In this document: piece by piece, positions 1-64,000 of the stretch
How positions within the stretch are numbered: position 1 is the stretch's first letter
How the letters are laid out: the number at the start of each line of letters is the position of its first letter
Virus record (IMG/VR): IMGVR_UViG_3300046507_000773
Span: 162,811 to 226,810 of that record
Direction: 5' to 3' (one strand)
Length of the DNA stretch: 64,000 nucleotides
Program-made: the position numbers and the translations under genes
The notes under the pieces: generated by a model
The model's database searches: none
What the model was told of the DNA's origin: nothing
What the model saw: the letters and a program-made list of their open reading frames with translations, nothing else

Positions 1-1
1 G

Positions 2-574
2 TTCAACGCATGGAACATCCTGACCAACGGCCGCTTCGCCATCAACTGGGAAAAAGCGCAGTACAACGGCCAGATCTGCACCGACGAGAACAACCGCATC
101 CACCTGGGTTACTACCTGGACGCGGAAGGCAACCGTCGCGACCTGCGCGAAATCGACTACCTGGCTGTGCTGAACCGTTTCGGCGGCGGCACCGACCACG
201 ACATCGTCAAGCGCTGGTCCGACTCGTTCATCGACGGTACCGATCCGCTGCTGAAGCGTCTGGAAAACCGCAAGAAGATCATCGACATGATGACGCAGAA
301 CACCGCGGTGTACACGGGCTTCGCTCGTCGCATCTCCTTCGCGCACGTCCTGATGCAAGTCGGCGCCAAGTCGGCCAAGGAAGCCGGCCTGGACTTCCGT
401 ACCATCTCGAGCCACGCTCAGCTGAAGACCAACGAACGCGCCTCCGGCAACTTCGACAACCTGATGATGTCGGGCAGCCAGAGCTCGGGCCTGTTCGGCC
501 GCACCTCGTTCGGTCAAGCGTCGAACAACTTCGGCTCGAACCGTTCGTTCGGCTTCTCGCGCAGCAGCTTCTAA
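2..574 (+). CDS. chmA: Chimallin / phage nuclear shell protein (PhuN, phiKZ gp54-like), 3' part only
   Basis: Frame 2 is open from the window start (FNAWNILTNGRF...NRIHLGYYLDAEGNRRDLREIDYLAVLNRF..., ends GFSRSSF). The RIHLGYY/RDxRxIDYLAxLN motif is recalled from chimallins. Strong high-expression codon bias; lies directly upstream of the nvRNAP beta'-N gene, as in phiKZ. Confidence 0.88.
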   Translation, partial: FNAWNILTNGRFAINWEKAQYNGQICTDENNRIHLGYYLDAEGNRRDLREIDYLAVLNRFGGGTDHDIVKRWSDSFIDGTDPLLKRLENRKKIIDMMTQNTAVYTGFARRISFAHVLMQVGAKSAKEAGLDFRTISSHAQLKTNERASGNFDNLMMSGSQSSGLFGRTSFGQASNNFGSNRSFGFSRSSF

Positions 575-599
575 GCGGCGACGCCACTGACGTGGTAAC

Positions 600-2144
600 A
601 TGAATAAGGGGGGCTTCGGCTCCCCTTATTTTTTTCTGTGTTTTAAGTTCAAGGAGGATATCATCGGTATCTCACTAGAACTTGTCAATTTCAATACTTT
701 GTTTCGGCAAGGGTCTCGTAAAGAGAAGTTGATCATCAACGACTTCGACAATACGAGTACCGAGCAAAGGAAGATCTTCGACAAGATTATCTATACCGAG
801 TACGACAACGCTGACTTGCTGAGCAACCTGCCCACTTGCGAATGCGGTCACTTGTACGGACAGCACCTCGAACATGTAACGTGTACCGTGTGTAACTCCG
901 AAGTTCTTGCGCCGCTCGAGCAAGACCTAGAGCCTGTTGTGTGGATGCGTTCACCCAACGGTGTTGCAGACCTGATTAACCCGAGTGCCTGGGCGATGAT
1001 GTCCAAGCGCTTCGAACGACAAAGCTTTGACTTTGTACGCTTCTTCGCAGATCGCGATTATCGGCCGAATGTAAAAGATCCGGACGCGCTGCCTGAGGTA
1101 CTGAGTTGGGGCATCCCGCGCGGGTACAACAGTTTCGTCGAAAACTTCGACATCCTGATGAACCTGTTCTTTGAATCGAAGCACTTCCGTCTGCGTAAAG
1201 GCGAACGGGACGATTTCCGAATCCTTCTTGAGAGGTATCGGGATTGCTTCTTCTGCGAGTTCTTGCCACTACCTAATCGCTCGGTCCTCGTGATCGAGAA
1301 GACGAACGTGGGCAAGTACGTGGATGATACGATTCCTGGTGTGATCGACGCAATCTACACCATGATCGGCATCGACGCACCGATGTCAGGCCACAGCGTC
1401 CGTGTTAAGGAAAACCGGACGATCAAGACCATCATCCAGCTCAACGACTTCAGCGAACAGACCATTCGGAAGAAGCTGGCAAAGAAACCTGGCGTGTTCC
1501 GCAAACACGTCTACGGTACCCGAACGCACTTTAGCTTCCGTGCGGTCATCTCGTCGAACACCAACGCGCACGACTACGACGAGTTGCACTTGCCTTGGGG
1601 CGTGGCTGTCAACCTGCTGAACTTGCACCTGCGTAATAAGCTGGACAAGATGGGTTACACGCCGAACGAAGCCCTGGCATTCCTGAACGAGTATTCGCTC
1701 AAGTACCATCCGGTGCTGGATGCTCTGTTCCAGGAACTGATCGCCGAAAGCCCGTACGTCGGTCTGCCAGTCGTGTTCCAGCGTAATCCGTCGCTGGAGC
1801 GTGGCTCGATTCAGTTCATGTTCGTGACCAAGGTTAAGCCCGATGCCGGTGTTACTACGGTTTCGCTCTCGATCTTGTCGGTGGTTGGCTTTAACGCTGA
1901 CTTCGACGGCGACCAGCTGAACGGTACGCTGCTACTCGACAACTACACTGCGGAAGAAATGAAAGCTCTTGCCCCACACAAGAGCGTGTTCGACATGAAC
2001 ACTCCGCGTGCACCGTCGCGTAACTCGTCGATGCCGAAACCGGTTGTGGCCACCATCGCCCACTGGTATCATCTCGATGAGGACCACGTCTATGATCCGG
2101 AGAAGGCCCGGTTAATGGACGACATACCGACATTGTCGGATTAA
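600..2144 (+). CDS. Non-virion RNA polymerase beta' N-terminal/catalytic subunit (phiKZ gp55-like); true start probably ATC at 663
   Basis: Zn ribbon CECG...CTVC, RKHVYGTR, FQRNPSL and catalytic FNADFDGD motif; no intron. Confidence 0.93.
   Translation: MNKGGFGSPYFFLCFKFKEDIIGISLELVNFNTLFRQGSRKEKLIINDFDNTSTEQRKIFDKIIYTEYDNADLLSNLPTCECGHLYGQHLEHVTCTVCNSEVLAPLEQDLEPVVWMRSPNGVADLINPSAWAMMSKRFERQSFDFVRFFADRDYRPNVKDPDALPEVLSWGIPRGYNSFVENFDILMNLFFESKHFRLRKGERDDFRILLERYRDCFFCEFLPLPNRSVLVIEKTNVGKYVDDTIPGVIDAIYTMIGIDAPMSGHSVRVKENRTIKTIIQLNDFSEQTIRKKLAKKPGVFRKHVYGTRTHFSFRAVISSNTNAHDYDELHLPWGVAVNLLNLHLRNKLDKMGYTPNEALAFLNEYSLKYHPVLDALFQELIAESPYVGLPVVFQRNPSLERGSIQFMFVTKVKPDAGVTTVSLSILSVVGFNADFDGDQLNGTLLLDNYTAEEMKALAPHKSVFDMNTPRAPSRNSSMPKPVVATIAHWYHLDEDHVYDPEKARLMDDIPTLSD
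603..635 (+). terminator. Intrinsic terminator after chimallin
   Basis: AATAAGGGGGGC-TTCG-GCTCCCCTTATT stem-loop followed by a T tract. Confidence 0.85.
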
Positions 2145-2160
2145 AAGAAAAGGAGTTCGT

Positions 2161-2787
2161 ATGGCACGCTTTTTCGTCGGCAGCGCCGATGAATTTGAAA
2201 GCCAAACATTTGCTCCACCGCACGCTGGTACGGTAGAGTACTTGCGCGGCCAAACGGAGCAAGCAGCACACGGATGGGGTGACAACATCACTCCATTCGC
2301 CCAGATGTTCATGGAGCGCGCTCAGCAGACATTCGACAAGTTCTACAGTTCGGATGCGCTCGCGAAAGCTCGTGCCGCACTTCGTAAGACCGCCAACCTC
2401 TTTAAGCGCGATATCATCGTGCCGATGGAGACCATGGAGGACTTTCAGAACGCTACGCCGCGAAACCAAAGAACCATCATGGCTTTTCCGCGTTTGCGTA
2501 AGCTGTATCAGGAACAGATGTGCGATGGCTTTGAAGGTCAGTACGTTGACCTTTATCCGGGAACCATTGGCGAAAGCCATCCGGATTATCGCCGCATCTA
2601 TACTGGCGAAGTGAAAGAGGACGCCGACGGCGATATCATGGTAACCCACTATATCGGCGACGAAGAAGATCTTGAAACGTATCCGGCTGATGAAATCCAT
2701 ATCGACCGGGCAAACCTCTCGATTCTCGATGTCCTCATGGACGTAAGCAACAAAGATCCGTCCAATTCCTCGGGCGGCTCGCTGTAA
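2161..2787 (+). CDS. Conserved hypothetical protein of the chimallivirus nucleus block (possibly gp59/Imp3-like)
   Basis: Good SD (AAGGAG), 208 aa; identity from synteny only. Confidence 0.55.
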   Translation: MARFFVGSADEFESQTFAPPHAGTVEYLRGQTEQAAHGWGDNITPFAQMFMERAQQTFDKFYSSDALAKARAALRKTANLFKRDIIVPMETMEDFQNATPRNQRTIMAFPRLRKLYQEQMCDGFEGQYVDLYPGTIGESHPDYRRIYTGEVKEDADGDIMVTHYIGDEEDLETYPADEIHIDRANLSILDVLMDVSNKDPSNSSGGSL

Positions 2788-2790
2788 TGA

Positions 2791-2823
2791 AAGGCACTCC
2801 GCCCATTGGCGGGGTGCTTTTTT
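2791..2823 (+). terminator. Intrinsic terminator
   Basis: GCACTCCGCC-CATT-GGCGGGGTGC plus T tract. Confidence 0.8.
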
Positions 2824-2897
2824 ATCCCGGCTTTACTTTCTTTTCTTCTTTGCTTTGATGGTATGTTCAGTAAAATCCTACCAAAGTGAGGAATAGC

Positions 2898-3302
2898 ATG
2901 AGTGCTGTTGTCCCAACATTATCCCCAGTCGGCTGGGCACGAAGCCCGGAAGACAAAGCGTTCTTTTTGTTTTCGCATTTCTACGAGTCAGAGAAAAACC
3001 AAACGCGAGTCTACGGAAACAACGTTTCCAACTTGCAGTGGCTCAACGCCGAATACGGCACGGACATCCCTGAGTTCTGCGCACAATTGCGTAAGACTCT
3101 CACTGACTACCTGGGTCGTCATTTCGATAGCGTCAACGTTGACGTAACTAGCGATATGAACACCAACCCAGGGAGCCAGATCAACATCAAGGTTTCGTCC
3201 TCGGTCTTCGAGAACGGTATCAAGTATTCTTTTGGCCACCTCGTCCAACAGAACGGTAAAGTCGTAAAGCTTCTCACCCTCATTAACGGTAGTTATCAGT
3301 AA
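2898..3302 (+). CDS. Conserved hypothetical protein (weak resemblance to gp25/GpW-like baseplate fold)
   Basis: SD GAGGA before ATG 2898; helix-then-strands pattern LRKTLTDYLGRHFDSVNVDV; fold is a guess. Confidence 0.5.
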   Translation: MSAVVPTLSPVGWARSPEDKAFFLFSHFYESEKNQTRVYGNNVSNLQWLNAEYGTDIPEFCAQLRKTLTDYLGRHFDSVNVDVTSDMNTNPGSQINIKVSSSVFENGIKYSFGHLVQQNGKVVKLLTLINGSYQ

Positions 3303-3313
3303 AAGGAAACACC

Positions 3314-3865
3314 ATGGCAGTTGACATCAAAAAGATCTTCGCCGACATCGAGCGCGCCACCGAAACCGAGACCCGCCGCATCTCGGAAGCTGCGTTCAAG
3401 ACCATCTTTTTGCCGATGTTCCAGAACCAGGACAGCAATCCGCACGGCATGGTCCTGATGAAATGGGCGCAATACGTGGGCAGCATCTTCCACAAGGCCT
3501 ACGTGGTCGACGAAAAGAACAACATCCTGTTCACGGTGCCGCCGGTCGTCAAACGCGACGCCATCGCTGAACTGGGCCGGACCGACGGTGACGGTCGTCC
3601 GCTGCAAAACGTGGCGCACATGATCAATACCTACAACCAGATGACCAACATCGGGCCGATTCCTGCGGAAAATTATCTCAATGAACAATTAACCAGGCGC
3701 CTTTCTATTATGAAAGGCGACCAGAACTATCTGGACGACCTCACGGCCTGGAACGAAATCTTCAAACGCTACGGCGTGGCGCCGATCAAAGAGGTCGACG
3801 GCGTGACCACCAAAACCGACACGAAAGGTATCGCATCGCAACATGACGAAATCGAGCCGCTCTAA
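3314..3865 (+). CDS. Conserved hypothetical protein
   Basis: SD AAGGA, 183 aa, phage-like codon usage. Confidence 0.6.
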   Translation: MAVDIKKIFADIERATETETRRISEAAFKTIFLPMFQNQDSNPHGMVLMKWAQYVGSIFHKAYVVDEKNNILFTVPPVVKRDAIAELGRTDGDGRPLQNVAHMINTYNQMTNIGPIPAENYLNEQLTRRLSIMKGDQNYLDDLTAWNEIFKRYGVAPIKEVDGVTTKTDTKGIASQHDEIEPL

Positions 3866-4970
3866 AGTAAAGGGCGCATCGTTAAGTGATCTACACCTGT
3901 TACATCGACGTACTCCTACGTCACTCCTGATTAAGAATCTGTACACGTCCTTACCCGACAATCAGGAGACTGCCGACTTGGATATCATCTTCTTAGCCGG
4001 AGATGTGTTCGATGATCTGGCAACATTAGCAAACGAGAATCTGTGGGAAGTGAAGATCTGGATTGCGAACCTTCTGAGGATGTGCAAGAAACATGGCATC
4101 ATCTTGCGCGTCTTAGAAGGAACGCCCAGCCATGATTGGAAACAATCCTGGCTCTTCCCACTGATTAACGAGATAGCAGGCATTGGCGCCGACATCAAAC
4201 ACGTGAAAGAACTCTCCATCGAGTACATAGAGCCCATCGGTATATCCGTGCTCTATGTGCCCGATGAGTGGGGTCCTACCGACAAAACCTTAAGCCAAGT
4301 ACAAGAACTGCTGCAAGCCAAAGGGCTTGATAAGGTAGATCTTGCTATCATGCATGGACAGTTCGCACATCAGTTACCATCCCATGTGACGGCTCCCAAG
4401 CACGACGCTTCCGCGTATTTGGAACTGGTTCGCTTCTTTATCTTCATTGGCCATGTGCACACCTACAGCCGCTATGACCGCATCATCGCGCAAGGTAGTC
4501 ACGACCGTAACGGTCATGGGGAAGAGGAAGCTAAGGGACACGTGAGGTTTGAGATTGATCTGGAAAGCGGAGAACACACCGTCCAGTTCGTCGAGAACAA
4601 GGGTGCTCAGCGTTACCTGACTATTCAGTGTAACGGGCTCGACTTAGAAGAAACGCTTAACGAAATCGGACGACAGATCAAGGACCTGCCTGACTTGTCG
4701 TTTGTGCGCATCGAAGCTGATTATACCAACCCCATCCTGGCTAACTTGGATGCCGTGGCTCGCCGCTGGCCCATGCTAACCTGGTCAAAACTGGTACGAA
4801 AGGAAGAGAAGGAAGAAAAAGAAGAGTTAGAGAACGAAGAAGTACATTACACCCCGCTTACCATTACCCGCGAAAACGTTAGCGGGCTTCTCATGGACCG
4901 ACTTGTACGAGCCGGTTTGCAAGGTAGCCAACTTGGTACGGCTGATCGACTCTTAGGAGGGTTGCTATGA
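3843..4970 (+). CDS. sbcD: SbcD/Mre11-like metallophosphoesterase nuclease (phiKZ gp65-like)
   Basis: Calcineurin-like motifs SDLH, AGDVFD, GTPSHD, MHG, GHVH. Confidence 0.85.
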   Translation: MTKSSRSKVKGASLSDLHLLHRRTPTSLLIKNLYTSLPDNQETADLDIIFLAGDVFDDLATLANENLWEVKIWIANLLRMCKKHGIILRVLEGTPSHDWKQSWLFPLINEIAGIGADIKHVKELSIEYIEPIGISVLYVPDEWGPTDKTLSQVQELLQAKGLDKVDLAIMHGQFAHQLPSHVTAPKHDASAYLELVRFFIFIGHVHTYSRYDRIIAQGSHDRNGHGEEEAKGHVRFEIDLESGEHTVQFVENKGAQRYLTIQCNGLDLEETLNEIGRQIKDLPDLSFVRIEADYTNPILANLDAVARRWPMLTWSKLVRKEEKEEKEELENEEVHYTPLTITRENVSGLLMDRLVRAGLQGSQLGTADRLLGGLL

Positions 4971-5830
4971 ATCCGTATTTTGAAGGCATTGCGGCGCGTG
5001 CCGTTGGGGAATACGTTCCCATTTCGGTCGCGACCGCCATTGCAATTGAGAATGCTTGCGGTATCAATCCTGAGACCCGCTTGAAAAAGAACCCCATCGA
5101 AGGTGTTGATCAGTTCCACGTCAACATCCGAACTCTCTTCCGTAACTTCATGGGCGCTTTGGATACGGCAACGCTACGTGGCGTGCCGCCCGTATTCATC
5201 GCACCTGTACTAATAGAAGAGATGGACTATATCGAAAGCATCATTCGAGACTATTCCAATGGGGGCGCTAAGGTCGTCTTTTACTTCAGCAACTATAAGA
5301 ACCTGGAGTGGAAGTATCCGAAGGCTGTGATTCGCCGCGACAACACCGACAAGCAGAAAAGCTATCGGGCGACGATGAACGATACCATGGCTACCCTTTT
5401 CGACACCGTGCCTGAAAGGATTAAAGGCTATGATTTAAAGCTTGGCGATAAAGACACGCACTTGGCTCGAGCATTGATGTTGACGAATTACGCATACGAC
5501 TTGCTGTCGCATCGCGAGTTCCGAGACTTAAAGCTTATCGAATCCCACACGGGAGCGGTGAAAGAGCGAGCGCAGTGGTACACCAAGTACCACAACGGGA
5601 AGGACTTAGCGATGATTCCTTTCCGTGAGGATCTTATTCAAGTGTTTGGGGACTCCGAGACATTCGTGCCAATGGACATTAAGCTCCGTAAGCTCATCAT
5701 TGGGCTGGCCGAAAAGAATCGTTGGGGACCCTTGACGACGATGAGTAAGATCAGTGACAACTTGAAGCAGCTTGAGCAAACCAATGGCTTCGCTGCGGCA
5801 ATTGTCAAGAGCCTTTTAGTTGGACCCTAG
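4967..5830 (+). CDS. Conserved protein (gp66-like), possible 5'-3' nuclease/PIN-like fold
   Basis: ATGA overlap with sbcD; motifs VNIRTLFRN and LIESHTG; function inferred. Confidence 0.55.
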   Translation: MNPYFEGIAARAVGEYVPISVATAIAIENACGINPETRLKKNPIEGVDQFHVNIRTLFRNFMGALDTATLRGVPPVFIAPVLIEEMDYIESIIRDYSNGGAKVVFYFSNYKNLEWKYPKAVIRRDNTDKQKSYRATMNDTMATLFDTVPERIKGYDLKLGDKDTHLARALMLTNYAYDLLSHREFRDLKLIESHTGAVKERAQWYTKYHNGKDLAMIPFREDLIQVFGDSETFVPMDIKLRKLIIGLAEKNRWGPLTTMSKISDNLKQLEQTNGFAAAIVKSLLVGP

Positions 5831-5925
5831 CAGCATCGGCCAGGTTAATTTTTACTGAATCTTGGTAAAATAAACGGGCCGCTTTAATACAATGAGCCTA
5901 GTAATCTTACAACACGAGGACTAAC

Positions 5926-6693
5926 ATGAGTGACAACAATAACGGTGGTGGCAACGGTTTCGGCGCTCCGCCGCGCGTCAAGAACGCATTCGACATCACC
6001 AAGCTGAAGCTTACCGCCAAGGGTGCCGATGGCCAGAGCAAAGCCACGATCCAGCTGACCCTGCACCAGAACATGCCGCGCTTCGTCGTCTGGACCGGCA
6101 ACGCCGCCGAACGCGAAGACCGCAACAAAGGCTACGGCAAGATCATCGCCGCTCTGGACCCGGTCGTCCTCGCCGGTTTCTGGGGCATCCTGGACGAAGT
6201 GATCGACCATCAAGGCAAGACCAAGATGGCTGTGCAGAACAAGGGCCACAAGTTCTTCGGCGGCCAGCGCTCCGAGCGTCCGGAAGTGCTGAACACCCTG
6301 ATCGTCGGCAAAGACGAAGACGGCGTCATCTGGATGATGGTTTCCGAAAAGGGCCGCGACCAGATCCGCTTCGAGTTCCGCTTCCCGGAATACCACGTCA
6401 TGATGAATGGCGACGGCACCCCGGTCGACAGCGCAACCGAATGCCGCATGGTGGCCAAGGGCTACCGTGAACTCATGAGCCGCCTGATGGTGACCATGAT
6501 GGCCGACAACTACGTCGAACCGCCTCCGTTCGAGAAGAAGGGTGGCGGCGGTGGCAACCGTGGTAACTGGAACGGTGGCAACCGCGGCGGCAATGGCGGT
6601 AACGGTGGTGGCAACCGCGGCAACTACGGCGGCGGTAACGGCGGTGGCAATTCCGGCGGTGGCGGTGGCATGGACGACGACATCCCGTTCTAA
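5926..6693 (+). CDS. chmC: ChmC/Imp6-like nucleic-acid-binding nucleus protein (phiKZ gp67-like) with Gly/Asn/Arg tail ending DDDIPF
   Basis: Position immediately before the gp68-like gene; folded core flanked by G/N-rich disordered tails; strong codon bias; SD GAGGA. Confidence 0.72.
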   Translation: MSDNNNGGGNGFGAPPRVKNAFDITKLKLTAKGADGQSKATIQLTLHQNMPRFVVWTGNAAEREDRNKGYGKIIAALDPVVLAGFWGILDEVIDHQGKTKMAVQNKGHKFFGGQRSERPEVLNTLIVGKDEDGVIWMMVSEKGRDQIRFEFRFPEYHVMMNGDGTPVDSATECRMVAKGYRELMSRLMVTMMADNYVEPPPFEKKGGGGGNRGNWNGGNRGGNGGNGGGNRGNYGGGNGGGNSGGGGGMDDDIPF

Positions 6694-6716
6694 GCCTTCA
6701 CCTTCTAAGTAAAGTA

Positions 6717-6754
6717 AGCCCAACTGTCCTTTGCGGGGCGGTTGGGCTTTTTTT
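6717..6754 (+). terminator. Intrinsic terminator
   Basis: AAGCCCAACTGTCC-TTTGCG-GGGCGGTTGGGCTT plus T tract. Confidence 0.85.
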
Positions 6755-6786
6755 GGTAGTACAATTCAAGTACGGGATGAAAAACA

Positions 6787-6803
6787 TTTCAATCACATAT
6801 CAC
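6787..6803 (+). promoter_or_regulatory. Putative early (virion RNAP) promoter
   Basis: TTTCAATCACATATCAC is 15/17 identical to 11659-11675 and resembles the phiKZ early TATATTAC motif; precedes an nvRNAP subunit gene. Confidence 0.6.
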
Positions 6804-6846
6804 GTATTTGAATTGTAAGCCAGATTCATTTATAAGGAGAAGAAGC

Positions 6847-8388
6847 TTGAAGCTTGCAGAGCCGGATGATCTCCTAAGTGAGAAGTCCACCGTGATCCTG
6901 TCGCACGGTAACGAACAAATCAGCTGGAACATTTCCATGCTGGCTCGCACGCGGAATGAAGAGAACCTCGACCGTTTCAAGGAATTAAACGGATACTGGG
7001 CTCGCCTGCCGGAAAAACGTCAGGACGAGATCTTCAAGGTGTACACCGATATCAAGGACGTACTCCATTCCTCGAGCGATCAAAACGCGGTAGCCTTGCG
7101 ACTGCAGCCGCTAGTTGCAAAGCTGTTTAAGCTTAACCCGATGGACGAGATGGCAACGTATCTCGCCATCTACGAGGATCTCAAGATCCCCTCGAATATC
7201 CACGAACACTACGACAGTAGCGGGGATTCGAGAAATAGCGAACAAGGTACTTACGTTACTAAGCAGTACCGTGACCTTGTTACCATGTCGGTAACGCTGC
7301 GCATCATGGTCCCAGTCTGGGGCGACTACATCGCAATTACTGAGCGTCTCGCGGGGACGACGTTCAAGGAATTCATCGCGATGCAGCTGTTGGCGCATGC
7401 GGCTATCTACAATTCGGACACGATGAACCGGCTGCGCGAATACATCCAAGCGCGTCTGCCACCGGAAACTCCGAAAGAAGTTATCTTCCAGGGCATCAGC
7501 TCGGAAGACTTCCCGGATTGGATTCTGGCCCGAATCCTCACACGTCGTCTGGTTGTTGCCGACTTGCGCGGTAACGACGTGAAGAAGTCCTTGATGCCTT
7601 TCCTGCATAGCTTCATCGAAGGCATGGTGAACCCGAAGCGTAACAACTTCACCAGCATGATCAAGGAAAAGACCTTGGAAGCCGGCGGGTCCACGGAAGA
7701 CAGCAACCTCTCCATCTTGGAGGGTTACCGTCCCCGAGCCGAGCTTACCGCAGGCAACATCGCGCACATGGCAACTTACACCCGCAATGCAGAGCGGATG
7801 GCCAAGCGCATCTGTCCCGATCTTCCCGAGGAATTACTGGCATACAGTCTGCGCTCTTCAAAAGCGCTGTTGACGCAGATGATCATGCCAGTCCAACTCT
7901 CGCTTGCATCGTGGATACTTCGTCCGGTTCTTCCGGTACGCGCCTTGCCGTACTTCCGTAAAGTCGACGTGGTTCGCTGCATCGCTGTAGCTCAAGCGCT
8001 GCTGTGGCACCGTGGGCATTACGAACTGGCAGGTCTGGTGAGTGGTGTCGCCCAGCAAAACCAAGGCGTACATCATCAACGCTCAACAGGCTCTCGTGGT
8101 CGCATCCCGACGGAACTGATCGACGAGATCCACCGGCTTTATCCGTACTCGGAAAAGCCAACAGGCAAAATCCGGGAAGGCCAGGATACCCGTGAACTCA
8201 ACATGGTAGTACAATCAATCAAGGAGATCGACGGCCTCTTTACGAAATTCGAGTGGACTCTCACCCTGCCGCCAGAGTGGGTCGAGAAGCTCACCAAAAA
8301 CAAGAACAACCGCAACTATTCCGTACCCCACGAAATGCGGGTCAGGTTAGCAAGCCTGATCGCTGCAATAGCAAAAAGGAGCTTTTAA
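6847..8388 (+). CDS. Non-virion RNAP fifth (promoter-specificity) subunit, phiKZ gp68-like; TTG start
   Basis: About 510 aa; synteny between ChmC and PicA; AAGGAG 7 nt before in-frame TTG 6847. Confidence 0.75.
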   Translation: MKLAEPDDLLSEKSTVILSHGNEQISWNISMLARTRNEENLDRFKELNGYWARLPEKRQDEIFKVYTDIKDVLHSSSDQNAVALRLQPLVAKLFKLNPMDEMATYLAIYEDLKIPSNIHEHYDSSGDSRNSEQGTYVTKQYRDLVTMSVTLRIMVPVWGDYIAITERLAGTTFKEFIAMQLLAHAAIYNSDTMNRLREYIQARLPPETPKEVIFQGISSEDFPDWILARILTRRLVVADLRGNDVKKSLMPFLHSFIEGMVNPKRNNFTSMIKEKTLEAGGSTEDSNLSILEGYRPRAELTAGNIAHMATYTRNAERMAKRICPDLPEELLAYSLRSSKALLTQMIMPVQLSLASWILRPVLPVRALPYFRKVDVVRCIAVAQALLWHRGHYELAGLVSGVAQQNQGVHHQRSTGSRGRIPTELIDEIHRLYPYSEKPTGKIREGQDTRELNMVVQSIKEIDGLFTKFEWTLTLPPEWVEKLTKNKNNRNYSVPHEMRVRLASLIAAIAKRSF

Positions 8389-9873
8389 ATGTTTCAAGCA
8401 TCGAACATCCGCGTCGCCCGTTTCCTGATTTACGAAACCCTCGGCTACGACAACATGTACCGCCGCGCATACAAGACCACGGCTGATGGCGTTGCCTTCG
8501 ATACCCTGGCTGAGCGCATCTCGGCCCATGACCGTATTACGACCGACACTGTCGTCGGCCTGACCAACGGCTTCCTGGCACCGGACATCAATACCGAATC
8601 GCCCAATCCGATCTTCATCCCGGACGGCTGGGGCGCCAAGCGTTGCCGCTTCTTGCTGGAACTGGAATACGACTTCGGCGGCCTCGGCTCGAAGATCCGT
8701 GAAGCCTTCATGGGCTGGACCGATCACTACGGTTTGTCGCTGCAAAGCCAAGCGATCGACCGCGACATGGTGTTCCACCTGAACTCGGTGTCGCACATGA
8801 AGATCCAGGAAATCCCGACGCTCAACGGCATCGAGAAGCACTACAGCGTCCTGGACACGTCGCACATCCTCGCAGCCCAGCAACATCACGGCCAAAGCGG
8901 CGCCTTCAATAACGAGAAGCTGTTCCGCATGCGTCCGGACGATCTGTTCGCCACGATGCAGCTGTCGCACCTGGACACTGGCGGCACCTACGACGACCGT
9001 ACCCGGATCGGCACTGGCGCCCAAAAGGCATCGCGCTCGTCGAACATCACGACGAACTACATGACGAAGATCCTGGACTCGTACCTGACGGCCGCCCGCA
9101 CCCAGGGTGACCTCGGCCAAGACGCCCCGGACATCCTGGAATCGGCACGCAACCGTTCGTACCAGACCAGCTCGGCTTCGTCCGATCCATTCCTGCGCGA
9201 GATCTCCCGCCTGGAAAACGGTGGCAACTACATCCAGGACCACTTCACGTACGCGACGCTCTTGTCGATCGATCCGAACGCTGACAACATGGCCGAAGTG
9301 CAGGTGCTGCCGACCATGATGCGTGACAGCTGGGCAGGCAACACCTCGGAAGAAACCTGGGGTGGCCGCGACATCTACGCACAGTTCGCCACCATCCTGG
9401 CCCAGTCGGTCCCGTCGATCCTGATGGAAACCGGCCTGCAAGCGGTGAAGTTCCAGTCGACGAATCGCAAGATCGGCATGCAGATCGAAACCACCATCCA
9501 GGGCATCAAGTCCTTCAGCGAAGTGTTCTCCCTGGCGCAACAGGGCAACACTTTCATCGAGCGGGTCAACCGCGAGATCATGCTGGACCTGTCCTTCAAC
9601 GGACAGATGGACTACGGCCTCATCATGGAAATGTCGATCCACGGTGAATGCATCGTCGAGCTTTCGCTGAATGGCGACAACAACCTGCACCGGTTCGTTG
9701 CTCCGCTGTTTGCCGATGCGTTCTTCAGCCCGATCGTCACCAGCGATCAACAGCGCAGCCACATGAACGCGGAACACTTCGGTCAATTGGCCGGACGTCT
9801 CGCAGAAGTCAATCTCCTGGGCAGCGCTACGAGCACCAACATCCAGGTCGGCGCCGGCGGCATGGCGTTCTAA
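8389..9873 (+). CDS. picA: PicA/Imp1 phage-nucleus protein import factor (phiKZ gp69-like)
   Basis: 494 aa, abuts the gp68-like stop codon; conserved-looking motifs YRRAY, IPDGW...RFLL, GWTD, RPDDLF; synteny. Confidence 0.72.
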   Translation: MFQASNIRVARFLIYETLGYDNMYRRAYKTTADGVAFDTLAERISAHDRITTDTVVGLTNGFLAPDINTESPNPIFIPDGWGAKRCRFLLELEYDFGGLGSKIREAFMGWTDHYGLSLQSQAIDRDMVFHLNSVSHMKIQEIPTLNGIEKHYSVLDTSHILAAQQHHGQSGAFNNEKLFRMRPDDLFATMQLSHLDTGGTYDDRTRIGTGAQKASRSSNITTNYMTKILDSYLTAARTQGDLGQDAPDILESARNRSYQTSSASSDPFLREISRLENGGNYIQDHFTYATLLSIDPNADNMAEVQVLPTMMRDSWAGNTSEETWGGRDIYAQFATILAQSVPSILMETGLQAVKFQSTNRKIGMQIETTIQGIKSFSEVFSLAQQGNTFIERVNREIMLDLSFNGQMDYGLIMEMSIHGECIVELSLNGDNNLHRFVAPLFADAFFSPIVTSDQQRSHMNAEHFGQLAGRLAEVNLLGSATSTNIQVGAGGMAF

Positions 9874-9881
9874 ATAACAAA

Positions 9882-9903
9882 GGGGGTAGCCGCAACTACC
9901 CCC
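9882..9903 (+). other. GC-rich intergenic hairpin without U tract (mRNA stability or processing element)
   Basis: GGGGGTAG-CCGCAA-CTACCCCC directly before the SD of the next gene. Confidence 0.45.
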
Positions 9904-9918
9904 AACAAGGAGTAATGC

Positions 9919-11226
9919 ATGAAGTTGCTTGAACTGTACAACACCATAGCCGACACGGCTAACTGGGTGGTGTCTCCGGAAGGATTCATCTCCCAGAAAA
10001 CCATCGGCTCCAATAAGGTCGAACCGCTGCTCGTCAAGAAGCTGCGTCTCGCCATGCCGACCGATGAAATCCTTAAGAGCCGCGAGATGCGCGATGTGAT
10101 GGTCTTCCATCCGCTCAAGGAAGACGTGCTGAAGCCCGAGACCGACGTGTTGGACGCATTGCGTACTTCGCTGAACTCGCGCCTGAACGTTACGACCTGC
10201 TGGGTGGCTCTGTCGCTGCTCATCATCGCAGGTTCTTCGGAAGATCATGCCAAGCTCGATCCGGACCAGAGCGAATTCCTGTCGCATGTGAAAGCTGCGA
10301 ACCAGGATTGCGTGGACGACCTGAAGCGCATCTTCGATTCCATGAAGCTCAACGCCAAGGACAAGACCGCGGTGAAGATCTTCACGAAGAAGGGCGGCAG
10401 CATGGGCGGCCAGAAGTACACCTGCCTCGGTGTGGTCAAGTTCCCGCTGTACCAGGAACTGCTCGATTCCGTCGAGAACACCCCGAAGTCCGGCAAGCCT
10501 GAAGTCTTCGGCATCAAGCTCTCGAGCAAGAAAAGCCGGGATGCCCTGATCGCCCTGTTCCGCTACATCTTCCCGAAGATCGACACGCCGGAAGTGTACC
10601 AGTACGGCAGCAGCAGCCTCGTGGCAGCTTTCCTCGATGCGCTGCTGCAAACCACCGCGAAGATCGCGGCACCGATCAATACCGTGATCGACACCTTCTC
10701 GACGATCTTCACCGATCCCGATGAGATGCGCATTCCGGGCGATTGGCTGCCAGTCTTCATGGACCTGGGCACGATGGTCAACGAGATCCGCATGGTCCCG
10801 CAGCAAACGGCCAATGCCCTCGAAATGCCGGACGACGTGAAAGCCAAGCATGCGGTGGACGGCACCAAAGCAGCACCGGCAACGCAGGCCCCGAGCTCGG
10901 GCGCCTACGTGACGCCAGTGGCTGACACGGGACCGGCCAAGACCGAGCGTGGTCTGGACTTCGCCAAACTCGTCAAGGGTGGCGCACAGCCCCAGAAACC
11001 GGCGTTCGGCTTCGGCCAACCGCAACAACAAAGCCAGTTCGGCGGCAACAACACTCACCCGGCGTTTGCAGCGCTGCGTGGTGGTCAGACGCAGAACGCC
11101 AACAATCCGTTCGCACAGTTCCAAACCGGAAATGCGCAAGCTGGTCGTTCGGGCTTCGGCTTTGGTGGTAGCGGCGGCAACAGTGGCGGCGGCTTCGGCT
11201 TCGGCGGAAGTGGTCGCGGCTTCTAA
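9919..11226 (+). CDS. Conserved nucleus-block protein (gp70-like) with FG-rich disordered C-terminus
   Basis: 435 aa, SD AAGGAG; tail AFGFG...QFGG...GFGFGG...GFGFGG...GF. Confidence 0.7.
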   Translation: MKLLELYNTIADTANWVVSPEGFISQKTIGSNKVEPLLVKKLRLAMPTDEILKSREMRDVMVFHPLKEDVLKPETDVLDALRTSLNSRLNVTTCWVALSLLIIAGSSEDHAKLDPDQSEFLSHVKAANQDCVDDLKRIFDSMKLNAKDKTAVKIFTKKGGSMGGQKYTCLGVVKFPLYQELLDSVENTPKSGKPEVFGIKLSSKKSRDALIALFRYIFPKIDTPEVYQYGSSSLVAAFLDALLQTTAKIAAPINTVIDTFSTIFTDPDEMRIPGDWLPVFMDLGTMVNEIRMVPQQTANALEMPDDVKAKHAVDGTKAAPATQAPSSGAYVTPVADTGPAKTERGLDFAKLVKGGAQPQKPAFGFGQPQQQSQFGGNNTHPAFAALRGGQTQNANNPFAQFQTGNAQAGRSGFGFGGSGGNSGGGFGFGGSGRGF

Positions 11227-11240
11227 GTTGCCGGCATAAG

Positions 11241-11285
11241 CGGCATAAAAGAACCATCCCCGTGTTTGGAGATGGTTCTTTTTTT
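11241..11285. terminator. Bidirectional terminator between convergent genes
   Basis: AAAAGAACCATC...GATGGTTCTTTT flanked by A and T tracts; preceded by CGGCATA. Confidence 0.8.
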
Positions 11286-11303
11286 GTTTGTTTAGAAGTT
11301 GTG

Positions 11304-11639
11304 TTACGCGCGCTTTTTGGTCCGATAAGCCTGAAGGCGTTTGCTCACCACGGTTGCATCTGGCACCAGGATGACCTCCAGATCCTTGAAGGAATCAGTG
11401 GGACTGGTCAATCCCGCCAAGCGCATGGTGATGTAGTGCAGCTCACCGGAGATTTTCATCTTCGTGAGCATTCCGTAGAAATCAAACTCGAAGACTTCCT
11501 TGTCGATGGACTGAACAGCCATCGGTGCAGTCTGCGGGTGATTCCTAAAGTACGTAAGGTGGTCTTCTAATACAGTACGAAACCCTGCATCGTAATAAGA
11601 GAGATCAACCTTACTGATCATCAAATCTTCAATAGCCAT
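11304..11639 (-). CDS. Small conserved protein, possibly LysM/T4 gp53-like baseplate component
   Basis: SD AAGGA; motif HYITMRLAGLTSP...ILVP loosely resembles gp53/LysM. Confidence 0.5.
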   Translation of the reverse strand: MAIEDLMISKVDLSYYDAGFRTVLEDHLTYFRNHPQTAPMAVQSIDKEVFEFDFYGMLTKMKISGELHYITMRLAGLTSPTDSFKDLEVILVPDATVVSKRLQAYRTKKRA

Positions 11640-11658
11640 TGGAAAATCCTTAAATTAT

Positions 11659-11675
11659 TTTCACTCACATATTAC
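11659..11675 (+). promoter_or_regulatory. Putative early promoter
   Basis: TTTCACTCACATATTAC upstream of the nvRNAP beta gene; near-copy at 6787. Confidence 0.6.
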
Positions 11676-11748
11676 TAAAGTGTACCAAGTATAAGAGTAC
11701 ACAGCTTTAAACTGGTTTTCGTATTAGAAACAAGAAAAAGGAATCTTT

Positions 11749-13953
11749 GTGATGAGTGTAGAAGCACCCGACACACACATGAGTGGGGTCGCGGAGGGCA
11801 ATTGGGATATCCTACCGCGAAAGTACGAACCTAACCAACTGTTCCGTGAGTTCCTGTCGATCAACGGACTGAATCCCTACGATGGTTACGACTCCTCTAG
11901 CCGCAAGCAGATGTTCTCGAGCCACCTGGGTCAAGCGCTGGTAATCCGTGGCGCAACGCGGCGCCGTATCCAAACGGGTATGGAACGCGAGTACGCGAAG
12001 TACACTTTCGGCGTTCGCATGCCGGAAGACGGACAAGTGTTGAAAGTGATCGACCGTTATCCCACGGCCAATGCTTTCAACGCGATCCGCATGAATCCGC
12101 AGTCGGTCATGATCTACGAGGAATACGGCACCAACCGCATTGGTGTTCTGAACATGCCTCGCTACTGTTCATACCATCAATACTTCGGATTCGAGCTCAA
12201 GTACGACAAGTCGCTCAAGCAAATGCTGCGGCGCGGCCAAGCGTTCTCGAAAGATACGGTGTTTGCGCAAACGCCCAACATCGATGACAACGGGGACTAT
12301 ACGTACGGCATCCAGCTGAACATGTGCTTGATGACGCACCCGGCGGTATCTGAAGACGGTGTGATGATTTGCCGTGACGTTTTGCCACGTCTGGCTTACA
12401 AAACCTACGAACGCCGTACTATCTCGTTCGGTGCCAAACGCTTCCCTGTCAATGCGTACGGCACCATCAACGAATACAAGCCGTTCCCGGACATCGGCGA
12501 TTATATCCATGAAAGCGGACTCATCATGGCCTTGCGTTCGTACAGCAAGGAACTCGCCCCGGTCGACCAAAGTATCCACGATCTCCTGGAAGTGGATCAC
12601 TTCTTCGACGAGTGCACGTACTCTGTGCCCGGCAAAGGTCGAGTGGTGGACATCATTATCCATCACGACGAGAACAGTCTCAACCCCTGCACGCCGCTGG
12701 GTATGGAGGCCCAAGCGAAGAAGTACGATGCAGCCACCAAGCAGTTCTTCAAGGCGATCTTGGGCGAGTACAACGACCTCAAGAAATCCCGCAAGGACAA
12801 TCTGGAACTCACGCCGCAGATGCAAAGTCTGGTGCGTGAAGCGATCTCGGTCGTTGGTGACCACAAGGAAGCCATCCAGAAGCTGAATCGCCAAGTTCCG
12901 ATGGACGACTGGACCATCACGTTCGTCATCGAATACGAGAACATCCCGGACGTCGGCAACAAGATGACCGACTGCCACGGCGGTAAGGGCGTGATCGTGT
13001 ACGTGGCTGAACCGCACGAAATGCCGTTCGATCCTGTGACTGGCAAGCGGGCTGATGTGGTCATGGACCCGTTGTCCACCTGGGGCCGCATGAATACGGG
13101 CCGTCTGTACGAACAGTTCACCAATGCTGCAGGTGACCACGTACAGAAAACTGTCTGCGAGATTCTCGGATTTACTCCTGGTGAGAAGGGCCTGGAGCCG
13201 AAGATCGCGAAGATGCAGCGGGACAATCCTGCGCTGTTCCACAGTGCATGGAGTTACCTGATCGAGTTCTATCGAACAGTCAGTCCGATCCAGGCATCGT
13301 GGTTTGACGATGGCACCTACGCACTATCGCCAGCGTACCACATGGCGCAAGTGATCGAGAACAACACGACGATCTTCAGTCCACCGGAGAACGATCTTGA
13401 AGGTCTCGACATCGTCGCTGACATCATCCTCAAGTACCGTCCGCATCTGGGGCCGGTATGGTACACTGGTTACTCCGGTAAGCGTGTACTGACGAAGATG
13501 GATATCCGCATTGCCGAGATGTACTTCATCGTCCTGGAGAAAACCGGTGACGACTGGACGGCAGTGGGTTCGGGTAAGGTGCAGCACTTCGGCGTTCTCT
13601 CGCAAGTATCGGGTATCGACAAGTATGCATTGCCGACCCGTCAGAATCCAACCCGTACCTTGGGCGAGGCTGAGCTTCGAATCCTGGAAGCATACCTGGG
13701 CGGTGAAGTGGTAGCCGAGATGATGGACCGTAACAACAATCCGTTGGCGCATCGTCACATCGTCGAAGAAATCCTGACGGCAGACGTTCCGTCGAATATC
13801 GAACGCATCGTGGATCGCGTGAAGATTCCATTCGGCGGCTCTAAGCCACTGCAACTGGTGAAGCACTTACTCGAGGGTGCTGGCCTTCGTTTCGTCCTGA
13901 GAGCTTGGGACTATGCGAAGAAACCATTTAACTTCCCGAGGAAGAGCAAGTAG
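11749..13953 (+). CDS. Non-virion RNAP beta C-terminal subunit (phiKZ gp71-73-like), uninterrupted
   Basis: SSRKQMFSSH..QA, SEDG, GNKMTDCHGGKGVI, RMNTG, LGEAE beta-subunit motifs. Confidence 0.92.
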   Translation: MMSVEAPDTHMSGVAEGNWDILPRKYEPNQLFREFLSINGLNPYDGYDSSSRKQMFSSHLGQALVIRGATRRRIQTGMEREYAKYTFGVRMPEDGQVLKVIDRYPTANAFNAIRMNPQSVMIYEEYGTNRIGVLNMPRYCSYHQYFGFELKYDKSLKQMLRRGQAFSKDTVFAQTPNIDDNGDYTYGIQLNMCLMTHPAVSEDGVMICRDVLPRLAYKTYERRTISFGAKRFPVNAYGTINEYKPFPDIGDYIHESGLIMALRSYSKELAPVDQSIHDLLEVDHFFDECTYSVPGKGRVVDIIIHHDENSLNPCTPLGMEAQAKKYDAATKQFFKAILGEYNDLKKSRKDNLELTPQMQSLVREAISVVGDHKEAIQKLNRQVPMDDWTITFVIEYENIPDVGNKMTDCHGGKGVIVYVAEPHEMPFDPVTGKRADVVMDPLSTWGRMNTGRLYEQFTNAAGDHVQKTVCEILGFTPGEKGLEPKIAKMQRDNPALFHSAWSYLIEFYRTVSPIQASWFDDGTYALSPAYHMAQVIENNTTIFSPPENDLEGLDIVADIILKYRPHLGPVWYTGYSGKRVLTKMDIRIAEMYFIVLEKTGDDWTAVGSGKVQHFGVLSQVSGIDKYALPTRQNPTRTLGEAELRILEAYLGGEVVAEMMDRNNNPLAHRHIVEEILTADVPSNIERIVDRVKIPFGGSKPLQLVKHLLEGAGLRFVLRAWDYAKKPFNFPRKSK

Positions 13954-13999
13954 CAATGTCCGGCCCTCTTCGTGGGGGCTGGACTGAAAGGATAAAAAG

Positions 14000-16153
14000 A
14001 TGCAGCTTAAGAAGTATCTCCTTCGTACCTTCCTGGACTACAGTACCCAACAGCTGTGGGCCATGATGCAAGGGCGCATGATCGTGCGCTACGACGACGG
14101 GACTGAAGAAGAAGTCAGCTTCAAGGATATCGTCTACAGTTCCTACGCTTGGGAATTCCACCGGCGTTACCGCAAGACGCCGCTGTTGCCGAAACATCTG
14201 GCAAGGAATGTTCTGGGCAAGAATCGCATGGGACCGAGCACTCACCTGAAGTTGCTGGGCAATGCGATCAATGCGACGCACGATACCTACATCATGGATC
14301 GTACGCAAACTCACGTTCAGCTGGACGATGGCGAGGTCATCTCTGTCGATGACTTCAAAGACCGTCTGTCGGAACTGGAGTACCGCACAACCAACCAGCT
14401 CTACAATTACGCCGTCACGGGTTTGGAGGAATACGTGGTCGGCATCGACATGGTGCACATGTTCGAGGTGATGACCCATCCGCGAGTGCTGCAGGCAAAC
14501 AATGCCTTGCCGTACAAGTACGATGAGATCAAGGCGAAATACCGTGATCGCAATCGCCTGATGCGTGAAGGTCAGAAAATTATCAACGAGGCTCATGATG
14601 TAGTTAGCGATACGCTGCACAATGACCCCTCGCTCGATAACAATCCACTGGCTCAAGCTGTGCGCTCCGGCCTCGTGAACGAAAGCCAAACGCTGCAATG
14701 CGTCTCGGCTCGCGGTTATCTGACGGACATCGACTCGGACCTCTTCACCCATCCGATTCTGCGCGGCTATGGTCACGGCTTGCGCCTGATCCACGATTCC
14801 GGTATCGAGTCTCGCTCGGCATCGAAGTCGCTGCTGTTCACGAAAGATCCGCTGCGGGAAGCTGAATACTTCTCGCGTCGTTTGCAGCTGGTGTCCTTTA
14901 ACGTGCAGAACCTGCACCATGGCGACTGTGGTTCGGAAGACTACATGTACGTCACGATGCGGGACAAAGAAGTGGTGGATGATAAGGTCAAGCGTAAGTC
15001 TGACCTGAAGACCTACCAAGGCATGTTCTACATGGACGACGACGGGCAACTGAGGTCGATCAAGGAAGGGGACAAGCACCTCATCGGTCGACAGCTGAAA
15101 CTGCGGACCATCATGCATTGCCACCACGAAGATCCGGTGGGTGCGTGTAGTACTTGCGTGGGTGAACTGGCTACCTTCGTACCCAAGGGCTCGAACCTCG
15201 GCCACGCAGCTTGCGTGACGTTGGCATCGAAATCCTCGCAGAACGTGATGTCGGTCAAGCACAACGACGGTAACTCCGACGTTGACTCGATCATCCTGGG
15301 TCCGGAATATCGACATCTGTTCAAGGTATCGGCTGATGGTAACGCGTACATGCTGGACCCGAGTCTGAAAGACAAGAAGCCCAAGATCGTCATCCCTGGC
15401 GACAAAGCGTACAACTTGTCCGACATCTACCTGCCAAAGCGCGTGAACGAATTGCCGATCTCGCGCGTGACGCAACTGGAAGCCGTGTCGATCGAAACGC
15501 ATTGGGGCGAAGGTGATACCCCGCCGATGCGTGAAATCGTACCGGTGGCCATCGGTAATCGCTTAGCATCGTTCACCCATGCGATGCTGGACCACATCAA
15601 ACGTAAAGGCGCAAACGCCTGGACGGTGGATGCCAAAGGCTTTTACGTCATCGATCTCGAAGGCTGGGACTATCAGGATGCAATCATGTCCCTGCCGATG
15701 AAGCACTTCAACATGAGCGACCACTCGAAAGAACTGGCCGACATGCTCGAGTCGACCGTGAAAGAACTGGAACTGCGCGATAAACACGTGAGTCCTGAAG
15801 CATTCTTGCAGGAATTCCACGATTTGGTGAACCAAAAGCTGGACGTGAACTTTGCCGTGAATGCAATCGTGGTGTACGCCTCGATGATCGTCTCGGCCGA
15901 GAACAACAACTACAGCCTGCCAAAGCCGTGGACCGATTCCGGCCTGGGTGTCAAAGACATCACCATGCGCATGCGTTCGCTGTCTGCTGAGATGGCCCAC
16001 GAAAATCACCACTCGGTATTGCGTGATCCGGCAAGTTTCATCGACGACAACCGGATGCCACATCCGTTTGACGGCTTGCTGATGCCATTCGAAATGTATC
16101 AACATCGTTATGGCGCAGTCCCGAATCTGGAGGCTAGCCGGCAACAGTTCTAA
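14000..16153 (+). CDS. Non-virion RNAP beta' C-terminal subunit (phiKZ gp74-like)
   Basis: EYFSRRLQL bridge-helix region, DCGS, Zn site C...ACSTCVG, trigger-loop-like SQNVMSVKH. Confidence 0.88.
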   Translation: MQLKKYLLRTFLDYSTQQLWAMMQGRMIVRYDDGTEEEVSFKDIVYSSYAWEFHRRYRKTPLLPKHLARNVLGKNRMGPSTHLKLLGNAINATHDTYIMDRTQTHVQLDDGEVISVDDFKDRLSELEYRTTNQLYNYAVTGLEEYVVGIDMVHMFEVMTHPRVLQANNALPYKYDEIKAKYRDRNRLMREGQKIINEAHDVVSDTLHNDPSLDNNPLAQAVRSGLVNESQTLQCVSARGYLTDIDSDLFTHPILRGYGHGLRLIHDSGIESRSASKSLLFTKDPLREAEYFSRRLQLVSFNVQNLHHGDCGSEDYMYVTMRDKEVVDDKVKRKSDLKTYQGMFYMDDDGQLRSIKEGDKHLIGRQLKLRTIMHCHHEDPVGACSTCVGELATFVPKGSNLGHAACVTLASKSSQNVMSVKHNDGNSDVDSIILGPEYRHLFKVSADGNAYMLDPSLKDKKPKIVIPGDKAYNLSDIYLPKRVNELPISRVTQLEAVSIETHWGEGDTPPMREIVPVAIGNRLASFTHAMLDHIKRKGANAWTVDAKGFYVIDLEGWDYQDAIMSLPMKHFNMSDHSKELADMLESTVKELELRDKHVSPEAFLQEFHDLVNQKLDVNFAVNAIVVYASMIVSAENNNYSLPKPWTDSGLGVKDITMRMRSLSAEMAHENHHSVLRDPASFIDDNRMPHPFDGLLMPFEMYQHRYGAVPNLEASRQQF

Positions 16154-16178
16154 GAAAGGAAGATTATAGGTAGCGTTA

Positions 16179-17711
16179 ATGGCGACTGAACTTACCATCA
16201 GGATGCGGACTCACCATTTTGTGGTGAACCGCATCACGCCTCGTAGTCGTCCGTGCGTGACGGCATTTGCGAGGCAATATATCCAATATGGTTTTTCTCG
16301 AGGTAACGGTTTTGCACGCCCAGCCTTGAAGGTCTATGCAGCCGCCACGGATGATCGGAGTGAGTATCGCTTCCATATCAACCAATGGGCTCCGTTCCAG
16401 GAGTTCTTGCGACTGCACCGACTGGATGAAGCTCTCATTGAGCTCATTCACGATCCTTTGCATGAGGCGCTACCTGTAGAGCTTCCTGTGCTCCCGCAGT
16501 GGGTGCCACGGGAATCCCAGCCGCTGGCGATTGAATACTTGGTAAAGCCGCCTCCGCCGCATTCCAAGTTCGTCGACATGCAGACAGGTAAAGGGAAATC
16601 CTTTTGCGCCATGCAGGGCATGTCCACTGTCGGTTTCCGAACCGTCGGTGTGATGAAGCCTCAGTTCCTTGCAAAATGGATTGAGGACATGGGGAGAACT
16701 TACGATTTGCCACTCGATCAATACGTGGTGATTCGTGGGTCGGACCAATTGATTGCGCTGCTACATCTTGCCATGTCGGGGGAGCTCACACAACGGGTGA
16801 TCCTGATCAGTAACAAGACGATGCAGAACTACATCAAGCTCTACGAAGAGCATGGTGCCGCAATCGTTGACATGGGCTACCCATGCATGCCTGACGAGAT
16901 GTGGGCGATACTGCAAGCTGGTATTCGCTTGATCGACGAAGTTCACATGGACTACCATCTGAACTTTAAGCTTGACCTGTACACCAACATCTACTTGTCG
17001 TTCTCGCTGTCGGCCACCTTGCTGTCTAAGGATGCCTTCCAGATGAGGATGTACGAGCTCGGCTACCCGATGGTGCAACGCTATAAGGGGCCAGCTTACG
17101 ACAAGTACGCACGTACCCGTGCTGTCTTGTACGCGTTTAAAGAACCGGACAAGATCAAGTGCCGTGAACGTGGCTCGACGATGTATTCGCACAATGTGTT
17201 CGAGGACAGCATCCTCAAGAGTCCCAAGATGACCGGGAACTTCTTCGAGTTTGCCAACACGATCTTAAAGCGCGAGTACCTGGAAGAAGGTTTCTACAAG
17301 AAGGGCGACCGGGCGATCATCTATTGCAGTTCGATCGACATGTGTACGGCCCTATCGGATTACTTGAAGAAGCTCTACCCAGACAAAGTCGTCAACCGTT
17401 ACGTGGGTCTTGATCCACGTGAACACCTGATGGAATCTGAGATCGTGGTCACCACACTCGGTTCCGCTGGTACGGGTCACGACATTCCGGACTTGACGAC
17501 TGTGATTCTCTTGGTCGCTATCCGGGCAAGTGCTGGTAACTTGCAGGGCTTTGGTCGCTTACGTAAGTTGAAAGACGGACGCACGCCGCGTTTCGCTTAC
17601 GGTGTGAACGAGGACAACCTCAAGCACGTCGAGTACCACGAGGACAAGCGGGAGCTCTTGGAGAGCCGCAGTGTTTCGTACAAGCTCGAGTACTATGATC
17701 TACTGATCTAG
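16179..17711 (+). CDS. Superfamily 2 (DExH) helicase, phiKZ gp75-like
   Basis: Walker A QTGKGKS, DEVH, SAT, motif VI QGFGRLR. Confidence 0.9.
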   Translation: MATELTIRMRTHHFVVNRITPRSRPCVTAFARQYIQYGFSRGNGFARPALKVYAAATDDRSEYRFHINQWAPFQEFLRLHRLDEALIELIHDPLHEALPVELPVLPQWVPRESQPLAIEYLVKPPPPHSKFVDMQTGKGKSFCAMQGMSTVGFRTVGVMKPQFLAKWIEDMGRTYDLPLDQYVVIRGSDQLIALLHLAMSGELTQRVILISNKTMQNYIKLYEEHGAAIVDMGYPCMPDEMWAILQAGIRLIDEVHMDYHLNFKLDLYTNIYLSFSLSATLLSKDAFQMRMYELGYPMVQRYKGPAYDKYARTRAVLYAFKEPDKIKCRERGSTMYSHNVFEDSILKSPKMTGNFFEFANTILKREYLEEGFYKKGDRAIIYCSSIDMCTALSDYLKKLYPDKVVNRYVGLDPREHLMESEIVVTTLGSAGTGHDIPDLTTVILLVAIRASAGNLQGFGRLRKLKDGRTPRFAYGVNEDNLKHVEYHEDKRELLESRSVSYKLEYYDLLI

Positions 17712-17715
17712 TGGA

Positions 17716-17749
17716 GTCCCTCCTTCGGGAGGGGCTTCTTTTATGCCGC
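17716..17749 (+). terminator. Terminator with TTTATGCCG tail
   Basis: GTCCCTCC-TTCG-GGAGGGGC then TTCTTTTATGCCG. Confidence 0.75.
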
Positions 17750-17763
17750 AAGGAGAAAAAGAA

Positions 17764-18231
17764 ATGTATCTTACTTACCAACAGCACGTCGAAGGCTCCA
17801 AACACCTGATGCGCACTCTGCCTATTTTGGCAGTGGCTCCAGCGTTCGGTGAGCTTCTCAATACCCTGGGAAGGCTCTGGGAAGTAGACGAGGACCTTAC
17901 GCTCGGTGTTCGCCATCTGGAAACGCCTTACGGTTCCCATGGGCGCACGGGCGATCCGTACAGCGTCTTCTATCTGTACGAAGACGAGAAGGCACCGAAT
18001 GCCCATCCGCAAGGGCTCGGTCTTCCCTGGGTCAAGATGAGTCGCAACCACGAGGACAAAAGCCCGACGGCAGTTCACATCGAGTACTACGTTGGGTCGG
18101 ACAAGAAGCGTGACGACTACTGCGACTTCCATTCGATCTATCAGAAGGCGTTGGCGGCAGCCCACTTTCTGTTCGAAGGCAAGATCAGCATTGACCCCAA
18201 CGAGTATCAGGAATTTAGCCTGACGCCCTAA
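17764..18231 (+). CDS. Hypothetical protein
   Basis: AAGGAG SD before ATG 17764; about 155 aa. Confidence 0.6.
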   Translation: MYLTYQQHVEGSKHLMRTLPILAVAPAFGELLNTLGRLWEVDEDLTLGVRHLETPYGSHGRTGDPYSVFYLYEDEKAPNAHPQGLGLPWVKMSRNHEDKSPTAVHIEYYVGSDKKRDDYCDFHSIYQKALAAAHFLFEGKISIDPNEYQEFSLTP

Positions 18232-18233
18232 CC

Positions 18234-18283
18234 CGGCATAAACCCCCAGGCTTATCACCTGGGGGCTCATCTTATTTTTTTTT
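18234..18283. terminator. Bidirectional terminator
   Basis: CGGCATAAA-CCCCCAGG...CCTGGGGG followed by a T tract; between convergent genes. Confidence 0.7.
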
Positions 18284-18286
18284 GTT

Positions 18287-18739
18287 TCAATAGTTGTTGC
18301 CAGGCTCCAGAACAATCACTTCCATCTCCGTCTCACCCAGATACTCGGTAATGAGAGGACGCACCTCATCCCATTCCAATCCACCTTTGCCGCAACCAAT
18401 GGCAGGGATCGCGATGCTTGTAAGGTCATGCTCCTTGTATGTCTCGGCTAATTTCTTCAGTCCCTCTTTAATCCACTTTAGTTGTGAATCATGTCCCCAG
18501 TAACGCTTTGTGGGAAAGCAGACTATCTTTGTGCCGTACTTTTCCGTAAAGACAAAGTACCCGTCCTTTTCAAAGACACCCGTGTTACATGCTTTTTTGT
18601 AGGCATCGTATAGACCACCATAGCGATTACGAAACGCAGCAGCCAGGCCATTCCCCATGACGCCGACTGTGTTGACCGGACACACCAAAGCTTTGGCTTT
18701 CGAGAAGAAGATATTCTCGTCTTGATGAAAAGTGATCAT
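18287..18739 (-). CDS. Macrodomain protein, DarG/TARG1-like ADP-ribosylhydrolase
   Basis: VNTVGVMGNGLA, FPTKRYW, SIAIPAIGCGKGGLEW motifs. Confidence 0.85.
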   Translation of the reverse strand: MITFHQDENIFFSKAKALVCPVNTVGVMGNGLAAAFRNRYGGLYDAYKKACNTGVFEKDGYFVFTEKYGTKIVCFPTKRYWGHDSQLKWIKEGLKKLAETYKEHDLTSIAIPAIGCGKGGLEWDEVRPLITEYLGETEMEVIVLEPGNNY

Positions 18740-18768
18740 AATCCTTCTCTTGTAAGTTCAACTACAAG

Positions 18769-19353
18769 ATGAGGTTCTCCAATATAAACCACATAGGAGG
18801 CGTAGAACTCCAGGGGGAAAACAACTACCGGGAAACTATCATGGCAATCATCCGACCGACTCGGAAAAACTCAGGAGTGGAAACACTCATCAAGATCTTA
18901 GCACTACTTACTGATGACATTACGCTCTTTAATGGGCAGATCCTAATGTCGCAGTTTAGCATCGGCTTACTCCAAGCCACCAAGATGAGCCTTTTCATCG
19001 ACCCAAGTCCTTTTGCGTACATCGGCCCGAGAAACGTGTGGCTCCAGGACTACAAAGATGGTGTCAGCGTGTATTACGCGAATGAAATAGAAGCCTGTGA
19101 GTTTCTAGGACGACTTGAGCTTAAAATCAGTTTGGAAGAAAGCTTTCCAGAAAAGAATCGCCAGCATTACCGATTGGACGATTTAGATACCGCAGCAGAA
19201 CACATCCGTAACTATCTTCTCATCGGGCTCTACCCAGGGCACAAGATTGAACCACCGACCAATGAGTGGCTCAACAAGTTTATTAAAGCACGAGAGTGGG
19301 ATGTACTGGCCACCTTTGAACCCTCCGACATCGCGCTACTTAAACCAAGATAA
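18769..19353 (+). CDS. Hypothetical protein (start may be ATG 18841)
   Basis: AT-richer ORF in the accessory island, ends at a terminator. Confidence 0.5.
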   Translation: MRFSNINHIGGVELQGENNYRETIMAIIRPTRKNSGVETLIKILALLTDDITLFNGQILMSQFSIGLLQATKMSLFIDPSPFAYIGPRNVWLQDYKDGVSVYYANEIEACEFLGRLELKISLEESFPEKNRQHYRLDDLDTAAEHIRNYLLIGLYPGHKIEPPTNEWLNKFIKAREWDVLATFEPSDIALLKPR

Positions 19354-19394
19354 CGGCATACGGCCCCACCCTTTGGGGTGGGGCTTTATGACCG
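19354..19394. repeat. Repeated bidirectional terminator element, copy 1
   Basis: CGGCATACGGCCCCACC-CTTTG-GGGTGGGGCTTTATG; near-copies at 25706 and 32371 in reverse orientation. Confidence 0.8.
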
Positions 19395-19395
19395 A

Positions 19396-19791
19396 TTACT
19401 TACCACTGTTCTTTCTTTTTTCTTCCTCGAGGCGATCCAGCTCTTTCTGCCGTGCTTCGACTTCTTCCTTCAAGAGCTGCAAGCAGCTTTGAATGTACAT
19501 CTCACCCACGTACCTAGGCATGTCGAGGAACCGATCAAACGTGATACCCGTGTACTTGAGTACTTGGGCAGCGTGATAGGCCTTCATGCGTTCGGGTGTG
19601 GGATCGAATAGGTCGATGTTCTCAGCAGGGCGATGGCGAATCAGTGACATGTCATCAGTCTGCCGCGCGTGATCATGGATGCCGTACGTTGTTTCGTACG
19701 CGTCACGCATCAGAAGCTGAGTTTCCACAGAACTAATTACTGGTGCCACCTTAAGCAAGGCTTTGATGGCGCTCTCTGACGAGACCATCAA
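19396..19791 (-). CDS. gp76-like ORF, T4 gp51/tail chaperone GT-like; probably expressed as a -1 frameshift extension of the upstream gene
   Basis: C-terminal GITFDRFLDMPRYVGEMYI...LKEE resembles gp51/T domains; no SD before TTG/ATG; frame open back to the slippery site. Confidence 0.65.
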   Translation of the reverse strand: MMVSSESAIKALLKVAPVISSVETQLLMRDAYETTYGIHDHARQTDDMSLIRHRPAENIDLFDPTPERMKAYHAAQVLKYTGITFDRFLDMPRYVGEMYIQSCLQLLKEEVEARQKELDRLEEEKRKNSGK

Positions 19792-19820
19792 GCCAAAGCT
19801 GGACGAAGGAACCAGCTCTT

Positions 19821-21380
19821 TTAGCGGTTCCTGATCTGCTCGACCCTCTGCACGAGCAGGATGAAAAAAGTGTGGAACACGTCAATCGGCAGCAGGTGCG
19901 GATAGTTCGGGTTCATCACTTTCTCATCCACTGGCTCACCCGGCTCAACAGGCACTGCCACCAGGCAGACGGTCACGTCGTTGATGTACTTCTTCACCTC
20001 ACGGAAGTACACCTCGCTTGCCTCGTTATCGGCACTCATGTCGTCGAGCAGTGCGTCGATGACGTCCTGATCTTCGCCCGTAGTGTAGATGACGCCGTTG
20101 ACGTGGACAGCCTTGATCCAGTGGCCGAATTGGCGCATGTCGCTGGCTTTGCCGTGCTGGTTGATGAAGTCGTTGCGGGCATCGTCCGTCGGCGGCAGTG
20201 CAAATGCTTTGTCGACCATCGTGACGATGTTGTTGATCCAGCGCTGACCCGAGTTGAGGTACTCGTTGACAGTCGGGACCTTCAGCTCGATCGAAACGTT
20301 CTCGTTCAGGGGCACCATGCGCGGCTGACCGCGGGTGAACTCCTTGCGATACTTTTCCAGATCGTCGTCGGTGACGTTCATGCCGTAGCGCTGCGACAGG
20401 TGTGCGCGTTGCCATGGAGTGAACGCACGGTTGTCGAACCACTGCATCTTCGGGATCGACACGACACCATTGCGAGTCGGCGTTTGCGTGGCTGCATTGC
20501 TCAGCAGTGCGCGGCTATAGTTAAAGCCGTTCGGCCAGATTGCAGCGGCGCCGCCCAGAATGAACGATGGCAGATCGGTGATCAGCATCTTGTCGCCCAG
20601 GTTCTCGATACCGGATTTCAGCGTCGAGTCGTAGACCATGTTGGTCACGAACTGCGAGATACTGCCGGCGAAGAACGAGTTCATGTTCGAGAACGCCACA
20701 CCGGTGGTTTCACGGCCCATCTGGATTTTGTCTTCAGCCAGGTGACGCATGAGGTCGATGTAGTTGGCGTCGGAGCCAGCACGAACCGAAACCCAGAAGC
20801 CGCTATGGGGCAGCATCACTTGGCGCGGCGTGCCACGACCCATCAGGGCGCGCACTTGCAGAACAGCACGTTCGCCGGTCAGCTTTTCGCCTTCCTTGGC
20901 ACCGATCTTGACAGCGCCCATGCCGAGCTTGGCGCCTTCGTGGTCGATGAACTGTTTCCATTCGGCGTCAGCACGGGAAGCAGCGTCACCCAGTGCGTCT
21001 CCGTCGTACAGGTTGTTCAGGGACAGCTGGAGAACGTTCAGCCAACGAGCAGCCCGCGGGTCCTTTTCCAGGTCCAGCTTCGGGATCTGTTCGATGACTT
21101 CCTGGATACGCTCTTGCGTTTCCGGCGGCAGTGCCACGACAGGCAGCTTCTGGTTCAGATCCTTGAAAGGCTTTTCTTCCATCGGATTCGTGTCCATCAC
21201 AGCGTTGTCGGGCTGTTCACGCGGCGTGAGCTTGATGTGCGTTTGTTCGACGGCGACGACGTCTTCTTGCGTGGCGGGAGCCGCAGCCGGAGCAGGAGTT
21301 GCATCCGGTTGTGCGGTCATATCGGGCGCAGCTTGTGCGCCCGACTCCACCACAGGGTCTTTTTGATCCTGGGTATCCAT
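19821..21380 (-). CDS. gp77-like protein, possible T4 gp26-like tail/baseplate assembly chaperone
   Basis: 519 aa, biased codons, FF near the C-terminus coded by the slippery heptamer; synteny. Confidence 0.65.
   Translation of the reverse strand: MDTQDQKDPVVESGAQAAPDMTAQPDATPAPAAAPATQEDVVAVEQTHIKLTPREQPDNAVMDTNPMEEKPFKDLNQKLPVVALPPETQERIQEVIEQIPKLDLEKDPRAARWLNVLQLSLNNLYDGDALGDAASRADAEWKQFIDHEGAKLGMGAVKIGAKEGEKLTGERAVLQVRALMGRGTPRQVMLPHSGFWVSVRAGSDANYIDLMRHLAEDKIQMGRETTGVAFSNMNSFFAGSISQFVTNMVYDSTLKSGIENLGDKMLITDLPSFILGGAAAIWPNGFNYSRALLSNAATQTPTRNGVVSIPKMQWFDNRAFTPWQRAHLSQRYGMNVTDDDLEKYRKEFTRGQPRMVPLNENVSIELKVPTVNEYLNSGQRWINNIVTMVDKAFALPPTDDARNDFINQHGKASDMRQFGHWIKAVHVNGVIYTTGEDQDVIDALLDDMSADNEASEVYFREVKKYINDVTVCLVAVPVEPGEPVDEKVMNPNYPHLLPIDVFHTFFILLVQRVEQIRNR
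19836..19869 (-). promoter_or_regulatory. Candidate programmed -1 frameshift signal (T TTT TTC plus stem-loop)
   Basis: Minus strand ACT TTT TTC ATC followed by the CTGCTCG-10nt-CGAGCAG hairpin. Confidence 0.65.
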
Positions 21381-21398
21381 GGTTTCTTTCTTCAGGTA

Positions 21399-22013
21399 TT
21401 AAGCAGCAACCGGCTCTTCGATGACGCGCACCTTGGTACCCAGCGGTACCGGGTTGCCGTACTTGTCTTCTTGCACGGTGGCGCCGTTGTACTGCTTGAC
21501 GTAGACTTCGATCGGGTTCTCGTCGGTGGCAGCTGCGTAGCTGGCCAGGACTTGACGGGTGTGGGCTTGCTGACGTGCCTCGGCGTCCGACAGGTACTGG
21601 ATGATGTCCGCTTTGGTCGGCAGGATGAAGGCGTCGTATTCCGACTGCCAGGCGACGTACTTCTCGACCAGGCCGTAGGTCTTGAAGACTTCGTCGTAGT
21701 CGGCTTCACGGCCGGTGCGACCGGCGTGTTCTGCGCGGATCGGCTTGATCGATTCCAGCATGCGCAGCAGGTCGGTCTGCAGCAGGCGCACTTTCATTTC
21801 CAGGTCGCCACGCTCTTCCTGGGACAGGAACGCGATCAGCTTGTGGTTCTTCAGGGCGTCCTTGAATTCCAGCGGGATCACCAGGCTTGTCAGGCAGGCG
21901 GCCGAAATCTTCTCGACTTCATCCCAGCCTTTACGGCCTTCGTCTTTGAGGTTTTGGGCCTGTTGTGCAGCTTGCTGGTCGCGGAATTTGCGAGCGTCGC
22001 TCTTCTTGGTCAT
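21399..22013 (-). CDS. Hypothetical helical protein
   Basis: SD GGAG before ATG 22013 (MTKKSDARK). Confidence 0.6.
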   Translation of the reverse strand: MTKKSDARKFRDQQAAQQAQNLKDEGRKGWDEVEKISAACLTSLVIPLEFKDALKNHKLIAFLSQEERGDLEMKVRLLQTDLLRMLESIKPIRAEHAGRTGREADYDEVFKTYGLVEKYVAWQSEYDAFILPTKADIIQYLSDAEARQQAHTRQVLASYAAATDENPIEVYVKQYNGATVQEDKYGNPVPLGTKVRVIEEPVAA

Positions 22014-22172
22014 GGTACATTTACTCCAGTGTGAACTATTATAGAAAGAGGGTGATGCCAAATCTTCTGACGATAGGAGAGCCAGTTGAGAAACTGTGGC
22101 ATTTCCGAGAAGTAACGTCAAGGCTATTAAATTTGACGTAACAGTATTTTTTAACTTTTACCTGGAGCACGC

Positions 22173-23003
22173 ATGCTCGACATTTTGGATAGTTACCTGG
22201 GATCGGCAACTACCCCTGAACTTCACAACATCCTTCGTGAAGCCCATGACTACTTGGAACAAGTCGGGCGTGATGACATCGGCAGTTATTTCGAGGAACT
22301 CCTCATGACTGACGGTGACCGCGATGACGGTGGTACTTTGCAGGCAATCGTTCAGGGGACGCAAGCGATTCTGCATCAGGTCTTACAACAACACGGCGTG
22401 ACCTTGTCTGCTGATACGCCACTTGAAACCTTGACCAATACGCTCAAGGTACTTGTCGCTATCCCCACATATGGTAATACGGGTGAAGTACTCGGTATTA
22501 TCTTGGCTGAACATTCGCCAGGCGTTACGTTTGCAGAAATCGCAGGCATCGTGGGTCACATCGAAGTCGAAACTTACCTCACCTACGTGACGGAAATCAG
22601 CTCGGCTTTGATCATGCGAATCAAAGAACTCGTTTCGGTGCAAGAAGAAGAAGTGATTACCGAAGAAGAACTCCTGGTTCGTCGACAGCACGTTGAGAAG
22701 CTGCGGTTCTACTGCACCTTCATCCAGCGCGAACAACTCGAAATCGCCAAGATGATCAAAGACGGCATGCCGGTTGGCTACCCGTTCAAGGTCTACGCTG
22801 ATGCGATTGGTCGTCGCTTTGAGACCTTCCCTATTGATAAGATCGCCTACGAGATGTACGGCATGGCTCTCGTTTCGGTCGATGGCACGAATAACCCCCG
22901 TGCCATTATTAATAGCAACATCAACCAATACATCGCTGACTTGAACGTCATCACGAAAGTGGACGTACTGGTAAGCGACCTTCTTTTGAAGCTCCATAAA
23001 TGA
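22173..23003 (+). CDS. Conserved hypothetical protein (gp79-like)
   Basis: SD GGAG; overlaps the start of the vRNAP gene. Confidence 0.6.
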   Translation: MLDILDSYLGSATTPELHNILREAHDYLEQVGRDDIGSYFEELLMTDGDRDDGGTLQAIVQGTQAILHQVLQQHGVTLSADTPLETLTNTLKVLVAIPTYGNTGEVLGIILAEHSPGVTFAEIAGIVGHIEVETYLTYVTEISSALIMRIKELVSVQEEEVITEEELLVRRQHVEKLRFYCTFIQREQLEIAKMIKDGMPVGYPFKVYADAIGRRFETFPIDKIAYEMYGMALVSVDGTNNPRAIINSNINQYIADLNVITKVDVLVSDLLLKLHK

Positions 23004-24304
23004 AACGTCGCGAATACTTACTCGCAGCGCTAAAGGCAGGAGAGTACCGCCGTCGTGCATGGCTTTACTCCACCTTCGCGCTGATCCAGGAAGCTCCGGA
23101 CGCATGGAAGAAAGAACCCTACGCTTACCGCGTGGTGCAAACCCCGACGGGGTACTTCTTCGTCGATCCGGAAAACAACAACGAGCTTACTCAAATCGAC
23201 GATGCGACGATTGGGCAACCTCTCTTCGCAGTGACGGAACACATCGATCTCAAAGCTGGTGACGTTCCAAACCTCACCAAGGATCTGGCGCCACGCGTTG
23301 GCAACCTTCTGTTTAATTACATCGTGGTTGTCTACGGCCTCAATTCCAAACTTCCTTTCCTGGAAGGCAAAGTCACTGCCGGTAAGATCGAGGACATGAT
23401 CTTGGCAAAGCTCAAGGACACTCCCGAGAATGAAGCTGACCGTAAGGATAGCGAAATCTACGTGGACGACTACTTGCGCTTTGCTGACGCCATGTTCTTC
23501 CTTACCTGCCTGTCGCAAATTTGCGTGCCAGCAGCGACGCCCAAATCCATGGTGCCGGCCCCTGGCATTTACGAGTACCGCGATAAGCTCATTGCCGAGC
23601 AACCTGACCGGCACAACGATCCTGCCTTCGTGGCAGAAGTCGATGCAAAACTTGTGGCTTACGATCGCGAATACCTCAAGGGTGATCGCTCGTCAGACTT
23701 CTACATTAGTGGCAAGTCGTTTGACATCGTGCGTAAAAAGCGTTTCGGTGTCATTGGTGCAGAAAAGGGCATCGAAGAAAACGTGAGCGTGAAGCTTATT
23801 CCGAAATCGCTCGAAGAAGGCTGGGACATCAAGCACTTCCCGGCGATGAACGATTCGCTCCGTACGGGTTCTTACAACCGTGGTGCACAGACGGTTCTGG
23901 GTGGTGAATCCGTGAAGTGGCTTTTGCGAGCTTCTTCGAACATCTACATCCGGGAAGACGACTGCGCTTCGGAAGTGGGCATCACTCGTCCTGTAACGAT
24001 GGACAACTACAAGCTGCTCATCGGCTACTACGGCATCATCGGTGGTAAGACGGTGTTGTTGGACGAAGAAAAGATTCGTCCCTTCATCGGGAAATACATG
24101 GTGTTGCGTTCGCCGCAATACTGCCACACCGAAGGCACCGGCTATTGCAAAACCTGCTGTGGCCCGATGCTCTCCAGTAATCCGACGGGCCTTTCGATGG
24201 CAGTGTCGGACTATGGTAATGCGTTCTTGTACATGTACATGTCTGCAGCGCACGCCAAAGCTACGAAACTGGCAGCGGTAGATATCGAAACAGCCTTTAC
24301 CTAA
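23000..24304 (+). CDS. Virion RNA polymerase beta' fragment (phiKZ gp80-like)
   Basis: SYNRG..T, DDCAS, RSPQYC, GYCKTCCG Zn site, trigger-loop-like YMSAAHA. Confidence 0.85.
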   Translation: MKRREYLLAALKAGEYRRRAWLYSTFALIQEAPDAWKKEPYAYRVVQTPTGYFFVDPENNNELTQIDDATIGQPLFAVTEHIDLKAGDVPNLTKDLAPRVGNLLFNYIVVVYGLNSKLPFLEGKVTAGKIEDMILAKLKDTPENEADRKDSEIYVDDYLRFADAMFFLTCLSQICVPAATPKSMVPAPGIYEYRDKLIAEQPDRHNDPAFVAEVDAKLVAYDREYLKGDRSSDFYISGKSFDIVRKKRFGVIGAEKGIEENVSVKLIPKSLEEGWDIKHFPAMNDSLRTGSYNRGAQTVLGGESVKWLLRASSNIYIREDDCASEVGITRPVTMDNYKLLIGYYGIIGGKTVLLDEEKIRPFIGKYMVLRSPQYCHTEGTGYCKTCCGPMLSSNPTGLSMAVSDYGNAFLYMYMSAAHAKATKLAAVDIETAFT

Positions 24305-24368
24305 TAATCTGACTACGGCACTTTTGTAGACTAGATTTCTATTTATCACCTTTTAAGGAGAGCCACGC

Positions 24369-25250
24369 ATGGCCACCGAAGATCAGAAACAGCAGGAACA
24401 AGAACAAGGAGCCCAGCAAAATGACGCCACGCAACAACAAGGCGACGGCACTGCTGCTGGCAGCGACGCTGCTACCGCTGCCGCTAGCAAAGGCACCGAC
24501 GCTACCGGAACCGATACTGGCGCCACCGGAACTGCTGCTGGCGCAGATGCTGCCGGCACCGCTACCGGTTCGGCCACCGATTCGTCGGCAAGTGGCGACA
24601 ACGCCGCTGATCAGCAGCCTGCTCAAGCACCGGCTCCTCAAGAGCCCGCGGCTGCACCTGTCGTACCTGCGCCCGCCCCTGCCCCAGCTGTGAAGTCGGC
24701 GCCGGCACCGAAGGCAGCTCCTGCACCGGCTCCTGTCGTCGCAGCTCCGACCACCGTGGCAGATGCCATCAACGCAGCTGCACCGGGTAACAGCCCTGTC
24801 CCGTTCTACGAAACGCCCGGCCTGTCGCGCAACGGCTCGAACTGGCTGCGTCGCCTGAACGAGTACATGGAAGCCATGCGTGCCGGCCTGCCGGTCGACG
24901 TCGAAGAAGGCAAGGCATGGCAGAAGGTCCTGTACCGCACCCTGATGAACGTCATCCACAACTCGGACGACGCCGAATTCAGCGTGCTGCTCAAGATCAT
25001 TCTGGACCAGTTCGTCGTGCACAAGGACGGCGTCTTCCACCCGAGCCACTCGATGCGCTTCGCTGAGCACATCGAACTGAACGAAGCAGAACGCGCAACG
25101 TTCTTCAACCTGGTGGACCTGCTGACGATCTCGGCCGACGCCAAAGGTCGCGAACTGCGCCTGCGCCAGGTCGATCTGAACAAGAGCCTGACCTCGGAAT
25201 TCACCGAGCAAGGCAAACAGCGCATCCGCGCTTTCCTGGGCAAGAAGTAA
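24369..25250 (+). CDS. Hypothetical protein with long Ala/Thr/Pro low-complexity N-terminus and helical C-domain
   Basis: Strong SD AAGGAG; strong codon bias. Confidence 0.65.
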   Translation: MATEDQKQQEQEQGAQQNDATQQQGDGTAAGSDAATAAASKGTDATGTDTGATGTAAGADAAGTATGSATDSSASGDNAADQQPAQAPAPQEPAAAPVVPAPAPAPAVKSAPAPKAAPAPAPVVAAPTTVADAINAAAPGNSPVPFYETPGLSRNGSNWLRRLNEYMEAMRAGLPVDVEEGKAWQKVLYRTLMNVIHNSDDAEFSVLLKIILDQFVVHKDGVFHPSHSMRFAEHIELNEAERATFFNLVDLLTISADAKGRELRLRQVDLNKSLTSEFTEQGKQRIRAFLGKK

Positions 25251-25258
25251 TTCCCCTG

Positions 25259-25300
25259 GTCATATCGCCCCACTCCGCAAGGGGTGGGGCTTTATGCTGC
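25259..25300 (+). terminator. Terminator related to the repeat family
   Basis: CATATCGCCCCACTCC-GCAA-GGGGTGGGGCTTTATGCTG. Confidence 0.7.
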
Positions 25301-25337
25301 CTTACTGTATGTATCTTTTTTTCTTAAGGAAAGCATC

Positions 25338-25700
25338 ATGGCTAAGGCAATACCAAAAGAGGACTATGTCCGTAAAGCAGAAGTGATTCGCGTGATCGAT
25401 GGCGACACTGTGGAACTGCGTGTGGACCTGGGCTGCGACGTCAACGTCAACATGACTTGTCGTCTGAATGGCATCAATGCGCCGGAGAAGAACACGGCAG
25501 CTGGCAAAAAAGCCAAAGCCTGGATGGAACAAACGCTTCCACCTGGCCTGCCTGTTACCGTACAGACTTTCAAAGGCGACGAGAAAGAGAAGTACGGGCG
25601 CTACCTGGCAGCCATCTACGACGACACCAAGAAGCCAAGCATCAATGACCAGTTGGTAACTGGTGGTTTCGCCGTGCCTTACGATGGCGGCAAACGCTAA
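25338..25700 (+). CDS. Thermonuclease (staphylococcal nuclease family)
   Basis: RVIDGDT, RLNGINAPE, EKYGRYLA, INDQLV.GG.AVPY.G; SD AAGGA. Confidence 0.9.
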   Translation: MAKAIPKEDYVRKAEVIRVIDGDTVELRVDLGCDVNVNMTCRLNGINAPEKNTAAGKKAKAWMEQTLPPGLPVTVQTFKGDEKEKYGRYLAAIYDDTKKPSINDQLVTGGFAVPYDGGKR

Positions 25701-25705
25701 ACGTA

Positions 25706-25748
25706 CAGCATAAAAGCCCCGCCCTTTTGAGGCGGGGCCGTATGCCGC
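25706..25748. repeat. Repeated bidirectional terminator element, copy 2
   Basis: CAGCATAAAAGCCCCGCC...GGCGGGGCCGTATGCCG. Confidence 0.8.
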
Positions 25749-27668
25749 TTAAGCGGTCTCTTCAATACGCAGGTAGCTTTCCACTGGCAGCGTCTTCTCT
25801 GCTTCCATGTACGGATTGGCTTCTGCCAAGAGTGCTTCGTCTTCAATGAAGGAGTTGAGCATCTCTTCCATCGTAGGTAGGCCAAACATCTCGGTACAGA
25901 ACTCGACTGCGTTCGTGTGACCACCGGACAGGTTGATGCCTTGTGCCCGTTTGACTGGCTCTGGCACGCCTTCGATGACCAAGACTTCCCGGTACGTTGT
26001 CGCCTTCGAGATATTGAAGACGCCTTCGTTGGTCGGGTACGCTGCGGAGACGTCCAAGTCACCGACGTGAGCACGGATGTTGGTTCGCATCCATGGCATG
26101 TCCTTGATGACCCGTAGTCCATTGTCAGCCACAAGGTGAGCAGGCAGCGTGACAATCCAGCCGTCAAGACCCACAGTTTCCTTGTCGAAGTCCGTTTCCA
26201 TCTGGTCGGATGTAGAACCGAAGATGTGGTCGAACTCCATCACGAAGAAGTGCAGCTTGTCGACAAGACGACGCGGTTGCGAATTGTAGTTCGCAAAGTC
26301 CGAGTGCTCAGCGTTCAGTGGCATGGCGATCGCTAAGTCCGTCGTCTTCTCATCCAGTTCTTCCACCGAGACGCAGTCAAACAAGTTGTACACGGTGTAT
26401 TCAAACGGATGCTTCGCTTGCATGAACTGGTGCCATTCCAGTTTCACCAGGCCATCTGCTTCCACGAAGTTCAGCTTACGGATGCCGAGGATCTTGTCGA
26501 GGATCGCATCGAGGGCGTAAGACTGTTCTTCTGCTTTACCGGTACGCACCTGACGGTACACGCACATGGCGTCGATAAAGTAGAAGCTGGCCGGGCAGTA
26601 CGCCGTGTGCCACTGCGCTGCTGGTTTGATCGGTGTGATCTTGCCGGAGGCGGTGACCTTCTGCTTGGAGCCTTGCTTGTAGCGGAAGAAGCGGTAAGGC
26701 TTCGGTACACGCGGATCGGAGAACACTTCAGCTGGATCGATGCCTTCCTTTTCCAGGGCAGCCACGGAGCGAGGTAAGTCGAAGTCGATGTTCCAGATGG
26801 CGACGAAGTCCGGTTGCCATTCATGCGCACGGCGGAAGCACTCCACAACGACCTGGCCCGAAGTATCGACGAGCACGATTTCCCACTCGATCTTGCGCTT
26901 GTCGATGTAGGACTTCAGGTAGCGGTCAGCCGAAGCGCGCAGACGCTCGATCACGTCCACATAGCCCTGGAAGAAATCCTTACGCACGGCAGTGACCACT
27001 TTGTCGCCGAACGACAGCGTACCCATCATGATGTCTTGACTACCATCGAGCACATTCGTCTCAATGTCGAACACCGCTTTCGTGAAGGGCGTAAAGAGAT
27101 CCGGCCACTTCGTCATGTACTGTTGTTTCAGAATTGCAGTGGACGAGATGTCCGAGCCGTACAGGTACGGGCTACGCTGCAATTGACGCTGGTTGCCTTT
27201 GAACCAGGGCTCACCCAGTGCTTTGGCAGCGGCCGGGATGAGGTCGCACTGGCGGCACTCGTGCTTAACGAGATTGTCCTTGTGTTCCCATTCTTTCTTT
27301 TGCTTGTGGTTGCGACGGTTCTGGCGAGTGACCCAGAACGGACGCTTGTAGTCCCAGAAGAAGCGCAGGTTCGGTTTCTTCGTGCCGTCAGGATAGTGCA
27401 CCATTTCTTTGACGACATGCAGGTCTTTCGCTCCTGCACCGTAAGGCGCGCAATACGTTGCAAAACGCGCTTCGAACTTCGGTTTTTCTTTTGGCTCAGG
27501 AGCCGACAGTTCTTGCACCTGAACGTACGAAGTTTTTACCTCTTCCTTGACTTCGATGTACGGCGCAGGTTTTACTTCCTGCACAGGTCGCACGTTGTTA
27601 ATCTGGGAAAGATCATCGATGACAGTGACTGCATCGGCCCGTCCGTTATTTAATTCTACAAGTAACAT
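25749..27668 (-). CDS. Family B DNA polymerase fragment: 3'-5' exonuclease plus motif A (phiKZ gp82-like)
   Basis: ExoI FDIET, ExoII WNIDFD, ExoIII YNLFD, motif A DLDVSAAYP near the C-terminus; motifs B and C absent. Confidence 0.8.
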   Translation of the reverse strand: MLLVELNNGRADAVTVIDDLSQINNVRPVQEVKPAPYIEVKEEVKTSYVQVQELSAPEPKEKPKFEARFATYCAPYGAGAKDLHVVKEMVHYPDGTKKPNLRFFWDYKRPFWVTRQNRRNHKQKKEWEHKDNLVKHECRQCDLIPAAAKALGEPWFKGNQRQLQRSPYLYGSDISSTAILKQQYMTKWPDLFTPFTKAVFDIETNVLDGSQDIMMGTLSFGDKVVTAVRKDFFQGYVDVIERLRASADRYLKSYIDKRKIEWEIVLVDTSGQVVVECFRRAHEWQPDFVAIWNIDFDLPRSVAALEKEGIDPAEVFSDPRVPKPYRFFRYKQGSKQKVTASGKITPIKPAAQWHTAYCPASFYFIDAMCVYRQVRTGKAEEQSYALDAILDKILGIRKLNFVEADGLVKLEWHQFMQAKHPFEYTVYNLFDCVSVEELDEKTTDLAIAMPLNAEHSDFANYNSQPRRLVDKLHFFVMEFDHIFGSTSDQMETDFDKETVGLDGWIVTLPAHLVADNGLRVIKDMPWMRTNIRAHVGDLDVSAAYPTNEGVFNISKATTYREVLVIEGVPEPVKRAQGINLSGGHTNAVEFCTEMFGLPTMEEMLNSFIEDEALLAEANPYMEAEKTLPVESYLRIEETA

Positions 27669-27810
27669 AGTTTTCCTTATAAAGAAGCGGAAAATCGGTC
27701 ATCAATATGAGTTTCATTAAGGGGAGGGGTTTCTTTTCGTCCCTTTCTTTTCAAATTATCAGACGGGTCAGTTAATTAAAAACCGAGCCCTCATAGAGCG
27801 AAGGATTGTC

Positions 27811-29136
27811 ATGAAAGCACTGCGTGCAGCACTGGAAGATTTGGAGGTTGAAGACCCCACTTTGGCCAAACTCGAAAAGTCCATTCAGGGCTTGACGGAA
27901 CTGGCTGATTACGCCGAACAACAAGAAGAAGTCCCTGTCGGCATCTCGATGGAGTCGATCTTCGAATCGTTCCGACCGCGTGACTTCAACGTGCAAGGTC
28001 GCCCCATTGCCTCCCTCAAACTGGCGATGGAAGAAATCCACGACCATGTGTGGGCCATCATCGTGGCTGCCGCTATCGCAATCGCTGCAGCTGTTGCCAA
28101 GTTCATGAACTGGAGCTTCGGCGCTGCACCGGGTTCCTCCGGTGGTGGTGGAGGCGGCGGCAGCGGCCACATTTCAGTTGCGGTTACCAAGGTCAAGGCC
28201 ACGGCCAAGGTCATCGAGCAGCAGGAAGTCAAGGTCGTCGAACTCAACCAGGAATTGCAAAGTGCAGCAGTTTCTGTACCGGTCGAAGAAAACAGCTCGA
28301 CCACCGTTCGCATCAATACGCTGGATGATGCGCTCAAACTCCTGCCGGATAACGAAGCGCGGGTCAATCCCGCACTGCTCTGGCTGAAGAAGCCCGACAT
28401 GCTCTCGCTTGACGTGATCAACGAAGGTGAGTTCATGAAAATGATGGAACACGTCATGGAGCACCTGCAAACGGACGAGATGGCGGCCTTCGAGCAAGAA
28501 ATGGGCAGCGTCAAGGAACTCGTGCAGCATCCGGAAAAGCTCGATGATGCGACCATCGCCAAGATCGAAAAGATCTATCACGACCTCACCCAGAAACCCG
28601 TGGGGCCTGCAAACAAACCGTTGCCGGCTCTCATCCACGAAATCAACGAAAAGCATCAACAGTTGGCTTCGTCGCGTCATGAAGAAGGCATTAGCTTTGC
28701 CGACATCATGAAGAAGATGCACAAGGCAATGCAGGGTCCCATCAGCGAACTGGAGAAGATCGTCGAGGGTACCAAGGAAATCATGGGTCACGTGCAAACC
28801 GTCACCGAAGAAATCCAGAAAGCTGCCCAAGAAGTGGCGCACAAGGTGGAGCAATCCGCAGCCGGCTCGTCGGATAAGGAAACGGGCGATCGTCTGGCCA
28901 AGGTGCTGCACATGGTGGGTGAGACCACCCGCCTCATGGCATCGGCCCTTCGCATCACGTACATCGTGGCGAAATCCATGCTGAATGTTGCTCGTCACAT
29001 TCAACAAGCTGCTCGCATCGCGCTGCGCATGCTGAAAGAACGTGTCGTCTCGCGTCTGGAATCCGAAGAAACCAAGAAGCGCGTACAAGAACTCATCACC
29101 GAGCTCACCAACGACTTCAAGAAATACGAACTTTAA
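27811..29136 (+). CDS. Virion head/ejection protein with processed pro-peptide and hydrophobic segment
   Basis: ALE/SME/AME prohead-protease-type sites, then VWAIIVAAAIAIAAAVAKF and a poly-Gly linker. Confidence 0.65.
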   Translation: MKALRAALEDLEVEDPTLAKLEKSIQGLTELADYAEQQEEVPVGISMESIFESFRPRDFNVQGRPIASLKLAMEEIHDHVWAIIVAAAIAIAAAVAKFMNWSFGAAPGSSGGGGGGGSGHISVAVTKVKATAKVIEQQEVKVVELNQELQSAAVSVPVEENSSTTVRINTLDDALKLLPDNEARVNPALLWLKKPDMLSLDVINEGEFMKMMEHVMEHLQTDEMAAFEQEMGSVKELVQHPEKLDDATIAKIEKIYHDLTQKPVGPANKPLPALIHEINEKHQQLASSRHEEGISFADIMKKMHKAMQGPISELEKIVEGTKEIMGHVQTVTEEIQKAAQEVAHKVEQSAAGSSDKETGDRLAKVLHMVGETTRLMASALRITYIVAKSMLNVARHIQQAARIALRMLKERVVSRLESEETKKRVQELITELTNDFKKYEL

Positions 29137-29148
29137 CCTGGAACCATT

Positions 29149-30402
29149 ATGAAAAAACTTATCCCCAGCCTGATCGGGCAGATGGGACTGGAATCGATCT
29201 CCTTCCAGGCGTCGACGATCTTCCTGGACGAACTGGCCCTGGTCATCAGTGACCTGCGCAAGATCGGCAAGAAGAACATCGAAGGCCACGAAGACATCGT
29301 TCGCCTGTCGAATGTCGTCAAGCATCACACCGGCTTGCAGGTACTGTTCCTGATCGGCAACTACGACGCGTCTGTCCGCATCCCGGCTGTCAACAAGAAC
29401 AACGTCCTGGTGAACAACTTCGTTCGCAACTTCATCTCCAGCAACGACGGCTTGCGGATGATCCAGAACTCCGACAAAGCCATCTCGGGCTCGGTCGATC
29501 TGATCAAGGGTCGCGTCACCGGCGTCTTCTGCGATGTCAGTAACGAAATCTACATGCCCGCCGACATGTTCACTGGCGAGAAGTACACGCCGGAAGAAGT
29601 CGGCGCTGTCATCCAGCACGAAATCGGTCACCTCCTGACCTACTTCGAGTACATGGCAGAGCTCGCCTCGACCAATCAGGCTCTGGCAGGCCTTGCAAAG
29701 GGCCTGGACGGCTCTGGCGACATCAAGGAGCGGGAGACTATCCTCGTCGCTCTGAAGGCCAAGAAGGGCCTCTCCAAGCTCGACGTGGAGGAACTGGCCC
29801 GCTGCAATAACAACAAGGCTGTCGAAGTCGCCGTCCTCACCAACATCGTGCAGGAATCGCGCTCGCAACTGGAACGCAGCGTCTACGACATGTCGTCCTG
29901 GGAATACCTGGCCGACCAGTACGTCGCTCGTCAAGGTGGTTCGCGTCACCTCGCCACTGCCCTGTCGAAGATCTACAAGTCCTACGGCAACATCTCGTTC
30001 CGTTCCAGCATCGGCTACGTCGCCATCGAAGCCCTGAAGCTGATGATGCTCGTCATTCTTCCAGGTCTGGGTGCCTTGCTGATCATGATGGATGGCTCGG
30101 GCGATGGCACTTACGACGTTCCGGGTGCACGTCTGAAACGTGTTCGTAACCAGGTGATCGAAAACCTGAAAGACAAGAAGCTCGACAAAGACGACATCCT
30201 GCGCCTGGAAGACGACATCAAAGCGATCGACGTGTGCCTGGAGCAGATCAACGATCGTCGCCAGTTCGTCGAGGTCTTCTGGGACTTCCTGTGGCCGAGC
30301 GCTCGCAAGGATCGCAACTTCACCAATCTGCAAAAAGAACTGGAAGCAATTGCAACCAGCGACCTGTTCCGCCAAAGCGCCCTGCTGCGCAACATGGCTT
30401 AA
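29149..30402 (+). CDS. Virion protein (gp84-like) with zincin HExxH motif
   Basis: GLES site near the N-terminus; QHEIGH and EYLAD.Y motifs; hydrophobic segment. Confidence 0.7.
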   Translation: MKKLIPSLIGQMGLESISFQASTIFLDELALVISDLRKIGKKNIEGHEDIVRLSNVVKHHTGLQVLFLIGNYDASVRIPAVNKNNVLVNNFVRNFISSNDGLRMIQNSDKAISGSVDLIKGRVTGVFCDVSNEIYMPADMFTGEKYTPEEVGAVIQHEIGHLLTYFEYMAELASTNQALAGLAKGLDGSGDIKERETILVALKAKKGLSKLDVEELARCNNNKAVEVAVLTNIVQESRSQLERSVYDMSSWEYLADQYVARQGGSRHLATALSKIYKSYGNISFRSSIGYVAIEALKLMMLVILPGLGALLIMMDGSGDGTYDVPGARLKRVRNQVIENLKDKKLDKDDILRLEDDIKAIDVCLEQINDRRQFVEVFWDFLWPSARKDRNFTNLQKELEAIATSDLFRQSALLRNMA

Positions 30403-30419
30403 CGTAACTAGGAATCAAC

Positions 30420-30890
30420 ATGAACGCGCAACAATCTCTGAACTTCAGCCAAATCGCAAGCCGCGCTGTGGCCAACGCAACCGACCGTAGCAAGGTCGTG
30501 GCAAGCGCTGTCGCCCTGTCGATCGTCAAGGAACTGTCTCTGCCGACGGCTCCCGTCGAAGATCCGGCGATGCACTACATCCAGATGGTGCTGCCGCAGC
30601 TGCGCAACAAGCTGTCGGCTTTCAACGAAGGCGTGGTATTCGACATCCGCTTCTCGCTCGAAGTGATCCGTCAACTGTGGATGACCCGCTATTCGGCGGC
30701 CTTCGGTTCTCGCATCTCCATGTTCAAGCCCGAGTGCTCGTTCATCGAGAACTTCACCGGCGCCTCCCACGTCATCAGCGAAGACATCTGCACGGTCCTG
30801 AACGAACACCAGGTCGCCATCGGCCTGCTGTCGGCAGCGGCGAGCAACATCTTCCAGGAAATGAAAACCGAGGCAGGGAGTCTCCTGTGA
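30420..30890 (+). CDS. Virion-associated protein (gp85-like)
   Basis: 156 aa, SD AGGA, structural operon. Confidence 0.6.
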   Translation: MNAQQSLNFSQIASRAVANATDRSKVVASAVALSIVKELSLPTAPVEDPAMHYIQMVLPQLRNKLSAFNEGVVFDIRFSLEVIRQLWMTRYSAAFGSRISMFKPECSFIENFTGASHVISEDICTVLNEHQVAIGLLSAAASNIFQEMKTEAGSLL

Positions 30891-32368
30891 GCGGCCTGAA
30901 TGACGGCTTCGAACTGGAAGGCGATAAGACCCAGTTCGTCGAGGGAGCCGAACCACTCCTCGAACCGTTCTCGGTGGATGGCGACGCGATCGACATCGTC
31001 ACCCTGGAAAACCGGATCATCGATCTGCAAGACCTGGCCGACGAAATCCGTGACGTGGACGGCATGACCCAGGACTTCGCCATGGAAGCCTTGCGCATCC
31101 TGCCAGACGTCTTGTCGGCAAGCCCGAAGCACTTCTCCAAAGCGCCGTCGATGACGCGTCTGAAGATCTCCATGGAAGAGATCGAAAAAGGTGTGTGGGC
31201 ACTGATCGCTGCTGCTGTCGTGGCAGTCATCGCAATCGTCTACAAAATCTTCAAGTGGCTCTCCGGCGACAAGTCCAGCGATGGCGCAAGCGGCGGAGGT
31301 AGTGGCGGCGCAGGCGCTGCTGCAACTAAAGCGGAAGGTAAGCTCGATGAAAATGTTCGCACCGCAGAAGCAACAAGCAAAGCAGTCGAAGGCGCGGCCG
31401 AAGCAGTCCACGAAGGGACGCAACACCTCCACAGCAATCCGGTCTCGCTCACGGGAGCCGCGGTCAAAGGCAACAAGCCTGGTGCCAGTGGCGCAGGGGA
31501 CGACAAGCCCTACACCTACAACGACTTCGATCAGCTGATCGCCAAGTTCCTGACCGACGGCAGCAAGTTCGATCATGCCAAGAAGTTCCTGGAGTCGGAC
31601 GATCCGATCTTCCACGACATCATCTCGGCGGGCGAATACAGCAAGATGGCGGCCGATGCAGGCGATGCACTCCTGTCCCTGCAAGACGTGCTCGACACTA
31701 AAGTCAAGTTGCTGGAAGAAATCCTGCGGGAAGACATCCACAGCAACGAGATGGTCGACGAGTGGAAACACAACAAGGCACTGGACAACCCTGCCTTGAT
31801 GGAGCCCATCGAACTGAAGTTCCGTGGCAACAAGGTCTCGATGGAAGAGATCTCGCGTCAGCTGCGCAGCATGAAGGAAAAGATCCAATCGAAGAAAGCG
31901 CATGAGCGCATCAACTTCGATAAGCTTTTCCAGCGCATGCATGAAGTGTACAAGAAGCCGGTCAATATGAACATCTTCAATTCCTTGAAAGGCAGCATCC
32001 GTGTTGTCGCCAAGATGGAAGAGAAGATGGCATCGATGCAAAAGCTGACCGACAACCTGGCACACGACGGCAACGCAGGTTCTGCTTCCGCTGGTGGTGT
32101 GGCTGTGCGCATTCGTCAAGTGATCCTGACCCTCGGTAAGGACACCTACGCTTACGCCGTCCTTGCTCACGAACTGAAGTTCTACGCGATGCACTCCGAA
32201 TACCTGGCCAAGGAAGCACTCGGCTTTGGTACCGAAGTCGTTCGCAAGATCGTGCATGCCATGCGCATGGATGGTCAAGAGGTGCCGAAGGAGTGGGACA
32301 AACTCCTGAAGGACCTGGATAAGCAACTGCATACCCTGCGCGAAGCTTTCCGTTCCGGCCAGTCGTAA
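30887..32368 (+). CDS. Virion head/ejection protein (gp86-like), paralog of 27811; GTG start
   Basis: GTGA overlap with SD GGGAG; AME/SME sites, then VWALIAAAVVAVIAIVYKIFKW and a Gly-rich linker. Confidence 0.65.
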   Translation: MSGLNDGFELEGDKTQFVEGAEPLLEPFSVDGDAIDIVTLENRIIDLQDLADEIRDVDGMTQDFAMEALRILPDVLSASPKHFSKAPSMTRLKISMEEIEKGVWALIAAAVVAVIAIVYKIFKWLSGDKSSDGASGGGSGGAGAAATKAEGKLDENVRTAEATSKAVEGAAEAVHEGTQHLHSNPVSLTGAAVKGNKPGASGAGDDKPYTYNDFDQLIAKFLTDGSKFDHAKKFLESDDPIFHDIISAGEYSKMAADAGDALLSLQDVLDTKVKLLEEILREDIHSNEMVDEWKHNKALDNPALMEPIELKFRGNKVSMEEISRQLRSMKEKIQSKKAHERINFDKLFQRMHEVYKKPVNMNIFNSLKGSIRVVAKMEEKMASMQKLTDNLAHDGNAGSASAGGVAVRIRQVILTLGKDTYAYAVLAHELKFYAMHSEYLAKEALGFGTEVVRKIVHAMRMDGQEVPKEWDKLLKDLDKQLHTLREAFRSGQS

Positions 32369-32370
32369 GA

Positions 32371-32413
32371 CAGCATAAAAGCCCCACCCCAAAAGGGTGG
32401 GGCCGTATGCCGG
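32371..32413. repeat. Repeated bidirectional terminator element, copy 3
   Basis: CAGCATAAAAGCCCCACCC-CAAAA-GGGTGGGGCCGTATGCCGG. Confidence 0.8.
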
Positions 32414-32414
32414 A

Positions 32415-35324
32415 TTACTTCTTCTCGTGCACGATGAAGTTGATGGTGACATCTTCTTCAACGATGAGCGTGTCGTCCGTCTGCGCCACAAGACGCTTAC
32501 GAAGACTCATGCGGTTCGCATCATCCACCAACGAGAGCAGCGGATAATTCGATGCCCCACCCAAACCACTGACGGTAACACTGATGACGTCTCCCGAGTA
32601 CAGGTCACGCATCTGGTCTTGTGCTTCATCAATGGCCAAGGTCGTACCATTGAACCATGCCGAGAGCGCCTGGACGGTTGTCGTCTTGAGGCGATCTTTA
32701 AGCGTAGCGTTGCTGTTGACCGCACTGGAGATGACGAGGTCGACTCGCAGCGCTTGACCTGCCTGCATGGAGATGACGGTGCCGTCTGCCAGCATGACAT
32801 CGATGTAGCCCATGTTGACCTTCGGATAGAAGAACAGACGGGTTTGTTCGAGCAAGCGTTTGGACAGCTGCTCCAGGTCCTGCGTGAGCCAGGTGACGAG
32901 CGTGTTGGTCAGTTCAGCGCGATAGCTAACAGCTGCCGCATCCGTTGCAAACCAGTACGCACCTTCAACCATCAGGAGATCCATCTGACGACCCAGGGAA
33001 GCCGAACCCAACGGAATCGGTTGCTGGTTCGCGTCAAGCATCACGTCGCCCTTACGGAACTTGATGACAGGTTGACCGTCAGCATCGAGAACCGTGTCGC
33101 CTTTGGAATGGAGCTTATTCATCACAGCTTTGCCGTCGATGATCTGCACCATCTCGCCATTGGCACCACGTTCGTAGACGTCTTGCTGATACGTCTCGAT
33201 CACGTCCACGTCGTACGTCTGGTACTGCGCCGCTTCCGACACCGTACGAGCGCTAGCCCAGAGTTTATCCAGGACTTCGCCGAACTTGATCTTCAGTTGC
33301 TCATGCGTGATACCAGTGATTTGCGACGGCAACAGGAAGTTACCGAGCACCGAATCAATTGGACCTGGCTTGTACGAATCACGCATCACAGCCGACGTCG
33401 AGAAGATCACGTCAAACGTGGTGGTAAGCGCAGCAGCCGTCACACGAGGCTCAGTCGTGTACATGAAGAACTGGGTGAGCTCCAGGTTATTCGCAGCATC
33501 CACGTTCATGTTCGATGCGAGATCAAACACGTAGACACGTTCACCATCGGCAGTCCGGTTGACCAGGGTACCGTTGAGGTAAGCGCGATCCTTTTCGCCA
33601 GCCGGAACGTACGCCAGTTGCACGTACACTTCGTCGTCTTGCAGATCCTTGAAGTCGTCGCTCGACTGGGTCACAATCGACAGACGGTATCCGGTGTCCA
33701 CTTTGTCGATGACGTAAGCTTGCGTTGCCACTTGCAAGAGCGTCGTGTCGTTTTCGCCCACGAAGATCTTCGCAGCCACACTCGGTGCTTCCAGGTAGTA
33801 AGGACGCAGTTCGAACGTCGCACCCGTCATGTCCATCACGTAGTGGAACGGCGTGTAGTAGTAGCCACCGTTGGTGACCGCCAGAGCACGCTGTTCTGCT
33901 GAGAGCGACAAGAGCGCCTTCAGCGTCGAGTCCGACACAGGCGACACCGCACCACCGGTGTTCTTGTAGAGCAGTTCCGGCGTGAGCGTAATCGACGTGC
34001 CGTTGTTGATGACGCCACTGTAGGACAACAAGTTCTCCACCGTAATTGCAAGCGTCTCGATCGAGGCAGCTGCCGGAGTGATGAGCTTCTTGTTCGAAGG
34101 CGTCGGCATCGGCTTGGTTGCCAGGAAGTCGCGGTTCGTGAGGTTGTCCACGTTGGCCACCACTTCGTAACCTTTGGCTTCGAGTGCCACTGGCAGTTCG
34201 ACATTGGTGATCACACGGTTACCCAGGCCCATCGTGCCATTGATGACGCGCTCACGCAGTTCTTCGAACGTCAATGCATCCGTACCACCACTTGTCGTGG
34301 TCGGCGAGAAGGCATGGAACTGACGCATGGATTTGAGCGGCGCCGTGAAAGCCGTGTCTTCGCTCTTGTCCAGGATCAAGAAATTCGTGACGCACGCATC
34401 CATCGAGTAGTCCACCATGTTAAGAGCGAGAGGCCCTTTGGTCTGGTAGATGTCGACACGGATCTTTTCAGACAGCTGACCCGTATTGACGTAGATCTGC
34501 GGGATGCGGACCAGGAGCAAACCTTCGAGCACTTGCAAGACGGCCGTTGGCGTCGTGATGTCGTAGATCTGGTCGGTGTGCGTGGTGTCGATTTCCTTCC
34601 AGCCCGTTTCTGCGCTACCGTGATAAACGCGAGCGTAGTAGTACTGGTCGGTGAACCCGACATTGAGCTTCGTCTCTTGTGCTTCGTTGATGTCCGTTTG
34701 CTCGGAGACGATGTTGAACTGCTGCACTTCCAGCTGGAAGAACATGTAGTCCTGGTTGTTAGCATCGCGCCGCGGTTCCCAGGGGATGAAGTTGCTCTCC
34801 AGCGTTTGCAGTGGCGACGGGTTCGAAACGTCGTACAGCACCGAATAGCCGCCGTGTTGCAAGAGACTGATAACGACTGGGTACTGAATGCTAAACGTGG
34901 TGTTCGCAATCGTGAAGTTGGTGTGAGGCGGAATCACCAGCTTCTTTGTGTTCGTTACCGGATCGAGAACGAGTGAGTTGTTAAGCTCATCCATTGCGAT
35001 CAGAATGTTGAACACCGTCGTCGAGGGCGTAGCGAAGCGGTCCGTGTAGTCCTTGTCGGACATGTGCGGATACAAGTCTTCGATCGTCTGCGCTGCGATT
35101 GGGTAATCACGGCGATTGAGAATCTCCATCTTTTCCAGACCAGCCGACACGGTGCAAGCACACGCTTCCAGGAGTGCGGTAAAAGGATTGGTGCAATCCA
35201 CGACGTCGATCAGACCGTCACTGGAGTCACGAATCAATTGGATACCCAAACCTTGCATGCGCGTGGGATCGAACTGATAAGCGAGGATGCCATCCTTGTA
35301 GGCACGGACAATATCTGTAGCCAT
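32415..35324 (-). CDS. Virion structural protein (gp87-like), probable baseplate wedge (gp6/J-like)
   Basis: 969 aa; SGGTDALTFEELRER...RVIT resembles the baseplate J/gp6 GGxDxE...R motif. Confidence 0.65.
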   Translation of the reverse strand: MATDIVRAYKDGILAYQFDPTRMQGLGIQLIRDSSDGLIDVVDCTNPFTALLEACACTVSAGLEKMEILNRRDYPIAAQTIEDLYPHMSDKDYTDRFATPSTTVFNILIAMDELNNSLVLDPVTNTKKLVIPPHTNFTIANTTFSIQYPVVISLLQHGGYSVLYDVSNPSPLQTLESNFIPWEPRRDANNQDYMFFQLEVQQFNIVSEQTDINEAQETKLNVGFTDQYYYARVYHGSAETGWKEIDTTHTDQIYDITTPTAVLQVLEGLLLVRIPQIYVNTGQLSEKIRVDIYQTKGPLALNMVDYSMDACVTNFLILDKSEDTAFTAPLKSMRQFHAFSPTTTSGGTDALTFEELRERVINGTMGLGNRVITNVELPVALEAKGYEVVANVDNLTNRDFLATKPMPTPSNKKLITPAAASIETLAITVENLLSYSGVINNGTSITLTPELLYKNTGGAVSPVSDSTLKALLSLSAEQRALAVTNGGYYYTPFHYVMDMTGATFELRPYYLEAPSVAAKIFVGENDTTLLQVATQAYVIDKVDTGYRLSIVTQSSDDFKDLQDDEVYVQLAYVPAGEKDRAYLNGTLVNRTADGERVYVFDLASNMNVDAANNLELTQFFMYTTEPRVTAAALTTTFDVIFSTSAVMRDSYKPGPIDSVLGNFLLPSQITGITHEQLKIKFGEVLDKLWASARTVSEAAQYQTYDVDVIETYQQDVYERGANGEMVQIIDGKAVMNKLHSKGDTVLDADGQPVIKFRKGDVMLDANQQPIPLGSASLGRQMDLLMVEGAYWFATDAAAVSYRAELTNTLVTWLTQDLEQLSKRLLEQTRLFFYPKVNMGYIDVMLADGTVISMQAGQALRVDLVISSAVNSNATLKDRLKTTTVQALSAWFNGTTLAIDEAQDQMRDLYSGDVISVTVSGLGGASNYPLLSLVDDANRMSLRKRLVAQTDDTLIVEEDVTINFIVHEKK

Positions 35325-35326
35325 GT

Positions 35327-36472
35327 TTATCCTAACTTTTGTTGATTGTAAATAGTGACTCGTTGCTGATAGAGTTCATTTGGAACCCACCATTGCAACT
35401 CACCCGTTTCTGGCGCGATACGGGGATAGCCTTTGTTATTGAAAAGATCGAGTGCTTCCATGGGAACCATGGTGTAACGCGGGTGCCTGTACTCGTACTC
35501 GGGCGGAATCCCTGGTGTCGTCGATTGCTTCTTCAGTTTGGCCGAGAAGTTCGAACCTACCATTTCCGGATTGAACATCGCCACGGTCTTGTTGAACGTG
35601 TAGAAGAGATACGTATCCTGGTAAATGGCACCGACACAGCGAAACGTGAGCGAGAGCTGATCGTTCGAATGGTTAAACGGCGTCGTCGAATCGTACGCCA
35701 TTGCAGCACCAATCGGGGAGTTCAGTGGCACAGCTGCACCACAGGCACCGATCTTCTGGACGAACCGTTTATTCTTATCCAGGACCAGGCGATAGATCCT
35801 TGTTAAGTAGTCGATTTCGTTTTCGATGATCATATCCGGCTTCGGTACCAAGAGACCTTGATACACAAAAGAAGCGTAGTGCGCCCAGAAGAACGAGAGC
35901 GCTGTGATCGGATCGCCGTCGATGTTGCGGAAGTTCGCCGTTATATCGTATGTCGATAGATTTTGCGCAACGCTGTCTACCATAAACCAGGATTCTTTGT
36001 ATGCACCCTGGACGGACGTAAAGGTGTCTACTTCTACGTCGGGAAAGCCGGAGATAGAGAGCAGGTTGTTCGTCAGCACTGGGATGAACGCCATATCCGA
36101 ATCAACGAACGGGCACGCCAAGCCATCCTTCATCAGGTCGGGATCGAGTGTGCAGCGGATCACCCGTTGCAAAGACGTCTCGTTATTGGAGAGCAGTGGC
36201 AGCATGAGACGGTTCATGCGAAGATTATCAGCCTGCATGTTCATGCGAGGCTTGGTGAAAAACGTCAAACCATGACCGTCTTTGTTGATGGGTACAGCGT
36301 TTGGAGTCTGACGGTGATTGATACCGAAGAAGTTGTCGCCGATTGCAGTATCGAGGGCAAAGCCACCACCTGCCTGCGAAATGCGATTGACACCATCTTC
36401 GGTGTCGGATGCGCCGTTGGCCTTAAGCACTGTGGCAACATCAAATTTTTTATCGTTTTCTGCCATTTTCAC
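35327..36472 (-). CDS. Virion structural protein (gp88-like), probable tube-fold baseplate protein
   Basis: YDITANFRNIDGDPI..F.W pattern of tube/gp48/gp54-like proteins; synteny. Confidence 0.55.
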   Translation of the reverse strand: MKMAENDKKFDVATVLKANGASDTEDGVNRISQAGGGFALDTAIGDNFFGINHRQTPNAVPINKDGHGLTFFTKPRMNMQADNLRMNRLMLPLLSNNETSLQRVIRCTLDPDLMKDGLACPFVDSDMAFIPVLTNNLLSISGFPDVEVDTFTSVQGAYKESWFMVDSVAQNLSTYDITANFRNIDGDPITALSFFWAHYASFVYQGLLVPKPDMIIENEIDYLTRIYRLVLDKNKRFVQKIGACGAAVPLNSPIGAAMAYDSTTPFNHSNDQLSLTFRCVGAIYQDTYLFYTFNKTVAMFNPEMVGSNFSAKLKKQSTTPGIPPEYEYRHPRYTMVPMEALDLFNNKGYPRIAPETGELQWWVPNELYQQRVTIYNQQKLG

Positions 36473-36498
36473 ATTCTTTCATTTTTGAGGAACTCACC

Positions 36499-37596
36499 AT
36501 GTTTGACATTTCGGATATCGGATTGAATCTCGTCCGTCGCATCCAGGACCTGTGGCGGGGCGGTCGCTCCGAATCGCTGATCGACTACACCCGGCCAATG
36601 CGAGTTGAACCGATCGTCGTGATCGACAACTCGATCCTGTTTCACGATATGCTGCCGGATCTGATGCAGACCCTGCAGTCGCTGTTCTCGGGCTACTACG
36701 CTCAAGCAATCGCCATCTCGACCTCGATCGGCAAGATCGAAGTGCACCGCCACCTGGACCGTCTCAACCCGAGCCGTCGCCCATCGGACTCGGCTGTCGA
36801 TACTGCTGGCTGGTTGGTCGCCCAAGAAAACTACCAGATCGGCCTGCCGACGAAAGCCAAGCGCATTGCGCTGGAGTCGCTGTCGCAGATGATCGAAGAC
36901 GACCGTGAACGTGAAACCGCAGCTGGCTTTGGTCGTGATACGGCCAAGGAGCTGAAAGAGATCACGAACCTGTCGGTCGGTAAGATGCTGATGGTCGAAA
37001 TCACGGACGGCATGCACAAAGGCACGTTCCCGGTATCGATTCGCCTGCTGGCTTCCTCGATGCCTTCGACTGGCGTCATTCATATCTTGACGAACGAAAA
37101 GCAGGACACGAGCGTCAAAGAGCGTTATCACGCCTGGCGTTCGGGCCAGATCGAGTTCATGCGCGACTTCGTGTTCTGCATCGACCTCATCGAAGCTCGT
37201 CGCAAGAACCTGATGGCGGACAAGGATGGCCTGTACACCAAGATGCTGGAACGTCGTCGTAACAACCAGCTCTCGGCAATCGTCTCGGCCAATCCGTCGG
37301 TGGCAAACGCCTCCAACATGATCGTCGTGTCGGAAAACACGATCAAGGATGTCGAACGTGAAATCGGTGGCCGCTTCAGCGACTTCAAAACTCGCGAACG
37401 CCTGCTGGCTGAAACCACGGTGATGATCGTCGCCGTCGTCGATACCCAGTACGACCGTGTCACGTTCTACAGCCGTGGCATCCCCGAGACGACCGAGGTG
37501 TCGGCCCGCGACCTGAAGTCGGCAAACAAGGGCAATGGCCCGGACGTGTCCGACATCCTCAAGGCGTATCAAGTGGGGAACTCCCCGTCCCTGTAA
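36499..37596 (+). CDS. Head/inner body protein (gp89-like)
   Basis: Internal AQE/ALES processing sites; synteny. Confidence 0.65.
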   Translation: MFDISDIGLNLVRRIQDLWRGGRSESLIDYTRPMRVEPIVVIDNSILFHDMLPDLMQTLQSLFSGYYAQAIAISTSIGKIEVHRHLDRLNPSRRPSDSAVDTAGWLVAQENYQIGLPTKAKRIALESLSQMIEDDRERETAAGFGRDTAKELKEITNLSVGKMLMVEITDGMHKGTFPVSIRLLASSMPSTGVIHILTNEKQDTSVKERYHAWRSGQIEFMRDFVFCIDLIEARRKNLMADKDGLYTKMLERRRNNQLSAIVSANPSVANASNMIVVSENTIKDVEREIGGRFSDFKTRERLLAETTVMIVAVVDTQYDRVTFYSRGIPETTEVSARDLKSANKGNGPDVSDILKAYQVGNSPSL

Positions 37597-37641
37597 TCTG
37601 CATGCCTCGCCGTAACTGGCGGGGCTTCAACGAGAAAGAAC

Positions 37642-38568
37642 ATGAAACCATTCGATTACGTGGCATCCCTGCTGCCGACTTTCACCAAGAACCGTGTCAT
37701 TGAAGATGCTCGCGCTACCCGCGAAGAGCTCGACGATGTCGTGGCGCCTTCGTACGAGCAGGCCCTCAAGGTCTTCACCCGCTACAAGTTCAAGAGCGCT
37801 GAACTGGACGTGCTCGAAAACACGTTCCACCGCATGCACCCGCACGCTTCGGAGAACATGGTCGTCTCCATCGAAAAGGGCATGAAAGAGATCCTGAAGA
37901 ACATCAAGGAACTCGAAGAAGTCATCGAGCAGACCTACAACAACGAAGTGGCCGGCCTCGGTCTGTCGTATCGTAAGGCCAACCTGCTGCAACTGCTGGA
38001 AGCCTACACCTTCGTTTCGCGTTACGCTCGCAAGTTCCTGACCTACGCATACCTGTGCGAAACTGCAGTCCTCGACGCAGAAGGCCAGGGCGTGAAGCCG
38101 GAAGTGGCAAGCGAAATCATCAAGTCGCAAACCATCCCGGCAGACGTCGACTACCTGAAGCAGAACGTCGTCTACTTCAGCAGCTGCTTCCTGATCTGCG
38201 CCAGCCTTGGCAAGCACAAGGATCTGGCCAAGGTCATCGAAGAAGTGCCGGACGTTGTCATCACCAAGGACAACGAGCACACCCTGACCGCGACGCAAGG
38301 CATCGAGAAGGTCGACCCGTTCCGCATGGGCTTCATCCCCGTGTGGCTGAACCCGGTCTACCACGTCGGCATGCTGGTCGCTGAATGGCAAGCGGCCCGC
38401 TACAAAGCTGCGCAAGAAGAACTGCGCACCCTGCAACTGCGTAAGCTCAACCTCGAGAAGAAACTCGAAGGCAAGAGCGACGCCAAGATCGAACAACAGA
38501 TCAGCTACATGCAAAAGCGTGTGGACGATCTGGAGTACAAGATCGTGAAGATGGAAAAGAAAGGATAA
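37642..38568 (+). CDS. Head/inner body protein (gp90-like)
   Basis: C-terminal coiled coil (LQLRKLNLE...), biased codons, synteny. Confidence 0.65.
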   Translation: MKPFDYVASLLPTFTKNRVIEDARATREELDDVVAPSYEQALKVFTRYKFKSAELDVLENTFHRMHPHASENMVVSIEKGMKEILKNIKELEEVIEQTYNNEVAGLGLSYRKANLLQLLEAYTFVSRYARKFLTYAYLCETAVLDAEGQGVKPEVASEIIKSQTIPADVDYLKQNVVYFSSCFLICASLGKHKDLAKVIEEVPDVVITKDNEHTLTATQGIEKVDPFRMGFIPVWLNPVYHVGMLVAEWQAARYKAAQEELRTLQLRKLNLEKKLEGKSDAKIEQQISYMQKRVDDLEYKIVKMEKKG

Positions 38569-38572
38569 CACC

Positions 38573-39193
38573 ATGACCGGTACTGCACCGTTGTTTCGCA
38601 TGTACCCTCGTGGCTTTCTGGGTGGCTTCCCGCCACCCTCCATCGAGCGTACCCAGCCGGTGATCGACCGTCCGCTTTTCGATCACCAATACCGCCTCAA
38701 CATCCTGCGTCCTGCAGACACTACCACGGTGCCGCATCCGATCGTGGAGTCGCTGTATTCCAAGTACATCAACCATGCACTGGAATCGGAAACCTTCGAG
38801 TTCCGTAAGCAAGTCTTGCAAACAGCGCTGGCAGCCTTTGGCACGGACCGTTTTGACCGCTGGTATGTTCAGCAGCTCTACAGCCCGGCTTTCGGCGACA
38901 TGCACAGCCGCTTCCTGGACGACACCTTCAACTTCATCTCCGGCAAACGTCGTGAGATGAGCACGATGACCTGGTCGCGCCTCATCGAAATGGGTGCCAA
39001 CGATGGCGTCAATGCGAAAGCATCCGACATCGCTACCCGCTTCTTCGACCTCAATCATCTGACGGGAAGTGACGAAGCGACCTGCGTGACGGTCAACGTC
39101 AATCTGGTCGACGCGCTCCAGACGTGGCTTTCCAACCCTGGCGGCTTTGAGGACCTCCTCATGACGCTGAACATTTTGTTCGGCAGCTACTAG
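38573..39193 (+). CDS. Conserved protein (gp91-like)
   Basis: 206 aa, SD AAGGA, synteny. Confidence 0.55.
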   Translation: MTGTAPLFRMYPRGFLGGFPPPSIERTQPVIDRPLFDHQYRLNILRPADTTTVPHPIVESLYSKYINHALESETFEFRKQVLQTALAAFGTDRFDRWYVQQLYSPAFGDMHSRFLDDTFNFISGKRREMSTMTWSRLIEMGANDGVNAKASDIATRFFDLNHLTGSDEATCVTVNVNLVDALQTWLSNPGGFEDLLMTLNILFGSY

Positions 39194-39300
39194 GTACTTT
39201 TTATAGATAGTATAGTGACTACGCTATATCTGTCATCAAAAGAACCCTGCGCGGGATGTAGTACCCATCTTTTAAACTATTGCAATAGGAGTATCACCTC

Positions 39301-40641
39301 ATGGCACGTCAATTCTTCAAGAAGGGCGCAGTCGCTCTGCTGGATAACGAAGACGAAAACCTCAATGCCGACGCAGCTGCTGCGCCTGCCGACAACGCGA
39401 ACTCGCTCGAGACCGACATGGTCGAAGTGGCCGACTCGGCCGCTGAAGGCGACGCCGAAGACGCGACCCTGGACGAAGCAGTCGACACCAAGGAAGCCCT
39501 GGAGCACTACAAGGCCGCCCTGGAAAGCTACATCGCCGAAGGCGGTATCGACCAGCGCGCTGCCCGCCTGATGAACATCGGCCTGGAACACCTGTCCGAG
39601 CGTCAAGGCTTCAAGGACAGCGGCGCCGGCAAGGTCTCGCTGGAATCGTTCAGCGGCGTCTCGAGCCGTGGCCGTGGCACCGCCCTGGCCCTGGAAGACA
39701 TCAAGGAACGCATCGCCAAGGTCTGGGAAGCGATCAAGGCCGCCATCAAGCGCGCCATCGACTGGCTGAAGGACCACTGGAACAAGATGTTCGGCGCCGG
39801 CGAAAAGCTGAAGAAGCGCGCTGAAGGCATCGTCGCCAAGGCCAAGGACATCACCGGTTCGGCCAAGGAAGCCAAGTTCGAAAACGAGCGCCTGGTCAAG
39901 GCCCTGCACGTCGGCGGCGCCGTCCCGGCACAACTGTCGGCAGCCCTGGCAGCAGCTGGCAAGGTCGGCCAAGACGTCTTCGGCCACACCGCTGACTTCG
40001 GCGCCAAGAGCGGCGAAGCTGCTCTGGAAACCCTGCAAAAAGCCGAAGGCAAAGTCGACGACATCGTCTGCATCGCCTACTCGAGCGGCGTCCTGAAAGC
40101 CCTGTCGGCGTCGGATGCGACCGCTGCTGGCTTCGAAGCTGCACCGGAAGGCCTGGAACTGTTCCGTTCGCCGGAACTGCCGGGCGGCAAAGCGATCCTG
40201 GGTCGCTACCCGACCAAGTCGGTGCAAGGTGAAGCCGCTGTCAAAGCCTTCGCTGGCACGACCGCTGCGCTGACCCCGTTCAGCAACAAGGCTTCGGAAG
40301 TTTCGAAGACCGAGCTGGCAACCCTGTCGGCTGCTGAAATCACCAAGGTCGCCGAGACCGTCATCGAACTGGCCGGCGAGCTGATCAGCTACCGCGCCAA
40401 GGCTGGCAAAGCCGGCGAGATGAAGGCGAAGATCGTGGCTGCCTGCGACAAGCTGGAAAAAGCGGCACCGAAGGAAGACGACAAAGAAAAGGCGGCCTAC
40501 ATGACCGCCCTGCAAAAGGTCGCCCAAGCTTCGGCATCGTCGCTGGACAAGCCGGCTCCGCAGTTCGCCCAGTACCTGCTGGTCGTCGGCAAGTCGGCTC
40601 TGGACTACGCCGAAGAGTCGATGAAGCAGTACACCAAGTAA
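39301..40641 (+). CDS. Abundant internal head protein (gp93-97 paralog family)
   Basis: Acidic pro-peptide with repeated SLE/ALE/GLE sites; amphipathic W..IK.AI...I.W; extreme codon bias. Confidence 0.75.
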   Translation: MARQFFKKGAVALLDNEDENLNADAAAAPADNANSLETDMVEVADSAAEGDAEDATLDEAVDTKEALEHYKAALESYIAEGGIDQRAARLMNIGLEHLSERQGFKDSGAGKVSLESFSGVSSRGRGTALALEDIKERIAKVWEAIKAAIKRAIDWLKDHWNKMFGAGEKLKKRAEGIVAKAKDITGSAKEAKFENERLVKALHVGGAVPAQLSAALAAAGKVGQDVFGHTADFGAKSGEAALETLQKAEGKVDDIVCIAYSSGVLKALSASDATAAGFEAAPEGLELFRSPELPGGKAILGRYPTKSVQGEAAVKAFAGTTAALTPFSNKASEVSKTELATLSAAEITKVAETVIELAGELISYRAKAGKAGEMKAKIVAACDKLEKAAPKEDDKEKAAYMTALQKVAQASASSLDKPAPQFAQYLLVVGKSALDYAEESMKQYTK

Positions 40642-40729
40642 TCGTCGCCCGGCGCCGCTGGGGAGCGGGCCAAGTGTTCGCTCCCCTGTGATGTCTACCA
40701 TAACACCATTAACGAATAGGTTAAAACAA

Positions 40730-42076
40730 ATGCGTTCCATTCTGAACACTGCTCTGGAATCCTTCACCAACGGCATGGCCACCCAATACGGCAACCTGTC
40801 CCGCGAAGAAGAAGAAGTCATGGCCGCCGACGCGGCTGAAGCTTCGGACAACGCCGCTACCGGCCTGGACGAATCCGAGCGCATGCTCGGCCTGTCGGAC
40901 GGCCTGGAAGACCTGGCTGAAATCGCCGACGGCATCTCGGAAGCCTCGGAAACCGAAACCCAACTGCTGACCGTCGCCGGCAACATGGCCGTCGCTGGTT
41001 CGGAAGTCGCCCCGGAAGAAATCGTCCCGGCAATGGAAGGCTTCGTCGGCCGCCGTATCGCCACCGAATCGTTCCGTGAACGCGCTGCTGCCATCTGGCG
41101 CGCCATCCTGGCACAGATCAAGAAAGTCTGGGCCTGGATCGAGAAGTTCTTCTACAACATCTTCGGCACCATCCCTGGCCTGCGCAAGGAACTGAAGGCG
41201 CTGCGTTCGCGCATCGACGACACCTCGGCGAAGAAGCTGGAAGACAAGAAGATCACCATCTCGAGCGGCGTCAAGGCCGTGTCGGTCGACGGCTCGGTGC
41301 CGAAGTCCGACGGCGACCTGACCAAGGGCACCGGCGCCCTGCTGGACGCTGTGACCTTCGTGTACGGTCCGTACATCGACGGCCTGGCCAAACTGGGCGA
41401 AACCACCGCCGAGCACATCAGCGACTTCGACGCTGACAAGCCTGCCGAGTCGGTCAGCAAGTTCGTGACCTACCTGGAAAAGAACGACGGCAAGCTGTAC
41501 GACGTGCCGGGCGCCTCCAGCGCTTCGGGCTCGCGCTTCAGCGGCTACACCGCCAAGGCCGGCCACTCCCTGCCGAACAACGTCTCGCTGTTCGCCAAGA
41601 AGCCGAAGCTGGAAACCATCCGCCAGCACGCCAGCAAAGACCTGGCCGTTCTGGACATGTGCCGTCACATGGGCGTCGAGCTGCTGTCGACCTCCGAGAA
41701 AGAGAAGGACGTGCCGGACTCGTTCGAGATCAACACGATCTCGGTCGCGACCATGCACCACCTGATCGACGACATGGAAAAGGTCCTCGACAAGCTGGAA
41801 GACTTCAACCGCGGCAAGCGTACCGCCGAGATGAAGAAGACCCGCACCAAGCTGGAAACGGCTTCGGACAAGGCCACCAAGGCCGTCGAGAAAGCCGAGA
41901 AGTCGGAAAAGGCAGAAGATCGCGCCGTGATCGTGTACTACCGCGGCATGCTGAACTTCAACCAGGCGTACGCGCGCTGGTGCCAGAACCCGGCCGTGCA
42001 GCTGCTGAACAGCTCGCTGGCTTCGATCCGCGGCTACAAGTCCGTGATCGCCAAGGCCCTGACCGCGTACAAGTAA
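40730..42076 (+). CDS. Internal head protein (gp93-97 paralog family)
   Basis: ALES/AME/ATES sites, IW.AI...IKKVW.WI; paralog of the preceding gene. Confidence 0.75.
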   Translation: MRSILNTALESFTNGMATQYGNLSREEEEVMAADAAEASDNAATGLDESERMLGLSDGLEDLAEIADGISEASETETQLLTVAGNMAVAGSEVAPEEIVPAMEGFVGRRIATESFRERAAAIWRAILAQIKKVWAWIEKFFYNIFGTIPGLRKELKALRSRIDDTSAKKLEDKKITISSGVKAVSVDGSVPKSDGDLTKGTGALLDAVTFVYGPYIDGLAKLGETTAEHISDFDADKPAESVSKFVTYLEKNDGKLYDVPGASSASGSRFSGYTAKAGHSLPNNVSLFAKKPKLETIRQHASKDLAVLDMCRHMGVELLSTSEKEKDVPDSFEINTISVATMHHLIDDMEKVLDKLEDFNRGKRTAEMKKTRTKLETASDKATKAVEKAEKSEKAEDRAVIVYYRGMLNFNQAYARWCQNPAVQLLNSSLASIRGYKSVIAKALTAYK

Positions 42077-42105
42077 TCGTCCGCCGGCAGTAGCCTGTAC
42101 TCTGT

Positions 42106-42144
42106 AAAAGCCACCTGGGGAAACCTGGGTGGCTTTTATGCCGC
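42106..42144 (+). terminator. Terminator with TTTTATGCCG tail
   Basis: AAAAGCCACCTGGG-GAAA-CCTGGGTGGCTTTTATGCCG. Confidence 0.8.
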
Positions 42145-42190
42145 TTATATCCTTTAATGTCGATTTTATGACTCGTATTAAGGAACCCAC

Positions 42191-43741
42191 ATGCCTAAAT
42201 TGATTTTGCCCATTCCAGAGACAGAGTTGAGTGTCACACGGCCAGTCGTACTGGAAGTGTCGCGCAAGCTCTTCAAGGCCATGGGATTGAACCCGAACAC
42301 GCAAATCTTCTATCCTGGTGACGGGATCGATAAAGTACCGCAAGCTGGCACCACGCTTGGCGTTACTGAAACTGATGAGCCGAACATGATGCCCTTCAAT
42401 CAGCGTATCAAGATTGAAGTGGACGAACAGTACGAAGCAGATCGCTTATCGGCTACTGCCATTCACCGGGCAGAGAACTTTCCAGTCTTCTTTGATGAAT
42501 CGCTCAACACGGTCATCAAGCCGATCTACTCGTCAACCGAATTCACACTGAACTTCAAGTTCCGTGCTGCAGACAAAACGATCGCCAAACGTTGGCGTGA
42601 TGAAATCCGGATTCGTTGCTCGGATCAGCGTGAACTCTTTGAACACAGCGCAAGCTTCCACTGGGAGCCGCCTGTTGCGTTCATGCGCATTCTGAACGAG
42701 ATCCATCGCTTACGTGAAAACGTGCTGCCTTACGGTGAAGACTTCGCGACGTACTTCCAGAAGTACTCCGATCCCCGTGCTTCTATCCTGACGACCTTAG
42801 CCGGTACCGATGGTGCCTGGGAAATCAGTGAGACGCAAGGAAACATCATTGGTTACTTCGACTTTACTGGTGGCCCGGAAGTCGGCTCCAAAGAAGACGA
42901 TGGCGATACCTGGACGACTTCGTTCTCGTACAAATTCCGTTTCGATAAGCCACTGGCTTGCACGATGCATTACCCGATCATTGTGCACAACCAGATCCTG
43001 GGTCAACAGTGGCGTCCAAATGCACAAGAACTCTGGACGGCGCAAAAGCTCAAGAGCTATAGCCTGTCGTCGCTGGCCAATCAGTTTTTCCGCGGTGGCC
43101 AGCTGCCACTGGCTACGCTTTCTTACAACGGTTACACGATCCCGGAATTTGACGAGTTCCTTCCTCGGAGTGTGCCGAGCGAAACATTGCGTGTCTTTAC
43201 CGCATTGGTTCGGTTGAACTTGGCTGACCGGTCAGACCTTATCAACCTTGGGCAACTGGGGAAGATCAAGTTCACCGATGTCATCACCGCCTTCCTGAAA
43301 AAAGAAGCGGCATACATGACGAAGCCTTACAACTCCGTCTTTAGTCTGTCTCTGTACGACGAGGTGGCTCTCCAAGGCGGCGAACCACTCACGGTGGATG
43401 CTGACCTCAATGTGCGTAGTAAAGTCGATCTGGACCCGCGTCGTCAATACCACGTGCGCTTGGCACTCGTGACCGACTGGAACCTTCTTCCAGCGACTGC
43501 CATTAAACGCATGCAGGAAAGCGGAGCTGCTACGCTTGAAATCATCAAAGCGATTAACGCCAATATCGCCCCAGGTGGTCAGCTCCCAGTATTGGTAGGA
43601 CCGGGCTTCATCAAGAGCACCGACATCGCCAAGACAATCGACATCATTAACGCTGGCCTTGATAACCGAGGACAAAGCTCACAGGCAGGAATGTTCACTG
43701 TGGGCACGCTCTTTATCAATGCCCATCACAAGGAATCGTAA
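42191..43741 (+). CDS. Virion structural protein (gp98-like, neck/tail terminator candidate)
   Basis: 516 aa, SD AAGGA, synteny. Confidence 0.55.
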   Translation: MPKLILPIPETELSVTRPVVLEVSRKLFKAMGLNPNTQIFYPGDGIDKVPQAGTTLGVTETDEPNMMPFNQRIKIEVDEQYEADRLSATAIHRAENFPVFFDESLNTVIKPIYSSTEFTLNFKFRAADKTIAKRWRDEIRIRCSDQRELFEHSASFHWEPPVAFMRILNEIHRLRENVLPYGEDFATYFQKYSDPRASILTTLAGTDGAWEISETQGNIIGYFDFTGGPEVGSKEDDGDTWTTSFSYKFRFDKPLACTMHYPIIVHNQILGQQWRPNAQELWTAQKLKSYSLSSLANQFFRGGQLPLATLSYNGYTIPEFDEFLPRSVPSETLRVFTALVRLNLADRSDLINLGQLGKIKFTDVITAFLKKEAAYMTKPYNSVFSLSLYDEVALQGGEPLTVDADLNVRSKVDLDPRRQYHVRLALVTDWNLLPATAIKRMQESGAATLEIIKAINANIAPGGQLPVLVGPGFIKSTDIAKTIDIINAGLDNRGQSSQAGMFTVGTLFINAHHKES

Positions 43742-45066
43742 TGCCTCTTTTTGACGATGAAACACCTCCAGTAGTAGCGCCACCGGAGGCTGTCGTTATT
43801 CAAGCAACTGCGCCGGAGTACGACGGGATCACGATTGATACTCGTTACGTTCCGGCAGCTTCGCTCTTAACGCACGTTGAGGGCATGTCCTGGACGCTGC
43901 GTGCTTACTTCAGCCAAGTACTGGGACTCGACACGCCGCTGTCTGGTCAACAGCTGAACCTCTCGCCCCGTCAGCAACAATACATCCGCATCAACGAACT
44001 GGAGGTGAAAGTCTCCTCTGACTTGAAGCCGACGATGGACCCGGATGCCAATGCGATGGTGGCCACGGGTTCGGCAAATGTCTTTGGTGGCTTGCGTCCG
44101 AATATCGGTGACATGTTCATCGCGACAGACAACGACGGTCGCTTGGTTATCTTCCGGGTGACGAACGTCGATAAGAAGTCGATGCTCAAAGACGCCGTCT
44201 ACTCGATGGACTACCAGGCAGCGTACTACGCACAAGACGTGTACATGCGCGACTTCGAAGCCAAGACGATCAAAACGCTCGTCTTCGTGTCGGACTACAT
44301 CAACTACGGTCAGAACCCATTCCTGCAAGAAGAAGTCTACAACGACATCTCGCGCTTGAATGGCCTGTACCAGTCGGTGATGCGCATGTGGTTCCGTTCG
44401 TTCCTGTCCAACGAATACACCACGCTCCTGTTGCCTGGCCAAGAGATCTCGATCTACGACCACTTCCTGACGATGGCTGTGCAAGCTGTCTTCAGCACCT
44501 GGGATACACCTGAGGTAGGTAAGATCCGTCGCCTGAATGTGGACGACGATGAAACCATGCGTGGCACGACGCTTTGGAACGTTATCCTTAACTGCGATCG
44601 TTTCATGATGCAAGAGTGCATGAAGCGCATGGGTGGTGTCTATACCAAGCGTTTTACCCAGGAACCGATGCTCGAAGGCATTCGTTACAGTGGCGTAACG
44701 GCAACCGTTTATCCGATCGAACCGGTTCTCTCGTTTGATTACCAGCGCACAGGTAAGGAAAAGTTCGTGGACCAAGACATCGTTGTCAAGTCCACGATGA
44801 CCGCAATCACTGACGACACGGTGCCTTTGATCAAGCCAGTCATGATTGACGACTATTACGTGCTCTCCCAGGCGTTTTACGATCAGGCTGAAACGGGGCA
44901 ATCGAAACTCGAACTCGAGGTGAACAAATTCCTGGATGACGAGGCACTGGACAACCGTGTTCTCATCGCTCTGGCAGAAACCTACACCGGGTGGGGAAGT
45001 CTGGAGCGCTTCTATTACGGCGCCCTTCTCATGATCCTCATCAAGGCAAACATAAGGAGCATCTAA
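43741..45066 (+). CDS. Virion structural protein (gp99-like, neck/head-closure candidate)
   Basis: PNIGDMFI resembles the head-closure P.xGD motif; coupled start. Confidence 0.55.
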   Translation: MPLFDDETPPVVAPPEAVVIQATAPEYDGITIDTRYVPAASLLTHVEGMSWTLRAYFSQVLGLDTPLSGQQLNLSPRQQQYIRINELEVKVSSDLKPTMDPDANAMVATGSANVFGGLRPNIGDMFIATDNDGRLVIFRVTNVDKKSMLKDAVYSMDYQAAYYAQDVYMRDFEAKTIKTLVFVSDYINYGQNPFLQEEVYNDISRLNGLYQSVMRMWFRSFLSNEYTTLLLPGQEISIYDHFLTMAVQAVFSTWDTPEVGKIRRLNVDDDETMRGTTLWNVILNCDRFMMQECMKRMGGVYTKRFTQEPMLEGIRYSGVTATVYPIEPVLSFDYQRTGKEKFVDQDIVVKSTMTAITDDTVPLIKPVMIDDYYVLSQAFYDQAETGQSKLELEVNKFLDDEALDNRVLIALAETYTGWGSLERFYYGALLMILIKANIRSI

Positions 45067-45696
45067 ATGGTCGGGACTTACATCCCTGAAAACCAGCGTG
45101 ACCATCGCTACGGGATCTTTCACGTTGTCTACCTGTGCAAGATCCCGTACATCCACACTCGTTCGATCGAAGACCTGCGTCGCTTTGGCATGCCGTCCTC
45201 TGGCTACAAGGAATTTGACGTAGGCCAAGAACATCAACTGGAAGACCGTTACCTGACGATCAACCAGATGCTGCAGTTCTGGCTCGACGGTGTGACGGTA
45301 CGCGTTTCTAAGTACGAAGACACGGCAAAGATCTACAACGCCATCTCCGAGTACCTCCAGCACTGGCTGAACCACATCCGCAAAACCTTCTCGACGAACC
45401 ACGTCCCGGTGGATGACCTGCAAGTGCTGGACAATTTCGCCAACGTCGTGTACGACAAAGCGAAGTACAACTTCACGACTGAAATCGTGGAATCCGCAAT
45501 GCTCAAGAAGATCGACGAAGTCTCGATTGTCAACTTCGATACCATTCTCGCTCCTCCCAAGCCTGAGGTCAAAACCTACGGCGGCCAGGTCGAAGAAGAG
45601 GAACCGCAGGAACCAATCGAGATGTACCCGAAACGCGATGGCATGGGTCAGCTCTTCTCTGAAGTGCGGGCTAAACAACGTCGTAAGGCAATCTAA
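45067..45696 (+). CDS. Conserved hypothetical protein (gp100-like)
   Basis: SD AAGGAG, operonic. Confidence 0.55.
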   Translation: MVGTYIPENQRDHRYGIFHVVYLCKIPYIHTRSIEDLRRFGMPSSGYKEFDVGQEHQLEDRYLTINQMLQFWLDGVTVRVSKYEDTAKIYNAISEYLQHWLNHIRKTFSTNHVPVDDLQVLDNFANVVYDKAKYNFTTEIVESAMLKKIDEVSIVNFDTILAPPKPEVKTYGGQVEEEEPQEPIEMYPKRDGMGQLFSEVRAKQRRKAI

Positions 45697-47060
45697 TGGA
45701 AATCGAAACCTCGTCTCTTTGGGACCAGGTTCTCTCCGTAGTCAATAGCGATCAAAAGCCGATTCATCGCTATTGGGAAGCAGACATCCATGCCAACGGT
45801 AAAACCATTACCGCGTTCAAGGTTCTGAACATTGACACGGTGCGTGATTACGAAAATGATTACGCACCAGTTCTGATGCTAGACGTCATGATCCCGATGG
45901 GTGAATACACGTACCTTGTGTATCCCTTTCAGGATAAGCTTGAAATCACTCTGTACGGCACGCCTTTGAAAGAGACGGGCCAACAGGAGGATGAGGGGCA
46001 AGACCATAGTGCTGAGCGTTATACCGCAACGCTCATCGACAAAGGCAACCCCATGATGGCAAACAACGGGAAGAATACGCCGACTCAAGAGATCCTTGAT
46101 TTGACGAACATTGCTACCGTGACGTTTCAGCTGATGAACAAAACAGTGGAGCAGATGCGCACCATGTCTGTTGGCAACAACTTCCGCGATGAAACAGTTG
46201 AGAACGCCATTAAAAGCGTTTTGACGGTGGAATCGATGAAGGTGAAAGTCGATAGCGAATTCAAGCCTAAGGGCGTGGAGATGGTGGAAGCATCGAACAA
46301 AGCAGTCAAGCGGCAGATTGCGATCCCTCATGGGTTACCACTGGTTGATGTTCCGAACTACATCCACCTGCGTCAAGGTGGTGTGTACAGTGCTGGCATG
46401 GGTTACTTCTACGAGAAGGACTACTGGTACGTCTATCCCTGTTACGACACAACGCGCTTTACGAAGTCTGAGCGCACGTTGACAGTGATCAATGTCCCAT
46501 CCAACAAGTTACCGCAAGTGGAGCGTACCTACTTGCAAAAGGGTTCTTCGCTCATCGTCTTGGCAACAGGCGACTCGAAGTTCTCTGACGATTCAACCAC
46601 GAAGCAACTCACGCATGGTAACGGCGTGATGTTCTCGGACGCCTCCAAGTTCATGACGGACTTGGGCACTACCCAAGGAAATAAGCTGGTCGCTTCTCGA
46701 GGCGCACTGCTTAACCAATTCGTCGGGACCCAGCGCGATAACGGTGTGAACTATGTACCGCTCGCCAAGGACCACATTACTGCCAATCCGTTTGAGCAGT
46801 ATTCGCAGATCGCACGGCGCGAAGGTAGCGTGTACGGTTTTGTGTGGGACAACTCAGATGCAACCCTCCTCTTTCCTGGCATGCCCGTAAAGGTGCTCTA
46901 CCTGGAAGAGGAAGACGTCAAGGAAATCTACGGGGTGATTTTGAAGGTGCACGAGTACACTGAGCTATTTGGTCAAGGCTTTTCCAGTACGCGTCACATG
47001 ACGCGGACCATGGTTTCGGTCTTTACTCAGCGAATTGTGGAGGATGCGGCAACGTCGTAA
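45696..47060 (+). CDS. Virion structural protein (gp101-like), probable baseplate hub (gp27-like)
   Basis: C-terminal LLFPGMPVKV.Y pattern of hub/late-control-D proteins; synteny. Confidence 0.55.
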   Translation: MEIETSSLWDQVLSVVNSDQKPIHRYWEADIHANGKTITAFKVLNIDTVRDYENDYAPVLMLDVMIPMGEYTYLVYPFQDKLEITLYGTPLKETGQQEDEGQDHSAERYTATLIDKGNPMMANNGKNTPTQEILDLTNIATVTFQLMNKTVEQMRTMSVGNNFRDETVENAIKSVLTVESMKVKVDSEFKPKGVEMVEASNKAVKRQIAIPHGLPLVDVPNYIHLRQGGVYSAGMGYFYEKDYWYVYPCYDTTRFTKSERTLTVINVPSNKLPQVERTYLQKGSSLIVLATGDSKFSDDSTTKQLTHGNGVMFSDASKFMTDLGTTQGNKLVASRGALLNQFVGTQRDNGVNYVPLAKDHITANPFEQYSQIARREGSVYGFVWDNSDATLLFPGMPVKVLYLEEEDVKEIYGVILKVHEYTELFGQGFSSTRHMTRTMVSVFTQRIVEDAATS

Positions 47061-47068
47061 TTGAGAAT

Positions 47069-47108
47069 ACCCACGCTGCATGCCGGGCGTGGGATTCTTT
47101 TATGCCGG
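47069..47108 (+). terminator. Terminator with TTTTATGCCG tail
   Basis: CCCACGCT...GGCGTGGG then ATTCTTTTATGCCGG. Confidence 0.7.
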
Positions 47109-47175
47109 AAATTTAAAAAGTAAATGGATATTTTATGCTTTACCCCTAGTATTTCCCACCTTTGCAGGATTGCAC

Positions 47176-47811
47176 ATGGCAAACATCGACTATACCAAGG
47201 GCCCTGAAGACATTCTGATCGACCTGATCAACGACGCGAACCCGGATAATACCCTTACCCTGGCGCAGGTTGCTCTGTCGACCCCGTCGATTGTCACCGA
47301 CGGTACGGAAGTGGGGCCATCCTTCAACAATCGCAAGACGAAGCTGACTGTTTCGGCCATTCCGGGTTCGGGTTATTCCGAGTCCGTGGACGTGCAGTAC
47401 AATCGTCTGCACTACCGTGACGTGTTCCCGACGACCGATGCTGACACCATCAAGTATCCGGTCTCGACCCACACGTTCGATCTGGCAGATCACACCAAGC
47501 TGTCGGACCTCGTTCCGCAGATCAATCAGCGCTACGGCCTGACCCTGTCGGCTGACGACTTCTGGGAGATGCCTCTCCCGACGTTCGAAGGTCTGCCTCC
47601 CTACGACGACAAGTTCGTCAAGCTTGAAGCGTTGCCCGCCTCGAAGATCTTCATCGGTGGCGTGCAGTTGAAAGTCAACCCAAACCCGTTTGACCTGGCC
47701 AACATGCCGGTGACGACCCTGAACGGTCTGGTGTATCCGACCTGGCAGGTGAAGTTCACCAACTTCGTCACTGAGACGATGGATGGCGGCCCTGGCGTTG
47801 CCTTCTGGTAA
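47176..47811 (+). CDS. Fibre-base/pilin-like virion protein, paralog 1
   Basis: LIDLINDAN...GSGYSESVDVQYNRL and VTTLNGLVY shared with paralogs. Confidence 0.65.
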   Translation: MANIDYTKGPEDILIDLINDANPDNTLTLAQVALSTPSIVTDGTEVGPSFNNRKTKLTVSAIPGSGYSESVDVQYNRLHYRDVFPTTDADTIKYPVSTHTFDLADHTKLSDLVPQINQRYGLTLSADDFWEMPLPTFEGLPPYDDKFVKLEALPASKIFIGGVQLKVNPNPFDLANMPVTTLNGLVYPTWQVKFTNFVTETMDGGPGVAFW

Positions 47812-47836
47812 AACGCTAGCGTACTAGAGAGAACTC

Positions 47837-48361
47837 ATGTCCACCTTACGACCATATGGCGGTACCAGTGCCTCGCGCTTGACCGCCATGGTCAATAGGG
47901 CGAACAAGAAGAACTTAGTGTACGGGGTCGACTTCATTTTCGGCATCCCCATCGCTGATTCTGGAGTAGACGGGCGTAATACCAAAGTTGACGTGATTCC
48001 TTTGCGTAACTTGAAAACGTACAAAGCAGCAGACGTGTTCTACCAACGACTGCCGCTTAACGTACTGAACTTGTTGCCTGAAGGGTTCACGAAACCCGTC
48101 CTCATCCATGCTGTTCCCTTCCGCATCCACCAGATCCTTCCACGGATTAATGAGGCATTAGGCCTTGACTTAATGCCGGAAGAGGTTGAGGATGCTTTGT
48201 GTGAGTCTGTGGATGAACTCTACACACTGACTGTAAAAGAAGGTAGCTTAGCTTGGCTGGCCTCCTCCGTTGAATTCGTTGCACAGCACGTCACAGACAT
48301 TCCTTTGGAAAGTATCCTGACGGTAACAATACTTAACGGGTTGCAATACAAGCCGAAGTAA
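47837..48361 (+). CDS. Fibre-base/pilin-like virion protein, paralog 2
   Basis: MVNRAN...RNTKV...DVFYQRL; ends TVTILNGLQY. Confidence 0.6.
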   Translation: MSTLRPYGGTSASRLTAMVNRANKKNLVYGVDFIFGIPIADSGVDGRNTKVDVIPLRNLKTYKAADVFYQRLPLNVLNLLPEGFTKPVLIHAVPFRIHQILPRINEALGLDLMPEEVEDALCESVDELYTLTVKEGSLAWLASSVEFVAQHVTDIPLESILTVTILNGLQYKPK

Positions 48362-48429
48362 AAAAATACTTCATCCTATGTGAGTGTCCCTCGATACTCC
48401 GATTTCAAAACCCACATTAAGGCAAAATC

Positions 48430-48951
48430 ATGGCAAACCGTGACTTCACCAAGAGCGACGTACAGATCCTCCTGGACCAAATCAACGAAGACAACACCTC
48501 GGCACTGACCATCGCGCTGGTGTCGTTCGGCGCAGTCGCTACCGACAACGGCGGCGTGCGCAACTCGAAGATCAGCGCAACCGCGCTGGCTGGCTCGGGC
48601 TACAGCGGCTCGGTCGACTTCCTGTACAACCGCGTGGACCTGGCGACCATTCCTGGCGCCCGTTCGACCGTGTTCCAGGCTGGCGATGCAACCAACCTGT
48701 CGGACCTGATCGACGAGATCAACGTCGCGTACCAGCTGAACCTGACCGCCGCCGACTTCGTCGACGCGCCGATCCCGGCTTTCCCTGGCGCTGAGCCGCA
48801 CGAAACCCAGACCATCGACCTGGTCGCCAAGGCTGGCTCGCTGATCTTCGTCGGCACGCTGACCCTGACCATCGACGCGAACGACATCCCGCTGAGCAAC
48901 GTCGTGACTACGACCACGCTGAACGGCCTGACCTACACCCAGCCGGCGTAA
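48430..48951 (+). CDS. Fibre/pilin-like virion protein, paralog 3 (likely most abundant)
   Basis: LLDQINEDN...GSGYSGSVDFLYNR; ends TTTTLNGLTY; strongest codon bias of the group; upstream TATG and downstream hairpins. Confidence 0.7.
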   Translation: MANRDFTKSDVQILLDQINEDNTSALTIALVSFGAVATDNGGVRNSKISATALAGSGYSGSVDFLYNRVDLATIPGARSTVFQAGDATNLSDLIDEINVAYQLNLTAADFVDAPIPAFPGAEPHETQTIDLVAKAGSLIFVGTLTLTIDANDIPLSNVVTTTTLNGLTYTQPA

Positions 48952-49010
48952 GCTAGGCATCGGGGTGTTCTAACCAACACCCCGTAACGGTTTCAAGTCA
49001 TTGACCGCTA

Positions 49011-49042
49011 CGAGGGGGCCTCCGGGCTCCCTCGTTTATGTC
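49011..49042 (+). terminator. Terminator
   Basis: CGAGGGGGCC-TCCG-GGCTCCCTCG then TTTATG; extra hairpin at 48962-48983. Confidence 0.65.
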
Positions 49043-49105
49043 AGCTGGGTAAGTTGTTCGCTTCATCCGTATCAACATCGATTCATTTAAGGAAAGAGAA
49101 AAGCA

Positions 49106-50224
49106 ATGGCTGACCTCGACACCCTCGAACAACAGTTCGAAGATTCCGTCAACATCATCAAGCAGGTTGCAAACGGTGACGAAACCACCACTGTCAACCT
49201 GCCGAGTGGCGGTACCGTACGTTCCCTGCGCAAACTGCAAAAGGACGCCCAAGACGAACTGGACACGGCAGTTGACCTGTTCGGCGCCAACAAAGTGGAC
49301 AAATCGTCCGCCAACGCAGCTGACGGCTTCGTCGGCCTGGTCGGCTTCAAAGCCGTGCTCATGAATGCAGCCGGCGCCTTCAAGGCTCTGCTGTCGTTCG
49401 CTGGCACCGCTGACCGTGCTATCGGCTTCCAGGACAAGGACGGCACCGTCGCCTTCGTCTCGGACATCACCGATCGCATGGGCGTGGCCAATGGCCTGGC
49501 AACCCTGGACGGCAACGGTCTCATCCCTGCAGTTCAGCTGCCGAGCTACGTCGATGACGTCATCGAAGTCGCTACCAAGGCAGCTCTGCCGGCGACTGGC
49601 GAAGCTGGCAAGATCTACATCGTGCTGGCCGACGAATCCCGTTCGAACACGCTGAGCCAATATCGCTGGGGCGGTTCCGCTTACAGCCGTATCGTCTCGG
49701 CTCCAGGTTCGACCGACGAAGTCGCTGAAGGCGCAAGCAACAAGTACTTCACCGAAAGCCGCGTGCTGGCCGCCATCCTGGCTGGCTTCTCGACTGCGAC
49801 CAACGCAGCCGTGACCGCCGCTGATTCGGTGCTGGTTGCCATCGGCAAACTGCAGGCACAAGTGACGGCAGTGCTGGCTTACGCCAAGACCTACGACTTC
49901 CATGGCTTCGTGCCGGGGAAGCCGACTGCTTCGGCTACGCTGCTGTTCGTCCGTGCTGGTCGTGCCTTTACGCTGCCTGCCGGTCTGACCGGTTCGCAGT
50001 TCAAGGCCAAGACCGCAGCTACCGCGTCGACCACCATCACGCTGTACAAGAATGGTGCGGCATTCGGCACCCTCGTGTGGGCTGCCGGTGGTGTTACCCC
50101 GACCGTTACCGCGGCTTCGGCAACTTCGTTCGCTGCTGGCGACGAGCTGACCGTCGTGGCTCCGGCTACCCAGGATACCACCCTGGCCGATGTGGCTCTG
50201 ACCCTGTTGGGCTCGCAGAACTAA
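49106..50224 (+). CDS. Tail/fibre protein 1
   Basis: N-terminal NGD..T.V...G...SL.KL anchor, LPSYVDDV fibre module, beta-rich C-terminal domain. Confidence 0.75.
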   Translation: MADLDTLEQQFEDSVNIIKQVANGDETTTVNLPSGGTVRSLRKLQKDAQDELDTAVDLFGANKVDKSSANAADGFVGLVGFKAVLMNAAGAFKALLSFAGTADRAIGFQDKDGTVAFVSDITDRMGVANGLATLDGNGLIPAVQLPSYVDDVIEVATKAALPATGEAGKIYIVLADESRSNTLSQYRWGGSAYSRIVSAPGSTDEVAEGASNKYFTESRVLAAILAGFSTATNAAVTAADSVLVAIGKLQAQVTAVLAYAKTYDFHGFVPGKPTASATLLFVRAGRAFTLPAGLTGSQFKAKTAATASTTITLYKNGAAFGTLVWAAGGVTPTVTAASATSFAAGDELTVVAPATQDTTLADVALTLLGSQN

Positions 50225-50240
50225 GCTTAATCGCCGATCA

Positions 50241-50280
50241 TAAAAGGGACAGGTAACCGAAAGGTGCCTGTCCCTTTTTA
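50241..50280 (+). terminator. Terminator between the fibre and the lectin array
   Basis: AAAAGGGACAGGT...GCCTGTCCCTTTT. Confidence 0.8.
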
Positions 50281-50301
50281 TTTGTCTCTTTAGGAAAAAC
50301 C

Positions 50302-51009
50302 ATGAGTTCCAATTTGATCCAATTGTTTTCCCAAGGTCTGTACGGACCTAGCGACCCTTACTGGGATAAGGTGATCGCTCTCCTGCACATGGACGGTGCC
50401 ATTGGTTCACAAAGCATCGTGGACCTGAAAGGGCATGCATTCTCCACTCCAGCGGGTACGGGAGTGAAAATGGTCGCAGATGCTGACGCTACTAATGGCG
50501 TTGCAGCAAACTTCGACGGCAGTGCCAACAGCTGGATTTCGAGCGCCACTGGTCTTGCAGACTACCAGTTCCACAAAGAAGACTTCACCATGGAAGCCTT
50601 CATCAATCAAAAACTGCGTTCGGCTGTCTCCCCAATCATTGCGATGGGTTACTCGCAAGCCAATGCGGGCCTGATCCTGTACGTAAATGCAAACGGCTAT
50701 CTGGACGGCTCATCCGGGCAATACAACTACCTCATCGCAAGCGGTTTGGTCGTACCACTTAACACGCGGGTTCACGTAGCCCTGACGCGTAAAGTCGGCG
50801 TTATGTCGTGCTGGCTTAACGGCCAGTTGGCAGGTCAGATTACGACCATGGAAAGTTTCGACATGTCCGATGGTCTTCTCGATATTGGCGGAACTCGTCC
50901 GGACGCTTATCGTTTCAACGGTACGATCGATGAGGTCCGTGTCACTCGCGGCGTGTCTCGTTATAACCAGCCATTCACGCCGCCTACTGGTCCGTGGCCG
51001 GAACACTAA
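50302..51009 (+). CDS. LamG/concanavalin-A-like lectin-fold protein, tip module 1
   Basis: MSSNLI start; DPYW..V..LLHMDG, DFTME, HVALTR, IDEVRVTRGVSRY. Confidence 0.8.
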   Translation: MSSNLIQLFSQGLYGPSDPYWDKVIALLHMDGAIGSQSIVDLKGHAFSTPAGTGVKMVADADATNGVAANFDGSANSWISSATGLADYQFHKEDFTMEAFINQKLRSAVSPIIAMGYSQANAGLILYVNANGYLDGSSGQYNYLIASGLVVPLNTRVHVALTRKVGVMSCWLNGQLAGQITTMESFDMSDGLLDIGGTRPDAYRFNGTIDEVRVTRGVSRYNQPFTPPTGPWPEH

Positions 51010-51018
51010 GGAAAAAAC

Positions 51019-51762
51019 ATGAGCTCCAACACAATCATTTTAGGTGGTGGCTACCTTTTGGACTATGATCCTTTTTGGAGTTCGGTAGTTGCCCTATGTC
51101 ATTTCGACGGCACCAATGGCTCCAGGGTATTTACCGAGGAGAAGGGTCATGCCATGTACTATGCTGGTAACGCAGCCTTAAGCGCGAACCAGAGCCTTTA
51201 TGGCGATACTTCTGCATATCTGGCAGGTAGTGGCGACTACTTCGCCATCAGTGCCAGTAATAACGGCAACGGTAGCGACTTCTCGCTCGCTAGCGACGAC
51301 TTCACTCTTGAGATCGCTTACCGTCATGCTCCTAATACCTGGGGTAAGATTGTCGGCAACTATCAATGGCAGGCAGGCTATAGGGGCGGTTGGTACTTGG
51401 GTGCAGGTACTGACGGCAGTCTGGCCTTTGTTACTTCCACCACACTCGTTAGTGGCGGTGCAGGAACAATTAAAGATGGCCAGTGGAATCGCATCGCTGT
51501 GGTTCGTCGGGGTACCACCTTCTATCTCTACGTCGAAGGCGTTCTGGTGGCTCAGGCTGTTCCTGCTGCGCCGACCCAAAACATTCCTGATCCAGGTACT
51601 GCTTGGGCGAAGAACCTCCGCTTCGGTTGCAAGATCACTGATGGCGCCAGCTTCGATGATTTCCTTCCGGGCTATTACGACGAATTCCGTTTGACCCGCG
51701 GCGTTGCCCGTTATTTGGGAAATAGCTATTCCCTGGCAGCTGCGGGATTCCCTAACAAGTAA
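51019..51762 (+). CDS. LamG-like protein, tip module 2
   Basis: MSSNTI; DPFW, HFDG, DFTLE, DEFRLTRGVARY. Confidence 0.8.
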   Translation: MSSNTIILGGGYLLDYDPFWSSVVALCHFDGTNGSRVFTEEKGHAMYYAGNAALSANQSLYGDTSAYLAGSGDYFAISASNNGNGSDFSLASDDFTLEIAYRHAPNTWGKIVGNYQWQAGYRGGWYLGAGTDGSLAFVTSTTLVSGGAGTIKDGQWNRIAVVRRGTTFYLYVEGVLVAQAVPAAPTQNIPDPGTAWAKNLRFGCKITDGASFDDFLPGYYDEFRLTRGVARYLGNSYSLAAAGFPNK

Positions 51763-51771
51763 GGAAACAGC

Positions 51772-52521
51772 ATGAGCTCTAACAGCATTCTCCTGGCCCA
51801 ACGGCCAAGCATTTTCGTGCCAGGTAAATCGGTACTGTTCGATGGTGCCGATCACATCCGTCTTGCTTACGATAGTCGCATTGGTGACTTCGGTAATGGC
51901 GAATGGACGATGGAAGGTTTCATCAAGTTCCTCGCAGCTCCAACTGACGATGAAGCGATTATGGCCTTCGGTAACGGTGGCGGTTCCCAGTCGCCCTACC
52001 TTCGACTCTGCTACAGTCCGAGTGGTAATTGCTTCTATGCTGATGAAGCCAATAGCGTTGTCGGTTTGTGGTCGGCAGTCGGTAACACCATCGGCCCGAT
52101 CGACTACAATCACTTCTACCACGTCGTCGCAGAGCGCTACAACGGGCAGATCACACTTTATGTGGACGGCAACTTCGATACGACCAAAGGCGCTTACCGT
52201 AATAGCTACGGTGGCTGGAACAGTGCCAGCTCCGTTCACCAGAGCGGCATGCAGTTGGTTGCAGGTTCACTCGTCTACGGTTCGCGTGGTTTCATTGAAA
52301 CTGCCAACGCTCTGCTCTCGAACCTGCGCGTCACCAAAGGCCGGGCAGTCTACAAAGGTAACTTCACGCCCCCGACTTCGAAACTCGAAGCTGGTGAGGG
52401 CACGACCGTACTGCTGTGCAATTCCGACACCCTCGTTGATGCAAGTCCTTACAACTGGCCGCTGATTCTGGACAACTCGACGCCAACCATCAGCGACGTG
52501 TCACCTTTTGTTTCTAACTGA
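51772..52521 (+). CDS. LamG-like protein, tip module 3
   Basis: MSSNSI; WTMEGF, HVVAER, SNLRVTKGRAVY...FTPP. Confidence 0.78.
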   Translation: MSSNSILLAQRPSIFVPGKSVLFDGADHIRLAYDSRIGDFGNGEWTMEGFIKFLAAPTDDEAIMAFGNGGGSQSPYLRLCYSPSGNCFYADEANSVVGLWSAVGNTIGPIDYNHFYHVVAERYNGQITLYVDGNFDTTKGAYRNSYGGWNSASSVHQSGMQLVAGSLVYGSRGFIETANALLSNLRVTKGRAVYKGNFTPPTSKLEAGEGTTVLLCNSDTLVDASPYNWPLILDNSTPTISDVSPFVSN

Positions 52522-52548
52522 AGCTTATCCTGAACAGTAACAAAGATA

Positions 52549-52578
52549 GGGGTTTGCTCATAAGGCGAACCTCTTTTT
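52549..52578 (+). terminator. Terminator inside the lectin array
   Basis: GGTTTGC-TCATAAG-GCGAACC plus TCTTTTT. Confidence 0.7.
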
Positions 52579-52636
52579 CCAAACCAATAAGAAGAAGACT
52601 ACGCTAGTAGTCCAACTCAGACCCTAGGAAGATAGC

Positions 52637-52729
52637 ATGTCTAACAATTTTATTCAAGTACTGGGTACCCAGTCAGACCCCTTCTGGAACTTCGTCAACG
52701 TGCTGTTGGATTTTGATGGAGTGAAATAG
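52637..52729 (+). pseudogene. 30-aa truncated tip module (MSNNFIQVLGTQSDPFWNFVNVLLDFDGVK)
   Basis: Translated by hand; AGGA SD; keeps the family N-terminal motif and DPFW...FDG, then stops 2 nt before the next paralog. Confidence 0.75.
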
Positions 52730-52731
52730 TC

Positions 52732-53535
52732 ATGAGTTCCAATAGCATCATTCTCGCAGCCATTATCGCTGCTTACCCAGGTTCCAATGAAACGAGCATT
52801 TCCGATCCTTATTGGCAAAATGTTGCTCTCCTGATGCATGCGGACGGAACAGACGCAGCAAATTTCTTTACCGATGCCACAGGTAAGTCGACTCTGACGA
52901 CAGTTGCAGTAGGGTCTTCCAAACCCTATACGAGTACACGAAAGAGTTTTGCTGGTCCCACCAGCGCTTATTTCGATGGCATGGGTGGTCACATCAACTC
53001 GAGTCTGAATCCTGACTTCAGCTTCCCGGCTGGAACAGACTTCACCATTGAGGCATGGGTCAACATGACCAGTCTTGTCGGTTCAGGTCAAGTTCCTCGC
53101 TCCTGTATCATTTTCGGTTTCGATGCCACAAGTGGCGATGGCAGCGGTCCCAGGACTTGGTCGATTTTTGTCAGTAACAATGGTGCTCTAATTTTCGAAA
53201 ATGCTGCTTCTGACGGATCGCGCAATTTTGCTATGTCCTCGGCGGCTGCGGCCATTAGGGTTAATAGCTGGCAACATGTTGCGATCGTTCGCAAGGGTAC
53301 TACGATGTACATGTTCATTGATGGCAGGTCCATTGCGTTCACGAAGAGCGGACCTGCCAGTGTGAATGTGGATGTATTAAGCTCTGGCTATATCCGCTTG
53401 GGACGCCTGTACACCTCTAGCGATTGGGATTATCGCCTCAACGGCTACATTGACGAGGTGCGCATTACTAAAGGCGTGGCTCGTTATAGTGCCGATTTCA
53501 CTCCTCCACCAGGGGCATTTGCCAACAACGCTTAA
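52732..53535 (+). CDS. LamG-like protein, tip module 4
   Basis: MSSNSI; DPYW, DFTIEAWV, WQHVAIVR, IDEVRITKGVARY. Confidence 0.8.
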   Translation: MSSNSIILAAIIAAYPGSNETSISDPYWQNVALLMHADGTDAANFFTDATGKSTLTTVAVGSSKPYTSTRKSFAGPTSAYFDGMGGHINSSLNPDFSFPAGTDFTIEAWVNMTSLVGSGQVPRSCIIFGFDATSGDGSGPRTWSIFVSNNGALIFENAASDGSRNFAMSSAAAAIRVNSWQHVAIVRKGTTMYMFIDGRSIAFTKSGPASVNVDVLSSGYIRLGRLYTSSDWDYRLNGYIDEVRITKGVARYSADFTPPPGAFANNA

Positions 53536-53560
53536 GTACTGTTTATTCTAGGAAGATATC

Positions 53561-54268
53561 ATGTCTAACAATAGCATCATCACCCCAGGCCTCTTTGCCA
53601 CGGCGTATGGTCCGAACCTGTTTGATCCCGACCATGACCCGTATTGGAATAAGGTTGCGACCCTTATGCATTTCGACGGAGCCCAAGGTAACTCCTCCTT
53701 CGTCGATGTGAAAGGTCGCCCCATCACCAACTACGGCGTAATTACCGATTTGGGAAATCCAGCAATTGCTCCATCAACAGCCTACTTCGGTGGTGCCGCC
53801 CAGGCTATGATCATTAGTCAGGTGGATGACAACCAGACCGGTGACTTCACGATTGAATGGTTCGGTAAGTGGGAGACCATCGGCAACTGTACCCTGTTCG
53901 ATACTCGCCCGCAGTCCACCAATGGTCCATACATGGACTTTTTCTACTCCAGTGGTGGTGTCGGTATCTGGTTTAACAATGCAACTGCAGTGTATGCTGC
54001 TTTTGTACCTGCGCAGAATAGGACCTATCACCTTGCATTGTCTCGTAAAGGTGGAATTATTCGCTTCTTCATCGACGGCGCGATCTACTTCACCTGGAAC
54101 TATGCTGGTGTCGTGGCCATCCCTCGTTTCTTCTTGGGTGGCAACGGATACAACCAGGCACAGGACTGGTACAAAGGCCGCATGAGTGAATTCCGTTATA
54201 CCAAAGGTGTCGGTCGTTATGAGAATTCGTTCATTCCAGTCTACGCACGCTTCCCAGCTTCACTGTAA
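53561..54268 (+). CDS. LamG-like protein, tip module 5
   Basis: MSNNSI; DPYW, HFDG, DFTIE, EFRYTKGVGRY. Confidence 0.8.
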   Translation: MSNNSIITPGLFATAYGPNLFDPDHDPYWNKVATLMHFDGAQGNSSFVDVKGRPITNYGVITDLGNPAIAPSTAYFGGAAQAMIISQVDDNQTGDFTIEWFGKWETIGNCTLFDTRPQSTNGPYMDFFYSSGGVGIWFNNATAVYAAFVPAQNRTYHLALSRKGGIIRFFIDGAIYFTWNYAGVVAIPRFFLGGNGYNQAQDWYKGRMSEFRYTKGVGRYENSFIPVYARFPASL

Positions 54269-54276
54269 GGATTTGT

Positions 54277-54981
54277 ATGTCTAACAATACCATCATTACT
54301 CCAGGCCTGTTTGCGCTGGGAGCTGCGAACAATCTTTTCGACCCCAACCACGATCCCTACTGGAATAAGGTAGCAACCCTGATGCACTTTGACGGCGCGC
54401 AGGGTAACAGCGTCTTCACGGATGTGAAAGGGCGTGGCGTTACCAACTCTGGCGTCATCACTGATCTGGGTAGCCCGGCAATTGCTCCTGCATCGGCGTA
54501 CTTCAACGGCAGTTCGGGCATGTCGATTGCCCAGGCAGATGACAACCAGACGGGTGATTTTACGGTCGAATTCTTCGCAAAATGGGAAACGATCACAAAT
54601 TGCTCGCTGGTCGATAGTCGACCCCTGAGCAACAATGGCGCGTTTTTGGACTTCTTCTACTATTCAGGGTCATTTGGTATTTACATGAATAGCACCACCC
54701 AAGCTGCGGCAGCATACGCAGTTACGCTCAATAAAACTTACCACGTTGCAGTGTCGCGTAAGAGTGGTGTCGTTCGCATGTTCCTGGATGGCGTGTTGCT
54801 CTTTACCTGGAACTATGCTGGTGTACTGTCGATGCCTCGCTTCTTCCTGGGCGGTAACGGTTATAATCAGTCCATCGAATTCTTCAAAGGGCGCATGAGT
54901 GAATTCCGCTACACCAAAGGCGTGGGTCGTTACGAAAATCCGTTCGTGCCGGTGTACGCACGCTTCCCAGCATCCCTCTAA
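54277..54981 (+). CDS. LamG-like protein, tip module 6 (recent duplicate of module 5)
   Basis: Near-identical ends to 53561 (ends VYARFPASL). Confidence 0.8.
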   Translation: MSNNTIITPGLFALGAANNLFDPNHDPYWNKVATLMHFDGAQGNSVFTDVKGRGVTNSGVITDLGSPAIAPASAYFNGSSGMSIAQADDNQTGDFTVEFFAKWETITNCSLVDSRPLSNNGAFLDFFYYSGSFGIYMNSTTQAAAAYAVTLNKTYHVAVSRKSGVVRMFLDGVLLFTWNYAGVLSMPRFFLGGNGYNQSIEFFKGRMSEFRYTKGVGRYENPFVPVYARFPASL

Positions 54982-54995
54982 ACAAAGGAATTACC

Positions 54996-55715
54996 ATGGC
55001 TTGCAATCTCATCCAAATTGCAGCAGTATTGTCAACTCTTGTCTATCCCGGCATTCAACCTACACTGAGTCAGCTCATGGTGTTGGCCCACATGGATGGT
55101 GCCAATGGGACATTAGCGAGCGGTAACATTGCCGAGCGTGGTGTGGTTACAGGCACCAATGCAGTCTATACAACGGCAACGAAAGCATTCGGTAGCGCCT
55201 CGATGGATTTTCAAGGCGGCGGTAGTCACTATCTGAGTGCTGACCTGAGCTCTAGTCTCATCGGCTCTGTTGACTTCACCTTAGAAATAATGGTGCGGCT
55301 AAAGTCGTACAACACGACGGCCGGCGGTTACTCCGGTATCATGGCGGGCGGCGCCGGTAACACGGGCCTGTGTCTTTACGTAAAGTCCGACGGTACCGTT
55401 GTATTGGCGGATGTTCAATCTGCTCGCCTTAGCACGGTTGCAGGTACTGTGAAACTGGGCGTTTGGACGCACATCGCTCTCACTCGCTCTGGCAGTACAT
55501 TCGTGATCTGGGTCGATGGCAAAACCGCGGCAACTGGTAACTTGGCCAATTGGCAAATTCTGACAAACTCCCTTGCTTTAGGCTTTACCGCAGTTGCGGG
55601 TTCGGGCTATTACATGGATGGCTTCATTGATGAATTTCGCTACTGTAAAGGACTGGCTGTGTATAGCCAGCCTTTTACGCCACCCACTCAGCCTTTCATT
55701 ATTCCATCCGCTTAA
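54996..55715 (+). CDS. LamG-like protein, tip module 7
   Basis: MACNLI; HMDG, DFTLE, WTHIALTR, IDEFRY. Confidence 0.78.
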   Translation: MACNLIQIAAVLSTLVYPGIQPTLSQLMVLAHMDGANGTLASGNIAERGVVTGTNAVYTTATKAFGSASMDFQGGGSHYLSADLSSSLIGSVDFTLEIMVRLKSYNTTAGGYSGIMAGGAGNTGLCLYVKSDGTVVLADVQSARLSTVAGTVKLGVWTHIALTRSGSTFVIWVDGKTAATGNLANWQILTNSLALGFTAVAGSGYYMDGFIDEFRYCKGLAVYSQPFTPPTQPFIIPSA

Positions 55716-55724
55716 GGACGCAGC

Positions 55725-56291
55725 ATGTCTAACAACAGTATCATCATTTCCGGTGCAGGAGTCGGCGTGAGCAAAAACGGTGCCATGGCACTGGGCGGAA
55801 CGTTCGATCCAGCATGGACTGCAAGCGGTGTGTCGTACTCTGCCGATCTCTTGACTGCCTCGATCGGTGGCAGTAAGACCACCGGTAGTACTCAGCACAT
55901 CACGGCCGGTAAGACCTACTTCGAAATGACAGTCACCGATTGGCCTACTCGCTATGGACCAATCATTGGTATTGCACCTGCAGCGACAGCTGTCGATGGT
56001 TATACTACACCGGGCGCGGTCGCTATCTGGCTGGTAGATGGAGGTTCAGTCAATCTCTACGACTCCGGCGGCCAAGTAGGCGCCTTCCCGAATGTCAACT
56101 TCGGCCTGAACGATACCGTTGGCTTCATGGTTGATTTGGATGGCGACGTTATCGCTATTTACAAGAACGGAGTCCCAACAGGCATTACTCATCCGATCAC
56201 GGGCAGTGATTATCTGGCATTCGCATCGTCAGCAGGCGGCGCTTATCCGGTAACAGTGACTGCCAACTTCGGCGCTAAGTCATTCTTGTAA
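55725..56291 (+). CDS. SPRY/B30.2-like protein, tip module 8
   Basis: MSNNSI; GKTYFEMTV, GIA, DTVGFMVDLD, YKNG, ANFG. Confidence 0.75.
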   Translation: MSNNSIIISGAGVGVSKNGAMALGGTFDPAWTASGVSYSADLLTASIGGSKTTGSTQHITAGKTYFEMTVTDWPTRYGPIIGIAPAATAVDGYTTPGAVAIWLVDGGSVNLYDSGGQVGAFPNVNFGLNDTVGFMVDLDGDVIAIYKNGVPTGITHPITGSDYLAFASSAGGAYPVTVTANFGAKSFL

Positions 56292-56300
56292 GGAGACTCC

Positions 56301-56948
56301 GTGTCTAGTAATTCGATTATCCTGGCGCAAGCGCAACTTGCGGCAGATCTGAAAACTGTTTTGCTGATGCACTTTCAGAACACTTACGCTGACGATACCG
56401 GCAAAACTGTCACTGTAAGTGGCAGTCCCATCTTCAGTGGTGGTGCAACTGCCGGCACGCAGTGTCTGCGCCTCATTGGTTCTGAAAATCTTTCGGTCGG
56501 TCCACACAGTGATTTCATCTTCGGCAATGATGACTTCACGATGGAATGTTTCCTCTACAACACGCAGCAAACCTCTAGCGGTGTTGAGAATCTCATTAGT
56601 CTGTCTAACGGCACAGCCGGCATTGGGATGGGCTACTATCCAGGCAACAATCTCGTCTACCTGGCCAGTGGAACAACTGTACTGGCTACGGCAGCTTTGG
56701 GTTCAGCCACCAACTGGCCTCACGTTGCCTACAGCAGAAAAGGAAACGTGGGTCGTCTCTTCATCCGTGGCGTAAAGGTTGCCGAGGTTGCCGATAATTC
56801 ACCTATCAACAGTGGCATGTGTACTGTTGGTAAGGCGTCGGTCGGTGGTCCGTATAACTGGTACGGCTATCTCGATGAAGTGCGAGTATCGAAAGGTGCT
56901 CGTTACTGGGATAACTTCGCAGCACCCGTGGCTCCTTTGAGTCTTTAA
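56301..56948 (+). CDS. LamG-like protein, tip module 9 (GTG start)
   Basis: SD AAGGAG; (M)SSNSIIL; DFTMECF, HVAYSR, LDEVRVSKG. Confidence 0.78.
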   Translation: MSSNSIILAQAQLAADLKTVLLMHFQNTYADDTGKTVTVSGSPIFSGGATAGTQCLRLIGSENLSVGPHSDFIFGNDDFTMECFLYNTQQTSSGVENLISLSNGTAGIGMGYYPGNNLVYLASGTTVLATAALGSATNWPHVAYSRKGNVGRLFIRGVKVAEVADNSPINSGMCTVGKASVGGPYNWYGYLDEVRVSKGARYWDNFAAPVAPLSL

Positions 56949-56955
56949 GCATCTG

Positions 56956-56983
56956 GCCCTCCCTTCGGGGAGGGTTTTTATGC
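56956..56983 (+). terminator. Terminator ending the lectin array
   Basis: CCCTCCC-TTCG-GGGAGGG then TTTTTATG. Confidence 0.8.
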
Positions 56984-57089
56984 TCATCAGTATTTTTTGC
57001 TTTATCGTATGTTGCTGGAACAGCTCCTTTTTATCCAGGTAAAAAAGTTGCTTTGGTGACATCTTTTTATAACCACGAGGAAATGCCGA

Positions 57090-57587
57090 ATGACTACGGC
57101 TAAAGACTTGCTGTTTCAGTTAATCAACGAGTCCAATCATTCCAAGCATCCTTTGAACAACAATGACGTGTCCTTCAGTGACCCACAATTGGATATCAGC
57201 ACAGCAAAGAATTCTAAAATCCAGCTCACTGCACGACCCGGCTCAGGTTACAAAGGAAGTATTTGGATATCCTACAGTCGAGAATCATTAGGGAATGTAC
57301 ATCTTCCGACCCAAATCCTGTCGGAAGTTACGTTCACCGTCGAAAGTATTTTGGCAGCCCTAAACGCAAAGCTGCTTGTCCCGATCACGCTTGAAGATCT
57401 GGAACCTTTCACACTCCCTCTCCTGAACGTCGGTGATATCCTCACCCTCGATCTCTCGGCCCGTAGTGGATCTTTGGCATGGATTGCCGCTACAACGATT
57501 TCGCTCTTGTACGGCCTCCCGCCCAACATTGACGATGTGTACACAATTTTCAATTCGGAACTACCCGTCAAATTTCCACCTAAATAA
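57090..57587 (+). CDS. Fibre-base/adaptor protein, paralog 4
   Basis: LFQLINESN...NSKI...GSGYKGSIWISYSR. Confidence 0.65.
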   Translation: MTTAKDLLFQLINESNHSKHPLNNNDVSFSDPQLDISTAKNSKIQLTARPGSGYKGSIWISYSRESLGNVHLPTQILSEVTFTVESILAALNAKLLVPITLEDLEPFTLPLLNVGDILTLDLSARSGSLAWIAATTISLLYGLPPNIDDVYTIFNSELPVKFPPK

Positions 57588-57598
57588 CGAGGGAATAA

Positions 57599-58366
57599 AT
57601 GTCAACAGTGACACCTGACCCCACAGTAGTGGCTGTCATCGCGCGACTAAAAGCAGCCGTAGCACTGGCTGAAGCTTGGACGCAAGGTGACGTAGCCCTA
57701 GATGTGGTAGGTACAGCAGGCACGTACCCATCCCTAGCGAAGTTGATGAAGTCAACCCAAGACCAAATCAATGCGCTATTGACCAATCCCACTCTTCTTG
57801 GTACCGGTGGTTTCACGCCGCCCAAGGGAACAACTGCCCAGCGTGAAGCTGCCGCAGCAAAGGGGCGTGTTCGTTACAACACGACTCTTGACACAATTGA
57901 GATTTTGACGGCCAATGGTTGGCTCTCTTTACAGAACCTTGTGATCTCAACGTATCGTGGAAGTGTTGTGCCCTCCACTGGCACGACCAGGATTCCTTAC
58001 GACACGACGCCTCCGGCAGTAACGGAAGGCACGCAACTTTGGTCGGTCACAGTAGCGCCCAAGGTAATTGGCTCCATCATGTCGATTGACTTTGCAACAA
58101 TGGTCGATAATAGTAACAATGGAAATCTGTCGATGGCGATTTTCAAAGGCAATACGTTAATTGGTGTTACGGGTATTAACATTGCTGGTAACAAAGCAGC
58201 CGGCATGGCCATTAGCGTGAATGATCCAGTCACCTCTCTTACTCCTGTTACCTACAGCTGCCGATTCGGTAATACAGCCGGCACCTGGTATCAAGGTCGT
58301 GGTTCAACTACCACGTATGGCGGCGCCATTACAAATGGCTGGAAGATTGACGAGGTGCTGCCATGA
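57599..58366 (+). CDS. Short tail/fibre protein 2
   Basis: GD...V....G.YPSLAKLMK anchor; GTTAQR...G.VRYNTTL fibre motif; beta-rich tip. Confidence 0.7.
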   Translation: MSTVTPDPTVVAVIARLKAAVALAEAWTQGDVALDVVGTAGTYPSLAKLMKSTQDQINALLTNPTLLGTGGFTPPKGTTAQREAAAAKGRVRYNTTLDTIEILTANGWLSLQNLVISTYRGSVVPSTGTTRIPYDTTPPAVTEGTQLWSVTVAPKVIGSIMSIDFATMVDNSNNGNLSMAIFKGNTLIGVTGINIAGNKAAGMAISVNDPVTSLTPVTYSCRFGNTAGTWYQGRGSTTTYGGAITNGWKIDEVLP

Positions 58367-58908
58367 ACTACATTGATCTGATCGGTGAATTCTTCCCGAA
58401 CGTACAAGCGTGGTGCGAAGGCGATCCTTCGAATTACGACGACGTCCAAGTCCACGAAAATGGCGATCCGCTTCCAAGCAAGGAACAACTCGACATCATC
58501 GACTGGGCAAACCGTCAGCACCTGAAGTGGTTGGAAATCCGAAACGAGCGAGACCGTCGTTATTACCAGGGCGTTTATCTCGATGGCGTCGACGGTAATT
58601 TCTATTGGTTCTGGACCGATCTCGATACCCGCAGCAAATACGGGATGTACGACATCACAATTCGTAGCGCCAATCTTGGTCCCAACGTTGTCTTGGACAA
58701 CTGGAAAACCATGACGGGTGCTTTTACTCCCATGACGGTTCAACAGCTCTATCGTGTTATTGGAGCAGCAGTCATGAACGAGAAGGCCATCTTCAATACG
58801 GCCGAGGCAAAGAACGCCGAGATGATGTTGCTCGACGATCCGGATACCTACGACAATGTCTACGCTGGCTGGCCTACTTGCTACAGCGATACGCTTACCC
58901 AAGCGTAG
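58363..58908 (+). CDS. Tail fibre assembly chaperone-like protein (DUF4376-like)
   Basis: ATGA overlap with the fibre gene; IRNERDRR...GV...W.TD..TR...WKTM.G.F pattern. Confidence 0.65.
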   Translation: MNYIDLIGEFFPNVQAWCEGDPSNYDDVQVHENGDPLPSKEQLDIIDWANRQHLKWLEIRNERDRRYYQGVYLDGVDGNFYWFWTDLDTRSKYGMYDITIRSANLGPNVVLDNWKTMTGAFTPMTVQQLYRVIGAAVMNEKAIFNTAEAKNAEMMLLDDPDTYDNVYAGWPTCYSDTLTQA

Positions 58909-58913
58909 TAACG

Positions 58914-58942
58914 TCCCTCCCTTCGGGGAGGGCTTTATGCCG
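58914..58942 (+). terminator. Terminator with TTTATGCCG tail
   Basis: CCCTCCC-TTCG-GGGAGGG-CTTTATGCCG; same core as 56956. Confidence 0.8.
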
Positions 58943-58990
58943 ACTCTAATCTTTTGACCTATAAAAGTAATTTTTTACTGCGAGCTTGCC

Positions 58991-59530
58991 ATGAAAATTA
59001 ATCCCAATCTGTCGGGGATGGGTAACGTCTTAGGGCTGATCAACTCGGCAAATCCGGGAAAAGATTTCACCACAGCCCAAGTCTACGTCAAGAGTGTCAC
59101 TCCCCGCACGCCTGATTCCAATCCCTACAACAGCACAGCAGTCGTCAGTGGAACCACCGACGGACCGTACAAGAACGACCAGGTAGTCTTCTACAACAGG
59201 AGGCCTATCACAGAAGCCGTAGAAAGCCCTGTGGTGAGTTATCAGGTCGACGAGCTCACAACCTTGGCCGACTTAGTACAAATGGTCTCCAGGGGCCTTA
59301 AAATCGTTTCTAGCGAAGTCGAGCTTGTTGGCTTCAAAACGGAAAAGGATAGCTCGGTTAGCACGATGACCTTGCAGCCCATTGCCAATTCTCTCCTCTA
59401 CGTTGATACGTTCGATATCGTTCTCGTGTGGTCAGGAGAAGAAGTACAAGAAGCCGTCCAAGTTCTCTGGGCTGAAGACGAACTCAACAAATTGATCAAC
59501 GTAACTATGCCCAGTCGCGGTTACCTGTAA
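58991..59530 (+). CDS. Fibre-base/adaptor protein, paralog 5
   Basis: LGLINSAN...YNSTA...GPY...VFYNR. Confidence 0.65.
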   Translation: MKINPNLSGMGNVLGLINSANPGKDFTTAQVYVKSVTPRTPDSNPYNSTAVVSGTTDGPYKNDQVVFYNRRPITEAVESPVVSYQVDELTTLADLVQMVSRGLKIVSSEVELVGFKTEKDSSVSTMTLQPIANSLLYVDTFDIVLVWSGEEVQEAVQVLWAEDELNKLINVTMPSRGYL

Positions 59531-59539
59531 GGAAAAGCC

Positions 59540-62500
59540 ATGTCAATCATTTCGGATATCGTCGCAAGGCTGACTCGAAACGAGCAGCGGTTGAATGACG
59601 TCGTCAACGGAGACGATAAAACCGTCGTGCAAACCGATGGCGGGCCATTGCCTTCGCTTGCCAAGCTCATCAAGGACAAGCAAGACAAGATCGACCAATT
59701 TATTCCTTTGGTGGATCAAAAGGAAGACAAGGATCAAAAAGATGCTGAGAACGGTTACGCCGGTCTCGGTGATGATTTCATGCTGCGTGTTAAGAATGCA
59801 GCCGGTAGTGTCGCCTCGTTTATCACGAGCATCGCTACCGAAGCGCAAACGTTCATCCTCCCAGCGAAGGGTGGTACGTTTGCAATGACGAGCGACCTGC
59901 ATGACCCTGAAACAAAAGAAGGCATCCTGGAAAAACTGGGTGCGGATAAAGTCACCGGCTCGAACACTGGTGACCAGAGCCTGGAATCTTTGGGTGCACA
60001 ACCCAAGCTGGGCTACCCTCCTCTGGACGCGCGCCTTGCCGATATGCCAGGGGGCTTCCCTGTTCTGGATGAAGATGCAAAACTTCCTGTAAAGTACATC
60101 CCGGACACGACCAAGTCGATCCTCGAATACCCGACCATCGATGACTTCCCGGCTACCGGTCTGGAAGAAAAGTTCTATCTGGACAAGTCGACCAAGAAGG
60201 CGTACTTCTGGGACGGCAGTGCTTACCAGACCGTCGGTACTTCGACGGGCGACACGGACTCGATCGTCGAGGGTGACACCAACCTCTTCTTCACCGGTCA
60301 GCGTGTTCTCGATACGGTCCTGCAAGGCTTTAACCTGGTGGTCAACGGGTTCGTGACGGGTGCAGACTCGGTCATGACGGCAATTGCCAAGTTGCAGCTC
60401 CAAATCAACAACCTCACCACTTCGGACAACCTCAAAGCCCCGAAGGCCAATCCGACTTTCACGGGTAACGTGAATGTGCCGGATACCGATACGTCGGTCA
60501 GCGGCAACAACGCTGTCAACACGCGTTCGCTTAATCAGCGAGTCAGTGACTACGACACCGGTATCCAGATTGCGATGGGGCTGAAAGAAAACGTCATCAA
60601 CAAGGCAAGTAACTTCGCCACGGTGAACAACATCCTGTACCCGACGATCCAGGCTGTAAAGGCTTACGTCGACTCCCTCATCGTCGCCGTCTTGAAAGAT
60701 TGCGGCAGCTGGGACGCTAGCGGAAACGTGTTCCCGACAACGGGTGGCACTGGTGCAGGCGGCGCGATCCTCAAGGGTAACTTCTGGTACGTGAGTGTGG
60801 CTGGTATTTTGGCTGGTGGTCCTGTCAACGTGGGTGACTCGTTCCGTGCTCTCGTGGATAACCCTGGTCAAGATCCTGCGAAGTGGGATGTGCTCGAATC
60901 GAACATCGGTTACGTGCCGCTTAACAAAGCAGGTGACTCGATCGGCTTCCTGACTGTGCTGGGACAATTCATCGCCAATTCAGCGGCCACCTTCAAGGGT
61001 TTCGTTACCTTGAGCGGTACAGCAGGAGACAGCGGCGGTTATATCAAGATGAGCCGCCCTGGTTATCCACAGTGGATGCTGGAAGACTTGAACCAGCCAG
61101 TCGACCAGCGCATTTGGGGTAACTGGGTCAACCCGGATGGCACGCTCATCATGGGAACGCAAACCAATGCCGGTGTAGGCACCGCAGCTATGATTCTGGC
61201 GCGTTCTGGAAGTGGTGGTCGTCACATCGCTTACGCCCGAGGTCTTACGCTGAAGAACCCGATTGCCAACGTCGATGTCGACTTTGCTCTCGATGGTCAA
61301 GCTGGCTGGGGTCGTTACATCTCGTTCCATACGAGCGGCAAACCGCGCTGGTTCCTTGGCGCTAGTTCGGCAGCAGAAGGCGGCGCTAACGCAGGCAGCT
61401 ACTTCGAACTGTACCGCTACGACGATAACGGCAACTACATCGATTGCGTGATGTCGTTCTCGCGTTCGACTGGTCGTGCCACGTTCACTCTGGCTCCCTC
61501 GATCCCGACGGTGTCCAACGGTGACAACACGAATGCTGCAGCATCGACGCAGTGGGTACAGAACCAAAAGGGTATCGCTAACGGTCTGGCTCCTTTGGGT
61601 TCCGACTCGAAAATCGCTGCCATCTATCTGCCCAGCTACGTCGACGATGTGGTTGAAGCGGCTACAAAAGCAGCACTGCCTGCCACGGGTGAAACCGGCA
61701 AGATCTACGTTGTGTTCGCCGATGAAACGAATGGCGGCAAAACGTGGCAATACCGCTGGGGTGGTACGACGTACGTCTCGATCATCCCAAGTCCCGGTAC
61801 GACTGACAGCGTGGCTGAAGGTGCAGGTAACCTTTACTTCACGCAGAGCCGCGTACTGAACACGTTGCTGGCTGGTCTTAACGCTGGTCTCAGCGGCGCA
61901 GTTGCTGCAAGCGATACCGTGCTGCAAGCCTTCGGCAAGATCCAAAACACCTTGGCGGCATTGCAGGCAGTCGATGCGACCAAGGTCAATGTGCAAAATG
62001 CCACGATGACTGGCACCGTATCGATGAATACCACAGCGGTGAACATGGCATCCGATAGCGTCCCGGACAACATGCTCGTCGGTATCAGTGGTCAGGCTAA
62101 CTCCTATCGTTACATTCAGTGGCGTACGCTGGGAGTGAATCGCTGGTCGCTCGGTACCATTGCAGCGGCAGGTGAATCGGGTTCGAACGCTGGCAGTGAC
62201 TTTGCCATGTACAACTACGCCGATAATGGTTCCTTCCTCGGCACGGTGTTCACGATCGCTCGCGCCACGGGCATCATGTCGTTCGGTCAGGCACCGATCG
62301 TGGGTACCGTGCCTAGCACGGATGTCAGCGGCAAAGCTGTCTCGACACAGTGGATCTCGAACGTTCGTGGTTCGCCTAATGGATTGGCTCCTCTGGGCGC
62401 TGACTCCAAGGTGCCTGCTGCTTACCTGCCAAGCTACGTGGACGACGTGTTGGAATACGCTACGTACGCTGCTCTGCCAGGCGTTGGTGAAACCGGAAAG

Positions 62501-63109
62501 ATCTACGTGGTCATTTCGGATGCCAATAACGGTAACAAGACCTGGCAGTATCGTTGGACGGGTAGCTCCTACGCGGCGATCACGCCGAGTCCTGGTACGA
62601 CGGATGCGGTTCCGGAAGGCGCAACCAACCTGTACTTCACCAACAACCGAGCAGTCAATGCACCGGTGTCGAACTCACAAGGTGGCGTTCGTGCCAAAGT
62701 AGCAGATGGCGATGCGCTCAATACGGCCGTCGCCAAACTGCAGGCCAACCTCAACAAGTTGATCTACGACATCTCCGGCGGTTTCTCCGGTAAGGTAACG
62801 GCAGGTGACAAGACGTACATCCACGTCACGGCACGTTCTGTTATCTTTAGTGAGGCCCTGGGTGCAACTACCCAGGCGTACGCAGCCGTTGCTCCAACTG
62901 GCTCGGTCACGTTCACGATCTACGCTGGTACGACGGCTACCGTTCTCGGAACGATTACGTTCGCAGCTGGACAGACCGTGGGTGTTCCGTCAATGAATGC
63001 TTCGAGCATCAATCCTGGTGTTCCTATCTTCATCACGGCGCCTGCTGCAGCCGATGCAACGATCGCAGATGTGATCATTACGATTCCTGCCTACACGGCT
63101 AACTCGTAA
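59540..63109 (+). CDS. Long tail/fibre protein 3 with internal repeats
   Basis: NGDDKTVV...PSLAKL anchor, three LPSYVDDV-type modules, C-domain similar to fibre 1. Confidence 0.8.
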   Translation: MSIISDIVARLTRNEQRLNDVVNGDDKTVVQTDGGPLPSLAKLIKDKQDKIDQFIPLVDQKEDKDQKDAENGYAGLGDDFMLRVKNAAGSVASFITSIATEAQTFILPAKGGTFAMTSDLHDPETKEGILEKLGADKVTGSNTGDQSLESLGAQPKLGYPPLDARLADMPGGFPVLDEDAKLPVKYIPDTTKSILEYPTIDDFPATGLEEKFYLDKSTKKAYFWDGSAYQTVGTSTGDTDSIVEGDTNLFFTGQRVLDTVLQGFNLVVNGFVTGADSVMTAIAKLQLQINNLTTSDNLKAPKANPTFTGNVNVPDTDTSVSGNNAVNTRSLNQRVSDYDTGIQIAMGLKENVINKASNFATVNNILYPTIQAVKAYVDSLIVAVLKDCGSWDASGNVFPTTGGTGAGGAILKGNFWYVSVAGILAGGPVNVGDSFRALVDNPGQDPAKWDVLESNIGYVPLNKAGDSIGFLTVLGQFIANSAATFKGFVTLSGTAGDSGGYIKMSRPGYPQWMLEDLNQPVDQRIWGNWVNPDGTLIMGTQTNAGVGTAAMILARSGSGGRHIAYARGLTLKNPIANVDVDFALDGQAGWGRYISFHTSGKPRWFLGASSAAEGGANAGSYFELYRYDDNGNYIDCVMSFSRSTGRATFTLAPSIPTVSNGDNTNAAASTQWVQNQKGIANGLAPLGSDSKIAAIYLPSYVDDVVEAATKAALPATGETGKIYVVFADETNGGKTWQYRWGGTTYVSIIPSPGTTDSVAEGAGNLYFTQSRVLNTLLAGLNAGLSGAVAASDTVLQAFGKIQNTLAALQAVDATKVNVQNATMTGTVSMNTTAVNMASDSVPDNMLVGISGQANSYRYIQWRTLGVNRWSLGTIAAAGESGSNAGSDFAMYNYADNGSFLGTVFTIARATGIMSFGQAPIVGTVPSTDVSGKAVSTQWISNVRGSPNGLAPLGADSKVPAAYLPSYVDDVLEYATYAALPGVGETGKIYVVISDANNGNKTWQYRWTGSSYAAITPSPGTTDAVPEGATNLYFTNNRAVNAPVSNSQGGVRAKVADGDALNTAVAKLQANLNKLIYDISGGFSGKVTAGDKTYIHVTARSVIFSEALGATTQAYAAVAPTGSVTFTIYAGTTATVLGTITFAAGQTVGVPSMNASSINPGVPIFITAPAAADATIADVIITIPAYTANS

Positions 63110-63138
63110 AGAGAGGGGCTTCGGCCCCTCTCTTTTTT
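63110..63138 (+). terminator. Terminator
   Basis: AGAGAGGGGC-TTCG-GCCCCTCTCT plus T tract. Confidence 0.85.
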
Positions 63139-63152
63139 ATTTCAGGATTTTT

Positions 63153-64000
63153 ATGCCACTCATGCGCTCTGCGGTAAGACGAAAGCCGTCCCGTCCCACA
63201 ATCCTTGGGGAAAGTTTTCAAGGCGGATTCTGGGGCGGTGACATTACCTTTGGCGGTGACACTTACGCCATCATTGTAGCACCTAAGGCTGTCGGAGAAA
63301 AGACAGCAACCAAACTTGTCGGTCAAGCGGTCAACACCCCAGGCGCCGCTTCTTTCACCGACGCAGTCGCTAACACCACTTATCTTGCGTCTCTCACCAG
63401 TACAAGCGCGAGTGCAGCTGCAGCTTTCGTAAAGGGGCTTAACGTAGGTGGGTTTAACGATTGGCAAATTCCTTCCAAAAATGTCTTGGAGGCTTTGCAA
63501 ACAAAACTCCGTCCAAACGGAGCAAGTACACCTGCGATTTACAAGACAGGTGGCAGTGAGGCATTCGCTACGAATGTGTATTACTGGTCGTCCACAACGT
63601 ACGACTGGAGTCAGCAAGGAAGTTATACGACAGGCGGTGATCCGATTTACGGAGAAAGCACTTCTACCACAAGCGAAAACCATTCGTTCAACTATGGTCC
63701 CACCGGTGAATCGGTTGACTACAGTGGCTACATTACCTGTGGTTCGGATGATGGGCCTTACAATGTGAGTGGGCCAAACTTTAGTCCATCTGGCAATAAC
63801 ATCGGCGACGATAGGATCGGTTACTACAGTGCTAGCTGGACCTGTCGAGTCACTAAAACAACAACCACCGTGGTTGGTTACACGCCAACGGAAACCCATT
63901 ATTACACGGATTACTACTACCAAGCGTATTCGGTGAACTTTGCCGGAAACGGATCTGTTGTTCAAGACAAAATCACAGCGCTTAACATTCGGGCCGTTCG
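63153..64000 (+). CDS. C-type-lectin-fold (DUF1566/Lcl-like) protein, runs off the window end; absent from the ORF track
   Basis: Hand translation MPLMRS...FQGGFWGG...YAIIVAPK...GGFNDWQIPS...YYWSSTT...AYSVNF...NIRAV with no stop before the end. Confidence 0.75.
   Translation, partial: MPLMRSAVRRKPSRPTILGESFQGGFWGGDITFGGDTYAIIVAPKAVGEKTATKLVGQAVNTPGAASFTDAVANTTYLASLTSTSASAAAAFVKGLNVGGFNDWQIPSKNVLEALQTKLRPNGASTPAIYKTGGSEAFATNVYYWSSTTYDWSQQGSYTTGGDPIYGESTSTTSENHSFNYGPTGESVDYSGYITCGSDDGPYNVSGPNFSPSGNNIGDDRIGYYSASWTCRVTKTTTTVVGYTPTETHYYTDYYYQAYSVNFAGNGSVVQDKITALNIRAV

What the first reader, a model, noticed from the sequence alone, without database searches (positions are those of the whole stretch)
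6535..6693. ChmC-like protein ends with a bacterial SSB-type linker and acidic tip (MDDDIPF)
Seen: G/N/R-rich repeats (GGNRG, RGG) then MDDDIPF. Known: DDDIPF is the proteobacterial SSB C-terminal motif that recruits partners such as ExoI, RecQ, PriA, RNase HI and Pol III chi; ChmC is described as a condensate-forming RNA-binding protein. Inference: it may mimic SSB to recruit or sequester host SSB partners, or act as the phage SSB.
Basis: partly seen in the sequence, partly recalled or inferred. Interest (0 to 1): 0.62.

Follow-up and report, generated by a model that had tools for sequence, protein, structure and literature searches.

The report
SSB-like tail on phage ChmC protein
A jumbo "nucleus-forming" phage's abundant RNA/DNA-binding protein ChmC ends in the same floppy linker and MDDDIPF tip that bacterial SSB uses to dock partner enzymes, and this tip is kept across over a thousand relatives, so ChmC probably recruits enzymes the way SSB does.

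Summary
Window 5926-6693 (+) encodes a 255-aa protein. Residues 204-255 (nt 6535-6693) are a Gly/Asn-rich, Arg-dotted low-complexity linker ending in MDDDIPF-stop.

The protein is the ChmC orthologue (phiKZ gp67 / PhiPA3 gp61) of an uncultivated rhizosphere chimallivirus. Homology, conserved gene order (ChmA, nvRNAP subunits, gp65, gp66, ChmC, gp68, PicA) and a confident Whirly/PUR fold support this. It is not an OB fold.

The new point is that the tip is a family-wide motif. A search using only the core domain found 1,346 cluster representatives. Of the best 150, 125 end in acid-(x)-hydrophobic-Pro-hydrophobic, with Pro at -2 in 130 and Phe at -1 in 105. Seventeen end in exactly DDDIPF. One double-Whirly lineage matches the last 23 residues of E. 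coli SSB at 70% identity.

The three published model ChmCs (phiKZ, PhiPA3, Goslar) have degenerate tips. That may explain why the tail was described only as an "S/D/E-rich electronegative cluster".

No recognised SSB family is found in the 227-kb genome record.

Best reading: a Whirly-fold analogue of SSB (tetramer core, disordered linker, docking tip). Whether its partners are phage or host proteins is untested. The gene is an ordinary family member, but the SSB-type reading of its tail was not found in the searched literature and is directly testable.

The parts
5916..5920 (+). Shine-Dalgarno-like GAGGA, 5 nt upstream of the ATG
   Evidence: Read directly from the sequence.
5926..6693 (+). 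chmC gene: 255 aa plus stop; orthologue of phiKZ gp67 / PhiPA3 gp61 / Goslar gp176
   Evidence: ORF. phrog_3284 E 1.2e-43. tblastn to PHIKZ067 at E 2e-6, PhiPA3 061 at 1e-4 and FLC9 at 4e-26. Synteny with phiKZ gp65-gp71. GC3 is 0.81 against a genome mean of 0.61.
5974..6525 (+). Whirly/PUR-like nucleic-acid-binding core (residues ~17-200)
   Evidence: AF2 model built on a 68-sequence alignment, with pLDDT above 90 over this span. VIA-align matches: StWhy2 Z 8.7, PBF-2 Z 8.7, MRP1/2 Z 6.8, Pur-alpha Z 6.1. Foldseek's top hits are the same families. No OB-fold match.
6535..6669 (+). Disordered Gly/Asn-rich linker with Arg and aromatic 'stickers' (K204-G248); equivalent in position to the SSB intrinsically disordered linker
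   Evidence: pLDDT below 50 for residues 214-251. Composition. DNA tandem repeats. Length and sequence vary among homologues.
6670..6690 (+). C-terminal tip MDDDIPF (M249-F255); last six residues identical to the SSB-Ct hexapeptide
   Evidence: Sequence. E. coli SSB tail for comparison. Family-wide conservation of 1.8-3.3 bits per position at -6..-1.
6716..6759 (+). Intrinsic-terminator-like hairpin (15 pairs) followed by a T run, 23 nt after the stop
   Evidence: Serratia phage Moabite has an annotated terminator in the same position after its chmC.
1..517 (+). Context: 3' part of the chimallin (ChmA, phiKZ gp54) homologue, which begins upstream of the window
   Evidence: tblastn of phiKZ gp54 against the genome record, E 9.5e-23, ending at window 517.
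3843..4970 (+). Context: SbcD-like nuclease (phiKZ gp65 homologue)
   Evidence: phrog_100 E 1.5e-46. tblastn gp65 E 3.7e-69.
4967..5830 (+). Context: phiKZ gp66 homologue, function unknown
   Evidence: phrog_3229 E 6e-75. tblastn gp66 E 2e-33.
6808..8388 (+). Context: phiKZ gp68 / PhiPA3 gp62 homologue (non-virion RNA polymerase subunit according to PMC11077065). The true start may lie downstream of 6808.
   Evidence: phrog_3209 E 1e-103. tblastn gp68 E 7.6e-44, aligned from window 6886. Naming.
8389..9873 (+). Context: phiKZ gp69 homologue (PicA/Imp1 nuclear import factor according to PMC13648698)
   Evidence: phrog_3141 E 8e-72. tblastn gp69 E 2.6e-28. Naming.

Best explanation
The gene encodes the ChmC of a nucleus-forming jumbo phage (chimallivirus). 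ChmC is built like a bacterial SSB around a different core. It has a Whirly-fold single-strand-binding domain (a homotetramer in PhiPA3). This is followed by a ~45-residue Gly/Asn-rich disordered linker that drives condensate formation, and an 8-residue acidic tip ending in Ile-Pro-Phe-COOH. I propose that the tip works as SSB-Ct does. In that model it is a short docking peptide whose terminal aromatic residue and carboxylate insert into a basic-rimmed hydrophobic pocket on partner enzymes, so that four tips per tetramer concentrate those enzymes on ChmC-coated single strands (phage mRNA, R-loops, ssDNA). When unbound, the tip would fold back on ChmC's own basic nucleic-acid surface, as SSB, T7 gp2.5 and T4 gp32 tails do. 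I judge the most likely partners to be phage-encoded nucleic-acid enzymes at or in the phage nucleus. Examples are the RNase H-clamp/DNA polymerase complex, UvsX and nvRNAP-associated factors. Some of these descend from bacterial SSB partners. Host SSB partners are the main alternative. Shown here: gene identity, fold, tail anatomy, family-wide purifying selection on the tip, and absence of any recognised SSB family in the genome record. Inferred: docking function, partner identity and autoregulation.
For: Identity and context: plus PhuZ, major head and tail sheath hits. Fold is Whirly/PUR and not OB. The tip equals SSB-Ct.

Conservation in a sample chosen without reference to the tail: a core-only profile (A2) searched against 1.84 billion representatives gave 1,346 hits. 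Among the top 150, 125 end in acid-(x)-hydrophobic-Pro-hydrophobic. Pro at -2 occurs in 130, Asp at -4 in 113 and Phe at -1 in 105. Information content is 1.8-3.3 bits at positions -6..-1 against 1.1 bits or less at -10..-7. Only seven core positions reach 90% conservation. Canonical tips occur throughout the core-domain tree.

Cultured phages on Burkholderia, Ralstonia, Serratia, Klebsiella, Erwinia and Salmonella keep the motif. One lineage (P0164) matches the last 23 residues of E. coli SSB at 70% identity, pairwise E 3e-7. This suggests that SSB and ChmC tails are interchangeable modules.

No PF00436, gp32, DUF669 or Enc34-type SSB is found in the genome record. ChmC is the only ORF in the genome with such a tip. 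Its codon bias groups it with the major head, PhuZ and tail sheath genes, as expected for a protein needed in stoichiometric amounts.

Literature: PhiPA3 ChmC is a tetramer that binds ssRNA (58 nM) and ssDNA (184 nM). It was found by proximity labelling with UvsX. Its tail is needed for condensates, shell localisation and productive infection (PMC11077065). GFP-Rhc (RNase H-clamp, a DNA polymerase subunit) pulls down ChmC (PMC13648698). An Rhc homologue is present in this genome. E. coli SSB also phase-separates through its linker, helped by contacts between its C-terminal peptide and its core, and enriches its partners (PMC7584906).
Against: No binding has been shown. The single complex prediction gave no verdict and counts neither way. 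The experimentally studied ChmCs have degenerate tips: phiKZ FDEDMPSF, PhiPA3 FDDEIPNF, Goslar VAFDGLAF, 201phi2-1 ELASFDW. A canonical tip is therefore not indispensable for the family. Published tail deletions removed linker and tip together, so no phenotype can be assigned to the tip. Goslar ChmC lacking the tail still supports growth of the phage nucleus, which argues against a tip-dependent role in bulk replication. The PhiPA3 pull-down lists ChmB, RNA polymerase subunits and ribosomal proteins, not replication or repair enzymes. The co-purification with Rhc may be bridged by nucleic acid. The genome record is only about 86% complete, so absence of a classical SSB is not proven.
Confidence: 0.45

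Rival explanations
1. Host mimicry. Abundant early ChmC displays four SSB-Ct copies per tetramer in the cytoplasm. It competes with host SSB for host partners (ExoI, RecQ, RecJ, PriA, Pol III chi, DnaG, RNase HI, UDG and others). The effect would be either to disable host replication, repair and nuclease activities or to borrow a host enzyme.
For: Most lineages keep exactly the bacterial consensus over very deep divergence. This is easiest to explain if the constraining pocket is an invariant external one. Extended matches such as DFDDDIPF occur, and P0164 matches E. coli SSB over 23 residues. ChmC is early, abundant and partly cytoplasmic in PhiPA3. A precedent has been proposed for prophage DUF669 SSBs carrying DDDIPF (PMC13687109).
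Against: Phages of Pseudomonas and E. coli have non-canonical tips: a one-residue insertion before the terminal Phe, or loss of Pro. The host SSB hexapeptide is described as highly conserved (PMC5872125). About 30% of ChmC tips end in Trp, Met, Tyr or Leu, and a coherent ...DDFPM subclade exists. No host SSB partner is named in the PhiPA3 ChmC pull-down. Much of ChmC acts at or in a compartment that excludes most host proteins.
Confidence: 0.25
2. ChmC is the phage's replicative/recombination SSB. It would coat ssDNA at forks inside the phage nucleus and use the tip to organise the phage replisome and recombinase. mRNA binding would be a second role.
For: No recognised SSB family is found in this genome record, and SSB is not mentioned in a recent review of nucleus-forming phages. 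The protein has an SSB-like architecture. PhiPA3 ChmC binds ssDNA at 184 nM. It shows UvsX proximity and Rhc/DNA polymerase co-purification. Nuclei are smaller with less DNA on knock-down. The gene is adjacent to an SbcD-like nuclease gene.
Against: PhiPA3 ChmC prefers RNA in vitro, and eCLIP shows binding to phage mRNAs with an mRNA-export defect on knock-down. Tail-less ChmC still supports nucleus growth in Goslar. The gene lies in the nvRNAP/ChmA block rather than with replication genes. An unrecognised SSB could exist among the many proteins of unknown function.
Confidence: 0.15
3. Autoregulation only (an extension of the published view). The acidic end is an 'electronegative cluster' that folds back on the basic RNA-binding face. 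It would tune affinity and specificity and promote inter-tetramer contacts for condensates, with no external partner.
For: This was proposed in PMC11077065. SSB's C-terminal peptide contacts its own core and enhances phase separation (PMC7584906). From established knowledge, the terminal Phe of T7 gp2.5 occupies its own DNA-binding cleft. The tail is required for ChmC condensates.
Against: Electrostatics alone does not explain near-invariant Pro at -2 and a hydrophobic residue exactly at the C-terminus in 125-130 of 150 divergent clusters. Nor does it explain convergence on, or capture of, the specific bacterial motif. In every precedent the same tail also docks partner proteins.
Confidence: 0.1
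4. The tip is a localisation signal. It would dock ChmC on a shell component (ChmA groove, ChmB or PicA) for retention at the nuclear periphery, or for import or export.
For: PhiPA3 ChmC without its tail loses shell localisation, and ChmB co-purifies with ChmC. picA lies two genes downstream of chmC in this window and in phiKZ.
Against: Goslar ChmC without its tail still forms puncta at the nuclear perimeter. Nothing links shell proteins to an SSB-type pocket. This reading does not explain identity with the bacterial motif.
Confidence: 0.05

Closest known systems
ChmC of Chimalliviridae (PhiPA3 gp61, phiKZ gp67, Goslar gp176; Enustun et al. 2024, PMC11077065)
   Same: It is homologous in sequence and sits in the same position in the conserved ChmA/nvRNAP gene block. 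It has the same Whirly-type fold, and the same N/G-rich disordered tail followed by an acidic end.
   Different: The window protein carries the canonical ...MDDDIPF end. The three studied proteins have degenerate ends (FDDEIPNF, FDEDMPSF, VAFDGLAF). The paper treats the end as an S/D/E-rich electronegative cluster and never mentions SSB (0 occurrences). Core identity to phiKZ gp67 is only ~24%.
Bacterial SSB (E. coli SSB; Pfam PF00436) C-terminal region: disordered linker plus SSB-Ct
   Same: Both have a Gly-rich low-complexity linker of 45-60 residues with condensate-forming propensity. The terminal hexapeptide DDDIPF is identical. Both have a tetrameric single-strand-binding core and are very abundant.
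   Different: The core is Whirly/PUR, not OB, and there is no sequence homology in the core. The linker is N/G/R-rich rather than G/Q/P-rich. The characterised family member prefers RNA. Partner binding through the tip is unproven.
Phage SSBs with acidic C-terminal tails: T7 gp2.5 and T4 gp32 (from established knowledge); prophage DUF669 SSBs carrying DDDIPF (PMC13687109)
   Same: These are phage-encoded, abundant single-strand binders. Their acidic tail with a terminal aromatic residue both autoregulates binding and docks replication/recombination proteins. DUF669 proteins show that a non-PF00436 phage protein can carry the bacterial DDDIPF motif.
   Different: They have different folds (OB or gp2.5-like) and were not detected in this genome. 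The gp2.5 and gp32 tails do not copy the bacterial motif.
Whirly/PUR-fold proteins (plant Why1/2 and PBF-2 p24, T. brucei MRP1/2, Pur-alpha)
   Same: They are the best structural matches (Z 6.1-8.7 over 120-140 residues). They form tetramers and bind ssDNA/ssRNA.
   Different: There is no detectable sequence similarity (no Pfam hit at E <= 0.1). ChmC repeats are beta-beta-beta-alpha according to PMC11077065. No SSB-Ct-like tail was found described for these families in the papers read here.

Membership tests
ChmC (chimallivirus nucleus-associated RNA-binding protein) | Sequence homology to phiKZ gp67 / PhiPA3 gp61 | tested here: met
   phrog_3284 E 1.2e-43 over residues 15-255. tblastn to PHIKZ067 at E 2e-6, PhiPA3 061 at 1e-4 and 201phi2-1 gp123 at 3e-7. 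The core profile also finds Goslar gp176 at E 1e-40.
ChmC (chimallivirus nucleus-associated RNA-binding protein) | Position in the conserved block with chmA and nvRNAP subunits, in a genome with phage-nucleus hallmarks | tested here: met
   Homologues of gp50, gp54 (ChmA), gp55, gp65, gp66, gp67, gp68, gp69 (PicA), gp70 and gp71 lie in the same order as in phiKZ. PhuZ tubulin is present, as is the RNase H-clamp homologue.
ChmC (chimallivirus nucleus-associated RNA-binding protein) | Whirly/PUR-like fold followed by a disordered N/G-rich C-terminal region | tested here: met
   AF2 mean pLDDT is 83, with the core above 90 and residues 214-251 below 50. StWhy2 and PBF-2 match at Z 8.7. The tail is 49% Gly and 18% Asn.
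ChmC (chimallivirus nucleus-associated RNA-binding protein) | Homotetramer, RNA binding, RNA-dependent condensates | not testable with these tools
   Known only for PhiPA3 and Goslar proteins (PMC11077065).
Bacterial-type SSB (PF00436) | OB-fold ssDNA-binding domain | tested here: not met
   No Pfam hit at E <= 0.1 and no PDB sequence hit. The structural matches are Whirly/PUR proteins, with no OB fold among the listed matches. It is therefore not a member of the SSB family.
Bacterial-type SSB (PF00436) | Disordered linker followed by the conserved C-terminal peptide ...DDD[IL]PF | tested here: met
   The tail ends MDDDIPF, against E. coli NEPPMDFDDDIPF. The motif is conserved across the ChmC family.
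Bacterial-type SSB (PF00436) | Tip-dependent binding of partner proteins | tested here: inconclusive
   The only attempt (tail residues 216-255 with the phage RNase H-clamp homologue) returned 'no answer'. This needs experiment.
Bacterial-type SSB (PF00436) | Preferential, cooperative ssDNA binding and a role at replication forks | not testable with these tools
   Literature covers PhiPA3 ChmC only: ssDNA Kd 184 nM against ssRNA 58 nM.
Plant/organellar Whirly and PUR families (Pfam Whirly, PurA) | Match to the family sequence profile | tested here: not met
   No Pfam family at E <= 0.1. The resemblance is structural only.

The most novel reading that the evidence does not exclude
ChmC is the SSB-equivalent of nucleus-forming phages, which have no identified SSB. 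A Whirly-fold tetramer would have taken over the SSB role and kept, or in at least one lineage captured from an enterobacterial-type ssb gene, the SSB linker-plus-tip module. It would use that module to plug into SSB-interactome-type pockets of phage and/or host enzymes. One abundant protein would then coordinate replication/recombination, R-loop removal by the RNase H-clamp subunit and mRNA handling inside the phage nucleus.
Probability: 0.3. Interest if true: 0.8.

Novelty: new member of a known kind. Interest (0 to 1): 0.6.

Why it matters
ChmC is essential for chimallivirus infection, but the role of its tail has been read only as condensate formation. Recognising the last 6-8 residues as a strongly conserved SSB-Ct-type docking motif has three consequences.

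- It separates the tail into two testable modules, linker and tip.
- It gives a concrete way to find ChmC's partners, using peptide pull-downs with or without the terminal Phe.
- It offers a candidate for the unidentified single-strand-binding hub of the phage nucleus.

It also suggests choosing a different experimental model. The three studied phages carry degenerate tips. PCH45, PhiEaH1, RP12 and FLC9 carry canonical or near-canonical ones. If host SSB partners are the target, this would be a widespread host-takeover mechanism based on motif mimicry.

Tried and rejected
- **Complex prediction.** I tested ChmC tail residues 216-255 against the phage RNase H-clamp homologue P0255. The result was 'no answer' with score 0.01.
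- **First word search.** The search returned 204 homologues that nearly all had DDIPF-like ends. I rejected it as evidence of conservation. A word search restricted to residues 1-200 found only 14, so most candidates had been pulled in by tail words. I replaced it with a core-only profile search of all representatives. This was the one use of the costly search, justified because the conservation claim depended on a tail-independent sample.
- **The search for related loci.** Running it with the core alignment failed because no stretch was conserved enough.
- **Sequence searches.** Pfam and PDB gave nothing. PF27154, precomputed for P0038, is not in the Pfam copy held here.
- **OB-fold hypothesis.** Rejected on the structural matches.
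- **Tree building.** The maximum-likelihood run with the default method did not finish in 300 s. I used FastTree instead. Many deep branches are unsupported, so I use the tree only to show that canonical tips are scattered throughout.
- **Expression data.** Only rhizosphere DNA metagenomes hold the sequence and there are no RNA runs.
- **Supplementary tables.** The interactome tables of the ChmC and Rhc papers are not held.
- **DNA comparison of the P0164 tail with E. coli ssb.** It shows a 17-nt identical run and about 80% identity over the last 36 nt. That is too short to decide between gene capture and convergence.
- **Host of the phage.** Not determined. The best cultured relative of ChmC is Burkholderia phage FLC9 at 34.5%.
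Full report
**1. What is in the sequence**

Window 5926-6693 (+) is an ORF of 255 codons. A GAGGA ribosome-binding site lies 5 nt upstream of the ATG. A 15-pair hairpin with a T run follows 23 nt after the stop.

Residues 201-255 are 49% Gly, 18% Asn and 5% Arg, with GGNRG three times, and end GGGGGMDDDIPF. The linker DNA is itself a degenerate tandem repeat, with 57-nt and 36-nt periods. E. coli K-12 SSB, read from its genome record, ends NEPPMDFDDDIPF.

Among 1,270 ORFs of the whole 226,810-bp genome record, this is the only one with such an end.

**2. What the gene is**

The window is the last 64 kb of an IMG/VR virus record, estimated ~86% complete. The sequence is held only by rhizosphere metagenomes.

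The protein matches PHROG 3284 (E 1e-43) and no Pfam family. tblastn finds it in 100 jumbo-phage records. These include PHIKZ067, PhiPA3 061 and 201phi2-1 gp123 ('glycine rich protein'). The best match is Burkholderia phage FLC9 at 34.5%.

PhiPA3 gp61, phiKZ gp67 and Goslar gp176 are ChmC, the nucleus-associated RNA-binding protein of Chimalliviridae (PMC11077065).

Gene order is the same as in phiKZ: gp50 (DNAP-C), gp54 (ChmA, cut by the window start), gp55, gp65 (SbcD-like), gp66, gp67 (ChmC), gp68 (nvRNAP subunit), gp69 (PicA), gp70, gp71. The genome also encodes PhuZ, a phiKZ-type major head protein and a tail sheath. It has an RNase H-clamp (Rhc) homologue as well. This is the ChmC orthologue of an uncultivated chimallivirus.

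**3. Fold**

An AlphaFold2 model built on 68 homologues has pLDDT above 90 for residues ~17-200 and below 50 for residues 214-251. An exhaustive structural comparison puts four Whirly/PUR proteins on top:
- potato Why2, Z 8.7
- PBF-2 p24, Z 8.7
- T. brucei MRP1/2, Z 6.8
- Pur-alpha, Z 6.1

The next row scores 5.1. Foldseek ranks the same families first. The protein is not a member of the SSB family.

**4. Is the tip conserved?**

A first word-based search returned 204 homologues with strikingly uniform ...DDIPF ends. That sample is biased, because the search picks candidates by shared 5-residue words. Words taken only from residues 1-200 retrieve just 14 proteins.

I therefore built a core-only alignment (62 sequences cut at the end of the last helix). 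I searched it as a profile against 1.84 billion cluster representatives. This gave 1,346 hits at E <= 1e-3 and 506 at E <= 1e-30.

In the best 150, all chosen without reference to their tails:
- 78 end [DE][DE][ILMVF]P[FWY].
- A further 47 end acid-(x)-hydrophobic-Pro-hydrophobic.
- Pro is at -2 in 130, Asp at -4 in 113, Asp/Glu at -5 in 126 and Phe at -1 in 105.
- 17 end in exactly DDDIPF, and four in DFDDDIPF, the last eight residues of E. coli SSB.
- Information content is 1.8-3.3 bits at positions -6 to -1 and at most 1.1 bits at -10 to -7.

In the core only seven columns reach 90% conservation. The tip is thus among the best-conserved parts of a protein whose linker is hypervariable in length and sequence. 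This is the signature of a short linear motif under purifying selection.

On a core-domain tree the canonical tips are spread everywhere (FastTree, many deep nodes unsupported).

**5. Why this was probably missed**

The experimentally studied ChmCs are exceptions:

| Phage | C-terminal end |
|---|---|
| phiKZ | FDEDMPSF |
| PhiPA3 | FDDEIPNF |
| 201phi2-1 | ELASFDW |
| Goslar | VAFDGLAF |

phiKZ and PhiPA3 have one residue inserted before the terminal Phe.

Other cultured phages keep the motif:

| Phage | C-terminal end |
|---|---|
| FLC9 | SEDLPF |
| RP12 | SDDIPW |
| Moabite | FDNDIPW |
| FBKp24 | DFDNDVPW |
| PCH45 | YDEDIPF |
| PhiEaH1 | DFDSDIPF |
| SPLA10 | FDDTLPF |

The ChmC paper describes the end as a ~15-residue S/D/E-rich 'electronegative cluster' and contains no mention of SSB. 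No paper in the searchable library combines ChmC with SSB, or SSB C-terminus with jumbo phage. The closest published statement concerns prophage DUF669 SSBs that carry DDDIPF (PMC13687109).

**6. Extra similarity to SSB**

A tandem 'double-Whirly' form exists. Examples are Erwinia phage pEa_SNUABM_54 (470 aa, ending ...APPAFDTDIPF) and the metagenomic P0129, P0164, P0188 and P0228.

The last 23 residues of P0164, QQSQPASQPAVQPPMDFDDSIPF, are 70% identical to those of E. coli SSB, QQSAPAA-PSNEPPMDFDDDIPF (pairwise E 3e-7). At DNA level there is a 17-nt identical run. Whether this reflects capture from an ssb gene or convergence, it implies that SSB and ChmC tails are functionally interchangeable modules.

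The architectural parallel is complete. SSB is a tetrameric core plus a compositionally biased linker plus a conserved C-terminal peptide. Its linker drives phase separation, its peptide-core contacts enhance that, and its partners are enriched in the condensates (PMC7584906). ChmC is a tetramer whose tail is required for condensates.

**7. How it most likely works**

*Shown:* the tip is a selected motif with the SSB-Ct consensus, at the free C-terminus of a disordered linker on a multimeric single-strand binder.

*Inferred:* it docks into partner pockets as SSB-Ct does, and competes with nucleic acid for ChmC's own basic face.

*Partner identity is open.* In favour of phage-encoded partners:
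- ChmC acts at or in the phage nucleus.
- It was found by proximity labelling with UvsX.
- It co-purifies with Rhc, a type-1 RNase H fused to a clamp-derived domain that is a DNA polymerase subunit and is proposed to remove R-loops.
- Tips vary by lineage: terminal Trp/Met/Tyr/Leu in ~30%, a coherent ...DDFPM subclade, and the phiKZ insertion. Host SSB tips do not vary in this way.

From established knowledge, E. coli RNase HI is itself an SSB-Ct client. I list that as a lead and have not tested it.

In favour of host partners:
- The exact bacterial consensus is retained over very deep divergence.
- P0164 matches E. coli SSB over 23 residues.
- ChmC is expressed early and abundantly and is partly cytoplasmic.

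For a role as the phage SSB:
- No PF00436, gp32, DUF669 or Enc34-type SSB is in the genome record.
- PhiPA3 ChmC binds ssDNA at 184 nM.
- Knock-down gives smaller nuclei with less DNA.

Against that role:
- PhiPA3 ChmC prefers RNA and has eCLIP signal on mRNAs.
- Tail-less ChmC still supports nucleus growth in Goslar, although it does not rescue titre.

All published tail deletions removed linker and tip together, so the tip has never been tested on its own.

**8. Verdict**

The window's protein is an ordinary member of a known family, hence 'new member of a known kind'. What is new is the finding that the family carries a conserved SSB-Ct-type tip, together with the SSB-analogue reading of ChmC. 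I did not find this in the searched literature. It is directly testable with peptide binding, tip-only mutants and tip-dependent interactomes.

Confidence that the tip is a selected functional motif is high, about 0.9. Confidence in the committed best explanation, SSB-Ct-like partner docking with phage-encoded partners favoured, is 0.45. Host mimicry gets 0.25, a role as the replicative SSB 0.15, autoregulation only 0.1 and shell docking 0.05. Docking of some kind underlies the first three. Nothing in this work required a referred step.

Noticed in passing
window 5926-6693; genome record G000:C1 46297-48474, 132380-134470, 150529-151536: chmC has GC3 of 0.81 against a genome mean of 0.61 (sd 0.07), ranking 4th of ~214 ORFs. 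The other top genes are the major head protein (0.86), PhuZ tubulin (0.86) and tail sheath (0.80). This is a codon-bias class of presumably highly expressed genes, and it hints at a GC-rich host. It also explains the local GC jump (0.62 against 0.49) at the gene.
   Followed up: partly
P0164, P0188, P0129, P0228, P0187; L015:67-1479 (Erwinia phage pEa_SNUABM_54): A tandem-duplicated 'double-Whirly' ChmC (404-470 aa) exists. Its tails are Q/P-rich like enterobacterial SSB. The last 23 residues of P0164 are 70% identical to E. coli SSB, which may mean capture of an ssb 3' end.
   Followed up: partly
P0126, P0156, P0163, P0168, P0189, P0203, P0235, P0247, P0248: A coherent subclade ends ...[DE]DDFPM instead of ...DDIPF. 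Phe at -3 is coupled with Met at -1. This looks like a co-varying variant of the motif and could mark a changed partner pocket.
   Followed up: no
L001, L004, L002, L020 (phiKZ, PhiPA3, 201phi2-1, Goslar chmC): All experimentally studied ChmCs have non-canonical tips (MPSF, IPNF, SFDW, GLAF). Cultured phages with canonical or near-canonical tips (PCH45, PhiEaH1, RP12, FLC9, Moabite) would be better models for testing the tip.
   Followed up: yes
window 5884-6723 (-) and 8347-11139 (-): There are long antisense ORFs of 279 aa and 930 aa opposite chmC and the gp69-gp70 region. They have repetitive Ala/Val/Gly/Arg-rich translations and lie opposite genes with clear homologues. They look like shadow frames of GC3-rich coding sequence rather than genes.
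   Followed up: no
window 1-517 and 663-1907: The window opens inside the chimallin (ChmA, phiKZ gp54) homologue, followed by a gp55 homologue. chmC therefore lies ~5.4 kb downstream of chmA, as in phiKZ.
   Followed up: partly
method note: For proteins with low-complexity tails, the word-indexed homologue search selects candidates through the tail words. This inflates apparent tail conservation: 204 hits with the tail against 14 with core words only.
   Followed up: yes
G000:C1:94581-96065 (+), outside the window: This is the RNase H-clamp (Rhc) homologue, 494 aa, with RNase_H PF00075 at E 8e-23 in residues 81-188. It is a candidate client of the ChmC tip by analogy with E. coli RNase HI and SSB.
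   Followed up: partly

Follow-up and report, generated by a model that had tools for sequence, protein, structure and literature searches.

The protein encoded next to the phage-nucleus import factor PicA ends in a tail that is predicted to be disordered and is rich in phenylalanine-glycine (FG) pairs. This tail is the local variant of an extension found across its whole family: its composition is matched to that of the tail of the shell protein ChmA, and its last four residues are matched to those of PicA, so that it reads better as a putative shell-docking tether than as a proven nuclear-pore-like gate. We analyzed a 64,000-nucleotide stretch (the window) of a 226.8-kb genome, for which a nucleotide search of the phage collection returned no match, indicating a new lineage. 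The 435-aa protein is the homolog of the chimallivirus proteins phiKZ gp70, PhiPA3 gp64, 201phi2-1 gp126, and Goslar gp173 ('Taileboi'), to which its N-terminal domain is 28-33% identical. It matches phrog_3520 (E=4.6e-60 over residues 1-424), a tblastn search found PhiPA3 gp064 and 161 other jumbo-phage records, and 1476 representatives were collected at E<=1e-3. The gene starts 46 nt after the stop codon of the picA homolog, and the same gene order within the conserved chmA-nvRNAP block was observed in the window, in PhiPA3, in three metagenomic relatives, and in PA7, Goslar, SPN3US, and PCH45, the gene being placed after picA and before a small convergent gene and the nvRNAP beta gene. The features are listed in the table below.

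Features of the locus (window coordinates unless stated otherwise) and the observations that support them
Position	Strand	Feature	Supporting observation
9919..11226	+	Gene for the gp70/gp64/gp173-family protein, last gene of the co-directional picA block	phrog_3520, tblastn, and synteny
9919..10806	+	Folded N-terminal domain, aa 1-296, no recognisable fold relative	AF2 pLDDT above 90 over 1-296
10807..10941	+	P/A/T-rich linker, aa 297-341	pLDDT falls to 50-69
10942..10977	+	Conserved short motif T-E-R-G-L-D-F-A-K-L-V-K, aa 342-353; family consensus TxxGxDFxS....NP	T342, G345, and F348 at least 90% conserved in alignment A1; family consensus in alignment A2; short helix at 348-353 in the model
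10981..11223	+	FG-rich tail predicted disordered, aa 355-435	pLDDT below 50; F columns compared in 7 relatives
11212..11223	+	C-terminal tip G-R-G-F, matched to the PicA tip	Tip covariation with PicA across phages
8389..9873	+	PicA/Imp1 homolog, 494 aa; last 16 aa predicted flexible; tip G-M-A-F at nt 9859-9870	phrog_3141; BLAST, 24% identical to PhiPA3 gp63 over about 450 aa; AF2 mean pLDDT 84, residues 479-494 below 50
1..574	+	3' part of chmA (gene starts upstream of the window); FG-rich C-terminal tail at nt 485-571 (SGLFGRTSFGQASNNFGSNRSFGFSRSSF)	PF25677 and phrog_4795 on the full ORF
5926..6693	+	ChmC/Imp6 homolog with an N/G-rich tail and the acidic tip D-D-D-I-P-F at nt 6673-6690; context gene and negative control for tail matching	phrog_3284
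11237..11294	+	Terminator-like hairpin followed by a T-run, closing the block	Fold energy -24.3 kcal/mol, z = -6.5 against shuffles
52466-54511 (own genome)		Third protein, with an FG segment of roughly 120 aa	FG density among the ORFs of the genome

A sequence-only reading had reported a nucleoporin-like FG-repeat tail at 10990-11226 and had inferred from it a convergent FG-based gate or condensate at the phage nuclear shell. The observation is confirmed. The 81-residue tail contains AFGFG, QFGG, SGFGFGG, and GGFGFGG, giving 7 FG dipeptides, and is composed of 11 F, 23 G, 12 Q, 9 A, and 7 N with no D/E and 4 K/R. To determine whether the FG pattern exceeds what composition alone would give, we shuffled the 81 residues. 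Shuffled tails contain 3.1 FG on average (P(>=7) about 0.01), and F-G adjacency in either order is 13 in the actual tail (P about 0.0015), indicating that the pattern is more than composition alone, though only moderately so. Among the 1029 ORFs of at least 60 aa in the genome, only three real proteins reach this FG density: the gp70-like protein, ChmA, and a third protein. Across eight relatives (49-87% identical), the F positions are 86% conserved and the other tail positions 45%, and only F, with no Y or W, is used in all eight tails.

We next looked for known relatives of each part of the protein. For the N-terminal domain, Foldseek searches against PDB and AFDB clusters found only uncharacterised members of its own family, and a VIA-align wide search of PDB gave a best Z of 6.1, which is at noise level. 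Pfam searches returned nothing relevant, neither with the full protein (no Nucleoporin_FG, PF13634, at E<=0.1) nor with the tail alone (E<=10). Language-model features place the tail nearest to 'Nucleoporin FG repeat region' clusters, but the score of 0.75 is below the trust level of the tool, so that this is a lead only.

In order to test whether FG is conserved among gp70 homologs, a condition on which the sequence-only reading had staked its interpretation, we examined 150 family representatives. All 150 carry a tail, with a median length of 150 aa. Charged residues account for 7% of the tails against 25% of the folded part, while Q/N account for 20%, P for 14%, and G for 10.5%, and the last residue is hydrophobic in 129 of 150. 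However, 70 of the 150 tails have no FG and only 9 have five or more, the tails without FG being rich in M, W, Y, LG, or R/D instead. The cultured phages lack the FG character: phiKZ-like and PhiPA3 tails are rich in M/Q/P, that of Goslar in W/M/N, that of SPN3US in L/G/S, and that of PCH45 in R/D. FG is thus a feature of the clade and not of the family; the condition set by the sequence-only reading fails family-wide, and the conserved function therefore cannot depend on FG as such.

Since tail composition changes from lineage to lineage, we asked whether it follows that of other proteins of the same phage. Over 21 lineages below 45% identity, the centred composition cosine between the ChmA tail and the gp70-like tail is 0.35 within a phage and 0.00 when permuted (P<5e-5), and F and R content each correlate at rho 0.59. 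The controls are flat, with 0.04 (P=0.26) for the ChmC tail against the gp70 tail and 0.007 (P=0.44) for the gp70 folded part against its own tail. Genome-wide compositional bias as the cause of the matching is therefore rejected, since the ChmC tail, the gp70 folded part, and the ChmA core do not track the tail. Shared 6-mers are also enriched within a phage (P 0.0007-0.005), for example NFGRGG in both proteins of lineage L012, QPQYGG in both proteins of lineage L025, and GRTSFG vs GRSGFG here. Gene conversion between the two tails is rejected, because only 9-11-nt FGF-codon matches are shared. In this clade, both tails are FG-rich.

The last four residues follow PicA rather than ChmA. Their BLOSUM62 score against the PicA tip is 5.17 within a phage and -2.38 when permuted (P<5e-5), and the last residue is identical in 11 of 23 lineages against 3.2 expected. 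Positions -5 to -28 show nothing, and eleven other neighbor pairs show nothing (all P>0.06), so that tip matching as a property of all genes in the block is rejected. Cultured phages agree, with LGLL/LGLL in PhiPA3, QVL/RLL in phiKZ-like phages, GNF/NRF in Goslar, and VNR/GRR in PCH45. Both tips have pLDDT below 50 and are predicted free, and docking of a tip back onto its own protein was not seen. It should be mentioned that the permutation tests do not fully remove relatedness. A phylogenetically independent-pairs test on the last residue goes mostly in the expected direction (for example 2.7 same against 0.3-0.5 opposite) but rests on only 4-5 pairs per trait and is not significant. The gp70-like tip does not resemble that of ChmA (P=0.81 for the last four residues), and the [ST]G[LIVM][FY] motif of ChmA (SGLF), located 25-29 residues from its end, occurs in 0 of 44 gp70-like tails and 10 of 32 ChmA tails. 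Simple mimicry of the ChmA docking segments is therefore not established, although the two extensions resemble each other in composition and short motifs, and ChmA also has a flexible C-terminal extension with an aromatic or hydrophobic end, whose segments (CTS1/CTS2) dock on neighboring protomers (PMC9365700). A complex prediction of ChmA with tail residues 330-435 gave no answer, both chains being poorly folded without alignments, and is evidence neither for nor against binding.

Reports on homologs place the family at the shell or inside the phage nucleus. PhiPA3 gp64 localizes to the shell and co-purifies with ChmB and gp63, that is, PicA (PMC10643120), whereas phiKZ gp70 (bioRxiv 10.1101/2024.03.27.586873) and Goslar gp173 (bioRxiv 10.64898/2026.10.01.755736) are described as nuclear-localized, phiKZ gp70 being described as a nuclear rather than a shell protein. 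In addition, phiKZ gp70 did not co-purify with Imp1/PicA in a binary E. coli pull-down, although tags near the C-termini may have masked a tip. Literature searches for phiKZ gp70 phenotypes (ASO screen, Tn-seq) found nothing specific, and no function is published for any member of the family.

Taken together, our analyses establish the predicted disorder of the tail behind a domain predicted to be well folded, its joint change with the ChmA tail, and the joint change of its tip with that of PicA, while the shell localization comes from the literature on homologs. The rest is inferred from these sequence patterns, without demonstrated physical contact, and we hold it with moderate confidence only. 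In this view, the tail would be a flexible tether keeping the folded domain on the ChmA lattice next to PicA; its low-complexity part would make many weak contacts with ChmA or its tail-binding grooves, here through F-G stickers separated by G/Q/N/S spacers; and its hydrophobic tip would plug into a receptor pocket also used by the PicA tip, for which ChmA is the leading candidate. FG repeats would therefore be the way this clade spells a shell-matching tail and not a family-wide nucleoporin-like device. However, another explanation could be that composition matching reflects a shared selective environment rather than binding.

The interpretation of the sequence-only reading is only partly supported. 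An FG-type selective phase, in which the FG segments of the gp70-like protein, of ChmA, and of the third protein would cohere into a hydrophobic meshwork at the shell through which PicA, alone or with cargo, would partition as transport receptors do in the nuclear pore, is not excluded in this clade but seems unlikely. As in FG nucleoporins such as those of the Nup98/Nup42 type, the tail is a nearly uncharged segment with predicted disorder, with FG motifs every 10-12 residues (about one FG per 12 aa) in G/Q/N/S spacers, F residues conserved while spacers drift, attached to a folded domain, and located, by homology, at the boundary of a DNA compartment next to an import factor. Moreover, three proteins of the genome carry such segments, one of them the shell protein itself. 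On the other hand, it is not homologous to these nucleoporins, as judged by the absence of a profile match, and is about ten times shorter, FG nucleoporins typically containing tens of FG motifs over hundreds of residues. FG is not conserved in orthologs, some of which have highly charged tails, such as that of PCH45, incompatible with a hydrophobic phase as the conserved function. No pore or channel has been seen in the ChmA lattice according to a 2025 review (PMC12908238), and the pull-down cited above gave no Imp1-gp70 binding. A gate or condensate thus remains hypothetical and is not the best-supported reading.

The other readings are more doubtful still. The tail could handle RNA, working with ChmC and the non-virion RNA polymerase and driving co-condensation with mRNA at the shell for export, since the gene lies between nvRNAP subunit genes and two genes downstream of chmC, the glycine-rich tail of shell-associated ChmC drives condensates with RNA in vitro (PMC11077065), and several homologs (among them the sequences P0161, P0027, and P0051) have RGG- or GYG-type tails typical of RNA-binding proteins. 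However, the present tail has one RGG, one GRS, and one GRG with only four basic residues, its composition does not track that of the ChmC tail, which lacks FG and ends in an acidic tip similar to that of bacterial SSB, and no nucleic-acid-binding fold was found in the N-terminal domain. The tip could also be an import or docking signal read by PicA, whose own look-alike tip would occupy the same site when idle, as the IBB domain of importin-alpha does, the low-complexity part being just a spacer. The matching of these two tips only, their predicted freedom, and the nuclear localization of phiKZ gp70 and Goslar gp173 agree with this possibility, but the nvRNAP subunits, which are imported proteins of the same block, do not share the tip, the Imp1-gp70 pull-down was negative, and the matching of the spacer to the ChmA tail is not explained. 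Finally, the extreme variability of tail composition and the low spacer conservation could suggest a neutral, drifting appendage in which the FG pattern has no role of its own. This is the least likely reading, given the presence of a tail in all 150 sampled members, the conservation of F over about 50% divergence, and the covariation with ChmA and PicA, which control segments do not show.

These findings bear on how proteins cross the ChmA lattice and on how PicA/Imp1 is held at the shell. Homologs of this protein were already reported at the shell or in the phage nucleus; the matching of its tail to that of the shell protein and of its last four residues to those of PicA is what we add, and makes it a concrete and cheap experimental handle in PhiPA3, phiKZ, or Goslar. 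In the literature library searched, no paper contains both 'phage nucleus' and 'phenylalanine-glycine'. In the boldest and unlikely case, the three FG-rich segments of this clade of uncultivated chimalliviruses would together form a convergent, nucleoporin-like cohesive layer on the proteinaceous nuclear shell, with PicA as the receptor passing through it, and each lineage would use its own 'sticker dialect' (F, W, Y, M, LG, R/D) for the same shell-surface phase. The FG-rich clade also gives a natural test case for whether a phage nucleus has converged on the physical chemistry of nuclear-pore FG domains.

The ORF next to the picA homolog encodes a 435-aa protein whose last 81 residues read as AFGFG, QFGG, SGFGFGG, GGFGFGG and a final GRGF, that is 7 FG dipeptides and 11 F among 23 G, 12 Q, 9 A and 7 N, with no acidic residue and four basic ones. 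In order to evaluate whether this pattern exceeds what composition alone would give, we shuffled these residues and obtained 3.1 FG on average, with P about 0.01 for seven or more FG, and P about 0.0015 for F-G adjacency in either order. A P/A/T-rich linker precedes the tail. A sequence-only reading of this DNA had described a low-complexity tail with 7 FG dipeptides after a linker, on the gene following picA, and both this description and its coordinates are correct. The protein belongs to phrog_3520 and is homologous over its first ~300 residues to PhiPA3 gp064, annotated as similar to phiKZ gp070 and 201phi2-1 gp126, and to proteins of 162 jumbo-phage records, the closest being Burkholderia phage FLC9 at 33%. 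The upstream ORF is the PicA/Imp1 homolog (phrog_3141), and further upstream lie an nvRNAP subunit homolog and the ChmC/Imp6 homolog, while a small convergent gene and the nvRNAP beta and beta' genes are found downstream. A strong terminator-like hairpin with a T-run (-24.3 kcal/mol, z = -6.5), which a simple terminator scan missed, closes the block between the gp70-like gene and the convergent gene. A 930-aa antisense ORF overlaps picA and the gp70-like gene, but its R/H/V/A-rich translation is typical of a spurious opposite-strand frame, and it was treated as non-coding. The 64 kb examined are the last of a 226.8-kb single-contig phage genome, for which no nucleotide-level relative was found in the phage collection.

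Coordinates of the features described in the text (window positions unless stated; L numbers denote collected loci)
Feature	Position	Strand	Detail
gp70-like gene	9919..11226	+	435 aa
FG-rich tail of the gp70-like protein	10981-11223	+	residues 355-435
PicA/Imp1 homolog	8389..9873		phrog_3141
nvRNAP subunit homolog	6808..8388
ChmC/Imp6 homolog	5926-6693		tip at 6673-6690
ChmA gene	1-574		starts upstream of the window; tail at 485-571
Terminator-like hairpin	11237-11294
Convergent gene	11304-11639		111 aa
Antisense ORF (and similar)	8347-11139	-	930 aa
FG-containing protein outside the window	own genome C1:52466-54511 (L003:4467-6512)		681 aa; phrog_36323/15010
SPN3US locus with PicA and gp70-like tails	L079 779-3859
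PCH45 locus with PicA and gp70-like tails	L080 983-3895
Macro-domain genes (PF01661) of relatives	L016 18852-19319, L017 16437-16901, L018 18378-18827 (minus strand)		about 7-8 kb downstream of the gp70-like gene

To study the organization of the protein, we predicted its structure with AlphaFold2 using 150 homologs as alignment. The model shows a confident N-terminal domain, with pLDDT above 90 for residues 1-296, after which confidence falls through the linker. A short helix is predicted on the conserved GLDF motif (348-353), and from about residue 355 to the end pLDDT is below 50. Fold searches of the N-terminal domain against PDB and AFDB clusters returned no recognizable fold relative.

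We then asked whether the FG tail is shared by the family. An exhaustive profile-free search found 1476 representatives at 50% clustering. In the 150 that we aligned, every protein has a tail after the folded domain, with a median length of 150 aa, in which charged residues are 7% against 25% in the folded part, Q/N are 20%, P 14% and G 10.5%, and the last residue is hydrophobic in 129 of 150. FG is not a family trait, since the median is one FG per tail, 70 of 150 tails have none, and only nine have five or more, eight of those being the query and its relatives at 44-87% identity. Model phages confirm this, as the PhiPA3 and phiKZ-like tails are rich in M/Q/P/G, that of Goslar in W/M/N, that of SPN3US in L/G/S and that of PCH45 in R/D. 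Conservation of FG among gp70 homologs had been set beforehand as a criterion, and by this criterion the FG feature is not conserved. Within the clade, however, the FG pattern is under constraint: across seven relatives whose folded domains are 49-87% identical, the eleven F columns are 86% conserved against 45% for all other tail columns, and all eight tails use only F as aromatic residue, with no Y or W. This is the pattern expected for functional stickers in variable spacers.

A scan of all ORFs of the same genome for FG-rich segments picked out only two other real proteins. One is ChmA itself (PF25677, phrog_4795), whose N-terminus has two FG in a Q/N-rich stretch and whose last 29 residues hold four FG, the ChmA C-terminal tails of relatives being similar. 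Ten of 32 distinct ChmA tails carry the motif [ST]G[LIVM][FY] at a fixed 25-29 residues from the end, against 0.6 expected by chance. The other is a 681-aa protein of unknown function encoded next to a DNA polymerase gene, with an internal segment of about 120 aa containing 8-9 FG. This segment is conserved with 7-10 FG in five relatives and becomes W/G/Q-rich in distant homologs. The protein also carries a ChmA-like SGLF motif, and its language-model neighbors are Nup42- and Nup98-type clusters, although at low score.

To determine whether the tail varies together with other proteins of the block, we collected ChmA, ChmC, PicA and the gp70-like protein from 50-odd loci taken from IMG/VR, Logan, ENA, PhiPA3 and the window's own genome. 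Over 21 lineages below 45% identity, the centered composition of the last 45 residues of ChmA correlates with that of the last 100 residues of the gp70-like protein in the same phage, with a cosine of 0.35 against 0.00 after permutation (P<5e-5). F and R content each correlate at rho 0.59, Q at 0.52 and P at 0.51. The controls are flat, with 0.04 (P=0.26) for the ChmC tail against the gp70-like tail, 0.007 (P=0.44) for the gp70-like folded part against its own tail, and 0.09 (P=0.065) for the ChmA core against the gp70-like tail. Shared hexamers are also enriched within phages, at P 0.0007-0.005, such as NFGRGG in both, QPQYGG in both, SRWAQQ vs SRWSQQ, and GRTSFG vs GRSGFG in the phage studied here. 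At the DNA level the two tails of this genome share only FGF-codon strings, so gene conversion is not the cause. Among the collected loci, we also observed that the ChmC/Imp6 homolog of this phage ends in GGGMDDDIPF, which is almost the C-terminal tip of bacterial SSB (MDFDDDIPF), and that an acidic D-D-[DE]-[ILV]-P-[FWYM] end is present in nearly all 50 ChmC homologs collected. The ChmC paper does not mention SSB, and this tip may recruit host or phage SSB-interacting proteins. Three relatives carry in addition a Macro-domain gene downstream of the gp70-like gene.

The last four residues of PicA and of the gp70-like protein resemble each other within a phage and differ between phages.

C-terminal tips of PicA and of the gp70-like protein by phage or collected locus (L numbers)
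Source	PicA tip	gp70-like tip
this phage	GMAF	GRGF
PhiPA3	LGLL	LGLL
L023	GFGNI	GFGNI
L014	QFGF	NFGF
L010	YGLI	RGLI
L045	RRSY	GRSY
L050	RSSW	RNGW
phiKZ-like PA7	QVL	RLL
Goslar	GNF	NRF

Over 23 lineages, the BLOSUM62 score of the last four residues is 5.17 within a phage against -2.38 permuted (P<5e-5), and the last residue is identical in 11 of 23 against 3.2 expected, while windows starting 5, 8, 15 or 25 residues from the end show nothing. However, these permutations do not remove relatedness, and a tree-based independent-pairs test on the last residue is mostly concordant but has only 4-5 usable pairs per trait and is not significant. Eleven other pairs involving the gp68-like subunit, ChmA, ChmC, both nvRNAP large subunits and two other neighbors show nothing, with all P>0.06. 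The last 16 residues of PicA are predicted flexible. In SPN3US both the PicA tail and the gp70-like tail are built of LG/GL repeats, and in PCH45 the gp70-like tail is an extreme R/D-rich repeat ending in R, as does its PicA.

Published data on homologs bear on the location of this protein. PhiPA3 gp64, which has no known function, localizes to the nuclear shell and was recovered with gp63 (PicA) in ChmB pull-downs (PMC10643120). phiKZ gp70 is listed among nuclear proteins and did not co-purify with Imp1 when co-expressed in E. coli, whereas gp67 (Imp6/ChmC) did (bioRxiv 10.1101/2024.03.27.586873). Goslar gp173, which we show here to be the homolog, is called 'Taileboi', and a deletion variant of it (legend: 'residues 1-30 ... 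with deletion of residues 1-120') was used as a nuclear-targeting handle (bioRxiv 10.64898/2026.10.01.755736). The C-terminal segments CTS1 and CTS2 of ChmA dock on neighboring protomers through flexible linkers (PMC9365700), and the N/G-rich tail of ChmC drives RNA condensates (PMC11077065). In the library searched, no paper contained both 'phage nucleus' and 'phenylalanine-glycine'.

Taken together, the best-supported reading is that the tail is a shell-matched tether ending in a docking tip shared with PicA, FG being the sticker type used by this clade. What the analysis itself shows is the covariation with the ChmA tail and that of the tip with PicA, to which is added the reported shell or nuclear localization of homologs, whereas the steps leading from covariation to physical contact, and hence tethering and docking, are inferred, the single complex prediction having returned no answer. 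The sequence-only reading had proposed a convergent FG-based gate or condensate at the phage nuclear shell, and the data support this interpretation only in part. Such a nucleoporin-like phase remains possible for this clade, since the shell protein itself is FG-rich, a third protein carries a longer FG segment, and language-model features place the tail nearest to FG-nucleoporin clusters, at a score that is only a lead. Nevertheless, it cannot be the conserved mechanism of the family because many tails lack hydrophobic stickers or are highly charged. Other explanations could be an RNA-linked tail, a cargo signal with PicA as pseudo-substrate, or a neutral spacer, each of which fits some observations and fails others.

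Compared with known systems, the protein is a member of the gp70/gp64/gp173 family. It resembles FG nucleoporins in composition, spacing and conservation pattern but fails on valency, profile match and conservation among orthologs. It is not a homolog and is at most a convergent analog. It resembles the ChmA tail in make-up but not in terminal motif. The FG tail differs by its FG composition from the other forms of a tail that is a known but uncharacterized feature of the family, and the more general and more testable findings are that this tail is matched to that of ChmA and its tip to that of PicA.

What the first reader, a model, noticed from the sequence alone, without database searches (positions are those of the whole stretch)
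47176..63109. Thrice-repeated fibre-building unit: pilin-like subunit, fibre, tip or chaperone
Seen: five paralogs share LIN..N / N(S/T) / GxY..V.Y.R. Three (47176, 47837, 48430) carry a C-terminal T(T/I)LNGLxY strand, whereas 57090 and 58991 have a different C-terminal segment. Each group precedes a fibre with the same N-terminal GD..V...G..SL.KL anchor (49106, 57599, 59540). 48430 has high-expression codons and its own flanking signals. Inference: a strand-exchange polymer (hair or whisker) with a major subunit and capping adaptors that mount different fibres, analogous to a pilus with tip adhesins.
Basis: partly seen in the sequence, partly recalled or inferred. Interest (0 to 1): 0.62.

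Follow-up and report, generated by a model that had tools for sequence, protein, structure and literature searches.

The report
Chimallivirus DUF7941 filament subunits with fibres

Summary
Five paralogs (47176, 47837, 48430, 57090, 58991) all match Pfam DUF7941 (PF25613). Three fibres (49106, 57599, 59540) share an N-terminal module.

The contig is an uncultured rhizosphere chimallivirus: it has a chimallin homolog, phiKZ-type internal head proteins, and is colinear with phiKZ gp89-gp101.

DUF7941 was described in April 2026 (Goslar cryoEM preprint). That work reports hundreds to thousands of copies per virion, predicted head-to-tail oligomers, gp22 filaments seen by EM, and phiKZ gp127 at the outer baseplate.

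- **Fold:** the 48430 model (pLDDT 91.6) matches only the phiKZ outer-baseplate chain 9xqd_0 (Z 11.7).
- **Polymer:** a two-copy prediction passes its controls (0.48 against 0.00). The C-terminal TTTLNGLTY tail of one copy sits in the groove formed by the LIN..N helix and the GxY..V.Y.R hairpin of the other.
- **Major subunit:** 48430 has capsid-grade codon bias (99th percentile) and is the most conserved gene of the locus.
- **Adaptors (inferred only):** 57090 and 58991 have different, conserved C-tails. In every related chimallivirus locus examined they lie 8-24 nt upstream of a fibre with this N-terminal module.

There is no homology to pilins. Verdict: a new member of a known kind, with a split adaptor-plus-fibre layout.

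The parts
47070..47105 (+). Hairpin followed by TTTTATGCCG: a terminator-like site plus a putative late-promoter motif, ahead of the first subunit gene
   Evidence: -20.8 kcal/mol, z -3.05. It is the same kind of hairpin + T-run + ATG site; a strict scan listed 44 others in the contig.
47176..47811 (+). D1, DUF7941 short-form subunit (211 aa). It has the donor tail TTLNGLVY plus a 24-residue conserved extension (..FTNFVTETMDGGPGVAFW).
   Evidence: PF25613 E 3.5e-31. Orthologs are 211 aa. Tail. Codon-bias proxy at the 87th percentile.
47837..48361 (+). D2, DUF7941 short-form subunit (174 aa) with donor tail TILNGLQY. Its weak codon bias suggests a minor subunit.
   Evidence: PF25613 E 8.8e-17. 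Codon-bias proxy at the 8th percentile. Tail.
48430..48951 (+). D3, the major DUF7941 subunit (173 aa). It has a globular domain (residues 1-150) and a donor tail (152-172, TTTLNGLTY).
   Evidence: - PF25613 E 8.5e-35.
- AF2 model pLDDT 91.6.
- Fold match to 9xqd_0: Foldseek E 1.5e-6 and VIA Z 11.7.
- Head-to-tail two-copy prediction: 0.48 against 0.00 for the controls.
- 99th percentile for codon bias.
- Most conserved gene of the locus, 74-76% identity.
48961..49045 (+). Two hairpins after D3. The second is followed by TTTATG. Together they look like a terminator plus a promoter-like module that separates D3 from fibre F1.
   Evidence: (-15.9 and -28.3 kcal/mol).
49106..50224 (+). F1, fibre (372 aa). 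It has the N-terminal helix-hairpin-helix module, one fibre-repeat unit, and a C-terminal tip domain shared with F3.
   Evidence: A2 and A5. BLASTP against F3 gives 56% identity over 138 aa and 41% over 224 aa. phrog_7049 tail fiber. Codon-bias proxy at the 95th percentile.
50302..56948 (+). Array of eight Laminin_G_3 paralogs plus one SPRY-like paralog. All begin M-S-(S/N)-N-x-I, except 54996, which begins MACNLI. A truncated remnant lies at 52637-52729. These are candidate lectin decorations of the filament system.
   Evidence: - PF13385 and PF00622 hits.
- In FLC9 gp323 and in L003-L006, a homologous LamG domain is fused behind a DUF7941 module (BLASTP E 1e-14 to 1e-5).
- AF2 model pLDDT 88.2, with residues 1-20 unstructured.
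- Alignment A6.
57090..57587 (+). D4, DUF7941 short form (165 aa) with a non-canonical tail (..LYGLPPNIDDVYTIFNSELPVKFPPK). It lies 11 nt upstream of F2 and is the proposed F2 adaptor.
   Evidence: PF25613 E 8.2e-18. Tail is conserved in orthologs. Adjacency is conserved.
57599..58366 (+). F2, short fibre (255 aa) with the shared N-terminal module.
   Evidence: A2 and A5. Orthologs are 257 and 260 aa.
58363..58908 (+). DUF4376 protein (181 aa). Its start overlaps the F2 stop codon (ATGA). It is a candidate fibre chaperone or distal part.
   Evidence: PF14301 E 1.9e-10. phrog_2837 'tail protein'. Position is conserved in L030, L031 and L027-L029.
58991..59530 (+). D5, DUF7941 short form (179 aa) with the conserved extreme C-terminal tail LINVTMPSRGYL. 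It lies 9 nt upstream of F3 and is the proposed F3 adaptor.
   Evidence: PF25613 E 2.3e-13. Tail motif (L)(I/V)N(V/I/Y)T(L/M)P(S/A).GY(L/F/V) is fully conserved in four of the five related loci checked and partly in L027 (..VNVTLPSYNLLG). Adjacency.
59540..63109 (+). F3, long fibre (1189 aa). It has the shared N-terminal module, three copies of the roughly 140-aa fibre repeat, and a C-terminal tip related to that of F1.
   Evidence: Orthologs are 625 and 977 aa, so the body length is variable.
63153..63998 (+). Partial gene cut by the contig end. It has an Lcl_C-like stretch. Its orthologs (573 and 577 aa) carry the GP38 adhesin domain, so it is a possible tip protein for F3.
   Evidence: PF07603, E 8.4e-7, below the curated cut-off. 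(PF05268 and PF24299 in the orthologs).

Best explanation
The locus is the DUF7941 filament module of an uncultured rhizosphere chimallivirus (a nucleus-forming, phiKZ-like jumbo phage).

**How it most likely works**
- All five small proteins are the short, Goslar-gp23-type form of DUF7941: one globular domain of about 150 residues followed by a C-terminal tail of about 20 residues.
- The tail of one subunit (T-x-L-N-G-L-x-Y) lies in a groove on the next subunit. The groove is formed by the first helix (LIN..N) and the GxY..V.Y.R hairpin. Repeating this contact gives a head-to-tail, non-covalent chain.
- 48430 (D3) is the abundant chain-building subunit.
- 47176 (D1) and 47837 (D2) are minor subunits with the same donor tail.
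- By analogy with phiKZ gp127, the chain is rooted on the outer periphery of the baseplate through the globular domain of the first subunit.
- 57090 (D4) and 58991 (D5) keep the acceptor groove but carry different, conserved tails. Each is probably translationally coupled to a fibre gene. They most likely end or branch a chain and hold fibres F2 and F3.
- The fibres' shared N-terminal helix-hairpin-helix module is the candidate handle.
- The LamG paralogs between the units are likely further lectin cargo of the same system.

**Status of each step**
- Shown here: family membership, fold, genome type, codon bias, synteny.
- Predicted with controls: D3 head-to-tail contact.
- Inferred: filament length and copy number, baseplate attachment, adaptor-fibre contact, LamG attachment.
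For: **Family and genome type**
- PF25613 matches for all five proteins. They are the only five in the contig.
- Chimallin homolog (E 1.8e-25), PF12699 proteins, and colinearity with phiKZ gp89-gp101.

**Literature**
- DUF7941 proteins gp22 and gp23 are present at about 580 and 2140 copies per Goslar virion.
- AlphaFold3 predicts head-to-tail oligomers.
- gp22 forms filaments in negative stain.
- phiKZ gp126-gp127 fit density in the outer peripheral baseplate.
- The phiKZ atlas places one gp127 at the end of each gp139 band.

**Fold**
- D3 model pLDDT 91.6.
- Its only clear PDB match is 9xqd_0: Foldseek E 1.5e-6, and VIA Z 11.7 with rmsd 3.2 A over 140 of 150 residues. The next best Z is 4.5.

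**Two-copy prediction**
- Median ipSAE 0.48 (runs 0.48, 0.77, 0.38); best of 3 controls 0.00.
- Runs share at least 89% of contacts; partner pLDDT at least 82.
- In the tool's calibration, 20 of 30 solved pairs and 1 of 23 single chains reach this mark.
- The interface is asymmetric: tail 152-172 contacts residues 3-31, 50-52 and 55-69 of the other copy.
- Interface positions are more conserved than the rest (Mann-Whitney p 0.0017; 12 of the 22 positions that are at least 85% conserved).

**Major subunit**
- D3 has GC3 0.873 and Nc 28.1, the 99th percentile for codon bias.
- D3 is the most conserved gene of the locus.

**Adaptors and cargo**
- All 14 anchor-bearing fibres in related chimallivirus loci, and the 3 in the window, follow a DUF7941 gene. 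The gap is 8-24 nt for D4/D5 types and 154-239 nt for D3 to F1.
- The same arrangement holds in a sixth context.
- Fibre bodies vary (372/518/665 aa and 1189/625/977 aa), while the adaptors and N-modules stay conserved.
- D4 and D5 tails are conserved.
- Natural fusions exist: DUF7941-LamG in FLC9, DUF7941-depolymerase in PhiKp24 gp294 and gp295, and DUF7941-CBM/GH/LRR in Goslar.
Against: - There is no experimental datum for this phage. It is known only from metagenomes, and no RNA run holds it.
- The contact prediction is a model's own confidence, and it was run with my own alignment.
- In phiKZ the DUF7941 chain is only two subunits long, with about six copies per virion. Long filaments are therefore not universal in the family.
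- The fibre N-module is widespread: 797 representative clusters. It also occurs in a bacterial prophage with no DUF7941 nearby, so it does not need a DUF7941 partner.
- No natural DUF7941-anchor fusion was seen among the best 150 anchor proteins.
- F1 is separated from D3 by terminators, so its partner is unclear.
Confidence: 0.68

Rival explanations
1. **Short socket, no filament.** As in phiKZ, the DUF7941 proteins form only a short, low-copy chain of two to five subunits at each of the six baseplate lobes. This chain serves as a fixed socket for the extra fibres. There is no long filament or 'cloud'.
For: - The phiKZ structure shows one gp127 per star lobe. Its partner gp126 (147 aa) has no donor tail.
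- Five different paralogs with conserved order would fit a defined hetero-oligomer.
Against: - D3 has codon bias equal to the major capsid gene (99th percentile), while D2, D4 and D5 are at the 2nd to 13th percentiles. This argues for a large excess of D3.
- D3 is predicted to bind itself head-to-tail.
- Goslar gp23, also a short form, is present at about 2140 copies.
Confidence: 0.17
2. **Fibres independent of DUF7941.** F1-F3 attach to the baseplate or neck through their own N-terminal module. The DUF7941 genes merely share a host-range island with them.
For: - The N-module occurs in 797 protein clusters, almost always at residues 1-70 of fibre-sized proteins.
- One checked case lies in a bacterial genome prophage with no DUF7941.
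- The module can repeat in tandem (P0044), as a shaft element would.
- The island sits directly after the neck genes (homologs of gp98 terminator and gp99 stopper).
Against: - In chimallivirus-like loci, 17 of 17 such fibres are directly preceded by a DUF7941 gene, mostly at 8-24 nt. This holds across relatives whose D3 is only 36-40% identical.
- The contig has separate canonical phiKZ gp131/133/134/135-type fibres and the gp130/gp139 socket proteins elsewhere. F1-F3 are therefore extra fibres that need another mount.
- DUF7941 is covalently fused to receptor-binding domains in Goslar, PhiKp24 and FLC9.
Confidence: 0.3
3. **Head or neck decoration.** The small paralogs are capsid or collar hairs rather than baseplate-rooted filaments.
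For: - PHROGs files the family under 'head and packaging'.
- The genes follow the internal-head-protein and neck genes.
- Goslar has unrelated collar filaments, so neck filaments do exist in this group.
Against: - The only solved relative, phiKZ gp127, sits in the outer peripheral baseplate.
- The PHROG category is an automatic label.
- Goslar's collar filament protein gp126 is a different family.
Confidence: 0.07

Closest known systems
Goslar gp22/gp23 and the proposed 'DUF7941 fibre cloud' (bioRxiv 10.64898/2026.04.21.720040)
   Same: - Same Pfam family. My profile hits Goslar gp22, gp23, gp31, gp33 and gp34 at E 1e-17 to 1e-24.
- Same genome type (chimallivirus).
- Same predicted head-to-tail contact of the post-domain linker on the next N-domain.
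- One short paralog is predicted to be highly abundant (D3 here, gp23 there).
- Both are associated with carbohydrate-binding modules.
   Different: - All five members here are the short form. None has the gp22-type C-terminal globular domain (Pfam positions beyond about 176 are unmatched).
- Receptor-binding parts are separate genes (fibres F1-F3, LamG paralogs), not C-terminal fusions.
- Two paralogs carry a distinct conserved tail and are coupled to fibre genes.
- Goslar's fibres gp25 and gp29 are gp131-like and lack the N-module seen here.
phiKZ gp127/gp126, outer peripheral baseplate (PDB 9xqd; Nat Commun 2026, PMC13250141)
   Same: - Same fold: Z 11.7 with 140 of 150 residues aligned.
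- My profile hits gp127 residues 1-151 (E 6e-9) and gp126 (E 1e-5).
   Different: - Only 16% identity.
- phiKZ has a two-member chain at about six sites per virion.
- The phiKZ genes lie next to wedge gene gp128. Here the genes lie after the gp101 homolog, about 145 kb from the gp128 homolog.
Burkholderia phage FLC9 and metagenomic relatives: tandem DUF7941 arrays
   Same: - Closest cultured relative: 53% identity on D3.
- Chimallin present.
- Orthologs of D2, D3 and D4 are recognisable.
   Different: - FLC9-type loci carry 8-13 tandem DUF7941 genes, mostly the long 265-330 aa form ending in ..HYN.
- One of these is fused to LamG.
- No fibres with the N-module lie within 10-15 kb.
Klebsiella phage PhiKp24 hyperbranched tail fibres (PMC9700779)
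   Same: - Two of its 14 depolymerase fibres (gp294, gp295) begin with a DUF7941 domain (E 2e-21 and 2e-27).
- The genome has a weak chimallin homolog (E 7e-6).
- Branched fibre networks were imaged on this phage.
   Different: - DUF7941 is fused to beta-helix enzymes there.
- That paper explains branching through T4 gp10-like domains and does not discuss DUF7941.
Chaperone-usher pili (donor-strand exchange) with tip adhesins
   Same: Works alike in outline. It is a non-covalent polymer in which a terminal peptide of one subunit binds the next. There is one major subunit plus minor subunits that may carry adhesive parts.
   Different: - No homology and a different alpha/beta fold, with no pilin among the structural matches.
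- The donor is C-terminal, not N-terminal.
- The monomer is predicted to fold completely without the donor.
- There is no chaperone or usher. Assembly happens in the cytoplasm on a virion.

Membership tests
Pfam DUF7941 (PF25613), chimallivirus filament proteins | Match to the family profile above the curated cut-off | tested here: met
   All five score 50.7-121 bits against a cut-off of 27. The six-frame genome search gives the same five places.
Pfam DUF7941 (PF25613), chimallivirus filament proteins | N-terminal globular domain with the fold of phiKZ gp127 residues 1-150 | tested here: met
   D3 model against 9xqd_0: Foldseek E 1.5e-6 and TM 0.67. VIA Z 11.7, rmsd 3.2 A, 140 residues aligned. 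Only D3 was folded.
Pfam DUF7941 (PF25613), chimallivirus filament proteins | Encoded by a chimallivirus (nuclear-shell protein present) | tested here: met
   Homolog of phiKZ gp54 at contig 162101-163324 (E 1.8e-25). PF12699 proteins. Colinear with gp89-gp101.
Pfam DUF7941 (PF25613), chimallivirus filament proteins | Head-to-tail self-association through the segment after the N-domain | tested here: met
   This is a prediction only. ipSAE median 0.48 against 0.00 for the best control. Tail 152-172 contacts residues 3-31 and 55-69 of the other copy. Runs agree in at least 89% of contacts, and partner pLDDT is at least 82.
Pfam DUF7941 (PF25613), chimallivirus filament proteins | C-terminal globular domain (long, gp22-type form) | tested here: not met
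   The matches stop at profile position 154-176 of 276. All five proteins are the short gp23-type form, which the family also includes.
Pfam DUF7941 (PF25613), chimallivirus filament proteins | High copy number in virions and filament formation in vitro | not testable with these tools
   Only a proxy is available: the codon bias of D3 at the 99th percentile.
Chaperone-usher or other bacterial pilins | Incomplete Ig-like pilin fold that is completed by a donor strand | tested here: not met
   No pilin appears among the Foldseek or VIA matches. The monomer model is confident without a donor strand.
phiKZ gp131-type baseplate fibres | gp131-like N-terminal domain that forms the hetero-hexameric basal complex | tested here: not met
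   The F1-F3 N-module profile finds nothing in phiKZ gp131-135 or in Goslar gp25 and gp29. The contig's true gp131/133/134/135 homologs lie at 75953-85203.
Concanavalin A-like lectin, Laminin_G_3 (the interposed paralogs) | Match to PF13385 and a beta-sandwich fold | tested here: met
   Seven paralogs were scanned and score above the cut-off; the eighth (54277) was not scanned but aligns with them in A6. One paralog is SPRY-like but below its cut-off. The model has pLDDT 88.2 and is all-beta from residue 21 on.

The most novel reading that the evidence does not exclude
The DUF7941 chain is a general mounting rail. Short terminal peptides act as plugs that fix different cargo to it:
- canonical T.LNGL.Y tails extend or branch the rail (one relative's D3-like subunit has two such motifs in tandem);
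- the distinct tails of D4 and D5 (LINVTMPSRGYL type) grip the N-terminal module of trimeric fibres;
- the flexible, genome-specific N-peptide of the LamG lectins (MSSNxI here, MPNNYI and MPLNCL in two relatives) plugs them onto the same scaffold.

This would make a modular, exchangeable host-recognition cloud, assembled from separate genes rather than from fusions.
Probability: 0.22. Interest if true: 0.65.

Novelty: new member of a known kind. Interest (0 to 1): 0.38.

Why it matters
How nucleus-forming jumbo phages find their hosts is still open. The DUF7941 'fibre cloud' is so far a model that rests on one phage.

This locus adds independent, sequence-level support.
- The family's conserved motifs are exactly the predicted donor and acceptor surfaces.
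- One paralog has the expression signature of a bulk building block.

It also shows a layout not described in the preprint. The receptor-binding parts are separate genes, each paired with its own small DUF7941 protein carrying a special tail.

If that pairing is physical, it gives a simple rule for reading host-range modules in chimallivirus genomes. It also gives a handle for swapping fibres in laboratory phages. The practical limit is that this phage is uncultured, so tests must use relatives such as FLC9 or Goslar.

Tried and rejected
- **Near-identity DNA search in the phage collection:** no match.
- **Sequence searches of the PDB:** neither the D3 protein alone nor the five-paralog profile found the phiKZ chain. 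Only the fold search did.
- **Locus search with the 42-row alignment:** it was too diverse to use. A 16-row alignment worked.
- **Pfam on the fibres:** nothing found.
- **tblastn of the F3 N-module in cultured phages:** only one weak hit.
- **Sigma-70 promoter scan:** found none. This is expected for a phage that has its own RNA polymerases.
- **Pilin homology:** rejected, with no structural match.
- **F1-F3 as the canonical phiKZ-type baseplate fibres:** rejected, because those are encoded elsewhere in the contig.
- **The conserved LamG N-peptide as simply the first strand of the sandwich:** not supported. The model leaves residues 1-20 unstructured, with pLDDT 57 and below 50 at residues 9-12.
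- **Natural fusions of DUF7941 to the fibre N-module:** none among the best 150 anchor proteins.
- **Expression evidence:** no RNA run holds the locus.
- **Long antisense ORFs over the biased genes (for example 48376-48960, minus strand):** taken as by-products of high GC3, not as genes.

Full report
**Observation**

On the + strand, ORFs at 47176-47811, 47837-48361, 48430-48951, 57090-57587 and 58991-59530 are paralogs. I call them D1-D5.
- They are 20-44% identical to one another (A1).
- Each matches Pfam PF25613 (DUF7941) at 50.7-121 bits against a cut-off of 27. Each matches phrog_1037 'virion structural protein'.
D1-D3 have the C-terminal T(T/I)LNGLxY, and D4 and D5 end differently.

ORFs 49106, 57599 and 59540 (F1-F3) share an N-terminal module of about 60 residues: helix, then GD..T.V....G..(P/R)SL.KL.K..QD (A2).

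A six-frame search of the whole 226.8-kb contig finds exactly five DUF7941 genes and exactly three proteins with this N-module, all in this locus.

The 47176 start is preferred over 47080. The earlier ATG sits inside a terminator-like hairpin, and the orthologs are 211 aa.

**Where the window comes from**

The window is the last 64 kb of an IMG/VR virus contig that CheckV rates as 86% complete. The contig is a chimallivirus, meaning a nucleus-forming, phiKZ-like jumbo phage.
- It encodes a homolog of the phiKZ nuclear-shell protein gp54 (E 1.8e-25).
- It encodes two phiKZ-type internal head proteins.
- It has homologs of phiKZ gp120, gp128-gp131, gp133-gp135, gp139 and gp140.
- Window 36499-47060 is colinear with phiKZ gp89, gp90, gp91, the internal head proteins, gp98 (tail terminator), gp99 (stopper), gp100 and gp101.

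The DUF7941, fibre and LamG island follows this block. The closest cultured relative is Burkholderia phage FLC9, with 53% identity on D3. The DNA occurs in several rhizosphere metagenomes, and no RNA run holds it.

**What is already known about the family**

A bioRxiv preprint of April 2026 on phage Goslar (10.64898/2026.04.21.720040) defines DUF7941 as a chimallivirus-specific family. It reports the following.
- Two paralogs are present at about 580 (gp22) and about 2140 (gp23) copies per virion.
- AlphaFold3 predicts head-to-tail oligomers, in which the linker after the N-domain docks on the next N-domain.
- Purified gp22 forms filaments in negative stain.
- Some paralogs are fused to carbohydrate-binding, glycoside-hydrolase or LRR domains.
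- The phiKZ gp126-gp127 pair fits unexplained density at the outer peripheral baseplate.

The phiKZ atlas (PMC13250141) places one gp127 at the end of each gp139 band.

**Structure and the head-to-tail contact**

With 42 homologs, AlphaFold2 gives a confident D3 model: pLDDT 91.6, an alpha/beta domain over residues 1-150, and an unstructured tail from 150 to 173.

Its only clear match in the PDB is chain 9xqd_0, a 150-residue chain of the phiKZ outer peripheral baseplate.
- Foldseek gives E 1.5e-6.
- VIA-align gives Z 11.7, rmsd 3.2 A and 140 aligned residues. The next best Z is 4.5.
- My family profile also hits phiKZ gp127 residues 1-151 (E 6e-9).
- No pilin appears among the matches.

A two-copy prediction of D3 passes the tool's test.
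- Median ipSAE is 0.48 (runs 0.48, 0.77, 0.38). The best of three controls is 0.00.
- The runs agree in at least 89% of contacts, and partner pLDDT is at least 82.
- In the tool's calibration, 20 of 30 solved pairs and 1 of 23 single chains reach this mark. Those counts hold only roughly, because my own alignment was used.

The interface is asymmetric. Tail residues 152-172 of one copy (TTTLNGLTY is 161-169) contact residues 3-31 (the LLDQINEDN helix), 50-52 and 55-69 (GSGYSGSVDFLYNRV) of the other copy. L164 and L167 are the best-defined contacts.

So the family's conserved motifs are the predicted acceptor and donor surfaces. Interface positions are more conserved than the rest (Mann-Whitney p 0.0017). 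Twelve of the 22 positions that are at least 85% conserved lie in the interface.

No solved structure contains such a DUF7941 pair, so recall from memory is unlikely. This remains a prediction. Because the monomer folds confidently on its own, the contact is better described as a tail lying in a groove and extending a sheet than as classical donor-strand complementation.

**The major subunit**

- D3 has GC3 0.873, Nc 28.1 and the 99th percentile of a codon-adaptation proxy. This is like the major capsid gene, which has Nc 26.9.
- F1 is at the 95th percentile and D1 at the 87th.
- D2, D4, F2 and D5 are at the 1st to 13th percentiles.
- D3 is also the most conserved gene of the locus: 74-76% identity to two relatives, against 47-66% for its neighbours in the same comparisons.
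- Two stable hairpins follow it. The second has the hairpin + TTTATG signature, which occurs at 44 sites in the contig.

**Comparative genomics**

Two close relatives, L030 and L031, have the same gene order:
D1, D2, D3, F1, LamG paralogs, D4, F2, a DUF4376 protein, D5, F3, and a GP38-domain protein.

Fibre lengths differ: F1 is 372, 518 or 665 aa, and F3 is 1189, 625 or 977 aa. The small proteins, their tails and the fibre N-modules are conserved.

More distant relatives keep the pairing of a small DUF7941 gene followed directly by a fibre with the N-module. These are L027-L029, whose D3 is 36-40% identical, L039, and a 238-kb contig.

The gap is 8-24 nt for the D4/D5 types and 154-239 nt for D3 to F1.

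The D5-type tail has a strict motif at the extreme C-terminus: (L)(I/V)N(V/I/Y)T(L/M)P(S/A).GY(L/F/V). D4 has LYGLPPN..D..TI(F/M)N. D1 has the canonical donor plus a conserved extension.

There is a caveat. The N-module is widespread: 797 representative clusters at E up to 1e-3, nearly always at residues 1-70 and sometimes in tandem. One checked instance lies in a bacterial prophage without DUF7941.

**Links to receptor-binding parts**

FLC9-type loci instead carry 8-13 tandem DUF7941 genes, mostly of the long form. In FLC9 gp323 and four metagenomic relatives, the DUF7941 module is fused to a LamG domain homologous to the window's LamG paralogs (E 1e-14 to 1e-5).

PhiKp24 is known for its imaged hyperbranched fibres. 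Its depolymerase fibres gp294 and gp295 begin with DUF7941 (E 2e-21 and 2e-27), and that phage has a weak chimallin homolog.

These fusions indicate that DUF7941 is a mounting domain for host-recognition parts. In the window, those parts are split into separate genes.

The contig's canonical gp131-type fibres and their socket proteins are encoded elsewhere. F1-F3 are therefore additional fibres.

**Proposed mechanism**

- D3 polymerises head-to-tail into chains. This is predicted here and supported by homology.
- The chains are rooted at the baseplate periphery. This is inferred from phiKZ.
- D1 and D2 are minor chain members.
- D4 and D5 accept a canonical tail on their conserved groove and use their own distinct tails to hold F2 and F3. 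This is inferred from adjacency, tail conservation and the fusions.
- The LamG lectins are further cargo. This is inferred from the FLC9 fusion.

**Rivals**

- A short phiKZ-like socket without long filaments. D3's codon bias and its predicted self-contact argue against this.
- Fibres that mount independently of DUF7941. This is not excluded, given how widespread the N-module is.
- A head or neck decoration. This is unlikely, given where gp127 sits in phiKZ.

**Novelty and limits**

The family and its polymer model are published, so this is a new member of a known kind. What the preprint does not describe is the all-short-form set with dedicated, fibre-coupled paralogs and stand-alone LamG cargo.

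Nothing here is experimental for this phage, and the adaptor contacts were not tested. The standard code (table 11) was used throughout.

Noticed in passing
window 50302-56948: Eight Laminin_G_3 paralogs plus one SPRY-like paralog are only 24-30% identical overall. All begin M-S-(S/N)-N-x-I except 54996, which begins MACNLI. Relatives use MPNNYI or MPLNCL. N4 is nearly invariant across 20 paralogs from four genomes. In the AF2 model this peptide is flexible and lies outside the beta-sandwich. It may be a docking peptide.
   Followed up: partly
window 52637-52729: A 30-codon remnant of a further LamG paralog (MSNNFIQVLGTQSDPFWNFVNVLLDFDGVK, then a stop) lies in the 210-nt spacer before 52732. 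It is evidence of turnover in the array. Relatives have 3 to 6 copies.
   Followed up: partly
whole contig; in the window near 47070-47105, 49010-49045, 56955-56985 and 58915-58945 (a similar hairpin at 63113-63140 is followed by TTTTTTATTTC, not ATG): A strict scan listed 44 sites on both strands with a GC-rich hairpin followed at once by a T-run and ATGC(C/T)G. They look like combined terminator and phiKZ-type late-promoter (TATG) modules for the phage's own RNA polymerase.
   Followed up: partly
window 1-603 (contig 162101-163324): The C-terminal part of a homolog of the phiKZ nuclear-shell protein chimallin (E 1.8e-25). This marks the phage as nucleus-forming.
   Followed up: yes
window 36499-47060: This stretch is colinear with phiKZ gp89, gp90, gp91, the internal head proteins, gp98 (tail terminator), gp99 (stopper; Pfam calls it head-tail joining), gp100 and gp101. 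The filament and fibre island is appended to this conserved block.
   Followed up: yes
window 63153-63998: A gene cut by the contig end, with a weak Lcl_C-like match. Its orthologs in two relatives (573 and 577 aa) carry the T-even GP38 adhesin domain and DUF7483. It may be a tip adhesin for the long fibre.
   Followed up: no
window 59540-63109 and 49106-50224: F3 contains three copies of a repeat of about 140 aa (GLAPLG..K.P..YLPSYVDDV.E....ALP..GE.GKIY.V...YRW.GS.Y). F1 has one copy, and phiKZ gp125 (next to gp126) has a short match to it. F1 and F3 also share the C-terminal tip domain.
   Followed up: partly
L041 (Klebsiella phage vB_KpM_FBKp24) 5995-10119: Two of the 14 depolymerase fibres of the 'hyperbranched' phage PhiKp24 (gp295, gp294) begin with a DUF7941 domain. 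The genome has a weak chimallin homolog. The published branching model for that phage does not mention this domain.
   Followed up: partly
L001 (Burkholderia phage FLC9) 21606-22470; L027 3696-4268: The FLC9 array ends with a D4-like short protein followed by a stand-alone gene that encodes only the DUF7941 C-terminal domain (116 aa, ending ..VVQYND). In L027 and L028 the D3-like subunit has two donor-like motifs in tandem (LLSGF.LP and .LNGF.FP), which could allow branching.
   Followed up: no
window 48376-48960 (minus strand) and similar: Long antisense ORFs overlie the most codon-biased genes. They are a by-product of high GC3 and should not be annotated as genes.
   Followed up: partly
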